Shown here: piece by piece, positions 1 through 64,000 of the stretch
Layout of the letters: each line of letters starts with the position of its first letter
Numbering within the stretch: the first letter of the stretch is position 1
Source of the DNA: a virus
DNA length: 64,000 bases
Strand: one strand, 5' to 3'
Virus record (IMG/VR): IMGVR_UViG_3300045988_067909
Program-made: the position numbers and the translations under genes
Notes under the pieces: model-generated
Databases searched by the model: none
Told to the model about the DNA's origin: nothing
What the model saw: only the letters and a program-made list of their open reading frames with translations

Positions 1-2
1 CT

Positions 3-224
3 CATAAAGAAGAACGTGACACTCTAGTAGCATATATCAAAGAAAAAGTTGATAGCTATGTGAAAGACCATCCAGAATTAGCTGACTTCAAAGGATTCGA
101 AAACAATGATAAAGCATCTTATAAACCAAATGGTAATTTCATTGTACCTGGTCAAAAGCTAAATGAACAAGCTATCTTAGATGCTAAAAAAGAATTCATG
201 AAGAATCGTAATAAGAAGAACTAA
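3..224 (+). CDS. 3' end of a gene running off the window start (74 codons, unknown product)
   Basis: Open frame from window edge to TAA at 222-224; no recognisable motif; the next ATG starts 1 nt after its stop. Confidence 0.4.
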   Translation, partial: HKEERDTLVAYIKEKVDSYVKDHPELADFKGFENNDKASYKPNGNFIVPGQKLNEQAILDAKKEFMKNRNKKN

Positions 225-225
225 T

Positions 226-507
226 ATGGCTAAGTCAATGTTTATTCAGGTCCATGAGTGTCCTGAATGTAGAAGTGAATCATTGTATCTTATATCACTT
301 AAAGGTGAACGTACTCCATATTTGAGCATCCTCAATAAGCATGATGATCCTCATAAATGGATTATGGATTATAAGCATGATTTCAAATTCAAATGTACCA
401 AGTGTGGTAAAGAATATGAAATCGATTGGAGATATGATGTACCAGTTCCAATAGACTGGTCTACACAGGCTATGCCTAAAGCTCTTGATGAGTTAACTCG
501 TGGATAA
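226..507 (+). CDS. small four-Cys zinc-ribbon protein
   Basis: 93 aa with CPEC and CTKC pairs (Cys12/15/57/60), ATG right after the upstream stop, followed by terminator hairpin. Confidence 0.55.
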   Translation: MAKSMFIQVHECPECRSESLYLISLKGERTPYLSILNKHDDPHKWIMDYKHDFKFKCTKCGKEYEIDWRYDVPVPIDWSTQAMPKALDELTRG

Positions 508-513
508 AACAAA

Positions 514-556
514 GTATACAGTATGGGACACTGTTCCCATACTGTATATTAATTTT
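514..556 (+). terminator. intrinsic terminator (palindrome ATACAGTATGGGACACTGTTCCCATACTGTAT + T-run)
   Basis: Perfect inverted repeat followed by TTAATTTTT; near-identical hairpin recurs at 54151-54181. Confidence 0.6.
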
Positions 557-597
557 TAGTGATATTTAAACAGACCTCTAATAAGGAGGGATATACT

Positions 598-3291
598 ATG
601 CGTATTACATACATAAGATTAGAGAATTATATAGGCATTTATAATGGACGTGGTGATGATGTATTAGAGATAGATTTATCTCAAAATGTGAATCCTATCG
701 TGATTATACGTGGCTCCAATGGTAGTGGTAAGAGTACATTGCTTAAATCGCTTACACCGATTAATGATGACTCTAATGCTATTGTTCCAGGGGTAACTGG
801 GAGAAAGGTTATACGATATTTACACAATGGTATAACTTATGAGATAGAATATGTGCACCCTATAGACAAAGAGGGTAAACGTAAACAGACTAGAGGTCAA
901 GTCTATAAATATGGGCCTAATGGTAAAGAAGAATTGAATCCGACTTGGAATGTAAGTTCTGCTAAAGATATCATTTATTCTTTATTTAACTTAGACTCTA
1001 ACTTCTTGGCATTAAGTCAACTATCTTCAGAAGATAGAGGGCTAGCTGATAAGAGACCAGCTGAACGTAAGTCATTTGTGTCTTCGATTATTAGTGGTAT
1101 CGAAGCATATAATGCTATGTATAAGATTATATCCAAGAAGCATTCTATGTATAAGAGTCTAATACAATCTTTGACAGCAAAGATTAACCGTATTGGTAAC
1201 AAGGAGGATTTAGATCTTAGATATAATACAATAACTAAGCAAGTTAGCCAAGCTATATCTGATAGAGATGCATCTATACAACGTATAGCTATTCTTAAAG
1301 CTAAACTAGATGAGAACAATGCAGAGAAGTTATTAGAAGAGTATAAGACCATTAATATCAGATACGAATCTATTAAGCAAGATCGTATAGCTCTTACTAA
1401 TACATTAAAACAGTCTCCGATATTTAGACATCAGATTGAGTATATCCATACTGTAGAAGAACGTGCTAAGCGTATTAAAGAATTAGAACGTCAACTAGAG
1501 CAAGATAAAGATAATCTTCCACGTTGGAGAGAAGCATTAGAGCGTACAAATAATGCTCATGACGAATGTGAAAGAAAGATAGCTAATATCAATACAGAAA
1601 TCAATAAGAAGAAATCTAGATTGGAGACTTTTATTGATGCTGATTTCTCAGATGAAGAATTTGGTAGATATAATGAAGCTGTAGCTAATCTTAAAGCTAT
1701 TGAAGATGATATAGCTAAATTACAATATCGTATAGATAGTAAATCTGAGTATGATAGACTTAAAGAGCTATTCGATATGATGGATAACTTCTCTTATGCT
1801 ATCATGGATAGATATGAACGCATTACTAGAGAAGATGTAGACACATTAGTAACCAGAAGCTCATCTTTCTATGAACGTACATTGGCTACTATAACTAAAG
1901 AGATTGAAGAGTGTACTAAAGAACGTATATCCACAGAAGCAGATATTGGATTCTATGAGTCTTTAGTAGAGAAAACTAAGAATCTTGAGCTTAAACCTAA
2001 AGATTGTAAGTTTACTGACTGTGTATTCATAGTAGAAGCTATTGAAGCTGATAAGAAGAAGCCTAAAGATGCTTTAGTTAGATTAACTACTAAGCTTAAA
2101 GACTTAGAAGATAAACTAAAAGAGCTTAATAATGATTTACATCTTACCAATGAAGCTAAATCATTCATGGATAAACTAGAAGCATTAGAGTTTGTATATG
2201 GAAGTAATAAACAATACCTATCTAAGATAGGTGCTGATGATATTTGGAAAGGATTCATAGAATCTATTACCAATAATACTACAGCTAAGTTCTTAGAAGA
2301 GTATGTCTATAGAGCGACTAACTCATATAACTTGCTTGAAGCTAAAGAGTCTGTATCTAAGATAGTAGACTCTCTTAAAGAATCAGCTATTAAGTATAAT
2401 GCTAATAAGTCCATCATTGATGAAATCAATAGTGATATTGATAGAATGACAAAAGAATGTAATGGCTATGAGATAGAACTAAGTGATCTTAGAGGAGAAA
2501 GAGCTGATTATGATCTTTTAGTTATGGAAACAGACTATGCTATTAGAGAATCTGAAACTAATCTTCCTCATTTAGATAGAATTCAAGAGATTGATCTAGA
2601 AATGAGAGAATTGGAGAAGAAAGCTAATGAGTCTAAAGCTAAACGTGATCTAATCAAGGAACTTAATGCTAAGATTCTTGAAGAATCAGCTGTAGCTGAA
2701 AGATGTAAGGATAATTACAATGAGCTTATAGCTCAACGTGATGATATCGCTCATAATAAGATTCTTATTGATGAATATCATAAGGAAATGCAAGAGTATA
2801 CTGATAACTACGAACGTATCGAAGCTATCAAGTATTATGTATCTCCGAATACTGGTATCCAGACTATATTCATTGGTGCTTATATGAATGATATCATGGT
2901 AAAGGCTAATGAATTGGCTTCATGTATCTTTGGTGGTGAATTCGTTATTCAACCATTCGTTATTAATGAAACAGAGTTTAGAATTCCATGCTTAGGTAGT
3001 GGATTGATGAATGATGATATCTCTTCTATGAGTACATCACAAATCTGTATGCTATCTATGATTATTAGCTTTGCTATCTTAGCTAATGCTAGTACTGATT
3101 ATAATATCCTTAAACTAGATGAGATTGATGGTGGTTTAGACACTGAAAATCGTATTCAGTTTATTACCCTACTGGGGAATCTTATTTCGATGGTTGGGTG
3201 TGAACAATGCTTCCTAATCAGCCACAATATGGAGTATTCAGACAGGGTAAGTGTAATAGATATGACAGCTAGACCAGTTGAGGTGAGATAA
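598..3291 (+). CDS. sbcC: SbcC/Rad50-like recombination/repair ATPase (T4 gp46-like)
   Basis: Walker A GSNGSGKST near N-terminus, long coiled-coil middle, C-terminal Walker B ILKLDEIDGGLD and H-loop LISHN; ATG at 598 preceded by TAAGGAGGG. Confidence 0.85.
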   Translation: MRITYIRLENYIGIYNGRGDDVLEIDLSQNVNPIVIIRGSNGSGKSTLLKSLTPINDDSNAIVPGVTGRKVIRYLHNGITYEIEYVHPIDKEGKRKQTRGQVYKYGPNGKEELNPTWNVSSAKDIIYSLFNLDSNFLALSQLSSEDRGLADKRPAERKSFVSSIISGIEAYNAMYKIISKKHSMYKSLIQSLTAKINRIGNKEDLDLRYNTITKQVSQAISDRDASIQRIAILKAKLDENNAEKLLEEYKTINIRYESIKQDRIALTNTLKQSPIFRHQIEYIHTVEERAKRIKELERQLEQDKDNLPRWREALERTNNAHDECERKIANINTEINKKKSRLETFIDADFSDEEFGRYNEAVANLKAIEDDIAKLQYRIDSKSEYDRLKELFDMMDNFSYAIMDRYERITREDVDTLVTRSSSFYERTLATITKEIEECTKERISTEADIGFYESLVEKTKNLELKPKDCKFTDCVFIVEAIEADKKKPKDALVRLTTKLKDLEDKLKELNNDLHLTNEAKSFMDKLEALEFVYGSNKQYLSKIGADDIWKGFIESITNNTTAKFLEEYVYRATNSYNLLEAKESVSKIVDSLKESAIKYNANKSIIDEINSDIDRMTKECNGYEIELSDLRGERADYDLLVMETDYAIRESETNLPHLDRIQEIDLEMRELEKKANESKAKRDLIKELNAKILEESAVAERCKDNYNELIAQRDDIAHNKILIDEYHKEMQEYTDNYERIEAIKYYVSPNTGIQTIFIGAYMNDIMVKANELASCIFGGEFVIQPFVINETEFRIPCLGSGLMNDDISSMSTSQICMLSMIISFAILANASTDYNILKLDEIDGGLDTENRIQFITLLGNLISMVGCEQCFLISHNMEYSDRVSVIDMTARPVEVR

Positions 3292-3573
3292 ATGAAATCA
3301 TTTATCCAAATAAAAGAGAAAATAGAACGATTCCTTGCTACTGTACTAGTTATCCTAGCACCGATTGGTTGTATATTTGCAGGTCTTGCATGGGTATACT
3401 CATATATAGGGTGTACCCGTGCACATAATAGTATAAGCTATATAGCCTACGATATAATAGGTCCTGCAATTTTAGTTACTGGTTTGGTGGCTATGGTAAT
3501 TTGGACACCTCAGGTTATATGGTACATATTGTCGTATTTATTCAAAAGGATTAAGAAAGCATGGAAAAACTAA
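3292..3573 (+). CDS. small membrane protein
   Basis: 93 aa, two long hydrophobic segments; ATG abuts stop of sbcC-like gene. Confidence 0.5.
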   Translation: MKSFIQIKEKIERFLATVLVILAPIGCIFAGLAWVYSYIGCTRAHNSISYIAYDIIGPAILVTGLVAMVIWTPQVIWYILSYLFKRIKKAWKN

Positions 3574-3827
3574 AGAATTTCATTAAACGAGAGATAGTTA
3601 TTCTTCTCTGTGGGCCATTAATAACTTGTCTTGTACTTGTATTGTGTAAGATCCTTAACCATATATCCTTAGAGTTATATGGTGAAGGGTCTTTACCGTA
3701 TATTATGGGGGTACAGGCAGAAACGTTTCTATATACCCTATGTATAATGCTTATACTAGGATTGACGTTTGTAAATATATTTTTATTAATTGCTTCAGCT
3801 ATAATAGTTGAGAAAGAAATCAGATAA
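3561..3827 (+). CDS. small membrane protein
   Basis: 88 aa, hydrophobic throughout; overlaps previous ORF by 13 nt. Confidence 0.45.
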   Translation: MEKLKNFIKREIVILLCGPLITCLVLVLCKILNHISLELYGEGSLPYIMGVQAETFLYTLCIMLILGLTFVNIFLLIASAIIVEKEIR

Positions 3828-3839
3828 TGGGGTGAAGAG

Positions 3840-4358
3840 ATGTTAGTATCAATGATAGTTGCACATGACTTAAATAACGGTATAGGTAAAGATGGTAAGC
3901 TATTATGGTATATACCTAAAGACCTAAAACATTTTAAGAAAACAACTCTAGGTTGTACTGTAGTCATGGGTAGAAAAACCTATGAATCTCTTCCTAACGC
4001 ATTACCACATAGAGAAAATTGGATTCTCACTAATGATAAATCATATGTACCTAAACAACGATTCAATGACAAGGTTAAAGTATTTCATTCTAAAGAAGAA
4101 GTACTAGCTGAAGCTGAACGTCTTAGAAAGGCTAATATATTTATCATTGGTGGTGGAGAAATCTATAAATTATTCTTAGATGATGCTACTGATATTATAG
4201 CTACAGTGGTTAATGAGAAGCTACCAGCTGACACTTTCTTTCCTAAACTAAAACGAGGTGAATGGGAGAAAGTAAAAGTTGTAAATGAATCTGAAGTTGT
4301 AGACCGTAGACATTATAGTTTTAAGTTTGTAACTATGAAACGAAAGGAGAGAAAATAA
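3840..4358 (+). CDS. frd: dihydrofolate reductase
   Basis: N-terminal MIVAHDLNNGIGKDGKLLW..LKHFKKTTLG..VVMGRKTYESLP..IIGGGEIY matches the DHFR fold signature (compare E. coli FolA MISLIAA..NAMPW..VIMGRHTWESI..VIGGGRVY). Confidence 0.85.
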   Translation: MLVSMIVAHDLNNGIGKDGKLLWYIPKDLKHFKKTTLGCTVVMGRKTYESLPNALPHRENWILTNDKSYVPKQRFNDKVKVFHSKEEVLAEAERLRKANIFIIGGGEIYKLFLDDATDIIATVVNEKLPADTFFPKLKRGEWEKVKVVNESEVVDRRHYSFKFVTMKRKERK

Positions 4359-4705
4359 TGGCATGTATTGATGATGAATTAGCCCAAGTGACCTATGAGG
4401 TTTTAGAAACTGTACCAAAGTCTATATCTAGAACCATGCATGGTATAAACCCATGGTATATTGAAGTAAGTGATTATATATTAACCTATGAGGATAAGGA
4501 TAAATATAAACTTAGTCTTCATCAGCATGGTAAATGTATCTATGGTAAAGCTATTTACAGTTCTCATTACTTTAAAGCATTCGTACAAAAATTGTATGAT
4601 AGCTTATTCATGAGTGGTAAAGTAGTACCAGATACTAGTAATAACCCTTGGCTAATTAAGGTAAGAACTCTACATAATTTATTAAGATCAAGATACGGAG
4701 AGTAA
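4358..4705 (+). CDS. hypothetical protein
   Basis: 115 aa ORF, ATGA overlap with frd stop (translational coupling). Confidence 0.5.
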   Translation: MACIDDELAQVTYEVLETVPKSISRTMHGINPWYIEVSDYILTYEDKDKYKLSLHQHGKCIYGKAIYSSHYFKAFVQKLYDSLFMSGKVVPDTSNNPWLIKVRTLHNLLRSRYGE

Positions 4706-4710
4706 TTAAA

Positions 4711-5904
4711 ATGAAAAATGAAGAAATCGTAGCTAAACTTAGAGAATCACTTATTAATATTAGTAGTAGAATGGTGGAGCCATTAGTTGCTAGCAAATAC
4801 GAACACGTCTTTATATTAGATAAGGATATATCTGATTGTAATGAGTCAATCAAAATCGAAGTGACTATTCAATCTAATAAAAATATCCCACAAGCTGTAA
4901 TAAAAACTGAAACAAAAACAACTACACCACCTAAAGGGTATAATAAGGAAATAACTATTGATACTACACCAATGATCATTAGTCTTATAGATGACGCTAG
5001 TTTCTCTGAAGTGGCTAAATACATTTCAGACTTAGCATACAATCTAAGTGATGTCATTAATGAATATGCGAATATAGAAGCTCTAGCAGAATTGGAATCT
5101 AGTATTCTAATGGTAAGTCGAGGACTATTTGATTATACTGTCATCTTACCAGAATCTAATACATCTATCGACTATAGAGTAGTACAAGAGCTTTCTGAAG
5201 ATGATAATCTATATGAAGTATATACTAGATTCAATGGTATGATTATGTATGCAAAATCTGCACATTCTATACCTGGAGCAGTATCTGTAATAAAAGATAT
5301 TTACCCTAAAAATATATCTGAATGCTGGTGGAGATTAGATCTCATTTCTTTGATGACTAAGCTATTCAATGTTAAAGAACCAAAGATAATTGATAATAAG
5401 ACTTATGTTGAATATATTGGCGAATTCAGTTTACCAACTAATAGAAAGATTGATTGTAATTGCTGGCTTAAAGTCACAAAAAGCAATATAAATGAACAGT
5501 CTAAACTATATATCGAATCTAACACATTGACTCCGTATATTAGTATCAAAGTAGCTCTTGATGGGTTTGATAATATTGTCGGTTATGCTTATAATGCTAT
5601 GAATAAGATAGCTGGCATTATTAGAATTCTAGATACTATGAAAATTGATGATGGTATGACATTGTATCAGCTATTAGCACGTGCATGTAAGCCTAGTGCT
5701 CATATTGAAATTACATGTCACAATAGTAATATGGTTCTTATCTCTTATTATGAAAATGGTAAGCATAATAATATTTGGGTATCATTCCCTAGTCATAATA
5801 GACCTAATATTACTATTGGGGATAACTATGAGATTAGTGAAGCATGTGATAGCTTAGAAGAAGCTGTACTTAAGGTTATCACTGAAGCACGTAAAGATAA
5901 ATAA
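4711..5904 (+). CDS. hypothetical protein
   Basis: 397 aa ORF, compact spacing, no recognisable motif. Confidence 0.6.
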   Translation: MKNEEIVAKLRESLINISSRMVEPLVASKYEHVFILDKDISDCNESIKIEVTIQSNKNIPQAVIKTETKTTTPPKGYNKEITIDTTPMIISLIDDASFSEVAKYISDLAYNLSDVINEYANIEALAELESSILMVSRGLFDYTVILPESNTSIDYRVVQELSEDDNLYEVYTRFNGMIMYAKSAHSIPGAVSVIKDIYPKNISECWWRLDLISLMTKLFNVKEPKIIDNKTYVEYIGEFSLPTNRKIDCNCWLKVTKSNINEQSKLYIESNTLTPYISIKVALDGFDNIVGYAYNAMNKIAGIIRILDTMKIDDGMTLYQLLARACKPSAHIEITCHNSNMVLISYYENGKHNNIWVSFPSHNRPNITIGDNYEISEACDSLEEAVLKVITEARKDK

Positions 5905-5927
5905 CAGTTTCATACGAGGTGAGTGAT

Positions 5928-6524
5928 ATGAAAGAAACAAGTATAGTTGAAAATACGTTAGCTGCTATCGAAGAGATAATCAATATCGAATTTGATATGT
6001 CTCCGGATGAAAGCTATGAACGAAAGTCTTACTATGGTGAGGGTACATTATTCGGTGCAGATATTGGTATATCTGTAATATTCGAAGATGATAATATTAA
6101 ACAGCTTATTATCGAATCTATACCAGGTGGTAATAGTTATGGTATTGGATATGTATCTGTAATTAAGGATGAGCATGAGACATCTGATTTATCTCATTCT
6201 ATCCCATTAGCTATTGATGGTATTATTAAGATGCGTAAGCTCTTAAGATATATTAGCGAAGAAGATAAGCAATTCATTCGTGATAACGAAGGCATTCTTA
6301 CTATTATTGGTAAGACATACACTAATGAGTATAAACAGATTGTATCACAACTAAATACAATGGAATTATGCTTTGAATATATTCCATTGTGTATTTCTAG
6401 TTATGATGGTATCTTGTTAGAATATGCTTTTGATGTACGTACAACTAAAGACTATTCTATTGTAAAAGCTGGTCTTACTATAGACGAGGCTATCAAATAC
6501 GTTAGAGAAAATAGCGGTAAGTAA
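5928..6524 (+). CDS. hypothetical protein
   Basis: ATG at 5928 with GAGGTG 6 nt upstream (an in-frame GTG at 5919 is also possible); followed by terminator. Confidence 0.55.
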   Translation: MKETSIVENTLAAIEEIINIEFDMSPDESYERKSYYGEGTLFGADIGISVIFEDDNIKQLIIESIPGGNSYGIGYVSVIKDEHETSDLSHSIPLAIDGIIKMRKLLRYISEEDKQFIRDNEGILTIIGKTYTNEYKQIVSQLNTMELCFEYIPLCISSYDGILLEYAFDVRTTKDYSIVKAGLTIDEAIKYVRENSGK

Positions 6525-6533
6525 AACAAAATT

Positions 6534-6570
6534 ACAGGTACTGGAATTTCCAGTACCTGTATATTTTTTA
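6534..6570 (+). terminator. intrinsic terminator
   Basis: ACAGGTACTGGAATTTCCAGTACCTGT perfect hairpin followed by ATATTTTTT. Confidence 0.7.
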
Positions 6571-6571
6571 T

Positions 6572-6634
6572 AATCGTAAAACTCTTTTTTTTTAGTTGTA
6601 TACTATAATGGTAATATCATGGTTATATATTTAT
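6572..6634 (+). promoter_or_regulatory. conserved phage promoter-like module copy 1 (ATCGTAAAACT + T-run + AGTTGTATACTATAATGGTAATATCATGGTTATATATTTA)
   Basis: Near-identical sequence recurs at at least 15 sites, always between a terminator and an RBS/ATG. Confidence 0.65.
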
Positions 6635-6661
6635 TAGTTAATTAGAAAGGAGATATATATC

Positions 6662-7183
6662 ATGTATTTACAACAATTAACAGAAACTTCCGGGGTCGAA
6701 ATCACACATTGGTTTGAAAATACTTTCTTTATTTCTAACAATGTTACAAAACGTGGCATCATTGATGTTGGTGATGGTGGTAAAGTCGAACGTGCTTCTT
6801 TAGAATACTTTTCCAATTATATTGGAGCGGTCGAAATTGTTAAATGGGTACCGAATTCCAATAGTGAAATTGAGGAGTATTTTACCAAGTATCTCGCAAT
6901 GGTGATTGCTATGGATCACGATATCGAAAGTGATCCAAACAAAATTGAAGCGATGAAAACATTGCTCAATTTGCACGGTACTTTATTCATTGAAAACGAT
7001 ACTACAGTATTTAAGTTTAAAGACTTAGGCACTATTGCACCGTTTGAAGATGATAGCTGGTACGTCTGTCCTGATGGTGCAGACAATGTACTTTGTAAGA
7101 CTTTAGCCGAAGCGGCTAAAGTGATGGCAGAGTATAAAGCAAAATTAGAAGAGAAACCTGTTCTCTTCAAAAACATTATCTAA
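6662..7183 (+). CDS. hypothetical protein (cassette gene)
   Basis: 173 aa ORF with AAAGGAG RBS; visibly more G/C-rich than flanking DNA; bounded by promoter module and terminator. Confidence 0.6.
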   Translation: MYLQQLTETSGVEITHWFENTFFISNNVTKRGIIDVGDGGKVERASLEYFSNYIGAVEIVKWVPNSNSEIEEYFTKYLAMVIAMDHDIESDPNKIEAMKTLLNLHGTLFIENDTTVFKFKDLGTIAPFEDDSWYVCPDGADNVLCKTLAEAAKVMAEYKAKLEEKPVLFKNII

Positions 7184-7193
7184 AAAGAATATC

Positions 7194-7237
7194 ACAGGAT
7201 AGGACATTGTCCTATCCTGTATACTTTTCTTTTTTCT
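7194..7237 (+). terminator. intrinsic terminator
   Basis: ACAGGATAGGACATTGTCCTATCCTGT hairpin + ATACTTTTCTTTTTTCT. Confidence 0.7.
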
Positions 7238-7320
7238 ATGATACTGAGGGTATAATGATAATATCGTAAAACTGTTTTTTTAGTTGTATAATATAATGGT
7301 AATATCATGGTTATATATTT
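7238..7320 (+). promoter_or_regulatory. promoter-like module copy 2 (elements A and B both present: CTATGATACTGAGGGTATAATGATAATATCGTAAAACT + TAGTTGTATAATATAATGGTAATATCATGGTTATATATTT)
   Basis: Sequence identity to copies 1, 4, 5, 6, 9. Confidence 0.65.
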
Positions 7321-7346
7321 AGTTAATTAGAAAGGAGATATATATC

Positions 7347-7805
7347 ATGAAATTCGTAATAGTACCTTGGTGGCAAAATGAAGACTATCTTGTAGTAAGA
7401 GCTATCCCTACTACGAAAGTAGAAAGGAACTCTTTAGAGATTCTAAAGTATGACATACAAGACGACTATGGTTATTGGGAACCACAAAAATTAGGGTTTG
7501 AGTTAGGCACTAAATACCTAAACGCCCTAGGATACCCAAACCTAACATTTTGGGGTGAGGATAGTCCGATAGAATGTCGGTTTGACCCAAGAGAACCAGA
7601 GGGTTATCAGTCTTACGATGTCACTGCTGCACCTCGAGATGTCGAGGTAATGGTTGCAGGCTATCGTTTACTAGGTCGTCATCGCAAGGTTGCCCGTATA
7701 CTTAAGGAAGTAAAAAGAAAAAATAAAGTATTCAATGAAGAAATTCTTCGTCATATGGATACTTGGGGATACCAAATTCCATACAGCACAGAGGAAGAAG
7801 AGTAG
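7347..7805 (+). CDS. hypothetical protein, paralog of 11434-11844
   Basis: 152 aa; shares AIPTTKVER and AGYRLLGRHRKVARILK blocks with the 136-aa ORF at 11434; G/C-richer than surroundings. Confidence 0.6.
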   Translation: MKFVIVPWWQNEDYLVVRAIPTTKVERNSLEILKYDIQDDYGYWEPQKLGFELGTKYLNALGYPNLTFWGEDSPIECRFDPREPEGYQSYDVTAAPRDVEVMVAGYRLLGRHRKVARILKEVKRKNKVFNEEILRHMDTWGYQIPYSTEEEE

Positions 7806-7840
7806 GGTTTCCCTACTCTTCTCTCTTTTCTTTTTTTCTT
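7801..7840 (+). terminator. intrinsic terminator
   Basis: AGTAGGGTTTCCCTACT hairpin followed by long CT/T-run. Confidence 0.6.
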
Positions 7841-7847
7841 AGAGTAA

Positions 7848-7893
7848 TAAAAATTATGGTTATATAATATAGCTATGACTCATTGGTTATATT
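7848..7893 (+). promoter_or_regulatory. promoter-like module copy 3 (variant with two TGGTTATAT cores)
   Basis: TATGGTTATATAATATAGCTATGACTCATTGGTTATATTTAATTT precedes RBS AAAGGAGG. Confidence 0.5.
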
Positions 7894-7914
7894 TAATTTA
7901 AAGGAGGATTTAAA

Positions 7915-8382
7915 ATGAGTGGATTTATTGTTAGTGAAATTAAGAGTACAGAGCGTACTAAAAGGGACTTGTTTATAGATTTTCATAATTTTATAGGCTG
8001 TCTACCGTTAGGCACACATCAAAAGAAGTCAGTAGATAATGCTAGAAATAAACGTGTTGAAATTATCATAAGTGATACTGAAGATGAGGCTACTTTGATC
8101 ATAAAAGATCTTAATGTGGCTATAGAATATCGTCTATATGATAGACCGTTTGGTTTTAAAACCATTAAAGTAGATGATATTATTTATAATAATTTTGATA
8201 ACCTACATGAGATTGATACAATGGTAATAAAAAAGATAGTAGATAGTTTATTATATTGGGCTGCTAGTGCTTCTGATGGTAAACCGTATATTTTACCTAT
8301 GCATATATTTGATATGGCTACACGTATATATCAAGCATGTATCTTTATTGATTTTGCTAGACCGTTGGATGAGATTAATTAG
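7915..8382 (+). CDS. hypothetical protein
   Basis: 155 aa ORF with AAAGGAGG RBS. Confidence 0.55.
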   Translation: MSGFIVSEIKSTERTKRDLFIDFHNFIGCLPLGTHQKKSVDNARNKRVEIIISDTEDEATLIIKDLNVAIEYRLYDRPFGFKTIKVDDIIYNNFDNLHEIDTMVIKKIVDSLLYWAASASDGKPYILPMHIFDMATRIYQACIFIDFARPLDEIN

Positions 8383-8394
8383 GAGGATAAAACT

Positions 8395-8895
8395 ATGAGT
8401 GAAATTAAAGATCTTTATGATGGCAAGTATCATCTTGTAAACAATGAGATTCTAAAGTACTTAAATAAGTTCTTTGGAAGTTTTAGTCCACTAGCTATTG
8501 GTGGAGAAACACCTGAGGGTGTAGATATTGAACCACCGATGGAAATAGTGAAAACTATGGAAACTAATTATGGCAATTGTAAGTGTACAATGAATCTATT
8601 AGACTTGAATATGAAATTCCATCTACTAGAAGTAATGGATGCTGAAACTAAAAGATTCACTTACATCTTTTATGCTTTGGAATTACCTACTGGTATCCAA
8701 GCAGGACAATTCTCTATTGGTGCTATAAAAGCAGAAATATTACGTGAAGCATTAGAGTATGTATGGAAGACTCTAATGTCTAGTTCTAAGTATAATGATA
8801 TTGGTATTGATAGTACAGATGCATATGAATTGCATTCTATTATTGATTATATCTATTATACTAAAACAGTAACTAGTTATGGATTCGATTTTTAA
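8395..8895 (+). CDS. hypothetical protein
   Basis: 166 aa ORF with TAGGAGG RBS. Confidence 0.55.
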   Translation: MSEIKDLYDGKYHLVNNEILKYLNKFFGSFSPLAIGGETPEGVDIEPPMEIVKTMETNYGNCKCTMNLLDLNMKFHLLEVMDAETKRFTYIFYALELPTGIQAGQFSIGAIKAEILREALEYVWKTLMSSSKYNDIGIDSTDAYELHSIIDYIYYTKTVTSYGFDF

Positions 8896-8908
8896 TAAGG
8901 GGTGTATT

Positions 8909-9409
8909 ATGAGTGAGTTTTTAAGAATAGCTAAAGAAGAAGATTTTGTATATGAAAAATATATACCAAGATTATTTAACGACTTCTTTAGTCGTGTACC
9001 ATTTGACAATGAAGATTTCAATTACTTCATCAAGAAGAATAGAATTGTAAATATACTAGAATCGAGTAATAACTATATCGGTTATGGCATTCATTTACAA
9101 GATATCAATGTATATATTGTATTACAGTTCAAATGTGTTGATGGATACATTACTGATACTAGAGTGGATTATTTTGTATTAGATCCATTTGGTAAAAATC
9201 CAGTAACTGTATTGAATAGGTATGCCTATAAATTAGATAGGGATATCGTTCGTGCTATATTTGATGATATGGCTAAGCTAATGGCAGAATTCAAATTTGA
9301 TTATCCTGAACACAATAGAATAAACGATAAGGAATTCTTTGACTTAGCGCAAGACTATTTTTATTTAGCAACTAAGGATGCTATTTATAATCCACAGGAG
9401 GAATATTAA
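8909..9409 (+). CDS. hypothetical protein
   Basis: ATG at 8909 preceded by AAGGGGTG; in frame with longer 8879 ORF. Confidence 0.5.
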   Translation: MSEFLRIAKEEDFVYEKYIPRLFNDFFSRVPFDNEDFNYFIKKNRIVNILESSNNYIGYGIHLQDINVYIVLQFKCVDGYITDTRVDYFVLDPFGKNPVTVLNRYAYKLDRDIVRAIFDDMAKLMAEFKFDYPEHNRINDKEFFDLAQDYFYLATKDAIYNPQEEY

Positions 9410-9410
9410 G

Positions 9411-10106
9411 ATGAACTGGAACTATACTATTGATGAAACTAAAAATAATAGCCCATTAGACTTGGCTAAAGAGATTATAGAACTCGTTAGCCCTGATGGT
9501 TATGGGCATTATAATCAGTATGGTGGATATGAAAATATTCATTATGGAGAAGTAAATATCACACGCAATACCAAATTGCATGAATTAGTATATGCTTCTA
9601 AAAATTATGGTGATATCATTGTCAAAGTAATTGAGCGTAATAATGTTGATGTATGCTATAATACAGTATGTGATATTATGATAGGTGATAAGCAATTCTT
9701 AGTTGATAGTGATCCTAAAGATGAAAGTGAGCGTTATTTCTCTTTCAACTATATGACTTGTGATCCAGAAACTGAAGAATATGTAGAAATCTCTGATACA
9801 GAATGCTTAGTAAAAGATTTAAAATATCTTTGTGAAGCATTGTTAGATATGGTAGAAACTAGTGGTGTAAAACATGGGTATCGGATTAATACTTACATGC
9901 TAAAGTACACACTAGACTATATCCAAATGGTTGAAGATGGTGAATTCGTTATAGATGATTTCTTCAACCATAATGATAGCTATTATTATAGTGCACATAC
10001 AAGAGCACATTATTTTGACGACCCAGAACCAAGACCAAACCCATATAAAGATCCTGAGTTTGATGAAGAATTCTGGGAAGCAGTAGAAAATAGAATGGAA
10101 AAATAA
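9411..10106 (+). CDS. hypothetical acidic protein
   Basis: ATG at 9411 preceded by CAGGAGGAATATTAAG; Asp/Glu/Tyr-rich C-terminus. Confidence 0.55.
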   Translation: MNWNYTIDETKNNSPLDLAKEIIELVSPDGYGHYNQYGGYENIHYGEVNITRNTKLHELVYASKNYGDIIVKVIERNNVDVCYNTVCDIMIGDKQFLVDSDPKDESERYFSFNYMTCDPETEEYVEISDTECLVKDLKYLCEALLDMVETSGVKHGYRINTYMLKYTLDYIQMVEDGEFVIDDFFNHNDSYYYSAHTRAHYFDDPEPRPNPYKDPEFDEEFWEAVENRMEK

Positions 10107-10130
10107 TTATTATTTAGGAGGACTTTAACA

Positions 10131-10703
10131 ATGAAATTAGAAAACTTAGCATTTAACAAAACTTTAGGATTTGAACCAAAAGTAGAAGATATCAATGTAC
10201 CTAAACAAGGTGGTGGTACACTTAGAATGAAATCCACATCTAGAGAGTTTAGTTTCAATGGATGTCTATATACATGCAAGGTGATAATGGATTCTGATGA
10301 AAATGTTAAATTGATCAGATTGGCATATTCTAAGATTCCTACGGCACCAGTAAGAACACACATTGAGCTTACTGATATAGTAAGTAATGATGATGTCAAG
10401 AAATACTTTGAAACTATCTTACTAAGACTTAAAGTTTCTATAGATCAAATCTATAGAGAAACTAAAGCTGAAGGTGTTTTTGAATACATCAGGGATTTAG
10501 GTGGTATCTTAAAAATAGTAGACGGTAAAGTATATTTTGAATTGGATGGATTCAATATTAAGATTAAGCTAAATAGCAATGAAGAATGGGAAACTTACTT
10601 AAATGATAAGCAAATTTCCACTCATAAGACATTGCGTGATGCTGCTTATGATATAAACGATATTCGCAAAAAGAACTTTGCATTAATCCCTAATATTGTT
10701 TAG
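10131..10703 (+). CDS. hypothetical protein
   Basis: 190 aa ORF with TAGGAGG RBS. Confidence 0.55.
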   Translation: MKLENLAFNKTLGFEPKVEDINVPKQGGGTLRMKSTSREFSFNGCLYTCKVIMDSDENVKLIRLAYSKIPTAPVRTHIELTDIVSNDDVKKYFETILLRLKVSIDQIYRETKAEGVFEYIRDLGGILKIVDGKVYFELDGFNIKIKLNSNEEWETYLNDKQISTHKTLRDAAYDINDIRKKNFALIPNIV

Positions 10704-10713
10704 ATAAACTAAT

Positions 10714-10757
10714 ACAGGATAGTACAATGTACTATCCTGTATACTTTTCTTTTTTCT
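10714..10757 (+). terminator. intrinsic terminator
   Basis: ACAGGATAGTACAATGTACTATCCTGT + ATACTTTTCTTTTTTCT (same architecture as 7194). Confidence 0.7.
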
Positions 10758-10846
10758 ATGTTACTAAGGGTATATTTGTAGTTTCGTAAAACTCAATTAT
10801 TTCAGTTATATACTATAATGGTAATATCATGGTTATATTATTTATT
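10758..10846 (+). promoter_or_regulatory. promoter-like module copy 4 (A+B)
   Basis: CTATGTTACTAAGGGTATA..TTCGTAAAACT..TTCAGTTATATACTATAATGGTAATATCATGGTTATATTATTTATT. Confidence 0.65.
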
Positions 10847-10866
10847 ATACACAGGAGGAATATATC

Positions 10867-11271
10867 ATGACTACAAACACAAACACAGCAACTTTATCTT
10901 TAGTTTCTTGCCCAGAAGAAATGATGGCTAATTACTTTAGCCGTATTTCTGCTGAAAAGGCTGAAGGTATGAAGAAAGAGATTTTTGCTAAGTCTCAATC
11001 TGAACTAGAATCTCTTGTTAAAGCACTTAACGAGAATTTTAGTGCAGATACTTTTAATAGTGCTTTAGGTGATAGTGTGTCTGAAGAGTTATTTAATGAC
11101 TCGGACAACCTAAGACGCCATCTAAAGGACGAAGCTATTTCCACTATTAGTAAAATCCGTTCTTTCGTTAAGAACGGAAATAAGCAAGCACTATCTATCC
11201 TAGATTGGATGGAAGGGCTAGCTGTAGAACAAGCTAGTGATATCGTTAGAATCATTGAAGATAGACGATAA
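10867..11271 (+). CDS. hypothetical protein
   Basis: 134 aa ORF with CAGGAGGAA RBS. Confidence 0.55.
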   Translation: MTTNTNTATLSLVSCPEEMMANYFSRISAEKAEGMKKEIFAKSQSELESLVKALNENFSADTFNSALGDSVSEELFNDSDNLRRHLKDEAISTISKIRSFVKNGNKQALSILDWMEGLAVEQASDIVRIIEDRR

Positions 11272-11277
11272 AAGATA

Positions 11278-11320
11278 AGGGTGGAGACAATGTCTCCACC
11301 CTACTCTTATTTACTTTTTC
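11278..11320 (+). terminator. intrinsic terminator
   Basis: GGGTGGAGACAATGTCTCCACCC hairpin + T-rich tail. Confidence 0.65.
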
Positions 11321-11412
11321 TATGATACTGGTGGTATAGTACGTATATCGTAAAACTCTTTTTTTTAATTGTATACTATAATGGTAATATTCATGGTTAT
11401 ATATTTATTATT
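11321..11412 (+). promoter_or_regulatory. promoter-like module copy 5 (A+B)
   Basis: CTATGATACTGGTGGTATAGTACGTATATCGTAAAACT + T-run + AATTGTATACTATAATGGTAATATTCATGGTTATATATTTATT. Confidence 0.65.
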
Positions 11413-11433
11413 TATACAGAAAGGAATATCATC

Positions 11434-11844
11434 ATGAAACTTATAAAACGTCAATTCGAAGAAAATGCTTATGTATCCACAGTAGCCATCCCAACTACAG
11501 AGGTGGAGCGCAAAATGATCCAAGCATTAAAGTACGATTTGATTTCTGAGGAGCCAGAAATTTGTAACTGGCACCCAGAATGGTTAGGCGAAAGCCTAGC
11601 CATTGAATATGCTAATGCGCTTGGACATAGTTGGGTTGACTTCTATGGTACTGATGAGTACATGGTAGTAGTTGATCCAGAGGGCACGTATGTTATTACT
11701 GCAACCCCTAGTAATTTAGAAACATTGATTGCAGGTTATCGCCTACTTGGTCGCCATCGTAAGGTGGCAATGATCTTGAAAAAGATCAAGAAGCTTGGTA
11801 TTGAAGACATGGTATCAAACATGACACCAGGCCGTCAAGCATAA
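11434..11844 (+). CDS. hypothetical protein, paralog of 7347-7805
   Basis: 136 aa; AIPTTEVER and AGYRLLGRHRKVAMILK shared with 7347 ORF; G/C-richer than surroundings. Confidence 0.6.
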   Translation: MKLIKRQFEENAYVSTVAIPTTEVERKMIQALKYDLISEEPEICNWHPEWLGESLAIEYANALGHSWVDFYGTDEYMVVVDPEGTYVITATPSNLETLIAGYRLLGRHRKVAMILKKIKKLGIEDMVSNMTPGRQA

Positions 11845-11849
11845 AAATA

Positions 11850-11895
11850 TAGGGTAGAGACAATGTCTCTACCCTAATCTTATTTTATTTTTTTA
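11850..11895. terminator. bidirectional intrinsic terminator between convergent genes
   Basis: AGGGTAGAGACAATGTCTCTACCCT palindrome flanked by A-run upstream and T-run downstream; sits between + gene ending 11844 and thyA exon 2 ending 11893. Confidence 0.65.
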
Positions 11896-12204
11896 AACAG
11901 CAACTACCATAGGGAGTTTACCCATATGGAAGTAGTTATCCACAATTACGCTATCTGGAGTAAAGTCATAGAAGTCTTGTACACTACCATTAATAACCAA
12001 TCTAGGCTCTTGTGTTGGTAGATTACCAGACTCATAACGTTTAATTTGTTCTTGTAAAGCTTCTATATGATTCTCATATATATGCATATTATTTACGATA
12101 TGAGTAAACTTACCAGGTTTAAGTTTACATACATGAGCTATCATATGAACTAGCATAGCGTATTGTGTTGTATTGAACGGGATTCCTAATCCCGTATCCC
12201 CCGA
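11893..12204 (-). CDS. thyA: thymidylate synthase, exon 2 (C-terminal 103 aa)
   Basis: Translation SGDTGLGIPFNTTQYAMLVHMIAHVC..GKLPMVVAV matches ThyA C-terminal half (compare T4 td ..[20 protein letters not shown]..); in frame with exon 1 across a 287-nt gap. Confidence 0.85.
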   Translation of the reverse strand, partial: SGDTGLGIPFNTTQYAMLVHMIAHVCKLKPGKFTHIVNNMHIYENHIEALQEQIKRYESGNLPTQEPRLVINGSVQDFYDFTPDSVIVDNYFHMGKLPMVVAV

Positions 12205-12491
12205 CAAAGTGTTCTAGTATGGTCGTTAATCATACTACGTTCTCTTATGAACTGCTATATATTTCTATATAGATCAGACTATATCACGATCCGTCCCTGG
12301 TAGGACCCCAAACGTTTCCACCCACTTAGGTGTACTCTACTCACTTACAGATATACTGTATGCTTTCGATAGTCGTTGAACACAAATCTATTATAGATTC
12401 TTCGTAAATGATTATCGTATAAGTAAATTATACGACGTTCCATTTTTAGTAAGGTTATTCGATGTATATTACTATACAAAGGCGCCCGTTA
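12205..12491 (-). other. group I self-splicing intron in thyA (no intron ORF)
   Basis: ThyA reading frame is broken exactly at the conserved ..LYQR|SxD.. position; upstream exon ends in U (CAG CGT), intron ends in G immediately before TCG GGG; spliced product reads LQR-SGDTG in frame; 287 nt with stops in all frames; candidate internal guide GCGC immediately inside the 5' end of the intron. Confidence 0.7.
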
Positions 12492-12980
12492 ACGCTGGAG
12501 GAGTATGCAGTTTAATTTATCTTCTTGAACATCCCATAGTGTCTCATAAGCACATGGTTGTAGTGCCATATCTGGGAGATCTTCTATGTTCCAGAGGGTA
12601 ACTATCATACGTCTGCTATCTGGATCAGTTTTAATAGTATTGATAAGATTGTCTAGTTGATTGTATTTAGCAATCTGATATCCATAGGCTTTGCCTATAG
12701 TACCATCTTCTCTCATCCATTCATCCCATACATGACAACCCATCTTTTGTAGCTCACGTACATCATTGGATTGCATTTGCCAGATCCATAATAGTTCTTT
12801 AAGAGCAGTCTTAGCTGCTACAAACTTAGATGATAAGATAGGGAATTCTTCTTGTAAATCAAACTGCATGATTTGGTGTGGTAACTTATATGTCGGAATA
12901 CCTGTACGGTTATTACTATATGTACCGTGGTCTAAGATATTCTTTACAATATCAATATACTGCTTATCTGCGGTTCTCAT
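12492..12980 (-). CDS. thyA: thymidylate synthase, exon 1 (N-terminal 163 aa)
   Basis: [100 protein letters not shown] closely parallels ThyA N-terminal half. Confidence 0.85.
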
Positions 12981-13055
12981 TTATATACCTCCTGTGGAAT
13001 TAAAAAAAATATATTTATATTAGGGTGTGAACTCTATATTAAATTACAATGTGGT

Positions 13056-13125
13056 GATATCGTAAAACTTGATTATTTCAGTTATATACTATAATGGTAA
13101 TACAATGGTTATATATTTATTTAGT
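13056..13125 (+). promoter_or_regulatory. promoter-like module copy 6
   Basis: GATATCGTAAAACTTGATTATTTCAGTTATATACTATAATGGTAATACAATGGTTATATATTTATTTAG; the same intergenic region also carries the thyA upstream region on the opposite strand. Confidence 0.65.
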
Positions 13126-13150
13126 TAATTAATCAAGGAGGATATTAACC

Positions 13151-13546
13151 ATGGCACTTTTACACGATTTAGAAAATTTAAGTGTGTTATCTTATAATGA
13201 AATTGTTGAAGGTATTAACAATTTCAAGCATACAATGAAAACATACTTAGATGAAACACAAGACATTGTAGACTTATTACTTTTCTTAAGTGATAGTATT
13301 GGGATGAGTATCCCGGTATTTTCAGATGAAGAAAAAGTAAAAATGTTTACCTTGGGTTTTGCATATTCCACGGCTAATATCGCATTATCTATTTTGGCAA
13401 AAAACAGTGCTATCACATTTGAAGAGCATTGTAATCTTGCTGATTTAGTCTTCGATTATCGCAGTGAGTTTGCAGAACTTGTTGCAACAAAAATTATTGA
13501 AGCATTTGAACGCAAATGTGAAGAGAATAAGAATAATGTAGCATAA
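13151..13546 (+). CDS. hypothetical protein
   Basis: 131 aa ORF with CAAGGAGGA RBS. Confidence 0.55.
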   Translation: MALLHDLENLSVLSYNEIVEGINNFKHTMKTYLDETQDIVDLLLFLSDSIGMSIPVFSDEEKVKMFTLGFAYSTANIALSILAKNSAITFEEHCNLADLVFDYRSEFAELVATKIIEAFERKCEENKNNVA

Positions 13547-13551
13547 GTTTA

Positions 13552-13595
13552 TAGGGGTGGTTTATCCACCCCTAATACTTAATTATTTTTTTTTG
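13552..13595 (+). terminator. intrinsic terminator
   Basis: AGGGGTGGTTTATCCACCCCT hairpin + AATACTTAATTATTTTTTTTT. Confidence 0.7.
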
Positions 13596-13598
13596 TAA

Positions 13599-13653
13599 TC
13601 AGGATTTGAATTATATAATATAATTACGATACAGTGGCTATATTATATTTTAG
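13599..13653 (+). promoter_or_regulatory. promoter-like module copy 7 (variant: ..TTGAATTATATAATATAATTACGATACAGTGGCTATATTATATTTTAG)
   Basis: Shares TATAATATAAT and TGGnTATAT cores with the consensus; precedes RBS AAAGGAG. Confidence 0.5.
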
Positions 13654-13667
13654 AAAGGAGATTTAGA

Positions 13668-13838
13668 ATGAGACGAAAGTATAGTTTTGATAATTTTATG
13701 GATATACTTCCATTAATTATCACAATACTAATAGTAACTGTAGTATGGGTTTACATGGACCTAGATTATGACAGACTATTTCATATGATAGCTTGTGTAA
13801 CTGCTGGGTTTATAGTAAGTATAGTATTAGATAGGTAA
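13668..13838 (+). CDS. small membrane protein (56 aa)
   Basis: ATG with AAAGGAG RBS; hydrophobic core LPLIITILIVTVVWVY; below the 60-aa cut-off of the supplied ORF track. Confidence 0.45.
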   Translation: MRRKYSFDNFMDILPLIITILIVTVVWVYMDLDYDRLFHMIACVTAGFIVSIVLDR

Positions 13839-13867
13839 TTTATTTAAAAGAAGGGATGATTAAAAGA

Positions 13868-13993
13868 ATGGAAACTTTATTTAATGGTATTAGATGGTTT
13901 GTAGATGCAAACTATATGATTATTGGTATGCTAGTTATAGCTACTATGATTGCTTTTGTAGAGACTACGAAAGTTGGTGATGATAATGAGTAA
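13868..13993 (+). CDS. small membrane protein (41 aa)
   Basis: ATG with GAAGGGATG upstream; hydrophobic MIIGMLVIATMIAFV. Confidence 0.35.
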   Translation: METLFNGIRWFVDANYMIIGMLVIATMIAFVETTKVGDDNE

Positions 13994-14552
13994 GATTCAA
14001 TACATTCTTCTTACATTACTATCTGGTGGGTCTGGTACATATATTATGCTACATAGCGATCAAGACCCTTATTGGCTAAGCAGAACCATTATGTGTTTCA
14101 CATTGGTCGTACTATTCTGCTTTGCTTGGTATCACAATAGATACGTTGATAATATTCGTCTTATACGTGTGACTGCTGATATGCTGGTGAACCATAGCAA
14201 CGAAACACCAGAAACGGTTAAAGACAGAATTGAACAAGCGAAAACAGATGAAACATTATCAGACGTTAAACGTGCAGAAGTTATTAATGGTCTTGAACAA
14301 GTTTTGGAGTTGTTCAAACTATTCAATACTATGCCAACTATGGAAGAGATTACTAAAAGAAGTAATAATAATTGGTATATGGTTATAATCTTAACATTAA
14401 TTCTACTTATTAATGTATCATGGTTAAATGATACGTTCGCTATGATTAGTACATTAATATTAATGGTAGCATACATTGTGCTCCAGGTTCGAAGTATTAA
14501 ATTAGTAAGAGGTAAACCTGATGGAAAAGGAAAAACGTCTCTTTGGAAGTAA
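13980..14552 (+). CDS. membrane protein
   Basis: ~190 aa, multiple hydrophobic segments; start uncertain (ATG 13980/13986, TTG 13974). Confidence 0.5.
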   Translation: MIMSKIQYILLTLLSGGSGTYIMLHSDQDPYWLSRTIMCFTLVVLFCFAWYHNRYVDNIRLIRVTADMLVNHSNETPETVKDRIEQAKTDETLSDVKRAEVINGLEQVLELFKLFNTMPTMEEITKRSNNNWYMVIILTLILLINVSWLNDTFAMISTLILMVAYIVLQVRSIKLVRGKPDGKGKTSLWK

Positions 14553-14934
14553 AATCTTCCTAGAAATTTTCTCTTCAGAGCTTATTACATTGATATGCTC
14601 TAATATATTAGTATCTATATTAGTGTATAAAGAAATATATGCATTGGCTTTTATTAATATAGTAATAGGCGGGTATATCATTTCTGTACAAAGTGGAGAT
14701 ATTTCTTCCAACAAGTTCATTATTAACCATTTAGAAGATGGGCTTGTTAAATTTAATGAGCTTACTGGTGGTAAGATTAAAACCAATCTTCTTAATAATA
14801 CTAGTAAGCGTATTGCTATCGAAGAAGCATTAAAGAATGCTGTCAATGGTAGTGGAGAGGTATTTGTAGTTGCTTTATTGGTTACTATAGTGGATATTAT
14901 AGTTTTAGTGTTTAAAGGGTTAGGGGCGTTCTAA
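14521..14934 (+). CDS. membrane protein
   Basis: 137 aa with three hydrophobic stretches. Confidence 0.5.
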   Translation: MEKEKRLFGSKIFLEIFSSELITLICSNILVSILVYKEIYALAFINIVIGGYIISVQSGDISSNKFIINHLEDGLVKFNELTGGKIKTNLLNNTSKRIAIEEALKNAVNGSGEVFVVALLVTIVDIIVLVFKGLGAF

Positions 14935-14935
14935 A

Positions 14936-15097
14936 ATGCTAACCATTTTGATGTATATAATCTTACCAGTGTTAATGGCTTTTACTTTTATGCTAGCGTT
15001 GTATAAAATACTTCATAAGAAATATGAGTATATATTTATTATGGTAATGCTAGCTGGGTTGTTCCACTGGTGGATTACATACCACGGAGGTATTTAA
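14936..15097 (+). CDS. small membrane protein (53 aa)
   Basis: ATG 2 nt after previous stop; MLTILMYIILPVLMAFTFMLALY.. hydrophobic. Confidence 0.4.
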   Translation: MLTILMYIILPVLMAFTFMLALYKILHKKYEYIFIMVMLAGLFHWWITYHGGI

Positions 15098-15164
15098 TGC
15101 TAAGCTGAGTATAGTCATTGACTATACTCAGTTTCTTTATGTTTATTATAGTGAGAGGTGTATA

Positions 15165-15497
15165 ATGAAACTTATAATGTGTCTTATAGCTTTCCATGCT
15201 ATAATGACAGTTGGTGCTGATTGGGCTATAAACTATCAGCAAGACTTATATAGAATTCTATTAGTATATGTCCCAGGCATATTAGGTTCTATAGGGATAA
15301 TACTATATATGAATATTAGGCTTAGATTAGATGAAATAGCTGATCATATAGATAAGAGCAAGAAAGCTAGAATAGACTATGCTATGGTTACTAAGACTTG
15401 TCATAACTATGGAAGAAAGCTTATGGTATTTCTAGTAGCAATATATATTCTATGGGTGATTGAGATGATTGTAGTTAATATTATAGGGATGGTATAA
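15165..15497 (+). CDS. membrane protein
   Basis: 110 aa, hydrophobic N- and C-terminal segments, RBS GAGAGGTG. Confidence 0.5.
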   Translation: MKLIMCLIAFHAIMTVGADWAINYQQDLYRILLVYVPGILGSIGIILYMNIRLRLDEIADHIDKSKKARIDYAMVTKTCHNYGRKLMVFLVAIYILWVIEMIVVNIIGMV

Positions 15498-15498
15498 G

Positions 15499-15858
15499 AT
15501 GGAAAGAATAGCACAAGAGATAATTAAGAGAACTGGATATGTTATTGGTATAGTAGTTATACTACTGCTGATAGTGTTAAATGTAAAAACATTCCCATCA
15601 TTTAGGGAATGGTATGCATTTATATTTATGCCAGGTGCTATATTCTTAATACTGATGACTTATAACTTTATAACTTATAGTATGTCTAAATACTCAATGA
15701 ATGGTAATACTGAACAAGAGATATTACGTAATAGAGCTAAGTCTAAGCAGACTTGTATACGTTTCTCTCGTGGTATTACTGTATATGGTGTTGGTATAGT
15801 CTTATGGTATATGCTAGCCTTCATAGGGTCTATTATAAACAATCTACCACAATTCTAA
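15499..15858 (+). CDS. membrane protein
   Basis: 119 aa, 3 predicted TM segments; start abuts previous stop. Confidence 0.5.
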   Translation: MERIAQEIIKRTGYVIGIVVILLLIVLNVKTFPSFREWYAFIFMPGAIFLILMTYNFITYSMSKYSMNGNTEQEILRNRAKSKQTCIRFSRGITVYGVGIVLWYMLAFIGSIINNLPQF

Positions 15859-15870
15859 GACAAAAGATAT

Positions 15871-15912
15871 CCCCATATAGGCATTGCCTATATGGGGTAT
15901 ATTATTTTTTAT
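15871..15912 (+). terminator. intrinsic terminator (TATAGGCATTGCCTATA family)
   Basis: CCCCATATAGGCATTGCCTATATGGGG + TATATTATTTTTTAT. Confidence 0.7.
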
Positions 15913-15959
15913 AAGTAAACTGTTTTATGATTGCATACTATAATTGTGTATGGTAGATA
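15913..15959 (+). promoter_or_regulatory. promoter-like module, degenerate copy 8
   Basis: AGTAAACTGTTTTATGATTGCATACTATAATTGTGTATGGTAGATA aligns with TCGTAAAACTGTTTTTTTAGTTGTATAATATAATGGTAATA. Confidence 0.4.
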
Positions 15960-16039
15960 CAGCTAGTAACGTTAGCTGTATCTAAATATAACCATACACT
16001 TGTAGACATAAGTCTACGGGTCGAAAGGAGGTGACTCCT

Positions 16040-16228
16040 ATGACTAGAGAACGAGAATCTATTCTCGCTATCTGTGCTCAGATTCCTGAGCTCGAAGCTA
16101 GAAGGCTAGCTTCTGAAAGCATCCCGGTTGGGACTGAATCTGGTGAAAGATTACCAGACAAAGATACTCCAATCGTCCACATGGTACCGCCATGGAGGAT
16201 GCGTCTATACCACAAATATGGGGTATAG
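16040..16228 (+). CDS. small hypothetical protein (62 aa) in a G/C-rich island
   Basis: ATG 8 nt after AAAGGAGG; surrounding ~270 bp markedly more G/C-rich than the rest of the window; followed by terminator. Confidence 0.4.
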   Translation: MTRERESILAICAQIPELEARRLASESIPVGTESGERLPDKDTPIVHMVPPWRMRLYHKYGV

Positions 16229-16241
16229 ATAAGGAGTATAC

Positions 16242-16287
16242 ATGGGTAAGGATATAGAACATTCTTACCCATGTATTATTTTTTATA
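16242..16287 (+). terminator. intrinsic terminator
   Basis: CATGGGTAAGGATATAGAACATTCTTACCCATG + TATTATTTTTTAT. Confidence 0.65.
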
Positions 16288-16310
16288 CTTATTTGTTAGT
16301 GATTTAGTAA

Positions 16311-16372
16311 ATCGTAAAACTTAGTATTTTCAGTTGTATAATATAGTGGTAATAGAATGGTTGTATTATTTA
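16311..16372 (+). promoter_or_regulatory. promoter-like module copy 9
   Basis: ATCGTAAAACTTAGTATTTTCAGTTGTATAATATAGTGGTAATAGAATGGTTGTATTATTTAG. Confidence 0.6.
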
Positions 16373-16399
16373 GTATTAATTGAAAAGGAGATATTAACC

Positions 16400-16687
16400 A
16401 TGATTACTCTATTAAAAAAGTATTATTTAGACCTTACTTTTGTATGCCTAGTTGTATTTGGCTTTGTAGTTGCTACAAAGCTAGTATATTTAACAGGTAT
16501 AGACTGGTGGAATTGGGAGATTCTCCCAGTTTCCGCTAGTCCAGCTCTAAGAGAGACTGCTGAAAACTACATGACAATTGCCCAATTAGAGGTGATTGGT
16601 ATGTATGTTTTCATGGGGTTACTTGCCCCATTCGTTGCGACTATGTATGTAGCATATCGCAACGATCCTGAACTTCATCAAAAGTAA
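16400..16687 (+). CDS. small membrane protein
   Basis: ATG at 16400 preceded by AAAGGAG (the longer 16334 frame lacks an RBS); two hydrophobic segments. Confidence 0.5.
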   Translation: MITLLKKYYLDLTFVCLVVFGFVVATKLVYLTGIDWWNWEILPVSASPALRETAENYMTIAQLEVIGMYVFMGLLAPFVATMYVAYRNDPELHQK

Positions 16688-16693
16688 TAAGTT

Positions 16694-16741
16694 GGGATAC
16701 AGGTATTAAGCCTGTATCCCTTATCTTATTTTATTTTTTTT
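16694..16741. terminator. bidirectional intrinsic terminator
   Basis: GGGATACAGGTATTAAGCCTGTATCCC with T-run on + side; convergent minus gene ends at 16740. Confidence 0.6.
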
Positions 16742-17768
16742 AGAATCCATCATCGAATGATGCGGAACTACCGTTTCTAGCCTGAGAGATTAATGGTGCT
16801 TCTTCTATACGACCATCATTACCAATAACCACTAATGGGAAGTCCATATTAGTATTGGAGTTTCTAGCTGTACCAGTAGCGAAGTTAATACGCATAGCTT
16901 CAAGCAAGAAGTCGTCTGGTAGACTTACATTTTCCACATATTGTTTTGTAGCTAAGTTCATCATCCTAAAGTACTTAGCATCTGTACGTCTATCATATAC
17001 TACAACGACTTTAGTATTAGGGTTAGATTCCATAATCATACGATTTTGCTCTGGAGTGAACTCTTGAGATGGGGATAATTGAGTTCTATCAGATGGAGGA
17101 ATCAAATCAAAGCTTTGTGCACGCTGAGCGATAAAGGATGGGAAGTCCATACCCTGGATAGCTTGTGGTGGAACAAAACCAGTGGATTCCAATTGTTGTC
17201 TTGGAGCATCCAATAAGTTTTTGTATAGACCCATGATAGCTGCATTATCATCACCAGCATCAATCTTAAGATCTTTAACACGAGACAATTCCAATTTAGC
17301 TGCTGTAGTGATATTATCATTGATTGCTTTAATAGCACTTAGCTTAGTACTAGTGATAGTAGAGATTACACTAGCCATATCAGTCATATATTGATATTTA
17401 CCTTTAAGACGAGATGACATACGTAGTTGATTAAACTCAGTTTTAAGTTCATCTTGTAATACACCTAGCTGAGATACAGTCTCTCTAAGCATATCATTAG
17501 TTTCATCATACATCTCAGCAATAGGTACATTAGTAGTTAAGATAGCTGCTTTTTCTTGTCTAACTTCACCATCTTCACCATTCAAAGGTTTAACCTTACG
17601 TGGACGACCACGTCGTTTAGTTGGAACAACTAACTCTTTAGGTGGCTCTTCTAATTTGATACTATTATTATCTCTCATACCACCAAATAACTTTTTCTTA
17701 GGCGGAGTAACTTCAACTTTGAGTTCTTTATTGTCCACATCTGTGGCTGTAGTAAACATACTTTCCAT
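16740..17768 (-). CDS. hypothetical protein with AT-hook-like motif
   Basis: 342 aa; PTKRRGRPRKVKP (GRP core of AT-hook) in N-terminal third; the only minus-strand gene in the 6.5-18.3 kb region. Confidence 0.55.
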   Translation of the reverse strand: MESMFTTATDVDNKELKVEVTPPKKKLFGGMRDNNSIKLEEPPKELVVPTKRRGRPRKVKPLNGEDGEVRQEKAAILTTNVPIAEMYDETNDMLRETVSQLGVLQDELKTEFNQLRMSSRLKGKYQYMTDMASVISTITSTKLSAIKAINDNITTAAKLELSRVKDLKIDAGDDNAAIMGLYKNLLDAPRQQLESTGFVPPQAIQGMDFPSFIAQRAQSFDLIPPSDRTQLSPSQEFTPEQNRMIMESNPNTKVVVVYDRRTDAKYFRMMNLATKQYVENVSLPDDFLLEAMRINFATGTARNSNTNMDFPLVVIGNDGRIEEAPLISQARNGSSASFDDGF

Positions 17769-17852
17769 ATTTTTATTTCCTTTCTTTATAAGGCTTCATA
17801 TTGGTTTTTATATAGACGTTAACTTCGTAATAACTAACAGGAGGAATTATCT

Positions 17853-18275
17853 ATGAAAAGTCAACTAATCTATGATATAAACAAGAAGTTTATTGTAACC
17901 ATTCTAAAGAATATAAAAAACAACCCTAATGATATTGTCTTTGAATTTAAAAACTTCTATCTTTCTATTGATGTAAATAAAGAAAGAGAACAAGCTTCTT
18001 TTGTAATAACTGATAAAGATGGTAAAGAGATTATATCATTCTTTAAGCACTACATGAAGTATACAGCATATAGCAACTGTATGCCAATAGAAGACTTCTT
18101 AAGTGACCATACTACTAATGAAGCATTAAAGGATTTTATATTTGATGGTGGTAAAGCTATCAAATATCTATACGGTGGTGGTCCTGGCTATAGGATTATA
18201 ACCAGAGAGTTATACTTGCTATTAAATGAGCATGCTAAAGCGATAACCAAAGATAATTTCAGTTATATACTATAA
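17853..18275 (+). CDS. hypothetical protein
   Basis: 140 aa, AACAGGAGG RBS; its last codons are formed by a degenerate copy of the promoter module. Confidence 0.55.
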   Translation: MKSQLIYDINKKFIVTILKNIKNNPNDIVFEFKNFYLSIDVNKEREQASFVITDKDGKEIISFFKHYMKYTAYSNCMPIEDFLSDHTTNEALKDFIFDGGKAIKYLYGGGPGYRIITRELYLLLNEHAKAITKDNFSYIL

Positions 18276-18297
18276 TGGTGATACTGTGGTAGTTATT
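18257..18297 (+). promoter_or_regulatory. promoter-like module, degenerate copy 10 overlapping a gene 3' end
   Basis: TTCAGTTATATACTATAATGGTGATACTGTGGTAGTTATTATC aligns with TTCAGTTGTATACTATAATGGTAATATCATGGTTATATATTTA. Confidence 0.4.
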
Positions 18298-18488
18298 ATC
18301 TTATCTAACACACCCCACAGGTGCATAAACTCTAATACCCAACTATACTCCCTTTGGGTACTCTCCTTTAAAATAAATAATATAACCATTGAAAATGAAC
18401 GGAAAAATTATTTATGCACCTATCTATAATATTCCCTATACAATAATGAATATAATCACCCCTCTACCACAGTATCACATTGAACTTC

Positions 18489-18536
18489 GGCAAGACACTC
18501 CCTTTCGGTGTCTTGCCACCCCTTATTTATTTTTTG
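18489..18536 (+). terminator. stable hairpin + T-run in the 320-bp leader upstream of DNA polymerase
   Basis: GGCAAGACACTCCCTTTCGGTGTCTTGCC followed by ACCCCTTATTTATTTTTTGCC. Confidence 0.5.
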
Positions 18537-18613
18537 CCTATTTAGCTTGATTTCAACGGGAATAGTAAGTTTTTACAACTCTGACCACATACCATTAATA
18601 GGAGGAAACAATC

Positions 18614-20491
18614 ATGCTTCATATATACGACCAATATTTTGATGGGTCAGACTTAACGTTACTGAACTCATTCTATATAAAATCTAAGAAAGACAAAGCT
18701 GGATGGACATCTCCATATATAGTTATGGTAGCCAGAGACAACTCTACTGGTGAGAAAGTTAGATGTGAGATAGAGAATCCAGAATATATATACTTTGTGG
18801 CTAAAGACCCACAATCAATAACTCATCATTATGATTACATTGAACGAGATAAGGTTATACCAGTTAAGTGTAATAATGGTGAGCTTCTTAAATCTATTGC
18901 AGACAATACAGGTAATATAGAATACTTCTATAATAATATCAAGTCTAGAGACTTTGGTGCTAATACTAAGTTGCATACTTGTAATACAGTATTCTTATCT
19001 GATATGGAATTATCCGATCATTATAGATTTTGGTTTAGTCGGAGATTCCCTAATGAAATTAAAGTTCCACCAACTAAAGCATATTTCGATATTGAAGTTG
19101 ATATCTCAGAGATTGCTGGGGATTTCCCAGAACCAGGTGAAGCACCTGTATCTGCAGTAACTTATATCTTTGGTAATAATATCTATACGTATATTCTTAG
19201 AGATCATCGTAATGTACTTGTAGAAGAATTTGAATTAAAGTATAGAAAAGGTGGATTAGATGGTGAATTGTTTAGTCTTATTCGTTCTACAGTTGGTGGT
19301 AATGATAGGGTTAAACACTTTGGTTTAGAGAATATGAAATGGCATGCTTTATTTTTTGATGATGAAAAGGAGCTATTACATTCTTTATTCGATAAAGTTA
19401 ATGAAGATAAACCTGATTTCATGTTAGCATGGAACATGGCGTTCGACTTGCCATATATCATTGCTCGTATAGAAGACCAATTTGGTGAGAAAGCATCTGA
19501 CTATATTTGTCATCCAGACTTCTATACTAAGGAATGCTATTACTATGTAGATGAACGTGCAGGTCAAGCATTAGCTGAACGTGGTGACTATGCACAGATA
19601 TCTTCATATACAGTATACTTAGACCAAATGATTCAGTTTGCTTCTAGACGTAAAGGACAAGCTGCTTATCAATCTAATAAGTTGAATGATATCGGTCAAC
19701 AAGTTGCTGGTGTAGCTAAGTTAGACTATCATCATATTACTAGAGATATTGGTGAGTTACCATTTAAAGACTTTAAGACATATATATTCTATAACGTAGT
19801 CGACGTTATAGTACAGGTATGTATTGAAAAAGAAACTGGTGATATTGATTACGTATACAATACTACAGTTGATACAAATACTAGATATGCTAAGGCTCAT
19901 AGACAAACTGTATATCTTAATAATCAACGTGTTAAGATATATTACAATGATGGGTTCGTTCATGGTAATAATATCAATAAGTTTAAAGAGAAACCTAAAG
20001 AGAAGTTCCCTGGTGCATTCGTAGCAGATCCTAATCTTATTAGTGATTTTGCTAAGATTAAGATTAATGACCAACCAGTCTTGCTATTCGATAACTCAGT
20101 AGACTTTGACTTTAGTTCTCTATATCCTAGTATTATTCGTGAGTTCAATCTATCAGCACCAACTCAGATTGGTATGATTAAGTTTAATAATGAAGCACTA
20201 AGTGGTGCTAAGTTCATAGAAGATATAGCTACAGATGATAGTATCACATTCTGTCATAAGTGGTTTAATATGCCTAATATAGAAGAGATGGTACATATCA
20301 TCAAGATAAACGCACCAAGAATTCAAACTAAGAAACCATTCATGGCTTATACTGATGGTATACTTGGTGAAGTTGAACCTGATACATATACAACTTTAAA
20401 CATGTTTAGACATTCTGATACAGAAACACAATCTATGTTTAAACCTAAAGAATTATCCAAAGGAGAGATTGAAGATGGCGAAAGAGTATAA
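18614..20491 (+). CDS. family-B DNA polymerase, N-terminal part (3'-5' exonuclease domain + polymerase motif A)
   Basis: Exo I YFDIEVD, Exo II AWNMAFDLPYI, Exo III YNVVDV, Pol motif A DFDFSSLYPSII; ORF ends ~100 aa after motif A without motifs B/C. Confidence 0.85.
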   Translation: MLHIYDQYFDGSDLTLLNSFYIKSKKDKAGWTSPYIVMVARDNSTGEKVRCEIENPEYIYFVAKDPQSITHHYDYIERDKVIPVKCNNGELLKSIADNTGNIEYFYNNIKSRDFGANTKLHTCNTVFLSDMELSDHYRFWFSRRFPNEIKVPPTKAYFDIEVDISEIAGDFPEPGEAPVSAVTYIFGNNIYTYILRDHRNVLVEEFELKYRKGGLDGELFSLIRSTVGGNDRVKHFGLENMKWHALFFDDEKELLHSLFDKVNEDKPDFMLAWNMAFDLPYIIARIEDQFGEKASDYICHPDFYTKECYYYVDERAGQALAERGDYAQISSYTVYLDQMIQFASRRKGQAAYQSNKLNDIGQQVAGVAKLDYHHITRDIGELPFKDFKTYIFYNVVDVIVQVCIEKETGDIDYVYNTTVDTNTRYAKAHRQTVYLNNQRVKIYYNDGFVHGNNINKFKEKPKEKFPGAFVADPNLISDFAKIKINDQPVLLFDNSVDFDFSSLYPSIIREFNLSAPTQIGMIKFNNEALSGAKFIEDIATDDSITFCHKWFNMPNIEEMVHIIKINAPRIQTKKPFMAYTDGILGEVEPDTYTTLNMFRHSDTETQSMFKPKELSKGEIEDGERV

Positions 20492-21053
20492 CGTAGACTA
20501 TTACAATAACCTTATAAAGATGCTAAAATGTGATAGCATCTTTAATAGTGAGAATGATAATGTGCTACTTGGGTTTGGTCCTGGTATGTCTTATATGCAA
20601 ATTGTAGCACCACCATCAAATAAACCTATTGAGGGTAATGCTAATATTAATTGTCTTGATTTCAAGAACTGTATGAAACAAGAGAACTTTACATTCTTAC
20701 ATGATAACTATGAGTTTGGTCGTCAAGATATCTTAGATAAGTACTATACTATCTTGAGTTATATGGATACAAAGAACTTAGAAGTCCAATATAATAATGA
20801 AAGATTTGTAGACAAGTTCCAATATTTCTTAGATGCTAAAGCTAGTGATGGTGCTATTAAACTAGTAGTGGAAACTAAGAAAAGAGATTATGTATGTATG
20901 ATTTCTCGTGGTATCTTCCCTATCGTTAAAGGAGATAAGATGGAATTATACTTATATGATATTCCAACTACGTCTAAGTTTAAGCTATTAGTGTTTAGAC
21001 TATTCAAACGTAATGGATATATTATCGACCAAGTATTCAAATTATTATGCTAG
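20475..21053 (+). CDS. hypothetical protein
   Basis: ATG at 20475 preceded by AAAGGAGAG; overlaps the end of the polymerase N-part (coupled). Confidence 0.5.
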   Translation: MAKEYNVDYYNNLIKMLKCDSIFNSENDNVLLGFGPGMSYMQIVAPPSNKPIEGNANINCLDFKNCMKQENFTFLHDNYEFGRQDILDKYYTILSYMDTKNLEVQYNNERFVDKFQYFLDAKASDGAIKLVVETKKRDYVCMISRGIFPIVKGDKMELYLYDIPTTSKFKLLVFRLFKRNGYIIDQVFKLLC

Positions 21054-21140
21054 TAATGTATTTTAGGCTATGGCTCTCTGGGTCATAGCCTTTAAATGCT
21101 GAAACATCCTACTAATATGCTACTTTTTTCAAGGAGGTAA

Positions 21141-23429
21141 ATGATGGCTGATGATATTAAAAAAGATACAGCCGAGCAACGTGACTTATCTAAGTCTATT
21201 CTAAATATGCTCAATGGTTTGTATCGAAGAGCTTATATGACTCAACCAGATGCTAAAGATGAATTAGATGCATCGGATGCAAATATATCTGATACAGTAG
21301 AACGTATCATCTCTGACTCCAGTTATAAGACTGGGTTAAATAATATATCTACATTATATGCTAAACTATTACGTTCTCGTGGTGGTACTGCTAGTAGTGA
21401 TGATATGAACCAAATCTTTGGTAATGATATGGAGCTTAGTGGGTCTTTATATAATGCTTTCTTTAACAATAAGAATCTTAAAGACTATGATGCTGAAATC
21501 GATATGATTTGTAAGTATATGCCTAAGCTAGATGCAGCATTAAGTACGTTATTAGACAACGTATTATCTGCTGACCATTTTGCTAAAGACTATATTACAT
21601 TAGCAGAAACTAACTTCTCTATGGTTAGTAACCAAAAGACTATAGTTAATAACGTAGAGCTTATTAAGCATAAGTATAACTTAGCAGAGAAGTTCCAAGA
21701 TATTGCTTATAATGCGATGAAGTATGGTGAAGAGTTCGTATATATTATTCCATATGCTACAGCTATTACTAGACTATACAATAGTAATCAGGCTGCAGAT
21801 GTAGTTAAAGAATCTGTGGAATTTGACCAAAACTTTATTAATACTTATCAAAACCAAGATTCTCGTGATAAGATTAATTTTAATGACTTTAAAATAAACT
21901 TATCTTATTATAATGGATTACTTAACGAGTCTATTGTGGCCAATATCAAGGCAACTGAGAGACTCAAAAGTATCCAGGAGCAAAGTTTTAACGAAGCCTA
22001 TATACCTGTACTGGAGGTTATGAGTGACACGCAGAAAGCCTCTTTACAGAAAGATACAAGTATCTCTAATGCTCTTACACCTAAAGATGAATTAGACGTA
22101 AAAGACTTCTTTGAACCAACTCCAGATGGTATTACTGACCCTAATAAAGCTAAGAAGTATGGTAAAGAGATTAAAGCTGCTGGTGCTTTAATGAAAGTGC
22201 TTAAACGTGAAAATGTTGTACCTATCTATATTGATGATATCTGCTTAGGATATTACTATATCGAAGGAACTGCTAATAATTTCTTAGATAAGGATACTGC
22301 ATATCCTATGGCTGGTATTACTGATCCATTGAATAGTATGGCTATGTCTAAATCTCCAACAGCAGCGTTAAAGAACTCTGGTAATATTAATGATAATATG
22401 CTACGTGGTATTGCTGCTAAAATCTCTGGTATGATTGATGCTCAGTTCATTAAACTAAATAAAGATCTATCTAGAGAAATTTATGCTATTCTTAAATATA
22501 ATAGCATGACTCTCAAAGGAGAGAATGCATTAAACATTACATTCATCTCTCCTGATGATTTAGTTCATTGCTATTATAAATTTGATCCTGAATCTCATCG
22601 TGGTATCTCTCTATTAAATGATTCTATGATTCCAGCTAAGCTATATACTGGTATGTATATCTCTAATACGTTAGCTACTATGTCTCGTGGTTATGATAGA
22701 CGTGTATACTATGTAAAGAACTCTGGTGTAGATACTAATATTTCTCAATTACTTCTTCAAACTATGAAGCAAATCAAAATGACTAACTTTAATATTAGAC
22801 GTTTTGAGAATATGAATAACGTATTGAATATCATTGGTCAATTCAATGACTTCATTATTCCTACAAACGCTTCTGGTGAATCTCCTGTACAGTTCGAAAT
22901 CATGCAAGGACAAAACATTGACCCTCAAACTGAACTTATGCAGAAGCTTGAAGATATGGCTGTAGATGCTACTACAGTACCTGTAGAAATTGTAAATGCT
23001 AGAAACTCTCTAGACTATGCAGTACAAGCATCTATGACATCTAGTAAATTCTTAAAGACTGTAATCAGTGACCAAATCATTACTAATGCATTCTTTAGTC
23101 GTATTATGACACAGTTGTATAGAGCTGAGTACGATGATTCTAAGGCTATTATCAATGTATCCTTGCCACAACCATCTTACTTGAATACATCTAATACATC
23201 TACTATGATTAATAATATGAATGATATGGTTCAAGCTATAACTGATTCTTATTCTGACGATTTCACCGAAGAACAAAAACCATTGTTTATGGCTAATATT
23301 AAGAAAGAAATGCTACGTACGTATATCGACCAAGATATGGTAGATAGAGTGGCTAAACAAACTAAATTACAACTAGCAGCTAAAGCTACTAATGATGATG
23401 GTAGTGATGATAGCTCTGGTGGATACTAA
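21141..23429 (+). CDS. hypothetical protein (762 aa, possibly virion-associated)
   Basis: Large ORF with CAAGGAGGTAA RBS converging on the sheath/tube operon; no motif recognised. Confidence 0.6.
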   Translation: MMADDIKKDTAEQRDLSKSILNMLNGLYRRAYMTQPDAKDELDASDANISDTVERIISDSSYKTGLNNISTLYAKLLRSRGGTASSDDMNQIFGNDMELSGSLYNAFFNNKNLKDYDAEIDMICKYMPKLDAALSTLLDNVLSADHFAKDYITLAETNFSMVSNQKTIVNNVELIKHKYNLAEKFQDIAYNAMKYGEEFVYIIPYATAITRLYNSNQAADVVKESVEFDQNFINTYQNQDSRDKINFNDFKINLSYYNGLLNESIVANIKATERLKSIQEQSFNEAYIPVLEVMSDTQKASLQKDTSISNALTPKDELDVKDFFEPTPDGITDPNKAKKYGKEIKAAGALMKVLKRENVVPIYIDDICLGYYYIEGTANNFLDKDTAYPMAGITDPLNSMAMSKSPTAALKNSGNINDNMLRGIAAKISGMIDAQFIKLNKDLSREIYAILKYNSMTLKGENALNITFISPDDLVHCYYKFDPESHRGISLLNDSMIPAKLYTGMYISNTLATMSRGYDRRVYYVKNSGVDTNISQLLLQTMKQIKMTNFNIRRFENMNNVLNIIGQFNDFIIPTNASGESPVQFEIMQGQNIDPQTELMQKLEDMAVDATTVPVEIVNARNSLDYAVQASMTSSKFLKTVISDQIITNAFFSRIMTQLYRAEYDDSKAIINVSLPQPSYLNTSNTSTMINNMNDMVQAITDSYSDDFTEEQKPLFMANIKKEMLRTYIDQDMVDRVAKQTKLQLAAKATNDDGSDDSSGGY

Positions 23430-23441
23430 GAGACACAAAAA

Positions 23442-23478
23442 CCCCTATATAGGCATTGCCTATATAGGGATTCTTTTT
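23442..23478. terminator. bidirectional terminator (TATAGGCATTGCCTATA family)
   Basis: CCCCTATATAGGCATTGCCTATATAGGG + ATTCTTTTTAG; A-run on the other side serves the minus-strand tube gene. Confidence 0.7.
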
Positions 23479-23486
23479 AGTACATA

Positions 23487-24335
23487 TTAACCTTGGAATT
23501 CAGTAGTACCACCAGTATTACCAGTGCCATTGCTAACAAGAGTTTTATGATATGCATTGAAAGTACCACTGTAACGGAATTCGGATTCATTCCAGATAGT
23601 ACCTTTACGTACCCAGTCAAGTAATTGTTGAGCACGTTCATTAATGTACCAGTTAGAGATAGGTACACAGTTGTATTCAATGGACAATTCTTTGAATTCG
23701 TATTGACCTTTTTCAGAGTTATACAATTCAGAGAAGTCAGCATTAGTTGGTTGAGCTGCAACCAAGTAGTATGCTTTTTCGATATGACGCATTGTGTTAT
23801 TAGTTACGATATACATGAATGTGAAACATTCGTTTTCGAAACCAGCATCCAATACGCCTTTTTCGATAAGACCATTGTAGTGTTTAACACCAGTAGTTGG
23901 GTCTTTAATACCACGTAAGTACAATTCATGTACTTTAGTAAGTACAGAACCAGCTTTTTCAAAGAAACGCATGGAGATCTGAGAAGCAGATGGAGTTGTA
24001 ACTTTGTTGATTACGTTAATGGATTGGATACCATTAGTCAATTCTGCAGTTTCAGATTGCATGTTATCGAGACCACTTAAACCACGGAATTCATATTCCA
24101 AGATATGAACGTAAGTATCGATAAGTTTTTTGTAACGAGTATTACGGTCAGCCAATTCAGTTAAGAATCGAGGAATATCCAATACAATAAGTAAGGAGTA
24201 ACCAGATTCGAATTGGTTGAATTGTTGTAAGTTAGCCCAGTCTGTAGTACCACGGAAAAGGGCATAGCCTGTTAGGTCTTTGGTATCAGTTGTACCATCA
24301 AAGATGAAAGGAATTTCACCGTTTGTAAAAGCCAT
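23487..24335 (-). CDS. putative tail tube protein
   Basis: 282 aa gene immediately downstream of the sheath-like gene, strongly biased to highly-expressed codons (CGT, TTC, AAC, GGT, ACT); assignment by synteny and size only. Confidence 0.45.
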   Translation of the reverse strand: MAFTNGEIPFIFDGTTDTKDLTGYALFRGTTDWANLQQFNQFESGYSLLIVLDIPRFLTELADRNTRYKKLIDTYVHILEYEFRGLSGLDNMQSETAELTNGIQSINVINKVTTPSASQISMRFFEKAGSVLTKVHELYLRGIKDPTTGVKHYNGLIEKGVLDAGFENECFTFMYIVTNNTMRHIEKAYYLVAAQPTNADFSELYNSEKGQYEFKELSIEYNCVPISNWYINERAQQLLDWVRKGTIWNESEFRYSGTFNAYHKTLVSNGTGNTGGTTEFQG

Positions 24336-24353
24336 TGTTTAGTTCTCCTTTCC

Positions 24354-26513
24354 TTATACGTTATCAGCAACTGGGATAGCAATGATACGGAAGATTTCGT
24401 ATTGTACGAAGTCTTTGAATTTAACTTTGATAGAAGCGTATACAATTTTATTAGCTGCATAGATTGTATTTTGTTCCATAACCAATTCGATAGAAGCGAA
24501 TTTGGATTTGAATTTTTCAATAATACGGTTAACGTCAGCTTTGTATTTTTCAAAGTCTTGACCAGTAATGAATTTGTAACGAGATTTAGGACATTCTTTA
24601 CGAATTTCTTTAATTAATTCTTGTACAGTAAGTACGTTGTTGATGAAAGATAATTGAGTGTAACGGTCTTGAGATGTGTATTCGGAAACCATAGTGAATA
24701 CGTTGTTAATATTCATACCATAGTTTACACGCATATCTTCCATTTTTGTTTGTTGATCCAATGTAGGAGTAACTTTAGGAATGAAAGATACAGTTTTGTC
24801 AATAACGTTAGGAATGATCCAGCTATTAGCTTCACCAGCGCATACCAAGTTACGACCATTACCGAAGTGCATACAAATCAAACGAGCAATATCGTAACCG
24901 ATAGTTACAGTGATTTGTTTGTTTGTGTAAGGGTCATAGATATCATAGGATTGGCAATAGTCAGCTACGAAACGAGAACGATTAGCATCAATACCACCGA
25001 TCATATCTTTCTTAGATTTGATTGCCAATAATGTATTCATACCAATACCGTAATCACGGAAGAAGAATACGTCTTGACGGAATTTACACAATTCTACGAT
25101 AGCAGTTTTAACTGGTAATGCATAGTTAGCATCAACTACAACGTCAATTGGAGTGTTATCAGTATTGAAGATATCATCAGAGAATGTACCATCGAAAGCT
25201 TTCTTCATTTCTTCATCGTAAGGAATACGATAAGTTTTGTTTAACTTACGAGCATCTTCTGCATTCAATTTTTCTCTATAAGTTAGAGGGTAACGACCCC
25301 ATTTACCGTTGTCGCCACCTTTAAGGAAGTGACCTTCGGAAACGTTTAAGAATGTAGTTGTTTGGCCATCTTCGTTTTTGTCATTAATGTGAATCTTAGC
25401 GAATTCTTGACCACGATAGTCTTTACCATTCAAGATATCTGCAGTTTTCAAAATATTTTCATCAATATTTGTCATCTTAGCAACAGCTTGGAAGAACAAG
25501 TTAGTTTGGTCTTCGTATGCATGTACTTTGATTTGAGCAGCAGAACGTTTGGATACAGAATCAATGTACAAGTTGTAACCACGTTCTAATTCATCAGGGT
25601 TCAAGGAGAAGATCATGCTTTCTAAAGCAACATCGTTCTCATAAACGTCTAATTTGTAACGAGCGGATTCAGCTGTACGGGATAATGTAGCATCCAAGGA
25701 TACACGGATACGTTTGTTAGAAACACCACGACCATTGTCAGTTACTACGAATAACAAGTAATCGTTCATACGTGTACCAGCAGCAATAGCTTCACCAGTG
25801 AACTTTTCAGCTACTGTAAGAGCATTACCTTTTTTCTTCAATACATAGTCAGCTAATTTCTTAATGTCATTACCGATCTTTTCTTTCAATAAAGTATCAG
25901 AATCGATAGACTCTACAGAGTAGCTGATAGAGCAAGTATTGATGATAGCTTTTTGTACTCGAGGATCAGAATCAATAGTAGTAGGATCAGTGATAGGTGT
26001 ATCAAAACCATCAGCAGCACCTAATTCCATGATTTCTTCTTTGATGTATCGAGGACGATCAGCTTCTTCACGATACAATGCTACGTCAGAAGTTAACCAG
26101 TATTCTTCGTCTTTGATAGGTTTCAAAACACGAACACCGTTTTCTTCAACTTCTTCACGAAGAATATTGAAGTTTTCATCATGACGGTAGCGGAACAATT
26201 GTTGCTTATCTTCTTTAAGATGAGCAATTACTGCAAAGTTAGCTAATGTGGAATCAGGATGCACTACACGTTTTGCATACAAGATACCGCCATTGTTGAT
26301 AACGTTAGCAGCTTGAAGTAAAGGTTGGCCATGGCGTTGGAAAGAGATCTCGCCATATTGCTCGAAGAACTTATTACCTTGGATATGAATATAGTCTTCT
26401 GTACCCTTATCAGAAGTGAAAGCCGAAAAGACCACTGGTCTTGTCGTATTGTCAGATATCTGTAGGGAAGGAATATCGGACTGATCTTCTAGAATGATTG
26501 TAGTACCAATCAT
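24354..26513 (-). CDS. putative contractile tail sheath protein
   Basis: 719 aa, highly-expressed codon usage, followed by tube-sized gene; size/order as in T4 gp18-gp19 and phiKZ gp29-gp30; no motif-level proof. Confidence 0.5.
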   Translation of the reverse strand: MIGTTIILEDQSDIPSLQISDNTTRPVVFSAFTSDKGTEDYIHIQGNKFFEQYGEISFQRHGQPLLQAANVINNGGILYAKRVVHPDSTLANFAVIAHLKEDKQQLFRYRHDENFNILREEVEENGVRVLKPIKDEEYWLTSDVALYREEADRPRYIKEEIMELGAADGFDTPITDPTTIDSDPRVQKAIINTCSISYSVESIDSDTLLKEKIGNDIKKLADYVLKKKGNALTVAEKFTGEAIAAGTRMNDYLLFVVTDNGRGVSNKRIRVSLDATLSRTAESARYKLDVYENDVALESMIFSLNPDELERGYNLYIDSVSKRSAAQIKVHAYEDQTNLFFQAVAKMTNIDENILKTADILNGKDYRGQEFAKIHINDKNEDGQTTTFLNVSEGHFLKGGDNGKWGRYPLTYREKLNAEDARKLNKTYRIPYDEEMKKAFDGTFSDDIFNTDNTPIDVVVDANYALPVKTAIVELCKFRQDVFFFRDYGIGMNTLLAIKSKKDMIGGIDANRSRFVADYCQSYDIYDPYTNKQITVTIGYDIARLICMHFGNGRNLVCAGEANSWIIPNVIDKTVSFIPKVTPTLDQQTKMEDMRVNYGMNINNVFTMVSEYTSQDRYTQLSFINNVLTVQELIKEIRKECPKSRYKFITGQDFEKYKADVNRIIEKFKSKFASIELVMEQNTIYAANKIVYASIKVKFKDFVQYEIFRIIAIPVADNV

Positions 26514-26613
26514 ATGTTTTCCTCCTTTAAAATCAAAAAATTTTACAGGTTAGTCATATTATAATATTACTAAACTTTTACATCTATGTTGGATATAAGC
26601 CTTATAGGGTGTA

Positions 26614-27354
26614 TTACCCCATAAGGATTTTTTCCATAGGAGAATCAACTGTCTTATCATTAATGATAGCATTGACTACAGCATCATCCCAGTTTTCAGA
26701 TGTAATAGATGAGAATGGTGAAATATATTTAGGTACCATCTTAACTGAAATAGATTTGTAATGATTCATATTTGGGTCTTTAGCTAAACGGAATGGGATG
26801 GATTCATCTTTAGCAGATCTACATACTTGAGAGATAATCATACCAAACATTTGAGCAGATAGACCGAATGAACTACCATTATATTTAATACTATCCATTA
26901 AGAATGTATGTAATTGATCATAAGGGATTGTATTAGGGATATTACCAGTAATCAAGAAGATCTTAAACATGTTTTCCACATTAGTGATATCTTCTGGAGA
27001 CTTAGTATTTAAGATAGCTATATCTCCCTTATGGAAACGTAATAAACGATAGTCCTTAGGGATAGGCGTCTTCTTATCTATTACATAGTCTTTGACTTTA
27101 TCTACTTGGTTAGGCATACAAGATATTACCATAGGGAAGTAAAACATCTTTAAACCTATTTCAGATTTACCATTCTTATCAAATACTTCATAGTTGAATA
27201 GGCCTAATGTATTTACATATTCACCAGCAAACTCAGCATATTTCATATTACCATCAGATCTAAAGTAATCTTCTGGGATATAGAATACTAGCTCTCCATC
27301 ACCATTAAAGATAAGAGAGTCTCCTTCTTTAGTTAAAAATTTAGGTATTGCCAT
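26614..27354 (-). CDS. hypothetical (virion module) protein
   Basis: 246 aa, AAGGAGG RBS, hairpin terminator CCTTATGGGGTAATACACCCTATAAGG downstream. Confidence 0.55.
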   Translation of the reverse strand: MAIPKFLTKEGDSLIFNGDGELVFYIPEDYFRSDGNMKYAEFAGEYVNTLGLFNYEVFDKNGKSEIGLKMFYFPMVISCMPNQVDKVKDYVIDKKTPIPKDYRLLRFHKGDIAILNTKSPEDITNVENMFKIFLITGNIPNTIPYDQLHTFLMDSIKYNGSSFGLSAQMFGMIISQVCRSAKDESIPFRLAKDPNMNHYKSISVKMVPKYISPFSSITSENWDDAVVNAIINDKTVDSPMEKILMG

Positions 27355-27429
27355 TATATATACCTCCTTCTTAATGAGTTGTTCAAGTATAGCAGTTTTA
27401 CAGGGTTTTTGTAAACCTGTTTTTTTTTT

Positions 27430-27472
27430 GATTGTATATTATAACTGTATACATAATTGGTTATATTTAATT
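27430..27472 (+). promoter_or_regulatory. promoter-like module copy 11 (B element only)
   Basis: GATTGTATATTATAACTGTATACATAATTGGTTATATTTAATTT preceded by hairpin ACAGGGTTTTTGTAAACCTGT and T10 run. Confidence 0.55.
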
Positions 27473-27488
27473 TAAGGAGGAAACAATT

Positions 27489-27989
27489 ATGAATATCACA
27501 AGTCCAACTTTAAGACAATTAGCTTACAGTGCAATTGACGACAGAGAGAATCTAAGAACATTGAACGCATTAGACCGTGGTAATATGCCATTTAGAGTGA
27601 CATATAATCAAAACGGCTTAATTGAAATCAGTGTCGGAAACGATGTACGGAAGTTAGACTGTAGCACAGACTTCCGATGCGTCTGTCGTACTATCACTAT
27701 TGATAGCGAGCATTATTACGCAATTAAATGTGTAACTATGTTTGTAAACAAAGAAAGCCATAACCAAGATACGGTTATAGCTATTACAGTAACAGAGTAC
27801 GTAAAAGATTTATTTCAAGAGGATATAGAAAAGATTATAAATAATCTAAAATCTATTGAATCTGAGACAGAAACGATTGGTCGTTTCGATATTACTTATA
27901 ATAAAGGTAATATCATTCTAGAAGACCAAGTTAAATCTTTGACTTATAGATTGGACCATATAGTCCAAACTATATTGGATCTTAAATAA
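27489..27989 (+). CDS. hypothetical protein (plus-strand cassette inserted between minus-strand virion genes)
   Basis: 166 aa ORF with TAAGGAGGAAAC RBS, own promoter module and own terminator. Confidence 0.55.
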   Translation: MNITSPTLRQLAYSAIDDRENLRTLNALDRGNMPFRVTYNQNGLIEISVGNDVRKLDCSTDFRCVCRTITIDSEHYYAIKCVTMFVNKESHNQDTVIAITVTEYVKDLFQEDIEKIINNLKSIESETETIGRFDITYNKGNIILEDQVKSLTYRLDHIVQTILDLK

Positions 27990-27997
27990 AAAGAACT

Positions 27998-28040
27998 CCC
28001 AGTATAGGCATTGCCTATACTGGGGTCCTTTGTTTTTTAT
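27998..28040 (+). terminator. intrinsic terminator (TATAGGCATTGCCTATA family)
   Basis: CCCAGTATAGGCATTGCCTATACTGGG + GTCCTTTGTTTTTTAT. Confidence 0.7.
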
Positions 28041-28268
28041 TAGCACACTGGTTAATAAGATAAGTAACAAAAAGTCATGCTAATAGTGTCTTTTAAAACG
28101 AATGATTGCCTTATTCACCTATCAGGGTAGGATAGGATTTTTGTGTGGTTTGTTTAAGTTATAATGTATTTATGCTTTTTCTGATTAGACGTTTCTATAT
28201 AACTAATATGGATGTGTTTGACTTAAAAAATAAATCTACATAGAAACAAAATTCAAAAAAAAAATTAA

Positions 28269-29027
28269 TTATAGAATATCTGAAAGAATGATGCATTTTC
28301 GGACTAGAATCATTATTGCTTTTTGTGCTTCATTTAATGTAATAGCACCTTGTTCATCTTCGGCTACTAATGTACCAATCGTTCTAGAATTAAGAGTATC
28401 ATTAGATATATGCATACCATAGTCCAATCTCTTAAGTTCAACTTTTTCTATTACTTTATTGACTAGATCATATATATTCATGAAATACTCTTTATCTATA
28501 ATTACTTTATCGTTATACATCAAATTACTTTTTACATCACTTACAAATTCAGGATTACTATCATATACCCCTAGAGTTATACACATAGCACCAACTAAGG
28601 TAAAGCACTTTAATAAGTCATACACATGTAAACGTTCATTGTTCTTATACTTGATCACTCTTCTTCTGTAGAACTTATCAAAGATTTTATCATTAGCACT
28701 AGTGTAGACTTCTAGGAGCTCATTAATAGTTATAGGCATATTATCTTCAATACCAGTATCTAATATATTAATGATACTATCACTAATAATACTATCTAAA
28801 GCATTTCGGACTAGGTTTAAATGTGCTCTAGTAGCGATACTATCCCTATATTGATTTAATTTTCCAAACCCAGATACCTTAGGACGCATATCACTATATA
28901 TAGATACCATATTAATTATACTACAAATGACAAAGCTAATTGTCTTGACCCGGACGACGCCAGGTTCTTCATTATTTTTTACTTGGCTTAAATCGGTATC
29001 ATCAATAGTCAAAATATGTGTTTCCAT
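28269..29027 (-). CDS. hypothetical protein
   Basis: 252 aa ORF downstream of the LRR/repeat gene. Confidence 0.55.
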   Translation of the reverse strand: METHILTIDDTDLSQVKNNEEPGVVRVKTISFVICSIINMVSIYSDMRPKVSGFGKLNQYRDSIATRAHLNLVRNALDSIISDSIINILDTGIEDNMPITINELLEVYTSANDKIFDKFYRRRVIKYKNNERLHVYDLLKCFTLVGAMCITLGVYDSNPEFVSDVKSNLMYNDKVIIDKEYFMNIYDLVNKVIEKVELKRLDYGMHISNDTLNSRTIGTLVAEDEQGAITLNEAQKAIMILVRKCIILSDIL

Positions 29028-29064
29028 TATATCACTCGTTCCCTTACATTTTTAAAATATTATA

Positions 29065-31842
29065 TTAGACACCTGTGCCTACTGGAGTTTCAGTGTGTTC
29101 TTCAGTTGTACCAGGAACTACTGGTGTAGCTTCATGGTTTTCTTCAGTATGTCCTTCTTCGGAAGTATGTGTTTCTTCGGATGTACCAGGAACTACCGGA
29201 GTAGCTTCATGAGTTTCTTCTGTATGACCAGCTGTTTCAGTATGAGTTTCACCTGCAACAGGAGCTGCTGGAGATTCTGTGTGTTCTTCAGTATGACCAG
29301 CTTCAGTATGAGTTTCTTCGGAAGTGTGAGCTTCTTCACCTGTAGCTACTGCAGGAGATTCAGTATGTGTTTCTTCTGTAGTACCAGGAACTACTGGAGT
29401 TTCAGTGTGTTCTTCAGTATGACCTTCTTCAGAAGTATGAGTTTCTTCACTAGTACCAGGAACTACTGGAGTTTCAGTGTGCTCTTCCGTGGAAGGAACT
29501 GCTGGAGTAGCTTCATGATGTTCTTCTGTAGTGCCAGGAACTTCAGTATGAGTTTCTTCGGTATGTCCTTCTTCAGAAGTATGAGTTTCTTCACTAGTAC
29601 CAGGAACAGCAGGAGTTACTTCATGGTGTTCTTCATTACCTACTGGTGTTTCTGTGTGTTCTTCAGTTGTACCAGGAACTACTGGAGTTTCTGTATGAGT
29701 TTCTTCAGTATGTCCTTCTTCAGAAGTGTGAGCTTCTTCACCTGTTGTAGGTACAGCTGGAGATTCTGTGTGTTCTTCTGTATTGCCAGGAACTTCAGTG
29801 TGAGTTTCTTCTGTATGTCCTTCTTCAGAAGTATGTGTTTCTTCTGTTGTGCCAGGTACTACTGGTGTAGCTTCATGGTTTTCTTCTGTATGTCCTTCGG
29901 AAGTGTGAGATTCTTCACCTGTTGTAGGTACAGCTGGTGTTTCAGTGTGTTCTTCTGTTGTGCCAGGAACTTCTGTATGTGTTTCTTCACTTGTACCAGG
30001 TACCGCAGGTGTAGTTTCATGATGTTCTTCATCACCTACTGGAGCCACAGGAGTTTCAGTGTGTTCTTCTGTAGTACCAGGTGTATGAGTTTCACCTGTA
30101 GAAGGAGTTGCTGGTGTAGGTGGTAATACAGGGTTAGTATCATCAACTGCAGCGTGAGATTCTTCACCTGGTGTAGGTACAACAGGAGTAGCTTCATGAT
30201 GTTCTTCAGTTGTACCAGGAACTACTGGAGTAGCTTCATGAGTTTCTTCTGTGTGTCCTTCTTCAGAAGTATGTGTTTCCTCTGTAGTACCAGGAACTAC
30301 TGGTGCAACAGGTGTTTCAGTATGAGTTTCACCTGTGGAAGGAACTACTGGAGTTTCAGTGTGAGTTTCTTCAGTTGTACCAGGAACTTCTGTATGAGTT
30401 TCTTCTGTTTTAGGTGGAACTACTGGTTCTACTGGTGTAATAGGTGCTACAGGAGTTTCTGTATTACCGCCAGTAGTGGTACCCTCAGTAGGAGTAGTTT
30501 CTTCTTTTCCTGGAGTTACAGTATGTGTAGTGTCATCTGTACCAGGGTGATTAGGGGTTGTATTTTCTTTTTTATCTTCAGGTTTATTAGTTACAATATC
30601 GTCTTTTGTTTCGACTTGGTCTAATACGCCATCTTTTTTAACAATCACGTTATCTTCCTCTTCTTTCTCAATAGTCTCTTTAACCCAAACTTCTTTAGGT
30701 GGTAATACAAGTCCTTCAAGAACCCAATTACCTTTAGTGATTAAATCATTAGCTAGTCTAGCTACGTCTTTAGGACATTCTGTATTTTTAGGGAAAGCAA
30801 TATGTTTATCTTTTACATCAGGAGATAAAGCATTAATGATATTAGTTACAGTTTTATCTGTAATCTTACTAGAATCAGCTAACCAAAGATCTGTTTTAAG
30901 ACCTTTAGCTGGAGTTAATTCAATATCTTTAAGCTCTTTACATCCTGCAAATAACACATCAGCAGTCTCTAACTTAGTTACATCCAATTTTACAGACTCA
31001 AGTTTCTCACATTGATAGAAAATACCATCAGCAAAACGAAGGTCTGTAGATCCACTTAGATCTACAGAAGTGAGTTCTTTGTTATTATAAAACATATCAT
31101 TTGCTGAAGTGAGTTTACCGATGTTTTCTAATTTAACATTAGCAAGTTTACGGCACTCTCTAAACATTGAGTTTGCAGATACTAGATTAGTAGCATCTAA
31201 TGTACCAGCATCAGCTAATTCATAGCATAATGCAAACATATTGTCAGCTACAATAGTATTCTTAGTATCCAAAGGACGAGGTAACAAGTCTAGCTCTTTA
31301 CTAATGATAGGGAACTTACGATCCATGAAGTTGTAAGCATCATTAGGTACTTTGATAGCTACACCATCATTTAAGAAATCGTAATTTGCTTTAGAGAATT
31401 GTAATCTACGAAGTTTGGTAATATCAATAGATACAACTCTAGAATCATAGTCCATAGAGCAATCAAACTGGATAACTACAGTCGGATCTTCCATGTCCAT
31501 TTTGTTTAGGTTATAAGTAAATGGTGCACGTGTATTGTGCTTTAAGAATTCAAAACATTTAACACGGCCACTTAATTTAACCAATCTGCCATCTTTCACA
31601 TAGTCTATATCCCATAAAGTCGGAGACCCTGCCTCAAGATAGCAAGCATAGCAATGCTCAGGTGTCGCATATTGAAATCGAACAAGCAGTGCTTGTTTGA
31701 TCTCATGTGTTACATCAATGAGTTCAACCCGAGGACATTGGTATCCTCGGGTGTACTCAGCATCATATACTTTTACAAAAGGCATATCTCTTGTAGGATC
31801 GACTTCTAGGAACTTAGGACCATTTTTAAAATAGTCTGCCAT
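29065..31842 (-). CDS. large BspA/DUF285-type leucine-rich-repeat protein with ~520-aa Thr/Glu/His/Pro-rich tandem-repeat C-terminal region (putative fibre/adhesin)
   Basis: aa ~200-330: five ~24-aa repeats xxMFxxCxxLxxVxLxxxxLTSA (NMFALCYELADAGTLDATNLVSA / NSMFRECRKLANVKLENIGKLTSA ...); aa ~405-925: dozens of degenerate TEETHTSEEGHTEETHTEVPGT units. Confidence 0.75.
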   Translation of the reverse strand: MADYFKNGPKFLEVDPTRDMPFVKVYDAEYTRGYQCPRVELIDVTHEIKQALLVRFQYATPEHCYACYLEAGSPTLWDIDYVKDGRLVKLSGRVKCFEFLKHNTRAPFTYNLNKMDMEDPTVVIQFDCSMDYDSRVVSIDITKLRRLQFSKANYDFLNDGVAIKVPNDAYNFMDRKFPIISKELDLLPRPLDTKNTIVADNMFALCYELADAGTLDATNLVSANSMFRECRKLANVKLENIGKLTSANDMFYNNKELTSVDLSGSTDLRFADGIFYQCEKLESVKLDVTKLETADVLFAGCKELKDIELTPAKGLKTDLWLADSSKITDKTVTNIINALSPDVKDKHIAFPKNTECPKDVARLANDLITKGNWVLEGLVLPPKEVWVKETIEKEEEDNVIVKKDGVLDQVETKDDIVTNKPEDKKENTTPNHPGTDDTTHTVTPGKEETTPTEGTTTGGNTETPVAPITPVEPVVPPKTEETHTEVPGTTEETHTETPVVPSTGETHTETPVAPVVPGTTEETHTSEEGHTEETHEATPVVPGTTEEHHEATPVVPTPGEESHAAVDDTNPVLPPTPATPSTGETHTPGTTEEHTETPVAPVGDEEHHETTPAVPGTSEETHTEVPGTTEEHTETPAVPTTGEESHTSEGHTEENHEATPVVPGTTEETHTSEEGHTEETHTEVPGNTEEHTESPAVPTTGEEAHTSEEGHTEETHTETPVVPGTTEEHTETPVGNEEHHEVTPAVPGTSEETHTSEEGHTEETHTEVPGTTEEHHEATPAVPSTEEHTETPVVPGTSEETHTSEEGHTEEHTETPVVPGTTEETHTESPAVATGEEAHTSEETHTEAGHTEEHTESPAAPVAGETHTETAGHTEETHEATPVVPGTSEETHTSEEGHTEENHEATPVVPGTTEEHTETPVGTGV
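29095..30630 (-). repeat. imperfect in-frame tandem DNA repeats (~60-70 nt units) encoding the T/E/H-rich region
   Basis: Recurring GGTGTAGCTTCATGGTTTTCTTCAGTATGTCCTTCTTCGGAAGTATG..-type units on the plus strand; generates spurious long antisense ORFs. Confidence 0.8.
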
Positions 31843-31865
31843 TAAAGCCTCCTTATAATAAATAA

Positions 31866-32969
31866 TTATTTGCGTTTCTTAGGCTTACCTTTACTTTGCA
31901 ATCGATTAAGACGATTAGCTTCTTTTTCTTTAATGTACTCATTCATCGCTTTGTCAAGATAAGTGATAAGAGACACGAAATTATTAATTATTTGTTTCGT
32001 GAATTCTGTCTCCTTCTTAGCTTTACGTGCAGAGATAGCATTAGCTAAGTTTAGTAAGAAATAGAATAAGAATAGTACATTCCCTTTATCACTGATATTG
32101 ATTTTAGCAAGAGCATTTTCTACAGCATAGATTGGATACAATGGTAAACCTAATTCTTGTGCAGCAGTAAATACTACACTAGAATCAAGTTTACTAATGC
32201 CGATTTTATTCAGCATTTTTGTAATTGTATCGTGATTATGCTTACGGTTCTTTAATAACTTTGTAGGGTTCAAAGCAGAATGATTAGTTTTATAATAGTT
32301 AAAGATGTATTCTGCTTTTTCAGAGTCTTGTAAACAAGCTAAACGGTGTTCCATTTGAGCTTTGATTTCAGGATCTTCTGCTTTTTCAATGCCATCTTTG
32401 AAACGTTGTACAAGACCAGTATAAGAATCTGTAGCTGCTGTATTAGCTAAGCCAGAATCATTGATTTTATTAGTGATCTTTTCAATCTTTTCATTAATAG
32501 CAGTGAATGCTTGTACAGTACAAGCTTGACCAAAGTCTACTACTGTACCATATAACCATGTAGATAGCATATCTTCTGGTACTTCATGTTCTTTAGCCTT
32601 ATTCAAGAAGTATACAGATTGGTCGCCTAGTTCTACGATAAGATTCAACTTAGGTTCTTCTTGCCCTTCAGGTACTTGGAGCTTATCATATACAGATGCT
32701 ACTTTAGCAATAGCTTCTACAGGAGCATCTTCAAAGCCTTCTACTTTGATTTGTGTAAAGTCTGCATCTACAGCTTTAATATCTTTCTTATCAAGTTCTA
32801 ATTCATCAATCTCATTTTCAACTTCTTGTAGAATTTGCTCTTGAGATTTGTCTTCTGGTTTCTCTGTAGTTTCAGTTACAGGTGTTTCTGGTGTAAGAAT
32901 CTCTATATCTGGTTCATTCTCAGTAACTACAGTAACGTCATTAATGTCTACTACTTTATTTTCTTCCAT
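31866..32969 (-). CDS. hypothetical protein
   Basis: 367 aa, N-terminal acidic, C-terminal basic tail KGKPKKRK. Confidence 0.55.
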   Translation of the reverse strand: MEENKVVDINDVTVVTENEPDIEILTPETPVTETTEKPEDKSQEQILQEVENEIDELELDKKDIKAVDADFTQIKVEGFEDAPVEAIAKVASVYDKLQVPEGQEEPKLNLIVELGDQSVYFLNKAKEHEVPEDMLSTWLYGTVVDFGQACTVQAFTAINEKIEKITNKINDSGLANTAATDSYTGLVQRFKDGIEKAEDPEIKAQMEHRLACLQDSEKAEYIFNYYKTNHSALNPTKLLKNRKHNHDTITKMLNKIGISKLDSSVVFTAAQELGLPLYPIYAVENALAKINISDKGNVLFLFYFLLNLANAISARKAKKETEFTKQIINNFVSLITYLDKAMNEYIKEKEANRLNRLQSKGKPKKRK

Positions 32970-33709
32970 TATAGTTCTACTCCTTGAAGATTTAATCTAA
33001 TATTAGTGATATAGTCTGGTAATAATTGATTACTAGATAAGATTGCATCAATAGCATCTTTAAAGATAGTGCCATTATCACTGAAATTACTATTGATAAC
33101 GTCACTGATAGGTGCATCATATGCTAAGTTTACAAACTGATCGAATGTAATAGTTAAACCAGCAATATATTTAAGAACTAGTTCCATATTAGATAGAATA
33201 ACTACAAGTTTATCATTCTTATAGTTCATTCTATTGTAAATGGTACTAGCGTCTTTATTCTTTTTAAGCTCATCTACATTTAAAGCATCACAAATATTAT
33301 TAGCTTCATTGATGATAAGCTTAGTGATAGCAGTAACCATATGATCACTGAATCTTGCTACAATTAAATCATAGATACAGTTAGCAGCAAAATAAGCATC
33401 CAACCCATCAATAGCTGGTTGGAATGTAAGATTGGTTGCTTTACATACTTGGTCAATGATTTCATTATAGATTTCTTGTTCCCTAGCTTTAGTATTCTCT
33501 TTATCCATAGGGAATTTAATATACATATTTTCAAAATTGTATTTGAATACATTAGGGATATTAGGCATAGGACTTATATGGCATTCATATCGTCTAGCAA
33601 TATTAGAACTTACCACATCGAAGATATAGTCTGAATTGAATACAGATAGAATTTCTGCTAATTCACGTTCAGATGCAATATCATATTCATTTTGATGGAT
33701 ACCAAACAT
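32969..33709 (-). CDS. hypothetical protein
   Basis: 246 aa ORF directly downstream of terminase. Confidence 0.55.
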   Translation of the reverse strand: MFGIHQNEYDIASERELAEILSVFNSDYIFDVVSSNIARRYECHISPMPNIPNVFKYNFENMYIKFPMDKENTKAREQEIYNEIIDQVCKATNLTFQPAIDGLDAYFAANCIYDLIVARFSDHMVTAITKLIINEANNICDALNVDELKKNKDASTIYNRMNYKNDKLVVILSNMELVLKYIAGLTITFDQFVNLAYDAPISDVINSNFSDNGTIFKDAIDAILSSNQLLPDYITNIRLNLQGVEL

Positions 33710-33812
33710 CGTTTTCTCCTCCTTAATAGGGTTTAATTAATTTTACTGCTTTGTTTAGGTACTATTTAAAAATTATTCCACAGTAAGGAAGTACCCTACT
33801 GTGGAAATTGTA

Positions 33813-36104
33813 TTATAGATTCTTAAATCTGTTAGCTAAGTTACCTTGGAGAACACTATACTCTTCATCTGGTAGCATATTAAAAGCAGATGCTGGTAAA
33901 GTTGCTGTAGTCTCATCACGATATACATCAACTTGGTCTTTAGTCATATTATACTTAGTAGCATATGCTTGTAAGAATACTGGGTTTTGCATAGCTTCTT
34001 TGAGTTCTTTCTCATCATCAGCTTCACGTTTCTTATCCCATTCATCAAATGTAATACCAAGACCTTTACGGAGCTCATTAATGACATCCATATTGTCTTT
34101 CTTAGTATCATCTGTAGTAAGCATATCTTTTTGGACTTTAACGATATCATCAGTGATATCCATTAGTTCTTCTGCTTCTGGACTGAATACTTCTTCTTCA
34201 GTAGCAGCATCTGTCATAATGGTAGTCTTATTGATACCGAAACGTTCTTTAAGATCTTTACCCTCATACCATACATACATAGCCATCAAATAGGAGAATG
34301 TAGCATCATCATGTGTAGTTGCAGAGTGGTCAACTTTACCATTACGTTTAACTTCAAGTCCACGGAACTCTTGGTATAGTATCTTAGATATGAACTTATC
34401 TTTATGATTGTCCATACGTTCTCTTAAGATCTGAATTAATAGTTCACGTACTGATTTACTAGAGTTCAAACCATATACTTTTACTAATTTCTTAGTACGT
34501 TTAACTTTACCAGGTCCTTCGTTGACTTCTTCTAAGATACGTTCTTTAAATTCAAAGTAAAGATTCTTCTTAATCTTAGTTTTCATAAGCATAGATACTA
34601 CAGATGCACCAAAACCACCATTAAGTTCGACATTGACTACAGCATTAGGCATATACTTAGTAACTATTTCATAGATACACTTAGCTAAGTCTTTCTGACT
34701 GATATAGTTACACTTTAAGATAGCTATAACTTTAGTAGTCTTGGAATCTATAATAGTAATAGCAGAACTATCTCGTTTATATCCACCAGATACGTCTACC
34801 CCTATGATAGGTGGATCTACTGGTTCACCATTATTCTTATATTCAAGCTTACCATACATATTCAAAGTAAACTTATTATTGTTTAATGGGATAGTTGCTA
34901 TAGGGTCTATAGTAAGTCTATCTACAGTTTCTAATTCATCTTGCGTAAATGGAGAGTTCTCAGAGAAATCTGCCCATTCAAGTAAAACTTCTCGACGAAT
35001 GGCTTCCCATTTATTCTGCATGTCGATACAGATTTGTTTGAACCACTCTTCGGAACGACCTAATTGTTGATAAGTAAACCTAATATAGACGAAACTACTT
35101 CTCATATTAGCAGATTTAATTTCATCTATCTGTGCTTTAGTTAAGTCATACCAGTTTTCACTAAACGGTGTAGCATCTTCACGCATATTATTAGCATATC
35201 TACCCATTTCATCTGTCAAGAACCCTGGTGTAGTAGTGAATAGTATACCGAATGGTGCACCATTGGCTTCAGAGTTCATAGCAGCACGTTTCCATGCAGG
35301 GATAGCATTAAGATAGATGTCTTCATTATATGGTGCGAATGCCCATTCGTCAGCCCACCATAATGGTACGGACATACCACGTAGTAAAGACTGTGCAGCT
35401 ACACGAGTACGAGCAGATGCTACAGTAATAATACGGTTACGGTTAATACTATGAGACAAAGTCATTACAGAATTTTGTGCTTTGGTCTTCTTATCACCAA
35501 CTGTAAATGATTCTGTCATTTGTAAGTAAGGTGGTAAGCAATCACGTAAGTCTTTAAGACCTAATAAGTTCTTTTTAGAACCGTCTAAAGACTTATGCAT
35601 AAATGCAAACGTTGAGTTAGATGTAGCAAAGTTAAATGCCCATAGATACCATATAGATGCGGACAATGTTTTACCTTGCTGACGAGGTAAGTCTAAGAAG
35701 ATATTGTAGTTAAATATAGTACAGAAGTATAGTGCCATACCACCACGTGTTAAAGTATAGTATGAACCACTACCACTACCACCCTGAGCTGGTACACGTA
35801 CAACTTCACGTACAAAGTACCAGAAGTTTACCATACACTCAGCTAGGACTTTAGACTTATAGTATTGGTTTAGATTTGGATCATGTGGGTCTATATATGC
35901 TAAGTCTGGATCCAATAGAGTTAGCATAAACTTATTATTCTTTATACCAACTGCTTCTAGATACTTATGCATATCTAGGAAAGATTGGTTTCTTGTACCC
36001 ATTTGGAAATATATTTTACGTTGAGAGAAGTCTACAACGTTCTGGTTAGCTGGAATCATTTGATTCATAGGATTACCTTGACCACCAGTTATATCTAGAT
36101 TCAT
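33813..36104 (-). CDS. terL: terminase large subunit
   Basis: Walker A-like DLPRQQGKT, Walker B LWWADEWAF, C-terminal nuclease-like GVDVSGGYKRDSSAITIID; start ambiguous (ATG 36104 or in-frame GTG 36116). Confidence 0.85.
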   Translation of the reverse strand: MNLDITGGQGNPMNQMIPANQNVVDFSQRKIYFQMGTRNQSFLDMHKYLEAVGIKNNKFMLTLLDPDLAYIDPHDPNLNQYYKSKVLAECMVNFWYFVREVVRVPAQGGSGSGSYYTLTRGGMALYFCTIFNYNIFLDLPRQQGKTLSASIWYLWAFNFATSNSTFAFMHKSLDGSKKNLLGLKDLRDCLPPYLQMTESFTVGDKKTKAQNSVMTLSHSINRNRIITVASARTRVAAQSLLRGMSVPLWWADEWAFAPYNEDIYLNAIPAWKRAAMNSEANGAPFGILFTTTPGFLTDEMGRYANNMREDATPFSENWYDLTKAQIDEIKSANMRSSFVYIRFTYQQLGRSEEWFKQICIDMQNKWEAIRREVLLEWADFSENSPFTQDELETVDRLTIDPIATIPLNNNKFTLNMYGKLEYKNNGEPVDPPIIGVDVSGGYKRDSSAITIIDSKTTKVIAILKCNYISQKDLAKCIYEIVTKYMPNAVVNVELNGGFGASVVSMLMKTKIKKNLYFEFKERILEEVNEGPGKVKRTKKLVKVYGLNSSKSVRELLIQILRERMDNHKDKFISKILYQEFRGLEVKRNGKVDHSATTHDDATFSYLMAMYVWYEGKDLKERFGINKTTIMTDAATEEEVFSPEAEELMDITDDIVKVQKDMLTTDDTKKDNMDVINELRKGLGITFDEWDKKREADDEKELKEAMQNPVFLQAYATKYNMTKDQVDVYRDETTATLPASAFNMLPDEEYSVLQGNLANRFKNL

Positions 36105-36125
36105 AAAGAAGATCACATCCTTTCT

Positions 36126-36145
36126 TTAGGTTATATAAATGTAAA
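36126..36145 (+). promoter_or_regulatory. partial promoter-module core (AGGTTATATAAATG)
   Basis: Matches the conserved TGGTTATATATTTA core; precedes 36205 gene by ~75 nt. Confidence 0.35.
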
Positions 36146-36204
36146 GTCTATTAAACACTTATAATAGCTATTTACGTTTTATAAATCTAACCTGGAGGAC
36201 AACT

Positions 36205-36576
36205 ATGAATCTTATCACTTTTGAGTATCTTCTTGAAGATGTACAGCTAGCTTCTGGTATTGTATCTGATGCTATGTCTAATTGTATTTATCCTAGTATT
36301 AGTAGTACCAAGCAAAATATCCATCTTAATGATACAGTGCAACTAAGTAAGCAAGTACGTAAATGTGGAAATGCTATTGGTATATGTGTATTTGACGAGA
36401 CTGCTAAATACACGTTTACTATTTTCAATAATGGTATAGTATCCATTATGGCAGATATTGATACATTTGATGCAGATGGCACACATGGTATTAAAGAAAC
36501 TAGTGACCATATTAAACATAACTTACATAAGCTACTTGGTAATATCGAAAAGCTTATTAATAATTACCGTATCTAA
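36205..36576 (+). CDS. hypothetical protein
   Basis: 123 aa ORF with CTGGAGGAC RBS followed by strong terminator. Confidence 0.5.
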   Translation: MNLITFEYLLEDVQLASGIVSDAMSNCIYPSISSTKQNIHLNDTVQLSKQVRKCGNAIGICVFDETAKYTFTIFNNGIVSIMADIDTFDADGTHGIKETSDHIKHNLHKLLGNIEKLINNYRI

Positions 36577-36589
36577 GAGACAGAGAAAA

Positions 36590-36634
36590 CCCTATATAGG
36601 CAATGCCTATATAGGGAACTTTCTCTATTTTCTT
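36590..36634 (+). terminator. intrinsic terminator (TATAGGCAATGCCTATA family)
   Basis: CCCTATATAGGCAATGCCTATATAGGG + AACTTTCTCTATTTTCTT. Confidence 0.7.
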
Positions 36635-37070
36635 AAGGATAATGATGGCTAGTGTTTGATATAATAATATTATTCTTTTTAAGCGGAGTTTACCCATCTA
36701 TGAAGAACACTGTTAAAATCTACATAGATAGAATTTATACAAAATGTATGTACGTTTGTTAACTATTAACCATATTCTAATTGAACCAGAATTAGCTGTA
36801 AGTTATTTGTAGCACTTAGCCATCATTAATGATTTGTTTGTCTAGTTTTTAAAAATAAATATTAAGACTGTATAGATCATTGATCTATACAGCTATAGGT
36901 GTACAGGTGGTGGATTTAACGTATTCGTAGTAGTGTGTTCTATTTTGTGTCTTTATTATATAAGAGAGAGATTTTATATTTAAAGTTATTTATTTTGGAG
37001 CGAAGTTTTCAAGCAAGTAGTATAATGCAATATACCACAGTCGTGAGAGATTTTAACCACCTGTACACCG

Positions 37071-37100
37071 ATAGTTGTATATAATAGAGAATGCAGAATC
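37071..37100 (+). promoter_or_regulatory. orphan promoter-module-like element with no downstream plus-strand ORF
   Basis: AGTTGTATATAATAGAGAATGCAGAATC aligns with AGTTGTATACTATAATGGTAATATCATGG; lies inside a 600-bp ORF-free region. Confidence 0.3.
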
Positions 37101-37164
37101 TTAAGCCAACACAAACCTCTCTATTATAAAAGTGTTTATATATGCATAAAAATAAAAACAATAT

Positions 37165-37197
37165 AACCCTAACTAGTATTACTAGTTAGGGTATACT
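37165..37197 (-). terminator. intrinsic terminator for the minus-strand operon ending at 37268
   Basis: ACCCTAACTAGTATTACTAGTTAGGGT perfect palindrome followed (minus sense) by ATATTGTTTTTATTTTTAT. Confidence 0.6.
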
Positions 37198-37267
37198 GTA
37201 TGTGGATATTCTGTAAAGAAAGGATTTAAGAAGTGACATCTGCAAATACCACTTCATTATATTGTTC

Positions 37268-37651
37268 TTAGCATATTGATATAATATATTTATCATTCAT
37301 AGTATAGATCTTATGAATGGTATTAATATTTTCGATAAGATAGTTGAACTCTTCTTCAGTAAATCCCATATCTAATAACTCAGTTTTATTATTATGGTAG
37401 CATTTTGCAATATAACTTAAGATGTGCTCATCGGAAATATTATTTAGTTTAGGTATAGAATAGGCATGGCAATAAGTAGACCCTTTGATGTCTTTCTTAT
37501 CTACGCCTAGTCTATTAAATAATTTATCAATTCTTTCTTGAGACCAGAATTTAGATCGGTATAGCTTACCCATCAATTCTGATATAGAGAAGATATATGA
37601 GTTATCATATACCGTTCCGTTTTTGTATAAAACTGTATTATCAGAAGCCAC
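37268..37651 (-). CDS. hypothetical protein
   Basis: 127 aa ORF, 3-nt gap after upstream gene. Confidence 0.5.
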   Translation of the reverse strand: MASDNTVLYKNGTVYDNSYIFSISELMGKLYRSKFWSQERIDKLFNRLGVDKKDIKGSTYCHAYSIPKLNNISDEHILSYIAKCYHNNKTELLDMGFTEEEFNYLIENINTIHKIYTMNDKYIISIC

Positions 37652-37654
37652 TGA

Positions 37655-38026
37655 TTAGTCCTCCAAAATCTCCTTAGGATCATAGTAATCTGACCCTGTA
37701 TTATCAGAAGTTTCGGATTCCTCAATAGTTACATTAAGATCAACTCCACGAGACTCCATAATCTCTTTGATCTTTTTATTATCCCCAAATCCATTCTCTA
37801 ATAGAGCATGGACTAGTTCTGTTGGTCCTTCTGGAGTGGAGAATACTACACCCTTGTTAGGAGTAAAGTCTCCATCAGTATTGACCATCCATTTACGGAC
37901 CTCAAGTTTTGCAGGTCTATTATTCCATGATACTTCAGCTAAACGAATAAGAGTATTACCTCGTTCTTCTACAATAACATCAATACCACCTTCAACAACT
38001 TCGAATGTGAGTTGTTTCTTTTCCAT
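37655..38026 (-). CDS. PC4/p15-like ssDNA-binding transcriptional coactivator-family protein
   Basis: LIRLAEVSWNNRPAKLEVRKWMVNTDGDFTPNKGVVFSTPE..ELVHALLE parallels the PC4 core (..VTVREFKGKVLIDIREYY.D.DGEMKPGKKGISL..EQW..L). Confidence 0.5.
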   Translation of the reverse strand: MEKKQLTFEVVEGGIDVIVEERGNTLIRLAEVSWNNRPAKLEVRKWMVNTDGDFTPNKGVVFSTPEGPTELVHALLENGFGDNKKIKEIMESRGVDLNVTIEESETSDNTGSDYYDPKEILED

Positions 38027-38232
38027 AGTTATAGTCTCCTCAAAGAAAAAATAAACCCTGCATTATTATATGAAATATGCGTTTTAGGTTGTCATTAATG
38101 GTTGCACACGGAAATGTGTATATCCTAAATTAATGCAGGGTTATTTTTTATATACAACTATGGTAGGTTGATGATGAACGAAACAAGTGAACACATAGTT
38201 TACCTACCATAGTGTATTACATAATTAGATTA

Positions 38233-39069
38233 TTAGCGACGTGGTTTTACGAAGCGGTCGTTGCCAACAACTGTACCAACGTAACGGTTTTGAAGTTCGT
38301 TGATTTTGGATTGTTTAATACGACGTACTTCTAATACGTAGCCTACATCGTTACGACGGGATTGTGCACCCAATGTAACTTTGTATTGGTATTTGTCGCC
38401 ATATACCAAAGACATAGCTTTTTCCAATGTCATACCACGAACGATCAAACTGATCTTATTTGAATACTGATCGTATTCGTACGCAATATTAATTGTACGG
38501 AAGTCTTTGTTATGTTTGTCATCACGGTTATAATCAGAGATAGCAATCTTTTTCAAGATAGTAATAGCCATGTCTGTCATACGGAAACCAGCGAAATCTT
38601 CGTCAATGTATCCATTAGATGTACGGCTATTACGCATGCTATTAGTCATAGCCATGATGCGTTGAGTTTGCTCATCCAATTGATTATTGGCTTGAGCTTC
38701 TTTTAAAGTTTCTAATGCTCGGATACCGTCTTGACCAGCACCTAAGTTAATATCGAAACCTAATTCGATATAGATACGGCCATTGCTGTATGCTTCACGG
38801 CAACCAGCAAAATCAGGAAAAATGCGACCAAGGATATCAGATACTTGGGAACAGATTTCATTAGTAGAAACTAATTTACCAGCATAGTCTGCATCGAAGT
38901 CAGCGAAATCCAATTGGATATCGACATCTTCATTCTGTACAGAATTGTCTTCGCTGTTTTTAGGATTACCTGCATTGATTGCATCCACTAAATATTCCAT
39001 GGATGTAAACTGAGGTTGCATTAAATTTGGGTCTTGAACAAACCCTGGTTTGAAATAACTCATAGTCAT
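38233..39069 (-). CDS. hypothetical highly expressed protein
   Basis: 278 aa; codon usage biased to CGT/TTC/AAC/GGT like the sheath and tube genes; AAGGAGGAAATG RBS. Confidence 0.6.
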   Translation of the reverse strand: MTMSYFKPGFVQDPNLMQPQFTSMEYLVDAINAGNPKNSEDNSVQNEDVDIQLDFADFDADYAGKLVSTNEICSQVSDILGRIFPDFAGCREAYSNGRIYIELGFDINLGAGQDGIRALETLKEAQANNQLDEQTQRIMAMTNSMRNSRTSNGYIDEDFAGFRMTDMAITILKKIAISDYNRDDKHNKDFRTINIAYEYDQYSNKISLIVRGMTLEKAMSLVYGDKYQYKVTLGAQSRRNDVGYVLEVRRIKQSKINELQNRYVGTVVGNDRFVKPRR

Positions 39070-39146
39070 TTCCTCCTTGTTAATAAATATATAGAAAATT
39101 ACCTAGGTGTTTGGGGCACTGTAATTGTCTACACAATACCCATGTA

Positions 39147-39172
39147 CACACCTTTATATTATATAACCATAA
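39147..39172 (-). promoter_or_regulatory. minus-strand copy of promoter-module core (GAGTTTTATGGTTATATAATATAAAGG)
   Basis: Reverse complement of 39147-39172 contains AAACTC-like + TGGTTATATAATATAA; ~95 nt upstream of the highly expressed 38233-39069 gene. Confidence 0.4.
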
Positions 39173-39184
39173 AACTCTTTGGCT

Positions 39185-40066
39185 TTATAGATATATTCCT
39201 TGGATTTCATTCTTGTCTATATACTTGACTATATAGAGTCTATCGTTCTTATCTTCTACTAGCATATACTTACCTTTGATATTATACAGATTGACGTCAT
39301 GATAATACTCAGTAACTATACAGTCTAAGAAGATAGCTCTAGCTACAGATTCAAGAACGAAGATATCACCACGTGTTAACTGACCATGTGTAAGATATCT
39401 ATCTTTAAACGATAGTTCAATTCGTTTAATTTTAAAGTTAGCTCTAAAGTAAGATTGGAAATTGATTCCTTCGAAGAATTTAGTTAGTCCTTCGATAGGT
39501 GTATCGCTATATGTAATACCAAAGCTTCTATCAACTAAGAGATCAAATATCTTCTCAGTAATAACTGTATTAGTTGCAATAAGTGGAATGATAGTACTAT
39601 GGTTATCATTTACATATAAGTCTATAGTCATCTTAGAATGAAGCTCTTTAACATCACTCATTAGATTCATATAAGACATCTCATACTCTTCTACAGAGTT
39701 ATTCTCTAATAAGGCTTTAGTACAACACTTACCAGGTTGTAAAGCCCCAGTTACAGAATCTCTATAACCAACTCTACAGATATAGAATGGGTAACCATAA
39801 GATTCTCTTTCATTGTATATAGAAATAACTACGTCTTCTTGACCATTCTTCAATACAGCTATTTCTACATGTAACTTACAATGTGGATTAAGAGCCTTAT
39901 ACTCTTTATTAACTACATCTCTAGCTATACTCTTTCTACCAGTATTACCAATAATCTCAGTAACACCGTAAAAGTTTTTAGTATTAGTTGACGTTACTCT
40001 ATAAAGTTCTTTAATATTTTCATTATCATCATATTTAAGAAACTTTTGTCCTAATGTCAGTATCAT
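39185..40066 (-). CDS. hypothetical protein
   Basis: 293 aa ORF; terminator hairpin TGGTGGTACATAACTATATATGTACCACCA upstream of its start. Confidence 0.55.
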   Translation of the reverse strand: MILTLGQKFLKYDDNENIKELYRVTSTNTKNFYGVTEIIGNTGRKSIARDVVNKEYKALNPHCKLHVEIAVLKNGQEDVVISIYNERESYGYPFYICRVGYRDSVTGALQPGKCCTKALLENNSVEEYEMSYMNLMSDVKELHSKMTIDLYVNDNHSTIIPLIATNTVITEKIFDLLVDRSFGITYSDTPIEGLTKFFEGINFQSYFRANFKIKRIELSFKDRYLTHGQLTRGDIFVLESVARAIFLDCIVTEYYHDVNLYNIKGKYMLVEDKNDRLYIVKYIDKNEIQGIYL

Positions 40067-40134
40067 AGTAAATTACCTCCCAAGCACAATATATGGTGGT
40101 ACATATATAGTTATGTACCACCAATTATTATTTT

Positions 40135-42228
40135 TTATCTTAAGAATAGTACCGCTTTAAGATAGTCCAATGTATATTTCAACGTAGACCCTTTGATGCG
40201 AATGACTTTATCATTAAATTTAGTTGTGCTATAGTACTTAGTAAAGTTAAAGTTAGTTTCTTTATTAAGTATATACACCATACACTTAGTATAGTCATTC
40301 AAGATTCTAGCTCTTGTATCAATTAGCTTCTTATCTTTATGACCTTTGTTTAGCATAGACTCAATACATATATTCATATACCATAGTTTAGCTGATTCGA
40401 ATTTAACACCATCCATATTACCAGCTGTCATATAGATTACCAATAAACGATGTGTCTTAAAGAACTCATCATCAAAGTTAATCTTTTCTGGCTTAGTAAT
40501 TAATAGATCACCATAGTTATTAAACTCTATAGGGATATCTTTAGCTTCATTAATAGCAGATTCACGTAAGATTCTATCAATCACTTTCTGTTTAGCTACA
40601 GATTGTAAACGTTTCTTATAAGCTATACTATCTGACGGTAAGAACTTGGTTGTTGGTACACCTAAAGCTAATAGCTTCTCTGTAGCACTAGTAAGTTCTT
40701 CTTCACTTTCAGAAGTTCTCCATTGCTTAATGGTTTTATTAACCATAGTAAACCATTTATTGAACGCTAAACGTTTACTACGATTAGAACTGATATCGAT
40801 ACCTTGCCAGATATCTTTATATGCATCTAGCCAAGCAAGCATATCTACACAATCAGTATCAGTACTATGCTTCCTAGTGTATTCTTTTAGCTTACTTTCA
40901 ATCTCTTCTGGTGTAAAGAATGGTACACCTGCTGGTAATACTGGATCTTGTATTTGATTACCCCAAACATCTGTAGCTTCTATTAGAGTGATATCTTGAT
41001 ACTTAAGTTCCATTGTATTTAGAAGATGAGACTTCATAAAGTTATAGAACGTTTCATTAGTACAACCAACTAACTCTAATAGTTTCCAGTCAGACATTTG
41101 TTGTAATTGAATAGGCATACCCTTATATAAAGACCATAGTTCTTCTAAAGATACTATAGACTTACATAGGTTCATAATATAGATACCTGTATTTAAAGAC
41201 CATTCTTTAGCAGAATGAAGTTCTCTACCCTTATTAGCAAGATTGATACCAAACATATTTGCTCTATTAAGAATAGCACTATTCTTTAATTGTACTTCTT
41301 CATCACTGATGTCAGCTTCAGCATCTTCTTTGATAGATATATTGTCATATTTAATAGGCTGATTCAAGAACTGTTTCTTTAATTCTTCATATCTATCTGA
41401 ATTGGTTTTACCAAATAGACGAATAGATACATCATCAGAGAAGCGTTGTTGGTCATTAGTTAAACCATAGAAAATATCCATCTGTGCATCTAATTCTTTC
41501 TCAGATTCTGGTGTAGCCAATACAAATGAATTAGGGTCACAGTTTAAGAATGCTTCTTTAGTATAGTTATCACAGTTGCTACATGGTGTATCAGATAATA
41601 CATTATCAGTTAACAATACATCATTCAAATCAATAGCTGAATCAGTACGATTCATAGTCTTTACATTAATAGCAAAGTATCCATCATTATCTGTCATTAC
41701 ATCGATATCAGGATGATCTCTAACTATCTCTTTGGCTTTATTCTTTTCTAATTCACCTATTAATGGCATATAGTCATCAGGTAACTTAGAGAAGTCTATC
41801 TCAGCCATTTCTGCTTCTTGCTCTAGAGTAGCAATAACAGAAGACATTTCAACCAATGCTTTATCTGGTTCAAATGTAATCTCTTCAAAGTCTTTATTGT
41901 ATTTGATTTGGTCATGAGAGATTAGTTCCATACCAGTCAATTGTTCATAGAAGTTATTAGCTTCTAGTTTACGTTTATCTTCACCTTTGAAACGGTATAA
42001 GTTAAACTTACGGTCTTTTAAGAAATCTGATTTCTTATATTCTTTTGTACCATCAGAAGACTTTACTTTAATAGTATCATCTTCTAAGTCTTTGGTTAAA
42101 CCATAACCCTCTACTGATTCATCACCAGTAAAAGAGTTACTGTAACCATATTGTACTACGATTTGATCACTAGCATTAGCTGGTGGAACTCCACCAACGT
42201 TAGCAGTGAACTCTTTTAGATTAGACAT
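40135..42228 (-). CDS. hypothetical protein (697 aa)
   Basis: Large ORF, start overlaps stop of upstream gene (ATGA-like coupling). Confidence 0.6.
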   Translation of the reverse strand: MSNLKEFTANVGGVPPANASDQIVVQYGYSNSFTGDESVEGYGLTKDLEDDTIKVKSSDGTKEYKKSDFLKDRKFNLYRFKGEDKRKLEANNFYEQLTGMELISHDQIKYNKDFEEITFEPDKALVEMSSVIATLEQEAEMAEIDFSKLPDDYMPLIGELEKNKAKEIVRDHPDIDVMTDNDGYFAINVKTMNRTDSAIDLNDVLLTDNVLSDTPCSNCDNYTKEAFLNCDPNSFVLATPESEKELDAQMDIFYGLTNDQQRFSDDVSIRLFGKTNSDRYEELKKQFLNQPIKYDNISIKEDAEADISDEEVQLKNSAILNRANMFGINLANKGRELHSAKEWSLNTGIYIMNLCKSIVSLEELWSLYKGMPIQLQQMSDWKLLELVGCTNETFYNFMKSHLLNTMELKYQDITLIEATDVWGNQIQDPVLPAGVPFFTPEEIESKLKEYTRKHSTDTDCVDMLAWLDAYKDIWQGIDISSNRSKRLAFNKWFTMVNKTIKQWRTSESEEELTSATEKLLALGVPTTKFLPSDSIAYKKRLQSVAKQKVIDRILRESAINEAKDIPIEFNNYGDLLITKPEKINFDDEFFKTHRLLVIYMTAGNMDGVKFESAKLWYMNICIESMLNKGHKDKKLIDTRARILNDYTKCMVYILNKETNFNFTKYYSTTKFNDKVIRIKGSTLKYTLDYLKAVLFLR

Positions 42229-43043
42229 TAATCTTCTCCTTTAAGTTCCTTGATGGCATTCTCACACCATGAAGTGAATTCATTAATATTGAAAGTCTTA
42301 GTATTATCATTATCCTCTAACTTGAAACGTAGTTCCATGAATATAGCTAATAGCTGTGCAAAGTTATTATCAGTAAGACGAATATAGTTATACTTGTCTA
42401 GAGTGATAATATTAAACTCTTTGGCTTTTTGTTTAGCTCTATACTCAGGCATGCTTCTTGTGTTAGGATGATCACCTCCATCTTTGACTTCGATTATGAG
42501 GTTATATGGTATATAATATATATCCGTAATCCAATTTCGTGTAACACCATTTTGGTCTACATATTGGATAGTTGGACCAGGCATCATAATATCATCACTA
42601 GGGATATGTAGAACTTTATCCATGAACTCAATAGCACGTTTCTCATATGTACCAGTATAAGTAAACATAGTACCATCAGAATATTTGTAAGTACCAGATA
42701 TACGTCTATTGGCTAACATCTTTTCTTGGTGCTCTGGATCATGCATGAATGTATATCTCCCATATACTTTATGCATATTCTCTAAAGCACGTTTACGCAT
42801 TTCTTTCTTACACTTCTCACTACAATACTTATTATATCTCCAAGTCTTTTCATTCCATTGTGTTTCATTCTTACAGATAACACAAGTTCCTTTAGACTTT
42901 TTATTAATTGTATTGAATACAATTCTAGCTGCAGAGTAACCCTCAGGGATTAGTTCTTGGTGTTTATTTTGTATATGTCTTACCAATGGTTCACGTTCTA
43001 GACGTTTCTCACAGAAAGGACATTTGAATCTTTTCGTTGCCAT
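42228..43043 (-). CDS. zinc-finger protein with possible PD-(D/E)xK nuclease core
   Basis: N-terminal C2H2-like CPFCEKRLEREPLVRHIQNKH and second Cys cluster CVICKNE..CSEKCKK; C-terminal ITDIYYIPYNLIIEVKDGG resembles a D..(E)VK restriction-endonuclease-fold motif. Confidence 0.45.
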   Translation of the reverse strand: MATKRFKCPFCEKRLEREPLVRHIQNKHQELIPEGYSAARIVFNTINKKSKGTCVICKNETQWNEKTWRYNKYCSEKCKKEMRKRALENMHKVYGRYTFMHDPEHQEKMLANRRISGTYKYSDGTMFTYTGTYEKRAIEFMDKVLHIPSDDIMMPGPTIQYVDQNGVTRNWITDIYYIPYNLIIEVKDGGDHPNTRSMPEYRAKQKAKEFNIITLDKYNYIRLTDNNFAQLLAIFMELRFKLEDNDNTKTFNINEFTSWCENAIKELKGED

Positions 43044-43140
43044 ATGTACCTCCTTTAGGGCAGTTTACATGTATGTTTTCACAGGGCTAACTTTATAATA
43101 AGATGCTTAAAGCTACCCAAATAAGCCGAAAGGAGGCATT

Positions 43141-43542
43141 ATGGATACTAATAAATATAAGACATCATCTAAGATTAAAGAATATGCTTTATCGGTAGAT
43201 TCATTTAATAAACCAACAGAATATACTAATGCTAGAGCTATAGCTGTAGATATTATTAGACTATTCTTATTAGAACCTGGTACATTACAAAACAATCCAG
43301 ACTGTGGTATTGGTTTGTATAGTAGATATAAGTTTATAAATAGTGATAGACTACATGAACTAGAAGATACTGCCAAGAATCAAATACAAACATATCTTGC
43401 TCCTATGTCTTCTATTACAGTAGACTGCTCATTTATCAACGTAAATGTATTACTTATTAGAATGACTATTGACACATCTTCTGTCAATCTAGTTTTTAAT
43501 AAGGATAACCTTACTTTAAAAGATATTTCCAATTATAATTAA
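43141..43542 (+). CDS. hypothetical protein
   Basis: 133 aa ORF with AAAGGAGG RBS; divergent from the minus-strand block. Confidence 0.5.
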   Translation: MDTNKYKTSSKIKEYALSVDSFNKPTEYTNARAIAVDIIRLFLLEPGTLQNNPDCGIGLYSRYKFINSDRLHELEDTAKNQIQTYLAPMSSITVDCSFINVNVLLIRMTIDTSSVNLVFNKDNLTLKDISNYN

Positions 43543-43555
43543 GGAGGACTATTAG

Positions 43556-45310
43556 ATGGAAAAGAAAACTCTTTCCTTATCTGATTTGCAAGCTGAAGCT
43601 AATGTATCTGCAGAAGAAAATAATGCTGTAGAAACACCAGCTGAAGATACACCTGTAACGCCACAACCTGTAGAAGAGGAAGCACCTAAAAGTATTCGTG
43701 ATAATCCACTATACAACTTAGGCAATCCTACAGAAGATGCTATCAAAGAAGTAGCAATCGAAGATGTAGCTAAGTATGAAAATGAAAACTTTGCTGAAAA
43801 AGAATACGAAAAGAAAATGAATGACTTCGATGAACAAACTCGTCGAGCATTCCAACGTCGTTTCGGTCCAGCTATCGAAGAAGTTCAACGTATGGCTGAT
43901 GAATACGAAGAACGTAAAGAAATCGAAGGTGGAGATGTACGTGTAGTTTCTACTTATGATAAGAATGCTGAAGTAAATCCTGATGAAGCTCTTACTAAAG
44001 AAGAAATCGAAGAACGTAATGCTATTGCTTTAGCAGAAGCACGTAAGAAATCTCCAGCTAAGAAAGTTGAAACTAAAACAGTAGAAACTCCGACTACAGT
44101 TAAAGAAGAAACTGTAGATGATATTGAAGCTGAACTATTAGACCAACCTACAGTACCAGAACAAACTGTAGTTGATCCAGAAGATGATGATAAAGAATTA
44201 GATATCATTGATGATGATATTATTAATGACTTAGGTCTAGCAGATGAAATGCGTGAAATTGAAGAAAAAGAACGTGAAGAACGATTAAACAAACGTATGT
44301 CTACGTTCAAAGATCAATTACGTACTATGCTAGTTCCTAATAAAGCAAAAACTGATTTATCTAAATTCAAGATTCTTAAATCTACTATGCCAGCAAGTAA
44401 TATCTTAAGTAAACAAGCTGAAGAAACTCCATATTACACTTGGGTATTACCTTATACCGGTATTTCTGTATCTGTTTCTCCATTGTCCGCTATTGAAATC
44501 CAAAACTTAATTAATACAGAAGAAGGACGTAATAACGTTGAAGCTGCACGTGCTCAATTCGAATTGATTTGGAAACACTTGCATCCTAAATGTAATGCTG
44601 GGTCTTTTGAAAACTGGTGTAAGAAAATTCACTATGCTGATATTGACCACTTATACTTCGCTGTATATAAAGCATGCTTCCAAAATGCTAATATCATTGG
44701 CTTCCAATGTCAAAATACTAAATGTGATAATATCTTTGCAGAAAAACGTGAAATCATGGAAATGGTTAAATTCGGTTCTGATAAAGATAAAGAGCTATTC
44801 GATAAGCTTTACCAAAAAGACCCATCTGTAGATTGCACTTTAGAAGAAGACTTAATGGAAGTCTCTGATAAATATGCTATTGGTGTAGGCCCTATCACAT
44901 TATACAATATCCTATTTGAAATTAACTTCGTAGATAAAGCTATGACTGAAAAGTATGATACTTTCGTTGGTATGGCCGCTACTATTAAATCCTTATATCG
45001 TATTGATGAAGAAAAAGAAGCATTGATTCCTATCGCTTTCCGTACAGATAAGAATGATGTAGTTAAGACATACAAATATCGTATTGCTTCTCTATACAAA
45101 ATCTTCAATACTTTAAGTGATATTGACTTAAACGATATCAGTGATCGTATTGGTGAGTATGCTGATAGATATGCTGATTCCATTGATATTTCTTACCAAA
45201 TGCCAGCGGCTACATGTCCTGAATGTGGTGATGAAATCCAAGCTGCTGAGGCTCCAGCTCAACAATTGGTTTTTATACGACATCGGCTAGTACAAGTTTT
45301 GAACTCCTAG
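43556..45310 (+). CDS. hypothetical protein: acidic N-terminal half, Cys-containing C-terminal half
   Basis: 584 aa; Glu/Asp-rich first ~250 aa; C-terminal CQNTKC and CPEC pairs. Confidence 0.6.
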   Translation: MEKKTLSLSDLQAEANVSAEENNAVETPAEDTPVTPQPVEEEAPKSIRDNPLYNLGNPTEDAIKEVAIEDVAKYENENFAEKEYEKKMNDFDEQTRRAFQRRFGPAIEEVQRMADEYEERKEIEGGDVRVVSTYDKNAEVNPDEALTKEEIEERNAIALAEARKKSPAKKVETKTVETPTTVKEETVDDIEAELLDQPTVPEQTVVDPEDDDKELDIIDDDIINDLGLADEMREIEEKEREERLNKRMSTFKDQLRTMLVPNKAKTDLSKFKILKSTMPASNILSKQAEETPYYTWVLPYTGISVSVSPLSAIEIQNLINTEEGRNNVEAARAQFELIWKHLHPKCNAGSFENWCKKIHYADIDHLYFAVYKACFQNANIIGFQCQNTKCDNIFAEKREIMEMVKFGSDKDKELFDKLYQKDPSVDCTLEEDLMEVSDKYAIGVGPITLYNILFEINFVDKAMTEKYDTFVGMAATIKSLYRIDEEKEALIPIAFRTDKNDVVKTYKYRIASLYKIFNTLSDIDLNDISDRIGEYADRYADSIDISYQMPAATCPECGDEIQAAEAPAQQLVFIRHRLVQVLNS

Positions 45311-45357
45311 ACCAAGTCAATAGGCTATCTTATGAGTATCGTGGGCGAATAACTATC

Positions 45358-45630
45358 ATGGAGATTATGAATGCTCCTGTATGGTATATGGTAGCCCTAC
45401 GATACTTTAAATACCAAGAACGTGTAACTGCTAAAAAGAAACAAAAAGAAGATGATATTAAAGCCAAAGCTAAAAAGCAAAGCTTTAATAAGAATAAATA
45501 CACTGGTAGACAGTTACTAGAGATGGATATAGCCAGAGAAAATGGTCACCATATCCCTGGTTTCGAAGGATTAACTAGAGACGAAGCTGATGATCTTAAT
45601 GAACAAATGATGGAAGAAGGTCTCATCTAA
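45358..45630 (+). CDS. small basic/acidic protein translationally coupled to the radical SAM enzyme
   Basis: 90 aa; stop TAA overlaps ATG of 45630 gene (TAATG); weak RBS. Confidence 0.45.
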   Translation: MEIMNAPVWYMVALRYFKYQERVTAKKKQKEDDIKAKAKKQSFNKNKYTGRQLLEMDIARENGHHIPGFEGLTRDEADDLNEQMMEEGLI

Positions 45631-46694
45631 TGTATACTATACCTAAGAAAGCAATTAATACTTTAGATGATTTTACTCTATCAAACTTAGAATTGATTCT
45701 AAATAAAGACTGTAATATGGCTTGTAGTTATTGCTTCTTATATGGTGATACAAATAGTGGTGAAAGATTCTCCAGATGGGATGACTTATTAGAGATGCTT
45801 AAGAATATAAATATATCTGAAACATTATCTGTTGGGCTAGACTCTGGAGAATTATTTACCCCTGATAGATTACCATTAGTTATGAAAGCTATGAGAGTCT
45901 TAAAAAAAATTACTAGGTATAAAAACACTACAATAGATTGGTGTACTTATAGTAATGGTACTAACTTCGAGCCTATAAGAGATTTCTTAATAGCAACTCA
46001 GGGTGAGAATAGAACCATTAGTGTATCATATGATGGCGAAGATTCATATAGAAGACTTAAGAACAATAAACCATCTAATACATTAGACACTCTTAAGAGA
46101 TTAAGTGAATCTGGATTTGCTAATGATATCATTATCAGATATGCTATTACAGAGAAAGTGTATAATATGAAAGAGACTTTCGATGCTCTATACAAATTAG
46201 GATATAAGAATATTGAATACTATTTTATACGTAATTATAATTCTTATACCATTCCACTAGTTGTGGATACTTTTAGAAAGAGTCTTACTGATACACTTAA
46301 CTATGTAAAAGATACTGATATTGATTTGTATAATCTACATGATTACTATAGCAATCAAAATCCAACCGTTATTTGTAACTATGGTAATATGCTCACTATA
46401 ACACCTAACGGTAAAATGAGTACTTGCTGTGCAGTCTATGAGGGTATCTATGCTGATAATGTAGAAGCTGATCTATTAGAGTATAATCGTATACCTGAAC
46501 TATATAACTCTTTCGAAGCTAACTATATCTATGATAGGTCTAAAAGTGAATGTGCAGTATGTACAAATCAAATGTGTAAAGAATGCTGTTCATATAAAGC
46601 TATTGGAAGAGATAAATATTATAATAAGAGACACCATCAACAGTGTCATATTAGGCATGCTGAACTAGCTGTCTATGATTCTATTTTTAATTGA
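45630..46694 (+). CDS. radical SAM enzyme with C-terminal SPASM/twitch-like Cys-rich domain
   Basis: CNMACSYC (CxxxCxxC) at aa 28-35; C-terminal CNYGNMLTITPNGKMSTCC .. CAVCTNQMCKECC auxiliary-cluster pattern. Confidence 0.8.
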   Translation: MYTIPKKAINTLDDFTLSNLELILNKDCNMACSYCFLYGDTNSGERFSRWDDLLEMLKNINISETLSVGLDSGELFTPDRLPLVMKAMRVLKKITRYKNTTIDWCTYSNGTNFEPIRDFLIATQGENRTISVSYDGEDSYRRLKNNKPSNTLDTLKRLSESGFANDIIIRYAITEKVYNMKETFDALYKLGYKNIEYYFIRNYNSYTIPLVVDTFRKSLTDTLNYVKDTDIDLYNLHDYYSNQNPTVICNYGNMLTITPNGKMSTCCAVYEGIYADNVEADLLEYNRIPELYNSFEANYIYDRSKSECAVCTNQMCKECCSYKAIGRDKYYNKRHHQQCHIRHAELAVYDSIFN

Positions 46695-46711
46695 TATTTT
46701 CGGAGACATAA

Positions 46712-47035
46712 ATGGACTTACTAGAGTTTTCATCTAAATTTATTATGGGAGAAACAGATGCATTATCTACATTTTGTCGTCTATTTACCGAGAATAATAT
46801 CTTATACTTTATGCTAGCACCATATGGATGTCTTGGTAATAAAATTGTCAAGTCTGACTTATGTGAAGATAGTGTAGCAGTTACTATATTTGGTAATAAA
46901 TCAAATATTAATGCGTTTAAAAGCATTGAAACAGATTACAATGGGAAGGTAATAAATCGCCATAACACGAATATTGCAATTTCCTGTGTATGTCATAAGC
47001 CAACTGAAATACAAATGGTTTTCAGTAGAGTTTAG
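46712..47035 (+). CDS. small Cys-containing hypothetical protein
   Basis: 107 aa, 7 Cys (several in pairs); immediately downstream of rSAM gene; followed by hairpin CCCATAGTCCACATATAGGACTATGGG. Confidence 0.45.
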   Translation: MDLLEFSSKFIMGETDALSTFCRLFTENNILYFMLAPYGCLGNKIVKSDLCEDSVAVTIFGNKSNINAFKSIETDYNGKVINRHNTNIAISCVCHKPTEIQMVFSRV

Positions 47036-47110
47036 ATGTGTAAATTCCCATAGTCCACATATAGGACTATGGGATTTCTACATATTAATAACTACGGAGG
47101 TTATAAAAAT

Positions 47111-48790
47111 ATGGCAGATAAACTTAGAGGAGATCATTTAGAGGTCTCTTTATTAGATATGGATGACTTCGTAAAGAAGAATAATCTACAACCTATAACG
47201 AATCCTATATTTTTTGATGTGAATGGTAATCCAACTGATGATGGATTACTATCTAATATCATCTTTGGTATTACTAAGCAAACACGTGCTGGTACTTTTG
47301 CTTATATTGATTTACATGGTAGATTCTTAGCACCATTGGTATACAAGATCTGGGGTAAGATTGATCGTAAACTAAAAGAAATTGTTAAAGGTACTAAGTT
47401 CTTTAAAATAGATTCGGATGGTCAATTTGTTGAAGATGAGAATGGTGAAACTGGTTTAGACTTCTTATATAAGAATATAGACAAGGTTAAGTTTAGAGAG
47501 ACTGGTTCTACTAAACGTAGTCGTTTTATTAAGTTCTTAGAACGTAACCGTAAGAACTTCTTCATTACTAAACTATTAATCATTCCACCATACTATCGTG
47601 ACGTTAAAAGTGATGGTGGTAAAGTCTCAGTTGGTGATATTAATAAGCTATACCAAAACGTATTAGTATCAGCTAAGTCTTTAGAAGAATCTAAATACTA
47701 TGGTATTAATATCGGTGATGCTAATAAGGGACGTATACAAGACTTACTATTAGAAATCTATAACTGGTTTGGCTCTGGTACAGAGTCTAATCCTAATGGT
47801 GGTATTCCTGGTAAGTTTGGTGTATTACGTCGTACTAATATTAGTAAGACTACAGACTATGCTACACGTTTAGTTATGTCTTCTCCAAATCTTAAAGTTG
47901 AAAATCTTGAAGATATCGAAGCTAACTTAGAATACTCAGTATTACCAATGACTTCAGCTGCAGCTAACTTCTTCCCATTTGTATTATTCCATATGAGAAG
48001 ATTCTTTGAAGAGCAATTTGCTGGACGTACAGTATACGAATGTATTGGTTCCAAGGGTGAAGTCTTATATCCTAGAATAGATGATTGGCAAACGTATTTC
48101 AATGATCTAGTTCTTAAGAAAGAGTTAGACCGTTTCATTCATGGTTATTCTGATAGATTTAGACCAATAGAAGCACCTATTAGTTCTAAAGAGATGGAAC
48201 GTATTGGTTATAAGGGTAAAACTTTATACATGAAATTTAAAGCACGTTTTAAACGAGTTGAAGATATTGCTGAAGATAAAGATTCTGGTGTAGCAAAAGA
48301 GCTTCAACGTAAACTAACTTGGTGTGATGTAATCTTTATGGCTGCTACAGAAGCTATAAAAGATAAAATGATTCTTATATCACGTTTCCCTATAGATACA
48401 TTCTATAACCAGTTCTCTACTAAATGTAAATTATCATCTACTATTGAAACTGAAAGTATAGAATTTGATGGTAAGTTCTATAAGAACTATCCTAAGATTC
48501 GTGATGAATACATTGGCACTAATACTGCAAATAAGTTTATTGATACAATGAATATCTGTAATGCTTATTTGGAATCTATTGGTGGTGACTATGATGGTGA
48601 TATGGTAACCATCAAAGGCATATTCACAGATGAAGCTAACGCTGAACTTAAAAAGCAACTAGAGTCTAATGTCCATTTTATTGACTTAGGTTGTAAAGCA
48701 GTAATAGCTAATACTAACGAATGTATCCAAGCATTGTTCTCTTTAACTATGACATTAGATGGGGATGTACTTACTGACCCTAAATTTTAA
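47111..48790 (+). CDS. multisubunit RNA polymerase beta-prime-like subunit, N-terminal portion (split beta-prime)
   Basis: GGIPGKFGVLRRTNISKTTDYATRLVMSSP parallels beta-prime [27 protein letters not shown]; catalytic-site-like IGGDYDGDMVTIKG (compare NADFDGDQM); ATG at 47111 after GGAGG. Confidence 0.8.
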   Translation: MADKLRGDHLEVSLLDMDDFVKKNNLQPITNPIFFDVNGNPTDDGLLSNIIFGITKQTRAGTFAYIDLHGRFLAPLVYKIWGKIDRKLKEIVKGTKFFKIDSDGQFVEDENGETGLDFLYKNIDKVKFRETGSTKRSRFIKFLERNRKNFFITKLLIIPPYYRDVKSDGGKVSVGDINKLYQNVLVSAKSLEESKYYGINIGDANKGRIQDLLLEIYNWFGSGTESNPNGGIPGKFGVLRRTNISKTTDYATRLVMSSPNLKVENLEDIEANLEYSVLPMTSAAANFFPFVLFHMRRFFEEQFAGRTVYECIGSKGEVLYPRIDDWQTYFNDLVLKKELDRFIHGYSDRFRPIEAPISSKEMERIGYKGKTLYMKFKARFKRVEDIAEDKDSGVAKELQRKLTWCDVIFMAATEAIKDKMILISRFPIDTFYNQFSTKCKLSSTIETESIEFDGKFYKNYPKIRDEYIGTNTANKFIDTMNICNAYLESIGGDYDGDMVTIKGIFTDEANAELKKQLESNVHFIDLGCKAVIANTNECIQALFSLTMTLDGDVLTDPKF

Positions 48791-48800
48791 CAAAAGAAAT

Positions 48801-48836
48801 CCCAGTATAGTCAATGACTATACTGGGTATATTTTA
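48801..48836. terminator. bidirectional terminator
   Basis: CCCAGTATAGTCAATGACTATACTGGG + TATATTTTACATT. Confidence 0.65.
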
Positions 48837-49193
48837 CATTCTTTTACGTTTATTGCCATTGAGTAATCCATTAATTTGTGTAATAGTAGTCTTCTGTACA
48901 TTAATAGCTTTGAAGTATTCTTTATTGATTTCTTCAAACTCTTTACTTCTAGGGTCTAGTATATTCATAAAATTACGGAATAACCCAACAAACGTCACTT
49001 TTGCAGAATATCGTTGGTTTTTAAACCAAGCAGATGTTTTAGCTGATTGATATACATTCATAAGATATTCAAGTTTTTCAAACTTATTATCTTGGCAAGC
49101 TTTCCATCCCTCATTTATAGTCTGAGCATATTCAAACTTGCCACAGTCTGCAATGAAATATATCAAATCGTCTATTCTAGATAAATTTGCCAT
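48834..49193 (-). CDS. hypothetical protein
   Basis: 119 aa ORF downstream of polymerase C-part on minus strand. Confidence 0.45.
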   Translation of the reverse strand: MANLSRIDDLIYFIADCGKFEYAQTINEGWKACQDNKFEKLEYLMNVYQSAKTSAWFKNQRYSAKVTFVGLFRNFMNILDPRSKEFEEINKEYFKAINVQKTTITQINGLLNGNKRKRM

Positions 49194-49208
49194 GCAACAC
49201 AGTTCCCT

Positions 49209-51272
49209 TTAAATAGTTATAATATTAGTATAGTTTACATTTTCCTTTTCGAATCTAGTTATACCAATAGACTCTAATGGGAAGTTCTTGATATTGGTAT
49301 TGATGATTTCAAAATAATCAGCATAGTCTAATACCCAGCTTGGTAAGTGTTCATCTGCTGGTACTGCAACGGCAAGTATCTCTCCCTTATACGTTGCTCT
49401 ATTATTATCAAAGAACTTAATAAGTCTTTCATATACCGCAGGATTAGACTGCTGTAATTCACCAATGTTTTTCTCTCTAATATTAACTTTAAGTATCTCT
49501 AAATAGTTTCTGCTATCTAAATCTATTGGTTCAGTACCCTCATCACGAATAGCTTCATTATACGCAATAGCTGCTTTAATACCTTGTATTCTCATAGGGT
49601 CTGCATATGAAGATATAGATTTTACAGATACTGGTTTGTAATAGTCTTTCTCTCCAGACTTGATACTATCATGGATATTTTTTTCAATCTTAGCTAGTAA
49701 ACCAATAACTTCTAATTGGTCTACTTCAGGTTTAAGTAATACTTTCTCTCTAAGTATTCCTTGAAGCTCATCTTTAATACTGTCTTTAAATACAGACTTA
49801 TTGATAGGAAGACCTTTAATATCCATTTGCTTATTCTTAGGTACTATATTACCCTCTTGAAGCTCTTGGATTGTAGCGTAGTTCTTCTTAGCTGGTGTAA
49901 GTAATGCACGTTTAAATAAGAACTCATTCTTCATGTCAATAAGACATACCTTGTATGGTGTCAAAGTATTATACTGCTCAGCAATAAGATGGAAATGAGA
50001 TTTAAGAATCTTACTTACGATATAGCATAAGATATTTACACTGGAAATGCGTACTGCATCATAACCCTCGGTAATCTTAGTCTCTTCTTCCACTTCTTCG
50101 ATTTCATCAGTATAGAAGTTGTATAACTCTTTTCTCTCTTTAGTTACAACTTCCTTGAGGTCATTGACTAATGTACAATCATGGTCTACTAAGATATTAT
50201 CTACAAGATGAATCCATTTATCTGTACTAATTACAGAAGAATCTGTATCTGTAAGTAATACGATATCCCTAGTCATAGTAGAGCATCTTTCAAACTTATC
50301 AGATACAATGTATCTCATATAACACCATTCCATAAATATAGTTGTAAGTTTATTTAGACTTTCAACTATATTCTCTGGTGGTTCATTAGGGTTCATAAAT
50401 GGTTCATTAATACCACTAAAGATATTCTTAATTAAGTCTTGTACGTGAGATGAATCAACTACAAGTCTATATAAGTTATTCTTATAGTATATCTTATTAA
50501 GTACTTCTTGAGATTGATACATCAAGATATTCCAAATGATATCACTATACTTACTGAAATGCTCTTCTGTATCATTAACCCATACGCCACAAGACTCTAT
50601 AACTTTCTTATAGACTTCTTCTATAGGTATATCTCTAGACAACTCTAGTTCTCTACTATAGATATGAGATGGTTCTTTAATAATCCTATTCAAGAATACT
50701 ACAGCTTCATCTATATTCTGGAACTTAAGATTATTAGTGAAGATTTGTTCAAATAAACTAATAGCATGAGTAATAAGCATACGACCTGTAGCTGTAGTCC
50801 CTACTGCAACGTATAAGTTATATGATGCTGATGCTGGTGAACCAATATCACCATATGTAGCATTACCATCACGTTTAGCTAATAGCTGTAATAGATTATA
50901 CTTATTAAATTCATCTGAACCCTTAGGGAATTCAAACATCTTCTTCTTATAAGCTTTACGTTTAGTTACATAAGACTCTAATAGTCTGTAGAATGGTGTA
51001 AACCCCTCTTCGTGTTGTTTAAACAAACACCCATTAGGAACTAAGATAGGTTTATCTGTCTCTATCTTATTAACTAAATCAGTTAACTGTAAGTCAACTA
51101 CAATATCTTTATAGTTATTATCTATACGTACATCTGGATTATTAAACTTCCGTTCAATAGCATCTTCAATGAAGAACTGTATTTCATCTATAGTCAATGT
51201 CGGGAACTGCATACGTAATAACGTAGTCATTTCCTCTTTGTATTTCTTAATCACATTCAAATCTAGTTTCAT
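49209..51272 (-). CDS. family-B DNA polymerase, C-terminal part (motifs B and C, thumb)
   Basis: Motif B LLAKRDGNATYGDIG (KxxxNAxYG), motif C VLLTDTDSSV (DTDS), KKNY (KKRY-like); begins where the 18614 gene stops. Confidence 0.85.
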   Translation of the reverse strand: MKLDLNVIKKYKEEMTTLLRMQFPTLTIDEIQFFIEDAIERKFNNPDVRIDNNYKDIVVDLQLTDLVNKIETDKPILVPNGCLFKQHEEGFTPFYRLLESYVTKRKAYKKKMFEFPKGSDEFNKYNLLQLLAKRDGNATYGDIGSPASASYNLYVAVGTTATGRMLITHAISLFEQIFTNNLKFQNIDEAVVFLNRIIKEPSHIYSRELELSRDIPIEEVYKKVIESCGVWVNDTEEHFSKYSDIIWNILMYQSQEVLNKIYYKNNLYRLVVDSSHVQDLIKNIFSGINEPFMNPNEPPENIVESLNKLTTIFMEWCYMRYIVSDKFERCSTMTRDIVLLTDTDSSVISTDKWIHLVDNILVDHDCTLVNDLKEVVTKERKELYNFYTDEIEEVEEETKITEGYDAVRISSVNILCYIVSKILKSHFHLIAEQYNTLTPYKVCLIDMKNEFLFKRALLTPAKKNYATIQELQEGNIVPKNKQMDIKGLPINKSVFKDSIKDELQGILREKVLLKPEVDQLEVIGLLAKIEKNIHDSIKSGEKDYYKPVSVKSISSYADPMRIQGIKAAIAYNEAIRDEGTEPIDLDSRNYLEILKVNIREKNIGELQQSNPAVYERLIKFFDNNRATYKGEILAVAVPADEHLPSWVLDYADYFEIINTNIKNFPLESIGITRFEKENVNYTNIITI

Positions 51273-51444
51273 AGCTCATACCTCCTGGTTAGTTTGGTGT
51301 TTTAAGCTATGTATTTTTGTATTTTTAAACCAGATTGCTAGCTATAGCTATAACAATACAGTAATCGTGGTTACCAAAACCATATAAATCCAAGAAAAAT
51401 ATTTTTCTTTTAAATCAATTCTTAATATTAAGGAGGATTATCTC

Positions 51445-51882
51445 ATGTTTTTTGATGACGACATTATGTTAGAAGACGCTCCTGTACTTGAAGATACAGC
51501 ACAAAGCGTAGTTGAAGCTACTGCAGCATCTTACTTGTACACTGAGCTTGCTAAATTGGATGACGAAGCTCGTAAAGAATTCGTTGAATCCGCTGAAGCT
51601 GAAGCTTTATTGGAAAAAGCAGTTCTTAACAAAAAGACTATGGTTCGTTTGTCCCGTCAAGATGATATGGCTCGCCGTGTAAAAATCGCTGCTTATCAAT
51701 TGGCTAAAGACAAAAAAGATCCATTATGGACTAAATTGGTTCTTAACCGTGTTAAAGAACGTCAACTTATTGCTAAGATTGTTCAAAAATACCACAATGC
51801 AGCAGTTAAACTTGCTAAAGTTGGTCAACGTGAATTCATCAAATCCGCATCCAAAGTTAAAGCATTACCTAATAAAAAATAA
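51445..51882 (+). CDS. hypothetical alpha-helical protein with highly-expressed codon usage
   Basis: 145 aa; Ala/Lys/Glu-rich; uses CGT, GCT, TTC, AAC almost exclusively; AAGGAGGA RBS. Confidence 0.55.
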   Translation: MFFDDDIMLEDAPVLEDTAQSVVEATAASYLYTELAKLDDEARKEFVESAEAEALLEKAVLNKKTMVRLSRQDDMARRVKIAAYQLAKDKKDPLWTKLVLNRVKERQLIAKIVQKYHNAAVKLAKVGQREFIKSASKVKALPNKK

Positions 51883-51893
51883 TCACAAAGTAT

Positions 51894-51930
51894 CCACTAT
51901 AGGGCACTGCCCTATAGTGGGTATTTTGCC
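51894..51930 (+). terminator. intrinsic terminator
   Basis: CCACTATAGGGCACTGCCCTATAGTGG + GTATTTTGCC. Confidence 0.6.
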
Positions 51931-51960
51931 TATAAAAATCAACAACGTTCCGGACATATA

Positions 51961-52003
51961 AATGTATATTATAGTAGTAGTAATATACATGGTTTATTTT
52001 ATA
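51961..52003 (+). promoter_or_regulatory. promoter-like module copy (B element with 3-nt insertion)
   Basis: AATGTATATTATAGTAGTAGTAATATACATGGTTTATTTTAT aligns with AGTTGTATACTATAATGGTAATATCATGGTTATATATTTAT. Confidence 0.5.
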
Positions 52004-52016
52004 AGGAGGAGCGTTT

Positions 52017-54143
52017 ATGAATAACCTAGCTAATTACGGTATCTATGCTGACTATGTCTTAGGTAAAGATATAGTCATAGACGTAGAAAAAATTAATATA
52101 TATAATTGGGAATCTCACTACCAAAGCATTCTAAATATCCTGAAAGATATGATTGAATCTGAATTAGTGAGAACTAAAAAGATTGGTGTACGGATTGGTG
52201 GTAAAGTTATTAAACTCACATTCGCACACTATATGATTAATATGATCTTCTGGAATATCATCGTTAAAGTCGGTGATACTATTAAACCAGAACACTTATT
52301 CTTCGATAACTGTATTCCTGGTAGAGCTATCGAAAGCTATATTAATAAACTTATCATTGGTCCATATAGAGAAATTATTCCATTGAAGACTTTGAATCAA
52401 GCTATTGCTGATATGATATTCAATATTAGTTTCGTGGACCAATTTGCACCATTCTTCGTTAATAGTGTAAACTTACATGACGAAGTTATGATGCTTAAGA
52501 ATATTCCTGAATATAGAAACCTTATCTATCCTAACTTAGATGAGGTAACTTTATCTGAATCTAAGTCTTATGGTAATAAGTTAATTGATAAGATTCAGGA
52601 TTATGTAAAGAACTCTAAGAAGTATATTGGATATGACCATATCTATGCTAATGCTTTTAGAGCAAAAGAAACTATCAACCTTAAACAGTTGAGAGAGTTT
52701 ATGGGATTCATTGGCGCTAAGCCAGATGGTGAGGGTGGTGTATATCCATACATTATCTCCAATAGCTTTATTACTGGTGGTGTAAATAATAATGTATCCT
52801 ATTTCATTGAATCTGCTGGTGGACGTATTGCCCAAATCTTAGCTAAAGATAACGTTGGTGATGCAGGTTACTTTGCACGTCTTCTTGGTCTATTAGCTCA
52901 AGAAAGTTATCTCCATGAAGATAAGAACTTCAAATGTGATACTCAAAACTTAATACCTATTACGTTTGATAATAAAGTCTTCTTCGATAAGTATATAGAC
53001 AGATGGTGTCGTCTAGAGCCTAATGGTTTTGATGTACTTATTACTGAAGATAGTTGGAAAGACCTCAAGGGTAAAACTGTATATCTATATAGTCCAGCTA
53101 CATGTGCATCTGCTGTACATGGTCATGGTATTTGCTATCGTTGTTATGGTAAGTTAGCTCATACTAATAATAATATCAATATCGGTAAATTCGCTGCAGA
53201 ACTTATCAGTAGAGAGTTTACTCAAGTACTATTATCAGCTAAGCATCTTCTTGAAGTTAAGCTTCAAACTATTGAATGGCCTGCTAAGTTCCAAAAGTAC
53301 TTTACTATCTTTGATAACCGTATTCTTCCTAAAGAAGAAGTAGATTTATCTAAAGTCAAGATTCGTATCTATAAAGATAGTATCTCTGAAGATACTACAG
53401 ATGAAGAATACGATTCTATCCGTGAAGAACGTGAAGATACTGATATCTTAAATGAATATATCGATAAGTTCATGATCATCGATGAAGATGGCGGTGAAGA
53501 AATCGATATAGACCATGTATCCAAGTTCTATCTTGGTGATATCTTTGGTAGAATGGTTAACTCTAGTATTCCTGATGATGATAGTGAGTATTTCGATGTA
53601 CGATTACATGTGGCTAAGAAGAATGCTAAACCATTATTGAATGAAGAAACTCCATTATTCTTTATGCGTATTCAAAATAACGAATTAGCTAAAACAATGG
53701 AACAAGCTCAACGTATTATCAATATTGCAAGTATAACTCCTAAGTTTACATTACCTGAAATCATTACTAAGTTTAACGCTACCATCATCGAGGGTGGTCT
53801 TAATGTAATGAGTGTACATACTGAAGTTATCATTGCTAACTTAGTTAGAGCGGCTGATGATATTATGGGTAAACCTGATTGGTCTTATCCTGAAGCCAAG
53901 TATCAATTACTTGCATTAAGCACAGCATTGAGAGAAAATCCATCATTGATTATCTCTTTAGCTTATGAACGTATTAAAGATACATTGAAGAACCCTAATA
54001 CATTCTTAAAAGAAACCCCATCTTCTATAGATTACTATTACATGCTTAATCCTCAAGAGTTCTTAAACCAAGAAGCTAGAGACTTGTCTATAGATGATAC
54101 TAAGAAAGAAGTCAAGAGCATGTTTGTTAAAGTTGAAGACTAA
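52017..54143 (+). CDS. multisubunit RNA polymerase beta-prime-like subunit, C-terminal portion
   Basis: CASAVHGHGICYRCYGKLAHTNNNINIGKFAAELISREFTQVLLSAKH parallels beta-prime ..C..[40 protein letters not shown] (trigger-loop region). Confidence 0.75.
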   Translation: MNNLANYGIYADYVLGKDIVIDVEKINIYNWESHYQSILNILKDMIESELVRTKKIGVRIGGKVIKLTFAHYMINMIFWNIIVKVGDTIKPEHLFFDNCIPGRAIESYINKLIIGPYREIIPLKTLNQAIADMIFNISFVDQFAPFFVNSVNLHDEVMMLKNIPEYRNLIYPNLDEVTLSESKSYGNKLIDKIQDYVKNSKKYIGYDHIYANAFRAKETINLKQLREFMGFIGAKPDGEGGVYPYIISNSFITGGVNNNVSYFIESAGGRIAQILAKDNVGDAGYFARLLGLLAQESYLHEDKNFKCDTQNLIPITFDNKVFFDKYIDRWCRLEPNGFDVLITEDSWKDLKGKTVYLYSPATCASAVHGHGICYRCYGKLAHTNNNINIGKFAAELISREFTQVLLSAKHLLEVKLQTIEWPAKFQKYFTIFDNRILPKEEVDLSKVKIRIYKDSISEDTTDEEYDSIREEREDTDILNEYIDKFMIIDEDGGEEIDIDHVSKFYLGDIFGRMVNSSIPDDDSEYFDVRLHVAKKNAKPLLNEETPLFFMRIQNNELAKTMEQAQRIINIASITPKFTLPEIITKFNATIIEGGLNVMSVHTEVIIANLVRAADDIMGKPDWSYPEAKYQLLALSTALRENPSLIISLAYERIKDTLKNPNTFLKETPSSIDYYYMLNPQEFLNQEARDLSIDDTKKEVKSMFVKVED

Positions 54144-54150
54144 AGAAACT

Positions 54151-54181
54151 ATACAGTATGGGAGCTATTCCCATACTGTAT
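54151..54181 (+). repeat. palindrome ATACAGTATGGGAGCTATTCCCATACTGTAT (near-copy of hairpin at 514-548)
   Basis: Arms identical to the 514-548 hairpin; weak T-tail, sits 20 nt before helicase start. Confidence 0.55.
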
Positions 54182-54200
54182 TCTCTTTAAAGGAGGTATT

Positions 54201-55781
54201 ATGAGAGCTATAATACGAAATACCTGTATAGTAGTTACTGATTATACTCCAGGTAAAGTACCTGGGTTAGAAAAGTACTTTACTATCTTCGATCCTTTGA
54301 CTCATACATATAAATACGTAGGAGTTAGGTTTGACGAAGAGAAGAAACTTATGTATCTCCCTAGAGGGGTTGATACAGGATTTATAGCTAGAACTTTAGG
54401 TGTAGAAATGGAACGTGAGTACAATAGTGATCCATATGAGCAGACTACTATGACCACTATTAAGTATATGCCTAGAGATGATGTACAAAAAGAGGCTTTA
54501 AGATTCATTCTAGCTAAGGGTGAATACATGGCCAATAGTAATAGGACACAGTTATCGGTAAACTTAAATACTGGTGCTGGTAAAACCTATGTAACTATAG
54601 CAGCTATGGCATATTGGAATATAAAGATATGCGTAATTGCCTCAAATAAGGCATGGTTAGAACAGTGGCAAAACTGTGTAGCAGAATATACCAATACCGA
54701 CATTAGGGAGGTACTGATAATCACTGGTGCAGCTGCTATACACAAGATTCTTAAAGGATTTACCGACCTATCTAAGTATAAAGCATTCATGGTAACTCAT
54801 TCTACACTAAAGAACTTTGGTGAACGATTTGGATGGGATTCTATAGGTGAACTATTCAAGAAGCTTAATGTATATATGAAAGTATTCGATGAAGCACATC
54901 TTAACTTTGAGAATATTGCTAGTATAGACTATGCTACAAATACAAAGAAGACTTTATATCTTACAGCTACACCTATACGGAGTAATAGTGATGAGAATAC
55001 TATCTATAAACTATACTTTAAGAATGTACCTAAGATAGACTTGTTTGATGCTGATAATGATCCACATACAAGATACCATGCTATACTGTATAATAGCAGA
55101 CCGACTCCACAGATGAGAGCTAACTGTTATAATTACATGTATGGCTTAGACCGTAATAAATATATGAACTCATTAGTCAATACTGAAGAGTTTAGAAAGA
55201 TTATGCTTGTTATGATGGATAAGATTCTTCGTATAGGCGGTAAAGTCTTAGTATATATTGGGACTAACCAAGCTATTGAAGAGATTAAAGTCTGGATAGA
55301 AGAGAACTATCCAGAGTATCGTGGTGATGTGGGTATATTTACATCCACATATACACAAGCAGAGAAGCAAGTTGCACTATCTAAGACTATCATTCTCTCT
55401 ACAACTAAGTCAGCTGGCGCTGCTTTAGATATACGTGGTCTTAAGGCTACATTTGTATTAAATGAACCATTTAAGTCTGAAGTATTAGCTAGACAAACCC
55501 TAGGCAGAACTAGAAATGATGATACTGACTATATTGAGTTTGTAGATACAGGATTTACATCTACTAGACAGTATTATAGAGCTAAGAAACCTATATTTAA
55601 GAAATATGCTTCAGATTGTAAAGAAATCCAACTAGATTTCAATACATTGAATAATAAAGCTGAAGAACTTGAGTTAATTCGTGAGAATGTAAAAGCTCAA
55701 TATGAAGCAAAACGTATGTTTATAGACTATCGAGATACATTCGATATAAATAGCGTATATAAGAAAGATAAAGACAAATAA
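54201..55781 (+). CDS. SF2 DEAH-box helicase
   Basis: Motif I NTGAGKTYV, motif II VFDEAHLNF, motif III LTATP, motif VI QTLGRTRN. Confidence 0.8.
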   Translation: MRAIIRNTCIVVTDYTPGKVPGLEKYFTIFDPLTHTYKYVGVRFDEEKKLMYLPRGVDTGFIARTLGVEMEREYNSDPYEQTTMTTIKYMPRDDVQKEALRFILAKGEYMANSNRTQLSVNLNTGAGKTYVTIAAMAYWNIKICVIASNKAWLEQWQNCVAEYTNTDIREVLIITGAAAIHKILKGFTDLSKYKAFMVTHSTLKNFGERFGWDSIGELFKKLNVYMKVFDEAHLNFENIASIDYATNTKKTLYLTATPIRSNSDENTIYKLYFKNVPKIDLFDADNDPHTRYHAILYNSRPTPQMRANCYNYMYGLDRNKYMNSLVNTEEFRKIMLVMMDKILRIGGKVLVYIGTNQAIEEIKVWIEENYPEYRGDVGIFTSTYTQAEKQVALSKTIILSTTKSAGAALDIRGLKATFVLNEPFKSEVLARQTLGRTRNDDTDYIEFVDTGFTSTRQYYRAKKPIFKKYASDCKEIQLDFNTLNNKAEELELIRENVKAQYEAKRMFIDYRDTFDINSVYKKDKDK

Positions 55782-55787
55782 AGGATT

Positions 55788-55822
55788 CCGATATAGGCAA
55801 TGCCTATATCGGATTTTTGTTA
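55788..55822 (+). terminator. intrinsic terminator (TATAGGCAATGCCTATA family)
   Basis: CCGATATAGGCAATGCCTATATCGG + ATTTTTGTT. Confidence 0.7.
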
Positions 55823-55833
55823 TCTAAGACTTT

Positions 55834-55885
55834 TTCAATTGTATACTATATTGGTAATAGTGATTATGTATATTTATTTTAATTT
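55834..55885 (+). promoter_or_regulatory. promoter-like module copy (B element)
   Basis: TTCAATTGTATACTATATTGGTAATAGTGATTATGTATATTTATTTTAATTT. Confidence 0.55.
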
Positions 55886-55904
55886 CCACAAGGAGGGACC
55901 TATC

Positions 55905-56708
55905 ATGAGAACTATTAATTTTAGAACAGACGCTTCCCGTTACGATGTTGCAGATTTATCCTTAGCAACTGGTCTTACCATTAGTGAGTTAATGATTAAT
56001 GCAGATAAGCATTATGAAAAAACTTGCAAGGCCTTAATGAAAAAGGTCGTTACTAAAGACTTAGCGAAGGAAATCTTCAAAAACATCAAAAAAGGAAAAC
56101 TTACCAATATCCACGATATTGGTAATGCATTCTATGTAATGGGTGCACTTAGTTCCAAACCAAAGAAAGATAAGCTATTAGTAATTAAAGATTTACTAGT
56201 AAAATATCTTTCCATCTATTACAATAAACGTACTGATAAATACGGTATTGTAAAAGATGAGGACATCGCAGCGTTGCTCGATGTCTGTGGTGAAACCAAA
56301 ATTGTAGTAGCTAAGAAAGCTAAAACTAATAACAATGATGGTGAAGCCAAAAAACAACACACAGTATCCGATACAACAAAAGCTTATAATAAATTAAATA
56401 AGCTAATCAACTTAAAATCTATTAAAAAAGATGTAGTTGATGTATTGGTGAAAACTGTGAATAAGGATGCATATAAACGCATCCAAACCCAAGCTGATAG
56501 TCTTGGTAAAGATCAAAGATTCTTCTTCAATAAGAAGGAGTCTGATCTTAAAAATGGTGTTTTGATTCTTCAAGGTCTTAATGACGCTGGTGAACGTTTC
56601 AATATTAAATTGGAACTCCCTAAAGCTAATAAACCAGCGAAGAAACAAGAACAACCAAAACAAGAAACAGCTACAGTAGAAACAGAATCTACAGAAGCTT
56701 CTGCATAA
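55905..56708 (+). CDS. hypothetical Lys-rich protein, highly-expressed codon usage
   Basis: ATG at 55905 after CAAGGAGGG; 267 aa, Lys-rich with KK/KAKK tracts; CGT/TTC/AAC-biased codons. Confidence 0.55.
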   Translation: MRTINFRTDASRYDVADLSLATGLTISELMINADKHYEKTCKALMKKVVTKDLAKEIFKNIKKGKLTNIHDIGNAFYVMGALSSKPKKDKLLVIKDLLVKYLSIYYNKRTDKYGIVKDEDIAALLDVCGETKIVVAKKAKTNNNDGEAKKQHTVSDTTKAYNKLNKLINLKSIKKDVVDVLVKTVNKDAYKRIQTQADSLGKDQRFFFNKKESDLKNGVLILQGLNDAGERFNIKLELPKANKPAKKQEQPKQETATVETESTEASA

Positions 56709-56718
56709 TCACTAGGAA

Positions 56719-56753
56719 TAAAGACGGGTAACCAATCCCGTCTTTATTTTTTG
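56719..56753 (+). terminator. intrinsic terminator
   Basis: AAAGACGGGTAACCAATCCCGTCTTT + ATTTTTTGTC. Confidence 0.7.
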
Positions 56754-56810
56754 TCTTCTACAAGGACTTTAACTATCTTATGAAAGTTAATTTTTCTTGG
56801 AGGAAGCACT

Positions 56811-57461
56811 ATGGAAAATTTTGAATCATATACTAAGATAAGCGAGGAAGTATTTGATTTTGGTAATAATCTAATTATGAAAATTACTGTAGCATTCAAT
56901 ACTACAACACTAAGAAATGGTAATACTAAGTTTAGCCCATTACATAATGAGTATACGATAGTTAATAGTGGTAATAAGATAACTACAAATCTTAGGTATA
57001 AGTATTACATGTCTTTAACACAACGTGGTAATAGTAATGTATCTATAGACTTGACTTGGGAGAACTATGATGAGTTCTGTGAGTTAATAGATACTATTCT
57101 TGAAGTCTGTGATGTAAATGCTGAGGGTTCACCATTTGACTACGTACGTGGTAAAGATGGTGTATCTTATGACTTAAGATGCAACTCTAATACAGTAAGA
57201 CCTATGCTTATGAAAGACTATCGAGGTGCATCATTATACTGTGTACCTGTGGTAATTGATAATAAGAAGACTGGGTCATTCTATGCTGGTGTAAGTTTTG
57301 TATTTAATGAGTCTTCTGAAGATTCATTCAATGTAACTATAAACCGCATCAAAGGATTTAAAAGATTCTTGTCTACATATAATCCATTATTACATGCTAG
57401 TACTATGGCTAAGTATATGGGCACAACTGGTTTACTTGGAACTAATAATATCTCACTATAG
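56811..57461 (+). CDS. hypothetical protein
   Basis: 216 aa ORF with TGGAGGAAG RBS. Confidence 0.5.
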   Translation: MENFESYTKISEEVFDFGNNLIMKITVAFNTTTLRNGNTKFSPLHNEYTIVNSGNKITTNLRYKYYMSLTQRGNSNVSIDLTWENYDEFCELIDTILEVCDVNAEGSPFDYVRGKDGVSYDLRCNSNTVRPMLMKDYRGASLYCVPVVIDNKKTGSFYAGVSFVFNESSEDSFNVTINRIKGFKRFLSTYNPLLHASTMAKYMGTTGLLGTNNISL

Positions 57462-57473
57462 ACAAAGAAATAT

Positions 57474-57509
57474 CCACTATGAGGAAATTCCTCATAGTGG
57501 GATTTTTCT
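57474..57509. terminator. bidirectional terminator
   Basis: CCACTATGAGGAAATTCCTCATAGTGG + GATTTTTCT; minus gene ends at 57511. Confidence 0.65.
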
Positions 57510-57510
57510 A

Positions 57511-58266
57511 TTATACTGTGTACATGATTGGCTGATTACCATTTGCTGGGTTGACATAGTTCTCTTGTAAGAACTGTACAATCTCTTCACGTCTTGAAGC
57601 CTGCTGTTCAAGAGAGGATAACTTAAGATCGATATTAGCAAATACTGTCTCAATACCATCAAAGTGTTTTAAGTATTCAAACAGCCAAGTTGCTACATCA
57701 GCTGTAGCCAATCGTTCAAATGTTTCCATCTTAGTTGGTTCAATGGTCATTAGGTTAGATGGGTGTTTAACAAATACACCTAGAGTCATTTGGTCTAGGA
57801 TATTAGATACTTGTCCAGCCATATTCATAGTTACACGAACCATATTAGGTGGAATGTATTCAACGTATACATTGTTATTAAACAAAGATGCAATGTTTGA
57901 ATATTGTTGAGATAGCATCATATCATCAAAGCTTAATGCTTTAGCTGACATAACGTATGTACCATATTGCTGTACACCAGTTCTTGTAGTGTCTAAGTCT
58001 TCCCACATAAGATCTTTAACACCAAGAATTTCATAGTTCTCTGGAATATGTCTATCAAGAAGATAATAGTCTCCACGTTGATCGTCTTTAGTCAACAAGA
58101 CTCTAATCATATGAGGGAAATATCTACTAAATGTAGATAGTGTATCTGGAATGATTACTTCACTAGCCCATTTATCTTTAGCTAGTTCAGGCGGTAATCC
58201 TAATGGCTTTGTACCTAGACGTCGTTCGATCTTATTAATGACGTCTGTCATTCTATTATATGCCAT
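57511..58266 (-). CDS. hypothetical protein (head/neck module)
   Basis: 251 aa ORF, AAAGGAGG RBS. Confidence 0.55.
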   Translation of the reverse strand: MAYNRMTDVINKIERRLGTKPLGLPPELAKDKWASEVIIPDTLSTFSRYFPHMIRVLLTKDDQRGDYYLLDRHIPENYEILGVKDLMWEDLDTTRTGVQQYGTYVMSAKALSFDDMMLSQQYSNIASLFNNNVYVEYIPPNMVRVTMNMAGQVSNILDQMTLGVFVKHPSNLMTIEPTKMETFERLATADVATWLFEYLKHFDGIETVFANIDLKLSSLEQQASRREEIVQFLQENYVNPANGNQPIMYTV

Positions 58267-58328
58267 GCCTATTTGCCTCCTTTAAGGGTTATTTTGGTTA
58301 TATATCATAATGTTGAGGTGATAGATTT

Positions 58329-59060
58329 ATGCGTATTTCTTATGAAGTGGCCTCTAGATTAATGAGGAAAGCTGCTATTAAAGTTTATCTTAAGTACAAC
58401 GGGATTATTAATCCATCCCACCCATACACCACATTACACGTTCTAGATACTCCATTACGAGAAGATCCTGATGCATATGCAAATACATCAGTATTTGGCA
58501 AGATCAGTGTAAGCTTACCAACCATATTCAAATATGGTGAAGATGAAGATACTATAGAACGGTATATAACCAGAGTCACTGAGATTACTTTACATGAGTT
58601 ATCTCATTGTGAACAAGCTCTAGACATTTATCAATTACATTTCCAGAATAGACTGGTTGATAAATGTGAAGCAGAGAATGAGTATAGAACTGGTACATTT
58701 ATGCTTAATAGGTTAGATGAGTTAACTAAACTATTAGGCTACCAAATAGATGTAGATTTTATAAAGACTTATTATGTAGACGAGTATTCTGATCATAAGA
58801 ACTTTGTCTACAGAAATCCTACTACATACCCTATATATTTAAACTATGTAATGCTAGGTGATATGACTAATATTCCTAGAGACTGTGATCTCTATACAGG
58901 ATTAAAAGAATTTGGTGATTTACCAGTAAGACGTAATGGTATATACATACCATCCCATAAACTCTTTGAGTACTATGGTGAAGTCTATGACAATTACTGG
59001 CCTATGGGTTGGAGATTTGTAACTCCAAATAAGATAGCTTTGATAGTAAAACCTAGGTAG
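58329..59060 (+). CDS. hypothetical protein
   Basis: 243 aa ORF, GAGGTG RBS. Confidence 0.5.
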   Translation: MRISYEVASRLMRKAAIKVYLKYNGIINPSHPYTTLHVLDTPLREDPDAYANTSVFGKISVSLPTIFKYGEDEDTIERYITRVTEITLHELSHCEQALDIYQLHFQNRLVDKCEAENEYRTGTFMLNRLDELTKLLGYQIDVDFIKTYYVDEYSDHKNFVYRNPTTYPIYLNYVMLGDMTNIPRDCDLYTGLKEFGDLPVRRNGIYIPSHKLFEYYGEVYDNYWPMGWRFVTPNKIALIVKPR

Positions 59061-59097
59061 AGTCATTGACTCTACCTAGATTCTTTTTTATTTTTTC
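59055..59097. terminator. bidirectional terminator
   Basis: GGTAGAGTCATTGACTCTACC + TAGATTCTTTTTTATTTTTTC. Confidence 0.65.
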
Positions 59098-59931
59098 TTA
59101 GAAATTCTTTTCGGCGTAGCTTCTGATTTCTTTTAAGATATAGTCTTCAGGTTTCATAACCAATGTAGAACCATCTTGGTTAAACATTTGGATTGTACCC
59201 TCTTTGGTAACAGCAACGCTATCATAAGAACTAATACCAAATGCTTCTGCCATAATATCTAAGTTAGCAGATTCAGTTTTAATGAAGTCTTTAACTTGTG
59301 GACAGTTAGTAATAGGGATAATAGAACCTTGGTAAGATTCTTCTACTATAACTTGATTACTATTTATAGAAGTTGTATCTACATCAGCAGATTCAGTAAT
59401 AAGTTTTTCTACATAAGCTACTTTATGGGAAGGATAGATTACACGGTCCCAAGTGATAACTTTAATATTTTTTACATAAGACTTACCACCATTAACTTGC
59501 ATAGTACCTAGAGCACGTAAACTGAAAGATGGTTTTTCGCCATCCATAAGGTCTCTATTAAAGTAATCACCGTATTGGTTATTAGTACCAGTAACGTGAG
59601 CTTTAATAAGATTACCTTCATTCCAGAGTTTAAGATATTTACAGCAAACTAATACTGGATCGATAGTTTGTTGACGGGATAACTCTTGGCTCATAGGGTG
59701 ACCTAATTCACCTTTAAGATTACCAGTTTCAAGAAGCTCCATAGCACGACTAGCACGCAATTCTGGCAATAAGTCATTAGGTAAGTAAATACGTCTATTA
59801 CGGTTTTGTACACCTAAGTCTTGTAAAATAGTTTGAGCAATGATCTTACCATTATTCTCAGACACAATTTCAGAAGATGCGATAGCCATAGGAGCTTCGT
59901 GGATAATGTATGGGATGTTTTTAATGGACAT
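59098..59931 (-). CDS. prohead core/maturation protease (T4 gp21-like)
   Basis: NRRIYLPNDLL and LKGELGHPMS parallel T4 gp21 NGRIYPKDIL and AFGELSHPSN (GEL-x-HP active-site His block). Confidence 0.65.
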   Translation of the reverse strand: MSIKNIPYIIHEAPMAIASSEIVSENNGKIIAQTILQDLGVQNRNRRIYLPNDLLPELRASRAMELLETGNLKGELGHPMSQELSRQQTIDPVLVCCKYLKLWNEGNLIKAHVTGTNNQYGDYFNRDLMDGEKPSFSLRALGTMQVNGGKSYVKNIKVITWDRVIYPSHKVAYVEKLITESADVDTTSINSNQVIVEESYQGSIIPITNCPQVKDFIKTESANLDIMAEAFGISSYDSVAVTKEGTIQMFNQDGSTLVMKPEDYILKEIRSYAEKNF

Positions 59932-60069
59932 CTATATAGTACCTCCGATTCTTCTTATGGGATTAAAATTAACTATATGTTTCCCTTATAAGTGCATTCT
60001 GGGTAAATTAATTAGAGAACCTATATATAATCATCAATTATTCATAGAAAGTGAGGGTAAAACGTAAAA

Positions 60070-61782
60070 ATGCTAAGACGACTAAGACAACGTAAAGCAT
60101 ACTTAGAAAGTAAGCGTAAACCTAGTGGGGTTATCATGGCTTATGCTTATGAGAAAGCCAGGAGAAATCCTACAGAGGAAAATTTGAAAATTGCAATCGA
60201 GAACCATTTAAACTTGGATGCTAACTTAGATGAATCAGTGGCTAAGTCTATTGGTTTATATCTTGATGCATTAGAGATTAATAACCCTGTACATGTAAAG
60301 AAATACTTTGGCCGAGTATTAGAAGGTGTACGTCGAGTACAAGATCCTGAACGTATCCGTAGAATTATGAAGAATATTCTTGCTAACCGTACAGATGCAA
60401 TCAATGAAAGTACTGAACTTACTAAGCATCAAAAAGATGCTTATATCCATGCTGTAGAAAAGATTCTTAATGAGGCTAATGCTCTATGTACTTATGACCG
60501 AGTTATTAAGAATCATACAATGATTAATAAACGTTTCAATACAGATAAGCTTATCTCTGAGAATGTATTCAATGAAGTACAATCTAAAGTATATGCTATT
60601 AAATTTGCTGAGTTGATTGATACTTACAAACTTCCTATCGAAGATAAGTATAAGATCACTCTAGAAAACTATTTCTATCTATTAGATAAGTATAACTGTG
60701 ATTATGATAGATATGCTGTACTAGAAGCTATTACTGGATACTTCTTCGTTAGAGATACTGATAATGTATTACAAGAAAGCTTTAGAAAGATTATCAAGCA
60801 TTCTTCCGTAGTTACTGAAGCTACTGAAGAAGATACTAATCATATCGATAAGGACTTCTATGATGACGGTGGTAATGAGTTACTCCGTAGTAATATTATC
60901 CGTACTTGGAGAGCATTAAAACTGGATAGTGATACTGGTTTCAAATATAAAGAGTTTATCATTAACTCTACTAAGCCAGAAGAGCTCGCTATGATTCTAT
61001 CCAAGAGCCTAGTTCTATCTGACTATATTCGTAAAGAAATCTTTGATTTGGTTGTAACTAAAATATCTTCTCTCCAAGAGGGTTATGATTACAATCAATT
61101 AGTAGCTATCTTCCGAGGATATGTAGAAGAACTAGAACGCCGTGATATGAAAGAATATCTTTACGTATTAGGTGAACTATACTATGCTTTGGAATGCGAT
61201 ATCAAAGGTATCTTTACTACACCTAGTAAGGCTAATCTAGATACTGCAGAAAAAGTACATATGGAAATGAGTTTCTTAGATACAGTTAAAGCTATTGGTG
61301 TAAAACTAGATAAGAAACTTACTGAGTTATCTGATAATGAAAAGATGGCTAGTCGTACTTTTGATGCAGCTATTAAGAACTTAATGTCTGCTGTAACTAA
61401 AGATACAGAAGATAATGCTAGGGAAGAAGTTATTGCTGATAAGTTTATCCCTAAAGCTTCTACTATTATTAAGCTTGCTATCACTACTGGTGTACTATAT
61501 ATGGTAGCACCAACGTTATCTGTAATTGGTTTATTCGGATGGTGGGTAACTAGACGTCAAGCATCTGCTGATGAACGTAGAAAACTTATGGATGAATTAG
61601 AAATCGAAATCAATATGTGTAACCGTTATCTTAAAGATGCCGAAGAAAAGAACCAATTAGAAAAGATTCGTAATCTTATGAAGATTAAACAAAAACTTAT
61701 CCGTGAAAAAGAAAAGCTTGGATATACTATGGTAGTTAAACATGGTGAAGCTATTAGTAAATCTAAAGACGAGGATGATTAA
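60070..61782 (+). CDS. hypothetical protein with C-terminal TM segment and coiled coil (possible prohead core/scaffold component)
   Basis: 570 aa; hydrophobic ITTGVLYMVAPTLSVIGLFGWWV near C-terminus; alternative ATG at 60136. Confidence 0.55.
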   Translation: MLRRLRQRKAYLESKRKPSGVIMAYAYEKARRNPTEENLKIAIENHLNLDANLDESVAKSIGLYLDALEINNPVHVKKYFGRVLEGVRRVQDPERIRRIMKNILANRTDAINESTELTKHQKDAYIHAVEKILNEANALCTYDRVIKNHTMINKRFNTDKLISENVFNEVQSKVYAIKFAELIDTYKLPIEDKYKITLENYFYLLDKYNCDYDRYAVLEAITGYFFVRDTDNVLQESFRKIIKHSSVVTEATEEDTNHIDKDFYDDGGNELLRSNIIRTWRALKLDSDTGFKYKEFIINSTKPEELAMILSKSLVLSDYIRKEIFDLVVTKISSLQEGYDYNQLVAIFRGYVEELERRDMKEYLYVLGELYYALECDIKGIFTTPSKANLDTAEKVHMEMSFLDTVKAIGVKLDKKLTELSDNEKMASRTFDAAIKNLMSAVTKDTEDNAREEVIADKFIPKASTIIKLAITTGVLYMVAPTLSVIGLFGWWVTRRQASADERRKLMDELEIEINMCNRYLKDAEEKNQLEKIRNLMKIKQKLIREKEKLGYTMVVKHGEAISKSKDEDD

Positions 61783-61784
61783 TA

Positions 61785-62447
61785 ATGAGCTTGTTAAAAT
61801 CAGAGATAGATCATCCATTATTTTTTAGTGATGATGATATATATGTAAACTTTGATAGATTTGACCGTGGCAAAGGATTCAACGTGTGTTTTATACTAGG
61901 CTATCCAGCATCTGGTAAGACAACACTATCATTTGAATTAGCTAAAAAGCATAATGCTGAATTATTGAATTTGGACGCTATAATCTATCCACAAAGTATT
62001 GATTGGTTAGTCGACTATTGTAAGAAGCACTATAAAACTTTTTATGAGTTTATTAATAAGAACCCTAAATACCTAAAGTTCATTTATACATGGGCAAGAG
62101 TATTTGCTGATGGGGAGAACCCTATGACCCCTGAAAAGAAGCAGCTTACTATTGAGCGTAGAAGATGGATTATTAAGATAATAGAATTTTGTATTTCTAA
62201 ATCACATAAGATAGTCATAGAGGGTGTAGATTTGTATCCTATATTTACAATACATCCAGAATTATGTGAATATCCTATAATTATTAAGGGTACTAGTAAA
62301 CTTACATCAATGCTCCGATATGTGAAACGAGACCTTGAATCTGGAGTAGGGGTACGAAATGTATTAGATCTAATAGAGATGTATGGGCAACAGTCAACCA
62401 AGTTAAATGATTTTAGAATAAATATGAGAGTTTTTATGAAAGGATAA
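61785..62447 (+). CDS. P-loop NTPase / kinase-like protein
   Basis: Walker A CFILGYPASGKTTLS near N-terminus, small size typical of AAA_33/nucleotide-kinase-like proteins. Confidence 0.6.
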   Translation: MSLLKSEIDHPLFFSDDDIYVNFDRFDRGKGFNVCFILGYPASGKTTLSFELAKKHNAELLNLDAIIYPQSIDWLVDYCKKHYKTFYEFINKNPKYLKFIYTWARVFADGENPMTPEKKQLTIERRRWIIKIIEFCISKSHKIVIEGVDLYPIFTIHPELCEYPIIIKGTSKLTSMLRYVKRDLESGVGVRNVLDLIEMYGQQSTKLNDFRINMRVFMKG

Positions 62448-62450
62448 TAT

Positions 62451-63491
62451 ATGGGATTCCTTGACGAACTAACTAATTCTATTATCCTTGAAGCAGAGGA
62501 TAATAAGAAGAAAAAAGATACCCCTGCTGAAGATGATGATACAATGGAACCAGATGTTCCTGAAGATGGAGATGAAGTTCCAGAAGATGATGACACTAAA
62601 GAAGAACCACCAGCAGATGATACAGCTGATGACGACACCGATGATGACGTTGAACCTGATGACGGGGACGATGAAGTTCCTACTGATGACGATGATACTG
62701 ATACCGGTGATGATGGTACAGATGGTGGGGATACTGCAGATGATACACCAGAAGATGATGGAGTAGAACCTGACGAAGGTGATGATATTCCAGCTGATGA
62801 TGACGGTGGGGATATTGCAGATAGAGCTGCTGATGGTGGAGATGATACTGGTGATGATATTGAACCTGATACTACCGAAGACGGTGAAGATGTACCATCC
62901 GAAGATGGAGATGATGCTCCAGACGCTGGTACTGACGACACTGGTGATGACACAGGTGATGGTGATGATATCGAACCAGATACTGGTGAAGATGGAGATG
63001 AAATTCCATCTGAAGATGGTGACGATGTACCTGATGCTGGAGGAGATGACGGTGGAGACACTGATGACTCTGGAGATGGTACAGGTGATACTGGTACTGA
63101 TGATGGTAGTACTGGTGGAGACCCTAAACTAGATACTGATATCAAAGCCATTGAAGATAACCTTTTCAACAATCTAAAACCAGAACAGAAAAATATAGCA
63201 ATAAAAGAACTTAAGACTAGATGGATGGATTTGTATGATCAAATCAATCGATTTATTACTAAGATCGATTATATTGCTAAGACCCCAGACAATATCAATA
63301 TAGTACTACGTGTGACTAAACTTACGCAACAATTACGTGATACAGTTGAACACTATATCATTAATACGTTTAGCACTAAGTCCTATATTGAGAATAAGTC
63401 TGAGCTATTTTACTCGCTGCTTATATTAGATAGACTTGTCAAACTACTTGCCACTACAGTTAAAGAAGACGATACAGAAAAAACTGAGTGA
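62451..63491 (+). CDS. highly acidic Asp/Glu/Gly/Thr-rich repeat protein with conserved C-terminal domain (scaffold-like)
   Basis: ~230 aa of DDGDD/GDDT repeats followed by ~110-aa non-repetitive helical C-terminus; positioned just upstream of candidate capsid gene as T4 gp22 is to gp23. Confidence 0.55.
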   Translation: MGFLDELTNSIILEAEDNKKKKDTPAEDDDTMEPDVPEDGDEVPEDDDTKEEPPADDTADDDTDDDVEPDDGDDEVPTDDDDTDTGDDGTDGGDTADDTPEDDGVEPDEGDDIPADDDGGDIADRAADGGDDTGDDIEPDTTEDGEDVPSEDGDDAPDAGTDDTGDDTGDGDDIEPDTGEDGDEIPSEDGDDVPDAGGDDGGDTDDSGDGTGDTGTDDGSTGGDPKLDTDIKAIEDNLFNNLKPEQKNIAIKELKTRWMDLYDQINRFITKIDYIAKTPDNINIVLRVTKLTQQLRDTVEHYIINTFSTKSYIENKSELFYSLLILDRLVKLLATTVKEDDTEKTE

Positions 63492-63589
63492 CCAGTCTGC
63501 CCTGTTTAGCTAATATAACAATATATTAAAATGCGCTAATTTGAGCATTAATGTTTAAATTAAACTATCCTGAAAGGAGACTACAAATA

Positions 63590-64000
63590 TGCCAGTTGTA
63601 GGTAATCAATCTAGCGATGTTGTATCCAGCCGTTCTTTCCATAAAGGTGCTGAATACGAATTCGCTAATGCCATTGTAGAAATGGCGGAAAATATCGCAA
63701 GCGAAACACAAACAGACTTCTTTACTGAGTCTGCTCGTTTAATGCGTAATAAGGACGCTGCTCGTGCCCTTAAAAACTTCTTCGTAAATGAATCTGCTGA
63801 TGCAGACGAATTTGCTGACAATCCAGCAGGTCTTCGTGACCACGAAATGATGATGGAACAACTTTTCGAAAATGACCGTCAAGGTATCTTGGAATATGCT
63901 TCCATCGGTTCTTACAACCCTGTAATGGGTCTTGTGTTACCTTTACACAAAAATATGATGATGAATAACGTTTTCGATAAAGGCGTTATTCCTAAAGCTG
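63590..64000 (+). CDS. partial gene (N-terminal 137 codons), candidate major capsid protein
   Basis: ATG after GAAAGGAG; not in ORF track because it runs off the window; strongest highly-expressed codon bias in the window (CGT, GCT, TTC, AAC, GAA); follows protease/scaffold-like genes. Confidence 0.5.

Follow-up and report, generated by a model that had tools for sequence, protein, structure and literature searches.

Within the window (the whole 64,000-nt stretch of viral DNA analysed), the region from 6.5 to 18.3 kb carries a repeated module that is quite probably a composite cassette of an AR9/PBS1-type jumbo phage, in which TTRTATAMTATAAT would be an early promoter read by a virion-packaged multisubunit RNA polymerase (RNAP). 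Judged by its sequence, the window is itself a distant phage of this type. We infer promoter activity, the exact start site, and the reading polymerase from a set of observed properties: repetition, position, orientation, likeness to the AR9 consensus at orthologous genes, misfit to sigma-70 promoters, a separate late-type motif class, and the pattern of homology breakpoints among relatives.

The array of promoter-like modules described in the earlier note is real by motif counts and a position weight matrix (PWM) scan, although its core, two distant copies, terminators, and unit sizes need revision. The 13-nt core TTRYATAHTATAD has 13 exact matches, 12 on the + strand, where 1.58 ± 1.26 are expected and none of 100 shuffles reaches 13; the 21-mer TTRTATAMTATAATGGTAATA, with up to three mismatches, has eight, against 0.07 expected. 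The whole-window PWM scan, which the earlier note had proposed, was cut off at ≥12 bits, with a clear gap to the background (≤8.3 bits). It gave 15 sites, all intergenic (none in coding sequence) and all co-oriented with the next gene; ten are within 6.5–18.3 kb. Predicted +1 to start codon is 14–92 nt, except for 18280 (334 nt). All ten copies originally listed in this range score at least 12 bits, as do those before 27489, 52017, and 55905 and the minus-strand copy before the 38233 gene; for the supposed copies at 36205 and 37071 the scores stay under 5 bits. The predicted early-promoter cores are:

6596..6608 (+), TTGTATACTATAA, predicted +1 A6613, 31.5 bits; leader 6613-6661 (+), leading to gene 6662-7183
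7284..7296 (+), predicted +1 7301, gene 7347-7805 (motif count, PWM)
7860..7872 (+), TTATATAATATAG, predicted +1 G7877, 14.3 bits; heads a five-gene unit, 7915-10703
10806..10818 (+), predicted +1 10823, gene 10867-11271 (motif count, PWM)
11369..11381 (+), predicted +1 11386, gene 11434-11844 (motif count, PWM)
13082..13094 (+), predicted +1 13099, gene 13151-13546 (motif count, PWM); divergent from thyA, without an upstream terminator
13611..13623 (+), TTATATAATATAA, predicted +1 G13628 (motif count, PWM); unit of genes beginning at 13668 and closed by the 15105-15131 terminator
15931..15943 (+), TTGCATACTATAA, predicted +1 G15948, gene 16040-16228 (motif count, PWM); structured 92-nt leader including ATATAACCAT, with a hairpin beginning at +1
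16334..16346 (+), predicted +1 16351, gene 16400-16687 (motif count, PWM)
18263..18275 (+), predicted +1 G18280; overlaps the end of ORF 17853-18275
27432..27444 (+), TTGTATATTATAA, predicted +1 27449, gene 27489-27989 (motif count, PWM)
39154..39166 (-), predicted +1 39149, gene 38233-39069 (motif count, PWM)
51962..51974 (+), ATGTATATTATAG inside AAATGTATATTAT, predicted +1 A51979, 12.0 bits
55839..55851 (+), predicted +1 55856, gene 55905-56708 (motif count, PWM)
58298..58310 (+), TTATATATCATAA, predicted +1 G58315, 12.8 bits, overlooked previously; +1 is the first base of the Shine-Dalgarno (SD) sequence GAGGTG of gene 58329-59060

In a 13-copy alignment the invariant columns all fall inside TT.TATA.TATA; the invariant block is TTRTATAMTATAAT, ~50–65 nt 5' of the ATG, and TATAAT or a one-off variant lies inside the core of nearly every copy. 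The most invariant and functional core had been placed in TGGTTATAT, which sits 3' of the predicted start, in the mRNA leader; TGGTTATATATTTA, with up to two mismatches, is not enriched (7 matches, 3.8 expected). The TGGTTATAT block is missing or shifted in modules 15948, 39149, 51979, 55856, and 58315, and several modules do without it. The other parts of the module are:

6573..6583 (+), upstream element ATCGTAAAACT, roughly -40 to -30; a tract rich in T comes next, near -20
6620..6628 (+), leader block 2 TGGTTATAT, +8 to +16; further copies start at 7308, 7884, 10830, 11394, 13106, and 27458
7226-7281, 10746-10801, and 11310-11365 (+), second upstream element TTTCTTTTTTCTATGATACTGAGGGTATAATGATAATATCG, repeat family D19
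6533..6561, cassette terminator hairpin, a perfect palindrome
7194-7220, 7796-7822, 10712-10742, 11278-11302, 11850-11876, 15105-15131, 15871-15897, 16238-16276, and 16694-16720, other array terminators

The first upstream element recurs in canonical modules, with a spacer varying by 2–3 nt. The second, present in three copies as originally reported, resembles a decayed leader (GATACTGAGG...). Terminator-like hairpins number 27 in 6.0–18.7 kb (4.1 expected). A terminator had been described before every module; this holds for eight of ten in the array, but not at 13056, which faces the thyA start, or at 18257, which overlaps the end of ORF 17853-18275. Nor are the units mono- or dicistronic throughout, as the one from 7915 has five genes.

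The virion RNAP would read TTRTATAMTATAAT and initiate on a purine lying 7 nt 3' of ...TAT, following the AR9 rule of consensus-N6-R(+1) with T at -1. 5' of the core are CGTAAAACT, around -35, and a tract rich in T, around -20; 3' of it is a ~45–50 nt leader with the conserved TGGTTATAT (+8 to +16) and a strong SD; a long perfect hairpin would terminate the preceding unit. The outcome would be a dense run of early units, each with its own start and stop, encoding small ORFan proteins. The same promoter is also found ahead of the non-virion RNAP (nvRNAP) beta' gene and a DNA polymerase gene; structural and other genes have a late motif of AR9 type, AACA-N6-TA, presumably read by the nvRNAP.

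Among the closest known systems is AR9, whose promoters were mapped by dRNA-seq and primer extension as AAATATATATTAT-N6-G(+1) for the early class and AACA-N6-TA/G for the late class (Lavysh et al., 2017, PMC5312081). Gene 52017-54143 matches AR9 g154, annotated as the nvRNAP beta' C-part, with conserved neighbours (DNA polymerase, helicase), and 47111-48790 matches a beta' N-part annotated as a virion RNAP subunit in AR9 (g145) and phage Madawaska; the homology behind the polymerase assignment is at 26–32% protein identity, and the motif likeness is between AT-rich sequences. The PWM scan found no early motif at the 47111 homolog. Before the g154 ortholog, AAATGTATATTAT agrees with the AR9 early consensus at 12 of 13 positions. 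Ahead of the nvRNAP beta' gene, the sequence is AAATATATATTAT-TAACTT-G in AR9, AATTATATATTAT-ATATTT-G in Listeria phage LPJP1, AAATTTATATTAT-ATAAGT-G in Staphylococcus phage MarsHill, and AAATGTATATTAT-AGTAGT-A in the window. In one relative (L060) the ortholog of AR9 g089 (nvRNAP beta C-part) is directly 3' of the motif. The prevalent local consensus, TATACTAT, departs from TATATTAT of AR9 at a conserved position. These comparisons favor the earlier proposal of phage multisubunit RNAP promoters.

Start sites were tallied over a non-redundant set of 116 instances, taken from the window and from 63 related loci; many of the instances are kin by descent, such that conservation overstates selection. 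A purine stands at the predicted +1 in 115, and T at -1 in 110. The rule is kept in 22 of 23 divergent leader groups. The 5' hairpins or closing helices of divergent leaders start 0–4 nt from the predicted +1. At 58315 and in three relatives this position is followed within 0–2 nt by the SD, so that a sigma-70-type start, 3 nt further 3', could not be accommodated. Closing-helix complementarity of the RNA in the window reaches 2 nt 5' of the predicted +1, so the start site is constrained only to a few nucleotides.

The late-type motif AACA-N6-TA occurs 34 times, against 85.8 ± 9.5 expected; 18 of the 34 are in the 10% of sequence that is non-coding, compared with 1–10 of 26–56 for spacings N2–N10. 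Twelve are 14–82 nt before the starts of sheath, virion, and other genes, and gene 38233-39069 has one (39100-39111) besides its early core. By sequence this is the AR9-type late promoter class, found before structural genes and purged from coding regions.

In related phages from metagenomes, the edges of modules are where genes are gained, lost, or exchanged. Half of their homology breakpoints (55/110) fall in module intervals, which make up 16% of the region, as do 15 of 33 distinct breakpoint groups; the cassette at 7236-7824 is cleanly missing from four relatives (L017, L007, L048, L034). As the cassettes are repeated and ~100 bp long, they would double as homologous recombination points at which relatives gain, lose, and replace genes.

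A reading of the modules as strong early promoters of the host's sigma-A (sigma-70 family) is unlikely; the perfect TATAAT would then be the -10 and the T-tract an UP-like aid, as in T4/SPO1 early regions. The modules do share the TATAAT hexamer and position upstream of genes, and have an A/T-rich tract 5' of the core; the phage encodes ThyA and DHFR, and therefore probably has thymine DNA, unlike the dU-containing AR9, so that base modification would not bar host RNAP. Against this, there is no -35-like hexamer 16–18 nt upstream (17 ± 1 being usual) and no extended -10 TG at -15/-14; the conserved CGTAAAACT is 20–22 nt from TATAAT, with variable spacing. The bases directly 5' of the hexamer (TTRTATAM) are as invariant as the hexamer, for which sigma-70 recognition gives no reason, and the implied start is too near it: in short leaders, where the SD follows the AR9-type +1 by 0–2 nt, a transcript begun in the sigma-70 manner would lack part of the SD. 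A sigma-70 scan found 61 sites where 72 are expected, none on the core, in agreement with the misfit to -35/-10 geometry noted earlier. At orthologous genes, the motif can be aligned with the early promoter of the AR9 clade.

Sequence alone cannot separate which phage polymerase reads a motif, and gene 38233 has both classes; the modules could conceivably be middle-class promoters of the nvRNAP. This is quite improbable: two nvRNAP subunit genes are directly 3' of the motif, and no enzyme can be required for making the first copies of itself; in AR9, transcription from the homologous motif goes ahead without newly made protein (PMC5312081); and the AACA-N6-TA class already accounts for that enzyme. 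The coincidence of cassette boundaries with breakpoints, and a half-motif GGTTATAT that is shared by core and leader, turns up in inverted form in the RNA gene described below, and could be a protein-binding site, might instead point to a non-promoter repeat (miniature mobile element, recombination site, or regulator-binding array between genes). We consider this very improbable: all 15 sites are co-oriented at a narrow distance to a start codon or structured-RNA 5' end and none is in coding sequence, neither terminal inverted repeats nor target duplications are present, and the core has its homolog in a mapped class of promoters (AR9). Recombination is expected at repeated promoters and compatible with a promoter role.

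By sequence, the predicted promoter at 18263 would drive a structured RNA, not an ORF:

18280..18535 (+), structured non-coding RNA or DNA-polymerase leader, ~255 nt (consensus fold, covariation)

Compensatory changes are seen in 18 of 39 pairs. P1 pairs 18280-18292 with 18465-18477 and encloses a second long-range helix, P2; the 3' end is a terminator hairpin and a T-run ending at 18535. Read-through probably drives the DNA polymerase gene (18614-20491). The unpaired centre, an anti-leader at 18362-18390 (CTCTCCTTT...ATATAACCATT), is the reverse complement of early-leader block 2 (TGGTTATAT) plus the SD, which suggests class-wide RNA–RNA control of early leaders.

AR9/PBS1 early promoters and the local ones share an element of high A+T content centred around -10, a T at -1, and a purine start 7 nt after ...TAT, with 9–12 of 13 positions identical; orthologous genes behind the motif (nvRNAP beta' and beta C-parts, DNA polymerase exonuclease part); and the late class, with some genes having both. 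However, in TTRTATAMTATAAT the A and T of AR9 are replaced by G/A and, for the most part, C; the local +1 is mostly A rather than G; and the local modules have an extra conserved -20 T-tract, the -35 CGTAAAACT, and a conserved leader. AR9 has 41 early promoters, mapped by experiment, and its early transcription needs no protein synthesis (PMC5312081); the local ones, known from sequence, are far denser (10 in 12 kb), with a terminator at almost every unit, in a genome probably without dU. Early promoters of phiKZ/201phi2-1 are also long, highly conserved, AT-rich, and read by an injected multisubunit RNAP (PMC7598289, PMC11512511), with conservation reaching the -10, -20, and -30 regions and small hypothetical genes 3', but their sequence is unrelated and their late promoters are TATG-type, not AACA-N6-TA. 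T4-type phages likewise repeat a composite of terminator hairpin and early promoter, the PeSL (promoter-early stem-loop) cassette, between small variable ORFs (PMC2839356, PMC4122927), and indels or replacements between related genomes stop at the repeats. PeSL promoters are host sigma-70 early promoters, whereas the local promoter is of phage-RNAP type and the unit includes a conserved leader and RBS; the likeness is an architectural analogy, not common descent. With AR9 early promoters and PeSL cassettes as precedents, calling the array unusual for phage early regions was an overstatement. The jumbo phages 201phi2-1 and phiKZ have 5'UTR-derived or intergenic sRNAs without proposed targets (PMC11512511) that, like 18280-18535, are short promoter-to-terminator transcripts 5' of a conserved gene, with conserved secondary structure; unlike them, the RNA at 18280-18535 has a stretch antisense to the leader common to an entire promoter class. 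The promoter cassette is a known kind of element, here accompanied by a nearby structured RNA complementary to the shared leader.

Among the repeats found in the window are a family of 93 nt (6572, 7260, 10782, 11346, 13058, 16310, and 55815) and another of 39 nt, by which copies at 13600 and 18252 are added. On reading 6.4-8.1 kb, the module of terminator, promoter core, leader, and Shine-Dalgarno (SD) sequence is seen as the earlier note had described it, and the array is real, with some corrections. In an alignment of 13 upstream regions, invariant columns are confined to TT.TATA.TATA, with none in TGGTTATAT ("block 2," conserved in the early leader downstream of the predicted +1); the core is TTRTATAMTATAAT. 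A pattern derived from it, TTRYATAHTATAD, has 13 exact matches in the window vs. 1.58 expected, and a longer one, TTRTATAMTATAATGGTAATA, has eight vs. 0.07. The core formerly proposed, TGGTTATATATTTA, is a poor anchor: allowing two mismatches there are seven matches vs. 3.8 expected, which is not significant.

A weight-matrix scan of the window, as the earlier note had suggested, cleanly separates 15 sites (12-31.5 bits) from background (8.3 bits or less) with a matrix spanning -19 to +1. All 15 are intergenic and oriented toward the next gene; ten are inside the 6.5-18.3 kb array, and the rest precede genes 27489, 38233 (minus strand), 52017, 55905, and 58329. All of the previously listed copies within the array are recovered, as are those upstream of 27489, 38233, 52017, and 55905; those assigned to 36205 and 37071, at under 5 bits each, are dropped, and the site before 58329 had been missed. 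A terminator had been placed ahead of every module: terminator-like hairpins are enriched there (27 vs. 4.1 expected), but there is none upstream of 13056 or 18257. A miniature transposon was considered as the identity of the module and rejected, there being no terminal inverted repeats and a strict orientation and spacing relative to genes. In Pfam searches of ten cassette proteins, families were found only for thymidylate synthase (ThyA) and DHFR. One further sequence, TATGTTTATTATAGTGAGAGG at 15135-15167 (plus strand), upstream of gene 15165, is below the matrix threshold; it is similar to both the T-variant early core and the promoter of MarsHill, AAATTTATATTAT, and is a candidate early promoter, either weak or diverged.

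In phage AR9, two promoter classes have been defined by dRNA-seq and primer extension: 41 early promoters, AAATATATATTAT-N6-G(+1), which are active without protein synthesis and were therefore assigned to the injected virion RNA polymerase, and late promoters, AACA-N6-TA/G (PMC5312081). More generally, an AT-rich motif of ~10 nt centered near -10 is found upstream of early operons in every RNAP-encoding jumbo phage (reviewed in PMC7598289), with conservation reaching to -20 and -30 in phiKZ and 201phi2-1 (PMC11512511). At 51959-51971, the AT-rich core of the module shares 12 of 13 positions with the AR9 early consensus; the canonical copies share nine of 13. The 51959-51971 site precedes gene 52017-54143, whose product is 26% identical to that of AR9 g154, annotated as the C-terminus of the non-virion RNAP (nvRNAP) beta' subunit, and can be compared with the corresponding sites in other phages:

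Sequences upstream of the nvRNAP beta' gene (core, spacer, and start)
AR9: AAATATATATTAT-TAACTT-G
LPJP1: AATTATATATTAT-ATATTT-G
MarsHill: AAATTTATATTAT-ATAAGT-G
Window: AAATGTATATTAT-AGTAGT-A

The copy in the window and the other modules (AGTTGTATACTAT-AATGGT-A) share one register. The motif precedes a second nvRNAP subunit gene in locus L060 of a related metagenomic phage, where the ortholog of AR9 g089 (beta C-part) lies directly behind it. The 18263 copy is followed, via a leader, by gene 18614 for the exonuclease part of DNA polymerase, the counterpart of AR9 g132, which itself carries an annotated early promoter. Taken together, these comparisons make it quite probable that the module core serves as an early promoter for a virion RNAP of AR9 type, set within cassettes resembling the PeSL elements of T4-type phages.

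Protein-level evidence likewise places the window phage with AR9. The AR9 neighborhood is conserved around 52017-54143, with the catalytic part of DNA polymerase on the opposite strand and an SF2 helicase downstream; gene 47111-48790 matches the N-part of beta', a virion RNAP subunit according to the annotation of AR9 (g145) and phage Madawaska; and there are genes for SbcC, a split DNA polymerase, tail sheath, and terminase. At the nucleotide level, megablast of 6.0-18.5 kb and 44-60 kb found no close relative in the phage collection, the sole matches being to a short stretch at ~12222-12342 beside the thyA intron. An exact-pattern scan of IMG/VR did identify 63 related loci, spread over ~30 contigs that reach 267 kb in length; their alignable parts are 70-97% identical to the window. 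From their sample-ID patterns (for example IMGVR_UViG_7000000xxx and the 33000071xx-86xx series), these contigs may come from human-associated, HMP-type samples. A literature search for a host or isolate of the clade found nothing relevant, and a tRNA scan of the window found none. One related locus, L014 (IMGVR_UViG_3300007196_000046), encodes from ~386 onward, immediately after an early promoter, a 594-aa trimeric autotransporter adhesin in which a signal peptide is combined with a YadA stalk and a YadA membrane anchor; the stalk and anchor suggest a diderm host, for example among the Negativicutes (Veillonella) or Fusobacteria (Fusobacterium), and the promoter suggests early expression of a surface protein. 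Two repeat-rich proteins are encoded in the window itself: one of 925 aa at 29065-31842 (minus strand), mostly imperfect ~13-aa repeats, with a 39-nt DNA repeat in more than 20 copies at 29078-30464; and one at 62451-63491 (plus strand) with an acidic D/E/T/G-rich repeat region at 62530-63100.

The TATAAT within the core raises the question of whether host sigma-A uses it instead. This is the main rival explanation for the module, and an improbable one. No TTGACA-like -35 hexamer is found 16-18 nt upstream of the -10, nor a TG at -15/-14; CGTAAAACT is 20-22 nt from TATAAT, at variable spacing; and a sigma-70 scan yielded 61 sites vs. 72 expected, none of them on the core. The AR9 rule, which places +1 at 7 nt after ...TAT, was applied to 116 non-redundant instances, many of shared ancestry. 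The predicted +1 is a purine in 115 of these and -1 is T in 110, with G at -2 the most informative unforced position. The rule fits 22 of 23 divergent leader groups, in which 5' hairpins start at +1 to +4 (for example GTATGGTAGATACAGC... and GTATAGGGAAATTCCCTATAC). The SD sequence begins 2 nt after the predicted +1 in three related loci (L024, L057, and L031) and at +1 itself at the window site 58315, before gene 58329; a sigma-70-type start, ~3 nt further downstream, would cut into all four.

The second AR9 class, AACA-N6-TA, in which AACA spans -11 to -8 and TA/G occupies -1/+1 ahead of late or structural genes, also has a counterpart. The motif is depleted ~2.5-fold in the window (34 matches vs. 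85.8 +/- 9.5 expected, with 34 or more in all 100 of 100 shuffles), and AACA itself is under-represented (428 occurrences vs. 629-727 for its permutations). Eighteen of the 34 fall in the non-coding 10% of the sequence (19 if position is scored by +1 instead of by the beginning of the motif). For comparison, at spacings of N2-N10, 1-10 of 26-56 matches are intergenic, and there is intergenic enrichment only at N6. Examples are:

569-580, AACA-N6-TA
21103-21114, AACA-N6-TA
26579-26590, minus strand, AACA-N6-TA
33744-33755, minus strand, AACA-N6-TA
39100-39111, minus strand, AACA-N6-TA
43066-43077, minus strand, AACA-N6-TA
51290-51301, minus strand, AACA-N6-TA
58303-58314, minus strand, AACA-N6-TA
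59970-59981, minus strand, AACA-N6-TA

Twelve copies are 14-82 nt ahead of gene starts. The genes behind the motif include those for SbcC (598), a virion protein (21141), sheath (24354), and DNA polymerase (49209), as well as 26614, 32969, 38233, 42228, 51445, 57511, and 59098. The early module lacks AACA-N6-TA; gene 38233 carries both motifs, like the continuously expressed genes of AR9. With a separate class of this kind before structural and other genes, the AR9 program appears to be retained in the window phage. The two-polymerase, two-promoter-class program mapped in AR9 would then extend to a distant, uncultured clade of ~260-kb phages, for whose annotation the early and late promoter models could be used.

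The late motif is apparently retained despite a probable difference in DNA chemistry. AR9 has dU-containing DNA, and its late-promoter enzyme requires uracil; in the window, the genes for thymidylate synthase (11893-12980, minus strand) and DHFR (3840-4358) suggest thymine-containing DNA, which is of interest because of that requirement and bears on how AR9-type enzymes read promoters. The thymidylate synthase gene is interrupted by a group I intron at 12255-12501 (minus strand; RF00028, 52.4 bits, E = 3.7e-12), found by a focused E-value search of Rfam; at the gathering threshold, no Rfam family is detected in the whole window. The intron is absent from three related loci (L005, L058, and L045), and a fourth (L047) has ~830 nt extra at that site.

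Downstream of the start, block 2 (TGGTTATAT) occupies +8 to +16 and is dispensable for core occurrence; within leaders, +9/+10 (GG) is far more conserved than +5 to +7. A block 2-like sequence, ATGTTATA(T/A)T, occurs in two of six inspected AR9 early leaders, too few for a shared leader motif to be called. The 92-nt leader of gene 16040, at 15948-16042 (plus strand), has two hairpins, the first starting at the predicted +1 with its TGGT element paired to ATATAACCATAC; its SD (GGAGG) can pair with CUCC just 5' of the AUG, and among more than ten relatives the loops differ and the stems are conserved.

The 18263 promoter has no ORF behind it, being followed by ~255 nt and then a hairpin and T-run. 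The RNA at 18280-18535 (plus strand), between this early promoter and the DNA polymerase gene, has homologs in L028, L042, L037, L039, L045, L006, and L049, and matches no Rfam family. A consensus fold is common to eight homologs from three lineages, with compensatory change in 18 of 39 pairs: a 13-bp closing helix from the predicted +1 has two compensated positions and none broken, a second long-range helix of 8 bp has four, and the terminator covaries. With termination, the product would be a stand-alone sRNA; alternatively, the transcript would serve as leader to the DNA polymerase mRNA. Between the helices is a partly invariant segment, TATATAACCATT, preceded by CTCCTTT and predicted to be mostly unpaired (0.5-0.86, vs. 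0.50-0.55 for the whole RNA). The reverse complement of this segment, CAATGGTTATATTATTTATTTTAAAGGAGAG, resembles a consensus early leader. CTCCTTT-N8-20-TATAACCATT was tried as an IMG/VR pattern for further homologs, and was too loose, being swamped by unrelated contigs.

If the segment has a function, it could be at the RNA or the DNA level. Duplexes predicted between the segment and ten early leaders have a mean energy of -25.0 kcal/mol, vs. -10.5 +/- 1.9 (minimum -17.9) for shuffled segments and a median of -12.0 (best -19.8) for 55 other gene leaders. The conserved unpaired center, CUCUCCUUU-N11-AUAUAACCAUU, might pair with the shared early leader, AUGGUUAUAU ... AAAGGAG, so that one RNA acts on the whole early class, an idea we regard as tentative and rather doubtful; the partners would be AUAUAACCAU of the RNA and AUGGUUAUAU of the leader. 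As an antisense regulator, such an RNA could, as its level rises, put an end to early translation or stability; as a sensor in the DNA polymerase leader, it could register early-mRNA abundance and control read-through into that gene. Either role would explain the conservation of block 2 downstream of the start, and if the anti-leader RNA is real, it would give phages a new means of regulating a temporal gene class. Lineage-specific co-variation of anti-leader and leader was not found, own and foreign contig pairs being equal at -21 to -27 kcal/mol throughout, which makes the test uninformative. The center could also be a fossil inverted module retained for structural reasons; inspection of the sequence shows that the inverted leader is followed by no ORF on the minus strand. 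A DNA-level reading is possible as well, because GGTTATAT also forms the 5' half of the promoter core.

Whatever the role of this RNA, the modules coincide with sites of gene exchange. Alignments of relatives to the window stop repeatedly at module edges: 55 of 110 homology breakpoints (15 of 33 distinct groups) are in intervals making up 16% of the region. Between breakpoints 7235 and 7825, the entire 7347 cassette is absent from L017, L007, L048, and L034 (a clean loss of 7236-7824); at 6667, 10870, and 16042, just past the ATG, the module is retained and the gene replaced; and there are further breakpoints at 11305-11315, 13533-13550, and 16693. The cassette terminators likewise form a family. 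Perfect hairpins with a 3-nt loop and at least 9 bp of stem number 22 in the window, vs. ~0.5 by chance; 13 of these have a C-AWT-G apex, the stem being exactly 12 bp in 11 of the 13, and stem sequence (TATAGGCAWTGCCTATA) is common to several. Examples of the 13 are:

7194-7220, C-AWT-G hairpin
10712-10742, C-AWT-G hairpin
15871-15897, C-AWT-G hairpin
23443-23469, C-AWT-G hairpin
27998-28024, C-AWT-G hairpin
36590-36616, C-AWT-G hairpin
48801-48827, C-AWT-G hairpin
55787-55813, C-AWT-G hairpin
59053-59079, C-AWT-G hairpin

These hairpins, which lie at the ends of genes, have the look of bidirectional terminators; that their stem length and apex are so uniform suggests that a specific factor or polymerase recognizes them.

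The terminator/early-promoter PeSL cassettes of T4-type phages show the same breakpoint behavior (PMC2839356, PMC4122927). As there, a composite of terminator stem-loop and early promoter is repeated through a variable region, and the breakpoints of indels and replacements coincide with the repeats. PeSL, however, belongs to T4-like genomes and its early promoter is of the host sigma-70 type, whereas the window module lacks sigma-70 geometry and its phage is AR9-like. The cassette works like PeSL without being a member of it, and cassette shuffling of this style would appear to occur beyond host-polymerase promoters, here on what is predicted to be a phage-RNAP promoter.

Follow-up and report, generated by a model that had tools for sequence, protein, structure and literature searches.

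In T4-related phages with a split gp43 (43A/43B) and in the two-subunit PolB of Methanothermobacter, the family-B DNA polymerase consists of two non-covalently associated polypeptides. These divisions are independent fissions, at other positions and within classical PolB lineages, and in the T4-like split gp43 the halves remain neighbours, with a mobile element inserted between them. A two-gene arrangement of the polymerase is also a known hallmark of the phiKZ- and AR9-like giant phages, the 'split subunit DNA polymerase' having been first recognised by Cornelissen et al. 2012, according to its citation in PMC5105663. In the chimallivirus phiKZ the two chains, gp82 (DNAP-N) and gp50 (DNAP-C), have been purified as a stable 1:1 complex, for which a 2.1 A cryo-EM structure has been obtained and both polymerase and exonuclease activity have been measured (Basu et al. 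2026 preprint, PMC13648687). The motif A aspartate D562 resides on DNAP-N and the motif C aspartate D426 on DNAP-C, the two chains are extensively interdigitated, and the substitution D562A in DNAP-N abolishes polymerisation (PMC13648687).

This kind of polymerase having been known since 2012, the pair of genes described here therefore adds another member to it. The pair was found in a 64-kb stretch (the window) of a 260-kb metagenomic contig, which belongs to a large uncultured clade. Both open reading frames are present at exactly the coordinates given in Table 1, on opposite strands and with 28.7 kb between them, an interval occupied by about 25 ordinary phage genes including those for tail sheath, virion proteins and an RNAP subunit. 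Very likely, the two products together make up a single replicative family-B DNA polymerase of the 'split' type known from phiKZ and AR9, one subunit being encoded by each gene; we designate them DNAP-N and DNAP-C.

Two genes for a probable single polymerase

In DNAP-N an N-terminal domain and a 3'-5' exonuclease precede the first segment of the palm, which bears motif A; after a terminal helix the chain ends in a tail of about 60 aa that is specific to the clade. DNAP-C carries motif B, motif C, the KKxY motif and the thumb. The initial annotation had assigned Exo I/II/III and motif A to the first ORF and motifs B and C to the second, minus-strand one, and all of these were recovered, the former set at aa 158-506 of DNAP-N.

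Table 1. Coordinates of the two polymerase genes, their motifs and the adjoining small ORF in the window
Feature	Position	Strand	Remark
DNAP-N, predicted N-terminal subunit of split family-B DNA polymerase, 625 aa	18614..20491	+	
Exo I FDIEVD, aa 158-163 (D159, E161)	19085..19102	+	DNAP-N
Exo II WNMAFDLPY, aa 273-281 (N274, F277, D278)	19430..19456	+	DNAP-N
Exo III YNVVD, aa 393-397 (Y393, D397)	19790..19804	+	DNAP-N
Motif A DFDFSSLYPS, aa 497-506	20102..20131	+	DNAP-N
DNAP-N terminal helix HKWFNMPNIEEMVHIIK	20255..20305	+	MAFFT alignment
DNAP-N C-terminal tail, aa 565-625	20306..20488	+	clade-specific
Small ORF, 192 aa	20475..21053	+	ATG inside last DNAP-N codons
DNAP-C, predicted C-terminal subunit, 687 aa	49209..51272	-	
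Motif B KRDGNATYG, aa 133-141	50850..50876	-	DNAP-C
Motif C LTDTDS, aa 340-345 (D342, D344)	50238..50255	-	DNAP-C
KKNY (KKxY primer-binding motif), aa 462-465	49878..49889	-	DNAP-C

The profile matches of both halves are far beyond chance. DNAP-N matches Pfam PF03104 (DNA_pol_B_exo1, E 1.1e-10) and PHROG 3011 'DNA polymerase' (E 2.9e-57), and DNAP-C matches PF20286 (divDNApol, 119.4 bits at a cut-off of 25.7, E 1.9e-34), PF00136 (E 2.3e-10) and PHROG 2927 (E 3.9e-64). On PHROG 262, a full-length PolB profile of 856 positions, DNAP-N spans 19-431 and DNAP-C 445-572; on PF00136 the respective coverage is 62-86 and 115-211; and on RB69 gp43 DNAP-N aligns with residues 81-435 and the profile of the C-half clade with 556-595, in keeping with the complementary coverage of RB69 anticipated in the initial annotation. 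At the level of sequence, the two ORFs together thus cover one family-B polymerase without overlap, and it is only in combination that they reach the full PolB motif set of A, B, C and KKxY.

Conservation was assessed in 48 clade N-halves and 54 clade C-halves at 36-55% identity, across which all catalytic residues are present and invariant. The Exo I (DxE), Exo II (Nx2-3FD) and Exo III (Yx3D) patterns all occur in DNAP-N with key residues that are invariant in the clade, D159 and E161 of Exo I showing no variation in the 48 N-halves. The same N-halves are invariant at D497, D499 and L503-S506 of motif A, in which alignment to RB69/KP15/AR9 identifies D499 as the catalytic aspartate. Among the 54 C-halves K133, N137, Y140 and G141 of motif B and D342-T343-D344-S345 of motif C are likewise invariant, motif B of DNAP-C departing from the consensus KxxxNSxYG by a Ser to Ala change at position 138.

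A Foldseek search of the PDB with AF2 models returned RB69 gp43 as the best match of both DNAP-N (E 4.9e-17, about 475 columns) and DNAP-C (pLDDT 86.7, E 4.5e-6), followed in both cases by poxvirus, ASFV and pol alpha/delta polymerases. In a model of DNAP-N by itself, residues 1-460 are predicted with confidence and the palm piece with motif A (465-523) has a pLDDT below 50, a prediction that fits a fragment folding only against its partner.

In principle, the two products could be independent enzymes, the N-half a loosely associated stand-alone proofreading exonuclease and the C-half a self-sufficient polymerase lacking one, and this is how the comparative jumbo-phage survey of Iyer et al. 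2021 reads them, with a group 1 polymerase without a fused exonuclease, the latter being encoded elsewhere (PMC7824862). This seems to us distinctly improbable, given that it is the N-half that carries motif A, with D497 and D499 invariant, and that no such motif was recognised in the alignment of DNAP-C, the N-terminal 75 residues of which are helical insertion sequence; the effect of phiKZ D562A and the interdigitation of the phiKZ chains (PMC13648687) speak against it as well.

For a single polymerase of two subunits, the two genes, each of which has its own ribosome-binding site, would be translated separately. The N-terminal domain, the proofreading exonuclease and the motif A aspartate with its palm strand would come from DNAP-N; the remaining palm with the motif C aspartates and KKxY, the fingers with motif B, and the thumb would come from DNAP-C. 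It is from the phiKZ experiments that we infer both the association of the chains in a non-covalent 1:1 heterodimer and its activity in the window phage. The catalytic site would arise only in the complex of both chains, because each gives one metal-binding Asp. By homology with phiKZ, the interface would be the helical 'palm insertion' domain, to which DNAP-N contributes its last helix and DNAP-C its first ~75 residues together with the helical block that separates its motifs B and C. The upstream regions of the DNAP-N and DNAP-C genes yielded no promoter motif in common.

The break point and its relatives

The break lies about 50 residues past motif A and ahead of the 'PNG' strand which precedes the finger helices. 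It sits in the palm or palm insertion and outside the fingers, such that the earlier placement between motifs A and B holds but its assignment to the fingers does not. In the window as in AR9, phiR1-37 and phiKZ, one and the same helix, some 50 aa beyond motif A, marks the end of the N-half, and the four C-halves have a common starting point. In a MAFFT alignment the helix HKWFNMPNIEEMVHIIK is common to the C-terminal ends of AR9 gp131, phiR1-37 g170 and phiKZ gp82, and on this alignment it is the marker of a homologous break point. The equivalent phiKZ residues, 589-638, are part of the palm insertion domain (PMC13648687). In the DNAP-C model helices occupy 6-42 and 187-332, the latter between motifs B and C, and both align with insertion segments of phiKZ gp50.

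The two halves show full-length homology to gp131/gp151 of Bacillus phage AR9, g170/g167+g164 of Yersinia phage phiR1-37 and gp82/gp50 of Pseudomonas phage phiKZ. The closest cultured relatives are the AR9/PBS1 group (Takahashivirus), phiR1-37 and the Staphylococcus S6/MarsHill-like phages, with coverage of ~88-99%; AR9 gp131 is 34% identical to DNAP-N (3e-78), and is labelled in the AR9 record as 'contains DnaQ-like 3'-5' exonuclease and partial catalytic domain', and AR9 gp151 is 28% identical to DNAP-C (5e-73). The similarity of phiKZ gp50 to DNAP-C extends to 22% identity (2e-11). That of gp82 to DNAP-N is weak when compared pairwise (blastp E 1e-3), so that this connection depends on the AR9/phiR1-37 intermediates and the multiple alignment. 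Such end-to-end homology and a break shared with AR9, phiR1-37 and phiKZ support the earlier proposal of a genuinely split, two-polypeptide PolB resembling those of phiKZ-related jumbo phages.

The division is the same as in phiKZ, with N-terminal domain, exonuclease and motif A on one chain and the remaining palm, fingers and thumb on the other, a homologous break after the common terminal helix, a C subunit in PF20286 with a helical insertion between motifs B and C, and genes tens of kb apart (35 kb in phiKZ). However, both phiKZ genes are on one strand whereas those of the window are on opposite strands, and the window N-half is missing the phiKZ 'little finger' insertion and possesses an extra C-terminal tail. 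This tail, absent in AR9, phiR1-37 and phiKZ, is poorly conserved and predicted with low confidence; the clade N-halves are 625-680 aa long compared with 554 aa in AR9. In AR9 a distance of 15 kb separates the halves, both on one strand, and those of phiR1-37 are divergent and 1.7 kb apart, the C-half being split again (g167/g164). Local synteny with the AR9 group is found on both sides, the N-half lying in the order SbcC...DNAP-N...virion protein/tail sheath and DNAP-C diverging from a block of virion protein, nvRNAP beta' and helicase.

With 64 kb of the 260-kb contig inspected, an intact polymerase might be encoded elsewhere in the genome, the two ORFs being decayed pseudogene fragments. 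We regard this as very improbable, since neither ORF is truncated in comparison with hundreds of homologues, their catalytic residues are all invariant, and gene ends and neighbours are conserved at ~50% identity. Moreover, the complete genomes of AR9, PBS1, phiR1-37 and the Staphylococcus S6-like phages have a single place matching each half, the N-half query being sensitive enough to detect T4-type PolB genes in other genomes. The second intact polB envisaged in the initial annotation thus finds no support in the complete genomes of relatives, and neither does the misjoined assembly, as independent assemblies give the same gene ends.

The origin of the sequence in a metagenome assembly does invite the suspicion of an artefact, either a chimeric contig or a frameshift breaking a single gene, yet the probability of this is close to negligible. 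The identical N-half, followed by the same genes, was recovered on 13 contigs stemming from several runs, and the ~99%-identity clusters comprise 762 (N-half) and 654 (C-half) member sequences. The halves are separated by 28.7 kb of ordinary phage genes, and the same split is present in cultured phages with finished genomes. Among the best 120 matches listed for each half, all of which have the length of a half gene, the N-halves measure 625-680 aa with one of 817 aa and the C-halves 659-733 aa, many being borne by contigs of 200-290 kb; PF20286 is found in 120/120 of the listed DNAP-C homologues. On either side of both genes, synteny extends to AR9 and to relatives at ~50% identity. The phages of this group have inherited the split from their common ancestor; it is not the product of a recent disruption.

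Two natural relatives are single-chain (fused) proteins, in which the last helix of the N-half is joined to the first helix of the C-half via 5-15 residues; the end of the N-half and the start of the C-half are therefore compatible as neighbours.

Inteins and introns

Trans protein splicing, by which split-intein halves ligate two products into one chain, is known also from cyanobacterial DnaE and Nanoarchaeum equitans PolB. The initial annotation had dismissed inteins and introns on the argument that the halves are distant and inverted; this argument is invalid because split inteins act in trans, and a location far apart on opposite strands is in fact what known split-intein genes display. 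Furthermore, DNAP-N has a C-terminal tail of ~60 aa that is extra relative to AR9 and phiKZ, and split-intein PolB genes exist in jumbo phages, the 'fractured' PolB of Pseudomonas phage MIJ3 being likewise encoded in two pieces (PMC6892783).

Direct tests nevertheless uphold the dismissal itself, and splicing in trans appears highly unlikely. No Hint/intein Pfam family was detected in either ORF at E<=0.1, the poorly conserved DNAP-N tail is without a Cys/Ser-led block A and without a TxxH block B, and an HN[C/S/T] junction is absent from the first 90 aa of DNAP-C. The alignment of DNAP-C with AR9, phiKZ and 53 clade members begins at its first residues, and the homologous phiKZ proteins were purified and resolved as two chains (PMC13648687). 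The pieces of MIJ3 and Nanoarchaeum have intein blocks A/B/F/G and are ligated to one chain, whereas the two window ORFs give no intein signal; the MIJ3 pieces are also adjacent, with an HNH gene between them (PMC6892783), in contrast to the 28.7 kb that separate the window halves.

Sensitive Rfam scans of the exon ends (20300-21200 and 51100-51500) found no group I/II intron RNA at E<=0.1. The same kind of scan found a group I intron in the thyA gene of the window, and so works in this sequence.

The small ORF and the replication context

Adjoining the split polymerase on the N-half side is a small ORF that overlaps the DNAP-N gene by 17 nt and has its own Shine-Dalgarno sequence. An ORF of 173-230 aa occupies the same position in four relatives with N-halves 43-52% identical. 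In AR9 the gene after DNAP-N is DEDD exoribonuclease-like (annotated 'RNase H'), whereas in the window clade it is this unrelated small ORF, for which Pfam, PHROG, NCBIfam and PDB gave no match and which resembles neither AR9 gp130 nor phiKZ Rhc. Its product may be an accessory factor. Rhc (gp155), an accessory subunit combining RNase H with a clamp-like part, is described only for chimalliviruses; no homologue was found in the 64-kb window by tblastn or phmmer, and no chimallin was seen there.

Uracil DNA is described for AR9/PBS1 in the literature. The window phage encodes a bona fide ThyA, and its DNA is therefore probably thymine DNA.

The two halves of the polymerase

In the ORF listing of the window both halves of the family-B DNA polymerase (PolB), DNAP-N and DNAP-C, are ATG-started genes (see Table), and the motifs ascribed to them by the initial annotation are present: the N-half contains DFDFSSLYPS (motif A, aa 497-506) and the C-half KRDGNATYG (motif B, aa 133-141) and LTDTDS (motif C, aa 340-345). 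Further motifs are Exo I (FDIEVD), Exo II (WNMAFDLPY) and Exo III (YNVVD) in the N-half and KKNY in the C-half. As judged by profile searches, the identification of both halves is far beyond chance: the N-half matches PF03104 (E 1.1e-10) and, over nearly the whole profile (positions 36-562 of 576), PHROG 3011 'DNA polymerase' (E 2.9e-57), and the C-half matches PF20286 'Divergent Family B DNA polymerase' (E 1.9e-34), PF00136 (E 2.3e-10) and PHROG 2927 (E 3.9e-64). In terms of alignment the two halves are complementary on three independent yardsticks, namely the full-length PolB profile PHROG 262 (856 positions; N-half 19-431, C-half 445-572), PF00136 (62-86 and 115-211, respectively) and RB69 gp43, one of the polymerases against which the initial annotation had proposed to check complementary coverage, where the N-half covers residues 81-435 and the C-half, via the clade profile, residues 556-595.

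Among 48 N-halves and 54 C-halves with 36-55% identity to those of the window, the invariant positions comprise D159, E161, N274, D278, Y393 and D397 of the Exo motifs and D497, D499 and LYPS of motif A in the former, and K133, N137, Y140 and G141 of motif B, DTDS of motif C (342-345) and Y465 in the latter, such that purifying selection on both halves is evident from the alignments. This pattern conflicts with the reading of the two ORFs as pseudogenes of a phage with an intact polB elsewhere, which is likewise contradicted by the complete genomes of relatives, where each half finds one matching place, the N-half query used for this result also detecting T4-type PolB in hundreds of other genomes. 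On the source, the 260,470-bp metagenomic contig ENA ERZ783382 NODE_1 of which the window occupies approximately positions 158969-222968, the stretch inspected for another polB was the 64-kb window, the other 196 kb lying outside it.

AlphaFold2 models built from the clade alignments reach pLDDT 81 and 87 and both have RB69 gp43 as their best match, with family-B polymerases as all other top matches, in PDB copies that lack the phiKZ cryo-EM structure. In the C-half model an initial helical region (helices at 6-22 and 28-42) leads to the PNG strand (79-84), after which come two finger helices (93-144) bearing motif B; a helical block (187-332) precedes the motif C hairpin. In the N-half modelled alone, residues 1-460 (NTD and exonuclease) are confident and pLDDT is under 50 in the palm segment that bears motif A (465-523), as would be expected of a strand foldable only against the palm of its partner. 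The location of motif A on the N-half contradicts Iyer et al. 2021 (PMC7824862), in whose reading one gene would encode an independent exonuclease and the other a self-sufficient polymerase; since the 'exonuclease' gene carries half of the polymerase active site, the appropriate annotation of the pair is DNAP-N and DNAP-C of a single enzyme.

Features of the window and of related metagenomic contigs
Feature	Position	Strand	Remark
DNAP-N	18614-20491	+	625 aa
Small ORF	20475-21053	+	192 aa
DNAP-C	49209-51272	-	687 aa
thyA	11893-12980	-	interrupted
thyA exon 1	12492-12980	-
thyA exon 2	11893-12204	-
thyA group I intron	about 12205-12491	-
RF00028 match	12255-12501
RNA polymerase subunit gene	47069-48790	+
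RNA polymerase subunit gene	52017-54143	+
Radical SAM family protein	45630-46694	+	PF04055, E 8e-7
Long ORF-free stretch	36577-37267		691 nt
Hairpin	48801-48827		12-bp stem
Cassette copies	6575-6660, 7265-7346, 10785-10866, 11349-11433, 13061-13150
Cassette variant	16313
Short cassette copies	7857, 7884, 27458, 58295
Small-ORF counterpart	L011:7878-8477
Small-ORF counterpart	L013:5920-6441
Small-ORF counterpart	L014:5911-6522
Small-ORF counterpart	L015:5944-6636
Fused polymerase P0312	L016:18-3692		1224 aa
Fused polymerase P0352	L017:5001-8831		1276 aa
Vault-domain protein	L013:231-2834		867 aa

An ancient split and its phiKZ counterpart

Recognition of the 'split subunit DNA polymerase' in phiKZ-related phages dates from 2012 (Cornelissen et al., according to the citing passage in PMC5105663); the AR9 and phiR1-37 records annotate it, and its C subunit has a Pfam family, PF20286. 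The split PolB has now been characterised structurally and biochemically (Basu et al., PMC13648687, a preprint of October 2026). In that work phiKZ gp82 (DNAP-N, 638 aa) and gp50 (DNAP-C, 731 aa) form on co-purification a stable 1:1 complex, which possesses both polymerase and exonuclease activity and shows an RB69-like PolB in a 2.1 A cryo-EM structure. The subunit boundary lies within a large helical 'palm insertion' domain composed of DNAP-N 589-638, DNAP-C 1-98 and DNAP-C 221-419, with Asp562 of motif A on DNAP-N and Asp426 of motif C on DNAP-C (PMC13648687). In the window these motifs are divided between the chains in the same way, D497/D499 of motif A belonging to the N-half and D342/D344 of motif C to the C-half. 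By every sequence-level test of membership the pair falls with the phiKZ/AR9-type split PolB; the polymerase is thus of the known phiKZ-type split kind, from a large uncultured clade, which would not surprise a specialist and leaves current understanding unchanged. We consider it very probable that the two products of the window would assemble non-covalently into one replicase, with an active site composed from both chains, and we infer the steps of assembly and activity in this phage by homology.

A near-identity DNA search with both ORFs against 50,697 phage records gave zero matches, and hence the phage is absent from GenBank; the identical N-half protein is encoded on 12 further contigs from other runs. 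With 34% identity for the N-half and 28% for the C-half, the Bacillus jumbo phages of the AR9/PBS1 group supply the best protein matches of both halves. They are followed by BpSp, Staphylococcus S6/MarsHill-like phages, Listeria LPJP1 and Yersinia phiR1-37, after which come, for the C-half, phiKZ-like phages. In every matched finished genome of these phages the polymerase is encoded by two genes, located on the same strand 15 kb apart in AR9 (gp131 and gp151), divergently and 1.7 kb apart in phiR1-37 (g170 and g167 + g164, the C-half being split once more) and on the same strand 35 kb apart in phiKZ (gp82 and gp50). The AR9 record states of gp131 that it 'contains DnaQ-like 3'-5' exonuclease and partial catalytic domain', and of gp151 that it is a type-B catalytic domain.

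In a multiple alignment four N-halves end just past a common helix ~50 residues downstream of motif A (HKWFNMPNIEEMVHIIK in the window, NKWHNLPTTSDLIQKLK in AR9, QKIMGAPKMDTLLEKF in phiKZ), and four C-halves can be aligned from the first residue to the last, which argues that the split is one ancient event of the whole group and not specific to this contig. An assembly artefact as the origin of the two genes is excluded by the many independent contigs and by gene ends that recur in relatives. The gene neighbourhoods agree with one ancient group-wide split: the series SbcC ... DNAP-N - small ORF - virion protein, which faces the genes for tail tube and sheath, corresponds to AR9 gp138...gp131...gp127|gp126-124, and the virion protein, non-virion RNA polymerase (nvRNAP) beta' C-terminal subunit and SF2 helicase genes diverging from DNAP-C match AR9 gp151|gp152-155, the flanks of both genes being found again in metagenomic relatives at ~50% identity. 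Judged by gene order, the DNAP-N and DNAP-C blocks are rearranged relative to AR9, in keeping with the high inversion rate reported for phiKZ-related genomes (PMC5105663).

From the distance and inversion of the two genes the initial annotation had concluded that no intein is involved, an argument that fails, because split inteins act in trans; the direct test for a split intein joining both halves was nonetheless negative. Neither ORF has a match to Hint/intein families at E<=0.1, the first 90 residues of the C-half contain no HN[C/S/T] junction, the N-half tail has no block A/B pattern, and the homologous phiKZ chains remain separate (PMC13648687). The 'split PolB' of MIJ3, with its intein blocks and HNH gene (PMC6892783), belongs to another type of split. 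As to a trans-spliced intron, sensitive Rfam scans beside both gene ends were empty, and the same procedure finds the group I intron in thyA.

That intron, missed by the whole-window Rfam scan at gathering threshold and found only by the local sensitive scan, matches RF00028 with 52.4 bits (gathering score 50). The two thyA ORFs cover PF00303 positions 1-168 and 169-266, and the joined exons encode 266 aa scoring 211 bits with TIGR03284 ThyA (cut-off 108); in the splice model a U precedes the 5' splice site and the intron ends in G. A bona fide ThyA suggests thymine DNA, as opposed to the uracil DNA of AR9/PBS1.

Clade breadth, fused relatives and the small ORF

The two-subunit phiKZ-type replicase extends past the cultured chimalliviruses and AR9-like Bacillus phages to a very large uncultured clade of metagenomic jumbo phages. 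Among the best 120 homologues listed for each half, N-halves measure 625-680 aa (one 817 aa) and C-halves 659-733 aa; contigs of 200-290 kb account for many of these, and a source name is given for two (a Pseudobutyrivibrio MAG and a 'Caudoviricetes sp.' MAG). The C-half clade profile has 3514 matches at E<=1e-3 in 1.84 billion cluster representatives, the best 150 of which are nearly all split-size proteins or fragments. Two long proteins in these best 150, P0312 and P0352, are encoded by continuous ORFs on metagenomic contigs (that of P0352 being 68 kb), and each comprises Exo I-III, motif A and then the whole C-half, with only 5-15 residues linking the last N-half helix to the first C-half helix. 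Such short linkers indicate that the ends of the two halves are compatible with adjacency, as in the phiKZ structure. A rough neighbour-joining tree built from 120 C-halves (corrected p-distances, without bootstrap or support values) has the phiKZ, phiR1-37 and AR9 lineages, all of them split, at its base and places each of the two fused forms beside different split proteins, P0293 (47% identity) and P0313/P0298 (~40%). Most parsimoniously, the fused proteins may represent two independent secondary re-fusions of an anciently split enzyme, in which case fission would be reversible and natural single-chain versions would be at hand for biochemistry. The genes upstream of P0352 resemble those upstream of the N-half in L014, a contig of a split relative, both having a YunG-like gene and then a minus-strand ORF of ~320-420 aa.

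The C-terminal tail of DNAP-N, ~60 poorly conserved residues predicted with low confidence, distinguishes this clade from AR9, phiR1-37 and phiKZ. Within the last DNAP-N codons starts a small ORF (17-nt overlap) with its own Shine-Dalgarno sequence, and four relatives with N-halves 43-52% identical have an ORF of 173-230 aa in the same position, itself only 19-29% identical (alignment A3), the comparison indicating fast evolution with position kept. The small ORF has zero matches in Pfam, PHROG and NCBIfam, a homologue search of a large database returned nothing, and it lacks similarity to AR9 gp130 (a DEDD Rv2179c-like exoribonuclease), to phiKZ Rhc, the third, clamp-like subunit, and to the ORF that follows the fused polymerase on L017; its lone PDB match, a designed TIM barrel (E 0.005), was taken as noise. 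Rhc was not found in the 64-kb window. From its position alone we speculate that the small ORF encodes a polymerase accessory factor. As a candidate third subunit it might promote processivity or assembly in the role of Rhc, perhaps docking on the DNAP-N tail, which is clade-specific and apparently disordered. That it is a clade-specific third subunit docked on the tail and that, separately, P0312 and P0352 are re-fusions is a joint proposal we regard as improbable. For studies of how the replicase assembles, the mildly new leads are confined to the rare fused forms and to the conserved small ORF coupled to DNAP-N.

Regulatory elements and neighbouring genes

Around both polymerase genes sigma-70 promoter and terminator scans performed no better than on shuffled sequence, and sequences resembling AR9 early promoters were not evident upstream of either half. 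A de novo k-mer search of the intergenic regions revealed a conserved, repeated cassette of ~85 nt (CGTAAAACT...TTTTTAGTTGTATACTATAATGGTAATATCATGGTTATATATTTATT...AGGAGG), situated 31-90 nt upstream of many small plus-strand genes and probably representing a class-specific phage promoter or 5' leader. It is absent in sense orientation upstream of either polymerase half, so that the k-mer search provides no evidence of co-regulation.

Two genes of the window encode subunits of the multisubunit RNA polymerases (RNAP) of jumbo phages: one is an N-terminal piece of beta' that bears the catalytic motif DYDGD (PHROG 2986, E 2.8e-76) and resembles virion RNAP gp144 of AR9, and the other is a C-terminal piece of beta' (PHROG 3015) resembling AR9 gp153 of the non-virion RNAP. 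In AR9 two intron/homing-endonuclease insertions disrupt the gp144 gene, whereas its counterpart in the window is uninterrupted. The radical SAM gene lies just upstream of the RNAP beta' gene. On L013, a contig of a relative 48% identical, a protein with a major-vault-protein shoulder domain (PF11978) is encoded ~1 kb upstream of DNAP-N. One stretch without an ORF of at least 60 aa on either strand is unusually long for so densely coded a window; it gave zero Rfam matches at E<=0.1 and zero tRNA. Between the convergent RNAP beta' gene and a 119-aa ORF downstream of DNAP-C, a perfect stem (CCCAGTATAGTC...GACTATACTGGG) scores as a bidirectional terminator-like hairpin.

Follow-up and report, generated by a model that had tools for sequence, protein, structure and literature searches.

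Neighboring beta-prime-like genes of a jumbo phage are predicted to encode fragments of two different RNA polymerases

The locus examined here carries two beta-prime-like genes, ORF1 and ORF2, and raises the question of whether they encode one split RNA polymerase (RNAP) subunit or parts of two enzymes. It lies in a 64,000-nucleotide stretch of DNA (the window) from an uncultivated jumbo phage of ~260 kb, assembled from metagenomes. In the phiKZ-type system, RNAPs are made of fragmented beta/beta-prime homologs with no alpha or omega, and the split in both beta-prime homologs follows the DPBB domain; early genes are transcribed by the virion enzyme and late genes by the non-virion enzyme (PMC7598289). 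The genes and motifs of the locus are as follows.

47111 to 48790, plus strand: ORF1, 559 amino acids (aa), predicted N-terminal beta-prime-like fragment of the virion RNAP, AR9 gp145 ortholog
48584 to 48601, plus strand: GDYDGD (ORF1 aa 492 to 497), Mg-binding catalytic loop of the double-psi beta-barrel
48834 to 49193, minus strand: ORF of unknown function, 119 aa, downstream of the DNA polymerase gene
49209 to 51272, minus strand: catalytic (C-terminal) part of a split family-B DNA polymerase, AR9 gp152 ortholog
51445 to 51882, plus strand: gene for an AR9 g153-like virion protein, 145 aa
52017 to 54143, plus strand: ORF2, 708 aa, predicted C-terminal beta-prime-like fragment of the non-virion RNAP, AR9 gp154 ortholog
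53133 to 53150, plus strand: CYRCYG (ORF2 aa 373 to 378), conserved beta-prime region G, immediately preceding the trigger-loop segment
53235 to 53255, plus strand: …SAKHLLE, trigger-loop segment of ORF2
54201 to 55781, plus strand: SF2 DNA/RNA helicase, AR9 gp156 ortholog

Independent metagenome gene callers place the starts of ORF1 and ORF2 at the same positions (47111 and 52017) and give the same lengths. The coordinates and motifs noted in a preliminary description, GDYDGD for ORF1 and a CxxCYG/trigger-loop region for ORF2, are confirmed. GDYDGD aligns with the catalytic loop of bacterial beta-prime, and ORF1 stops 62 aa past it, at the conserved beta-prime split site, while CYRCYG aligns with the region-G/trigger-loop segment; ORF1 is an N-half ending shortly past the catalytic loop and ORF2 a C-half, as had been described. 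Pfam-A has no match for either ORF, so that the proposed search with Rpb1 HMMs returned nothing, whereas the underlying beta-prime homology held up by other routes. The ORF1-family profile retrieved more than 100 bacterial beta-prime/gamma chains from the PDB at ~1e-17, with hhalign in agreement, and ORF2 alone matched bacterial beta-prime in the PDB at 3.9e-5. Because of these matches, we read the Pfam-A miss as divergence only.

Profile searches against PHROG assigned each ORF to a family of phiKZ/AR9-type RNAP fragments, as the preliminary description had supposed. ORF1 matched phrog_2986 (E = 2.6e-76, 258 bits; profile positions 8 to 535 of 539) and, at 3.1e-05 and 24 bits, the non-virion-type phrog_2987. 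ORF2 matched phrog_3015 (E = 4.3e-51, 175 bits; positions 33 to 637 of 653) and, at 1.8e-06 and 28 bits, phrog_2962, the virion beta-prime middle family. These full-length matches, the intact catalytic and region-G motifs, the strong ribosome-binding sites (RBSs) ahead of both ORFs, and the 95 to 100% conservation of ORF2 across 19 IMG/VR contigs, together with its presence in 61 metagenome-assembly blocks, make it hardly credible that the two genes are decayed, non-functional RNAP remnants retained by chance, even though the Pfam-A result would suit such a reading.

The AR9 proteins anchor these families to particular enzymes. AR9 g145 and g264 fall into phrog_2986 and phrog_2962 on the virion side, and g270 and g154 into phrog_2987 and phrog_3015 on the non-virion side; gp145, gp264, and gp125 constitute the virion beta-prime in AR9 (PMC5312081). 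With tblastn, ORF1 matched all three exons of g145 (189, 43, and 38 bits) as well as g270 (37 bits), and the sole match of ORF2 was g154 (156 bits); the best matches are reciprocal, to virion g145 for ORF1 and non-virion g154 for ORF2. ORF1 shares with g145 a virion-type-specific insertion of ~100 aa, which the non-virion type lacks, and scores just 54 bits with an HMM of the non-virion beta-prime N-terminal fragment, with which true members score more than 230 bits. In the PDB, ORF2 matched chain D of 7S00, the AR9 non-virion RNAP, at 1.9e-38, and ORF1 alone matched none of the phage non-virion RNAP chains. Homologs of ORF1 are annotated as viral or virion-associated RNAP beta-prime in Madawaska, MarsHill, and N1M2, and the homolog in phiR1-37, g178, as a phage structural protein; homologs of ORF2 in MarsHill and RAY are annotated as "non-viral" or "nvRNAP beta-prime." These sequence comparisons assign ORF1 to the virion RNAP, as its N-terminal beta-prime fragment, and ORF2 to the non-virion RNAP, as its C-terminal one.

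A natural fusion bears on the same point. Gene 14 of Fusobacterium phage JD-Fnp1 (ON464759, 930 aa) contains an ORF1-type module (phrog_2986, 25.5% identity to ORF1) joined, unlike ORF1, to a phrog_2962 middle module in one protein, so that JD-Fnp1 either lacks the split in its virion beta-prime or has undone it. This Rosetta-stone fusion ties the ORF1 family to phrog_2962 and not to the family of ORF2. The preliminary description had taken ORF1 and ORF2 as the beta-prime of a single RNAP, split into an N half and a C half, with the DNA polymerase gene inserted between them. The two genes are indeed on the same strand and 3.2 kb apart, and since ORF1 stops ~60 aa past the catalytic loop and ORF2 holds the downstream regions, the pair would cover an entire beta-prime. 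However, they fall into different paralogous families whose AR9 members serve in different enzymes, their counterparts lie 19 to 56 kb apart in Staphylococcus, Listeria, and Yersinia relatives, and three genes and hairpins intervene here. A single split subunit, already contradicted by the families, the reciprocal matches, and the JD-Fnp1 fusion, is thus very unlikely. PHROG families, AR9 anchors, tblastn, and the fusion place the two ORFs in different RNAP sets, the outcome that the preliminary description had itself set against its proposal. Cyanobacterial and plastid rpoC1-rpoC2 (gamma/beta-prime) are split at the same position, after the DPBB domain (PMC7598289), and the PDB matches of the ORF1-family profile include cyanobacterial gamma chains; those genes encode halves of one enzyme, whereas here the neighboring N and C fragments are assigned to two different enzymes.

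The hairpins and promoter-like elements around the two genes are listed below.

47047 to 47073, plus strand: hairpin CCCATAGTCC-acatata-GGACTATGGG, then ATTTCT, between the upstream gene and ORF1, read directly
47079 to 47090, plus strand: tACATATTAATA, one-mismatch variant of the late-type AACA-N6-TA motif, followed by the RBS GGAGG, ahead of ORF1
48801 to 48827: bidirectional terminator-like hairpin of 12 pairs, separating ORF1 from the DNA polymerase operon, which converges on it from the minus strand
51290 to 51301, minus strand: late-type motif AACACCAAACTA, starting 29 nt upstream of the DNA polymerase ATG
51352 to 51363, plus strand: AACAATACAGTA, upstream of the g153-like gene
51894 to 51920: terminator-like hairpin between the g153-like gene and ORF2
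51960 to 52001, plus strand: early-type promoter-like element AAATGTATATTATAG … CATGGTTTATTTTA, starting 57 nt before the ORF2 ATG
54151 to 54181: terminator-like hairpin after ORF2

A terminator scan found 16 terminator-like sites between 45000 and 56500, against 3.6 expected; it did not flag the hairpin at 47047 to 47073, because the T-tract there is short. ORF1 and ORF2 each appear from these sites to be a separate hairpin-bounded transcription unit. Only one site in the window differs from the AR9 early consensus AAATATATATTAT by a single mismatch, and it is the element ahead of ORF2. On an early-type position weight matrix built from the window itself, which finds 20 sites in the window versus 6.2 expected, this element scores only 11.8 bits; its distance to the ATG equals that of the strong sites, with a spacer 4 nt longer. 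Ahead of ORF1 there is neither an early-type element nor an exact late-type motif, the single mismatch of the variant being at a position that is critical in AR9. In AR9, virion RNAP genes are late and those of the non-virion RNAP are expressed early or continuously (PMC5312081), a timing that the predicted signals of ORF1 and ORF2 fit.

Subunits of both enzymes are present in the same genome, including those of the second (virion) RNAP set for which a search had been suggested. Two genes elsewhere in the window are relevant to the RNAPs and the DNA polymerase.

26614 to 27354, minus strand: gp125-like gene, 246 aa, predicted C-terminal-most beta-prime piece of the virion RNAP, AR9 gp125 ortholog
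18614 to 20491, plus strand: gene matching phrog_3011 (2.9e-57), Pfam DNA_pol_B_exo1, and AR9 g132 (250 bits, tblastn)

The gp125-like gene is 28.6% identical to AR9 g125 over 252 aa (E = 2.3e-21, tblastn), belongs to the same family (phrog_2926), and, like its AR9 counterpart, adjoins the sheath gene. The start of AACAACTCATTA lies 29 nt before the ATG of the gp125-like gene. Since gp125 is a piece of the virion RNAP beta-prime (PMC5312081), its ortholog would belong to the same enzyme as ORF1. Beta partner genes had been expected outside the window, and this is borne out: tblastx with all nine AR9 RNAP gene regions matched g145 and g154 only, with no beta-like subunit in the window, whose large unassigned ORFs are not RNAP. 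The flanks of the window, in the same genome, hold the non-virion betaN and betaC, a gp226-like subunit, and a gp078-like piece of the virion beta. Because neither the gp270-type gene (non-virion beta-prime N) nor the gp264-like gene (virion beta-prime middle) was found in the ~105 kb (~40%) of the ~260-kb genome that was read, we infer, rather than observe, that both RNAP sets are complete. The missing gp270-type gene, and the recovery from databases of gp270-type candidates that all lie off the contigs of this phage, would also suit a loss of the non-virion gene, with ORF1 serving as the N half of beta-prime in both enzymes. We consider this highly improbable: the absence rests on ~40% of the genome, four other non-virion RNAP genes are present and intact, and a non-virion subunit would need an early-type promoter, which ORF1 lacks.

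The locus is therefore very probably that of a phiKZ/AR9-group jumbo phage in which ORF1 encodes a fragment of the virion RNAP, ORF2 encodes a fragment of the non-virion RNAP, and synteny has been kept. The sequence itself shows the families and orthologs of the two ORFs, their motifs, the synteny, and the occurrence of further subunits of both enzymes in one genome. Phages of this group carry two multisubunit RNAPs built from fragmented beta and beta-prime homologs. ORF1 would be the clamp/DPBB part of the virion enzyme, holding the catalytic GDYDGD loop, and would assemble with a gp264-like beta-prime middle, the gp125-like C-terminal piece, and beta-like pieces; this enzyme would be carried inside the capsid and injected along with the DNA, and would transcribe early genes. 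ORF2 would be the bridge-helix/trigger-loop part of the non-virion enzyme, with a gp270-like beta-prime N, betaN, betaC, and a gp226-like promoter-specificity subunit, and this enzyme would transcribe late genes. The packaging into virions, the early or late timing, and the way in which the subunits assemble are extrapolated from work on AR9 and phiKZ. ORF1 would lie near ORF2 only because an ancestral order (virion beta-prime N … DNA polymerase, virion protein, non-virion beta-prime C, helicase) has been kept.

Between ORF1 and ORF2 (48791 to 52016), the DNA polymerase part on the minus strand, correctly recognized in the preliminary description, matches Pfam PF20286 (divDNApol, positions 416 to 697, E = 1.9e-34), phrog_2927 (3.9e-64), and AR9 g152 (239 bits, tblastn). 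Two small genes had gone unmentioned. The 119-aa ORF has no match in Pfam or PHROG, and the 145-aa gene matches phrog_26909 (1.5e-05) and AR9 g153 (E = 0.001, tblastn), with which it is syntenic. The helicase matches Pfam ResIII (5.9e-14) and AR9 g156 (192 bits, tblastn), and it is linked to the non-virion beta-prime C gene in AR9, SA1, and LPJP1 too. The AR9 locus g145 to g156 (KU878088, 118 to 132 kb) thus has g145, g152, g153, g154, and g156 all matched here. The divergent core of DNA polymerase (minus), g153-like gene, non-virion beta-prime C, and helicase (all plus) is kept; the gene for virion beta-prime N again lies past the DNA polymerase gene, at a distance of a few kb. The polymerase is split in the same way, and an AR9-like early consensus lies ahead of the non-virion gene. 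Listeria phage LPJP1 shares the synteny. What had seemed an odd interleaving of replication and transcription genes is an inherited gene order, already known from AR9 and shared with LPJP1, and the locus is ordinary for such giant phages. Core genes of the phiKZ/AR9-type group include the split family-B polymerase, SbcC, and a helicase (PMC7598289), and the phage resembles the phiKZ-type system in its fragmented subunits, post-DPBB split, and split DNA polymerase. Pseudomonas phiKZ-like phages are less similar to it in sequence than the Gram-positive AR9/Staphylococcus/Listeria clade, and its promoter motifs resemble those of AR9 and not the phiKZ TATG late motif. Differences from AR9 are also evident: the proteins are just 26 to 34% identical, with no nucleotide-level match; ORF1 has the opposite strand, relative to the DNA polymerase gene, to that of g145; g145 has two introns with homing endonucleases, whereas ORF1 is intron-less; and the one 119-aa ORF takes the place of AR9 g148 to g151. 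The phage also encodes thymidylate synthase and DHFR, which are not listed in the AR9 annotation.

Both β′-like ORFs lie where the preliminary description placed them, and independent metagenome gene callers give identical starts. ORF1 (47111-48790, plus strand, 559 aa) contains the catalytic loop as GDYDGD at residues 492 to 497, and ORF2 (52017-54143, plus strand, 708 aa) contains the CxxCYG region as CYRCYG at residues 373 to 378. The 3.2-kb interval between them does carry the catalytic part of a DNA polymerase on the opposite strand, as had also been described, and is occupied as follows:

48834-49193, minus strand: ORF of 119 aa with no assigned function
49209-51272, minus strand: catalytic part of a family-B DNA polymerase (Pfam divDNApol positions 416 to 697, E=1.9e-34)
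51445-51882, plus strand: 145-aa gene matching g153 of Bacillus phage AR9 (KU878088)

The other large ORFs of the window include SbcC, the exonuclease part of the polymerase (18614-20491), portal, sheath, terminase and a leucine-rich repeat (LRR) protein. No β-subunit motif had been noticed in the window, and the absence of a β-like gene is borne out by tblastx with all nine AR9 RNA polymerase (RNAP) gene regions, which gave counterparts of g145 and g154 only. The 925-aa ORF at 29065-31842 (minus strand) was considered as a candidate β subunit on account of a weak tblastx match to the AR9 β gene g189, and was rejected. That match is due to chance; the ORF has a BspA-type leucine-rich repeat region (PF13306, 8e-08), lies amid structural genes, and may encode a host-recognition protein. 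Elsewhere in the window, a gene for an endonuclease with an N-terminal zinc finger (42228-43043, minus strand; phrog_15137; AR9 g233-like, E=1e-42) is divergent to a g232-like baseplate wedge gene (43141-43542, plus strand), and the same pairing is found in AR9.

Placement of both ORFs in the β′ family by Rpb1 HMMs, the check put forward in the preliminary description, failed in Pfam-A. No family was found at E≤1 for either ORF, and the gathering thresholds of RNA_pol_Rpb1_1 to _5 were not reached. Taken literally this is a refuting outcome, but β′ homology is still supported by the PHROGs, PDB and profile searches used in place of Pfam-A. ORF1 matches phrog_2986 over its full length (E=2.6e-76; profile positions 8 to 535 of 539), and ORF2 matches phrog_3015 (E=4.3e-51). 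Against the PDB, ORF2 alone retrieves a chain of the AR9 non-virion RNAP (7s00_D, 1.9e-38, residues 129 to 669) and the β′ subunit of Clostridioides difficile (3.9e-5, across the CxxCYG/trigger-loop region). Its CYRCYG motif aligns to CRKCYG in AR9 gp154 and to CSKCYG in the C. difficile subunit, and is followed by the trigger-loop segment. A profile built from ORF1 and seven annotated homologs matches AR9 gp270 (7s00_d, 5.9e-26, or about 5e-26 across 7S00/7S01) as well as more than 100 bacterial β′ and cyanobacterial γ chains at about 1e-17, and its hhalign comparison with the profile of non-virion β′ N-terminal fragments gives 99.8% probability over 405 columns. PF00623 and PF04997 are found in non-virion β′ N relatives, so that the Pfam link of the two ORFs is only transitive. 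On these profile matches, the Pfam-A miss reflects divergence and not missing homology. When aligned with g145 and with the non-virion proteins, ORF1 ends shortly after the DxDGD loop of the double-psi β-barrel (DPBB), at the conserved split site; in both β′ homologs the split falls at one point behind the DPBB, which is also the position used in cyanobacteria (PMC7598289).

AR9 encodes two RNAPs. Its non-virion enzyme (nvRNAP), made during infection, consists of gp270 (β′ N), gp154 (β′ C), gp105, gp089 and gp226, as given in the GenBank record and two papers (PMC5312081), whereas the packaged virion enzyme (vRNAP) has a β′ made of gp145, gp264 and gp125 and a β made of gp189 and gp078 (PMC5312081). 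In tblastn against the whole AR9 genome, each of the three g145 exons is matched by ORF1 (189+43+38 bits), which also has a weak match to g270 (37 bits), and g154 is the only match of ORF2 (156 bits). The reverse comparison by tblastx shows that g145 matches only ORF1 within the window. The PHROG families, whose identity was fixed by scanning AR9 proteins against PHROGs, separate the ORFs in the same way.

Scores of the four β′ PHROG families with AR9 proteins and with the two ORFs
phrog_2986, virion β′ N: AR9 g145, 380 bits; ORF1, 258 bits
phrog_2987, non-virion β′ N: AR9 g270, 316 bits; ORF1, 24 bits (3.1e-05)
phrog_3015, non-virion β′ C: AR9 g154, 485 bits; ORF2, 175 bits
phrog_2962, virion β′ middle: AR9 g264, 376 bits; ORF2, 28 bits (1.8e-06)

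Annotated relatives follow this division. Homologs of ORF1 are labeled as "viral" or "virion-associated" β′ in phages Madawaska, MarsHill and N1M2, and the homolog in phiR1-37, g178, as "phage structural protein", whereas homologs of ORF2 are labeled as "non-viral" or "nvRNAP" β′ (the MarsHill preprint being among the sources). Furthermore, ORF1 and g145 have in common an insertion of ~100 residues that non-virion β′ N proteins do not have. ORF1 does not contain the LNRNPTI block of those proteins and scores only 54 bits with their HMM, on which true members exceed 230 bits. A natural fusion gives the fifth line of evidence: gene 14 of Fusobacterium phage JD-Fnp1 (930 aa; ON464759 14842-17634, retrieved as contig L291, 1-2793), labeled "RNA polymerase subunit alpha" in its record, matches phrog_2986 in its N-terminal part and phrog_2962 at residues 555 to 920. 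The physical partner of the ORF1 family is therefore the virion β′ middle piece and not the family of ORF2, and since both pieces form one protein, the virion β′ split is absent or reversed in the 180-kb JD-Fnp1.

The five lines (tblastn, PHROGs, annotated relatives, insertion and HMM, and natural fusion) agree, and by sequence comparison ORF1 is assigned as the N-terminal fragment of a virion β′ and ORF2 as the C-terminal fragment of a non-virion β′, belonging to two enzymes. The view that they are two halves of one split β′, in the manner of rpoC1/rpoC2, does not hold, because the assignments differ and the fusion partner of the ORF1 family is phrog_2962; the preliminary description had itself named membership of different RNAP sets as refuting. 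The product of ORF1 would be present in virions, by homology to the vRNAP subunit gp145 of AR9 and to phiR1-37 g178. Homology likewise indicates that ORF1 would give the clamp/DPBB half of β′, with its Mg-binding aspartates, to a packaged and injected enzyme that reads early promoters, and ORF2 would give the bridge-helix/trigger-loop half to an enzyme made after infection, which would join a gp226-like specificity subunit and read late promoters.

The placement of polymerase and RNAP genes, regarded in the preliminary description as an odd interleaving, is an inherited gene order of the AR9-like clade, as synteny with AR9 and Listeria phage LPJP1 shows. In AR9, g145 (virion β′ N, minus strand) is followed 2 kb on by g152 (catalytic part of the family-B polymerase, minus strand), g153 (virion protein, plus strand), g154 (non-virion β′ C, plus strand), g155 and g156 (SF2 helicase, plus strand). 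The window keeps this series from g145 to the helicase, with every member a BLAST match; it differs in that ORF1 is on the plus strand and g145 on the minus strand, and in that a single small ORF replaces AR9 g148 to g151. LPJP1 has the polymerase catalytic part (minus strand), a small gene, non-virion β′ C, one further gene and the helicase. Staphylococcus phage SA1 keeps non-virion β′ C and the helicase, with the N part of the polymerase and the portal gene upstream, and the arrangement in phiR1-37 is different. Homologs of ORF1 and ORF2 are 19 to 56 kb apart in Staphylococcus, Listeria and Yersinia phages. PMC7598289 counts the split family-B polymerase among the core genes of jumbo phages that encode RNAPs. 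Two genes upstream of ORF1, the window encodes a radical SAM protein (45630-46694, plus strand; Pfam Radical_SAM, 8.1e-07; phrog_1802, 5.1e-19) that has a weak SPASM domain match and no AR9 match by tblastn.

The neighborhoods of the two enzymes are crossed twice, with virion β′ N near non-virion β′ C and virion β′ middle near non-virion β′ N. The second pair adjoins in AR9 (220.7-227.5 kb) and in two other groups of metagenomic jumbo phages (contigs L204/L227 and L210/L202). Functional coupling need not be invoked as an explanation: ten RNAP genes in 251 kb are expected to give about 1.8 pairs within 5 kb by chance, so that inherited synteny suffices, and the crossed neighborhoods may be no more than that.

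The phage, whose genome measures ~260 kb, has been assembled repeatedly, as ENA and Logan contigs of 259 to 332 kb and as 19 IMG/VR contigs, including some from HMP-series samples, and it is probably human associated. Pieces of both enzymes are present in this one genome, and β-like pieces were found in the flanks of the window, outside of which the preliminary description had placed the partner genes. A third RNAP gene within the window, gp125-like, was missing from the preliminary description; in AR9, gp125 is the C-terminal-most β′ piece of the virion enzyme (PMC5312081). The additional genes are as follows:

26614-27354, minus strand: gp125 ortholog, virion β′ piece (phrog_2926, E=2.3e-21), adjoining the tail sheath gene as in AR9
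ending about 1.2 kb before the window start: gp105-like, non-virion β N (phrog_2943, E=1.6e-41)
flank, directly upstream of DNA ligase as in AR9: gp089-like, non-virion β C (phrog_3295, 3.9e-85)
flank, about 17 kb upstream: gp078-like, stand-alone virion β piece of 239 aa (phrog_3233, 5.7e-36)
7 to 9 kb past the window end (contig L013, 18871-20514): gp226-like (E=4e-6), in the conserved order GroEL-g227-g226

In the ~105 kb (40%) of the genome searched, no non-virion β′ N, virion β′ middle (gp264-like) or virion β N (gp189-like) was found. Three proteins retrieved as candidates for the non-virion β′ N (P0104, P0117 and P0057) are located on other jumbo phages, and an alignment-based scan of IMG/VR gave none on contigs of this phage among the best 80 of 288 candidates. 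The invariant R.N.SAR.VI.P block of this subunit, written as an IUPAC DNA pattern, matched 109 loci. Three groups of the same sample series, considered as its source, belong to other phages according to promoter fingerprint, contig coverage and close-relative scans. By analogy to the gene order beside P0057, a non-virion β′ N split still further was suspected in the 78-aa and 362-aa genes that follow non-virion β N; this was rejected, as they show no HMM or BLAST similarity.

Megablast of positions 46 to 56 kb against GenBank phages gave no match, and protein identity to AR9 is 26 to 34%. The phage is new to annotated collections, while its genes, the split, the two-enzyme assignment and the neighborhood are all known features. 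Among the two-RNAP jumbo phages it is a further, divergent and uncultivated representative of the AR9-like branch, and it shows that the neighborhood of virion β′ N, family-B polymerase, non-virion β′ C and helicase is old. For annotation, β′ "halves" must not be paired by proximity, as virion and non-virion sets interdigitate; the pairing is revealed only by paralog-specific profiles (phrog_2986/2962 versus phrog_2987/3015) or by fusions like JD-Fnp1 gene 14.

In AR9, all vRNAP genes are expressed late, and the nvRNAP genes either early or continuously. The consensus of the 34 early promoters annotated in AR9 is AAATATATATTAT-N5-tGa, and such promoters precede all nvRNAP genes (PMC5312081). 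De novo analysis of the window revealed a recurrent element, AGTTGTATAcTATAATGG-taatatc-ATGGTTATATaTTTA followed by a ribosome-binding site, 57 to 68 nt upstream of start codons. This element precedes mostly small genes without known function, many of them between 6.5 and 18 kb. A rigid 48-nt position weight matrix (PWM) misses sites with other spacers, and an 18-nt core PWM was used, which gave 20 early-type sites in the window versus 6.2 expected. Judged by sequence, the core and the AR9 early consensus are related, and the AGTTGTATAcTATAATGG…ATGGTTATATaTTTA element probably serves the phage as its early (virion RNAP) promoter.

Strong early-type sites, plus strand: 6594, 7282, 10804, 11367, 13080, 16332, 18261, 27430, 55837
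Weaker early-type sites: 7858, 13609, 15929, 39168 (minus strand), 51960, 58296

Of all sites in the window, only the one at 51960 departs from the AR9 early consensus at a single position; it lies 57 nt upstream of the ORF2 start codon, has the right geometry and scores only 11.8 bits on the PWM of the window itself. The strong core at 55837 lies inside the longest ORF of the gene at 55800-56708 (plus strand), so that the start at 55800 is probably wrong; metagenome callers start this gene at 55905 (267 aa).

The AR9 late consensus is AACA-N6-T(A/G) (PMC7598289). AACA-N6-TA occurs 34 times in the window versus 86±9 expected, a depletion of about 2.5-fold that reaches about 5-fold in coding sequence. 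Twenty of the 34 copies fall in the 10.9% of intergenic sequence, mostly 25 to 50 nt upstream of structural genes, and the motif precedes the gp125-like gene, the polymerase catalytic part and the g153-like gene. From this distribution, it appears to behave as a real signal in the window.

Examples of AACA-N6-TA: 21103, and on the minus strand 26590, 27383, 33755, 39111, 43077, 51301, 58314, 59981

Upstream of ORF1, the window PWM found no early-type site. The sequence before this ORF contains a hairpin and, after it, tACATATTAATA at 47079, which has one mismatch to AACA-N6-TA at a position that is critical in AR9, and an exact copy is found at 46639, inside the gene upstream of ORF1. By analogy, the signals of ORF1 and ORF2 would fit the AR9 timing pattern. 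Terminator-like hairpins (48801-48827, 51894-51920 and 54151-54181) bound the units, with 16 such sites between 45000 and 56500 versus 3.6 expected, and sigma-70-type promoter-like sites in the same region number 37 versus 64.5±8.2 in shuffles. Few sigma-70-type sites and many terminator hairpins are consistent with transcription that is independent of the host RNAP.

Two enzymes of thymidylate synthesis that are not in the AR9 annotation, thymidylate synthase and dihydrofolate reductase (DHFR), are encoded by this phage:

11893-12980, minus strand: thymidylate synthase, with an intron at 12255-12501
window-equivalent 3852-4358 (contig L015, 9142-9648): DHFR

Its DNA therefore probably contains thymine and not uracil. 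In AR9, recognition of the late motif takes place on the template strand and strictly requires uracil at −11/−10, and Val206 of gp226 is the thymine-excluding (uracil-selecting) residue (PMC9209446). In the gp226-like protein, Val206 aligns with Lys271 and Tyr210 with Lys275, in an alignment of only 21% identity. The stacking Arg363 of AR9 gp105 is conserved as Arg391. The AR9-like late motif, the two enzymes and the lysine at the Val206 position suggest a possible, though rather unlikely, reading in which the nvRNAP of ORF2 would be a natural thymine-tolerant version of AR9 template-strand promoter recognition. If true, this mode of recognition would not be tied to uracil DNA, and an AR9-type late motif in a phage of probable thymine DNA could merit a specialist's look.

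A group I intron (RF00028, 52.4 bits with a gathering score of 50, E=7e-12) interrupts the thymidylate synthase gene, as in the td gene of T4. Exon 1 runs from 12980 to about 12502 (Pfam Thymidylat_synt positions 1 to 168 of 266), and exon 2 is the ORF at 11893-12207. A gathering-mode Rfam run over the whole window gave nothing, and this td-type intron surfaced only with permissive filters on a short region. By tblastx, the intron region resembles the intron parts of AR9 g145, g078 and g189.
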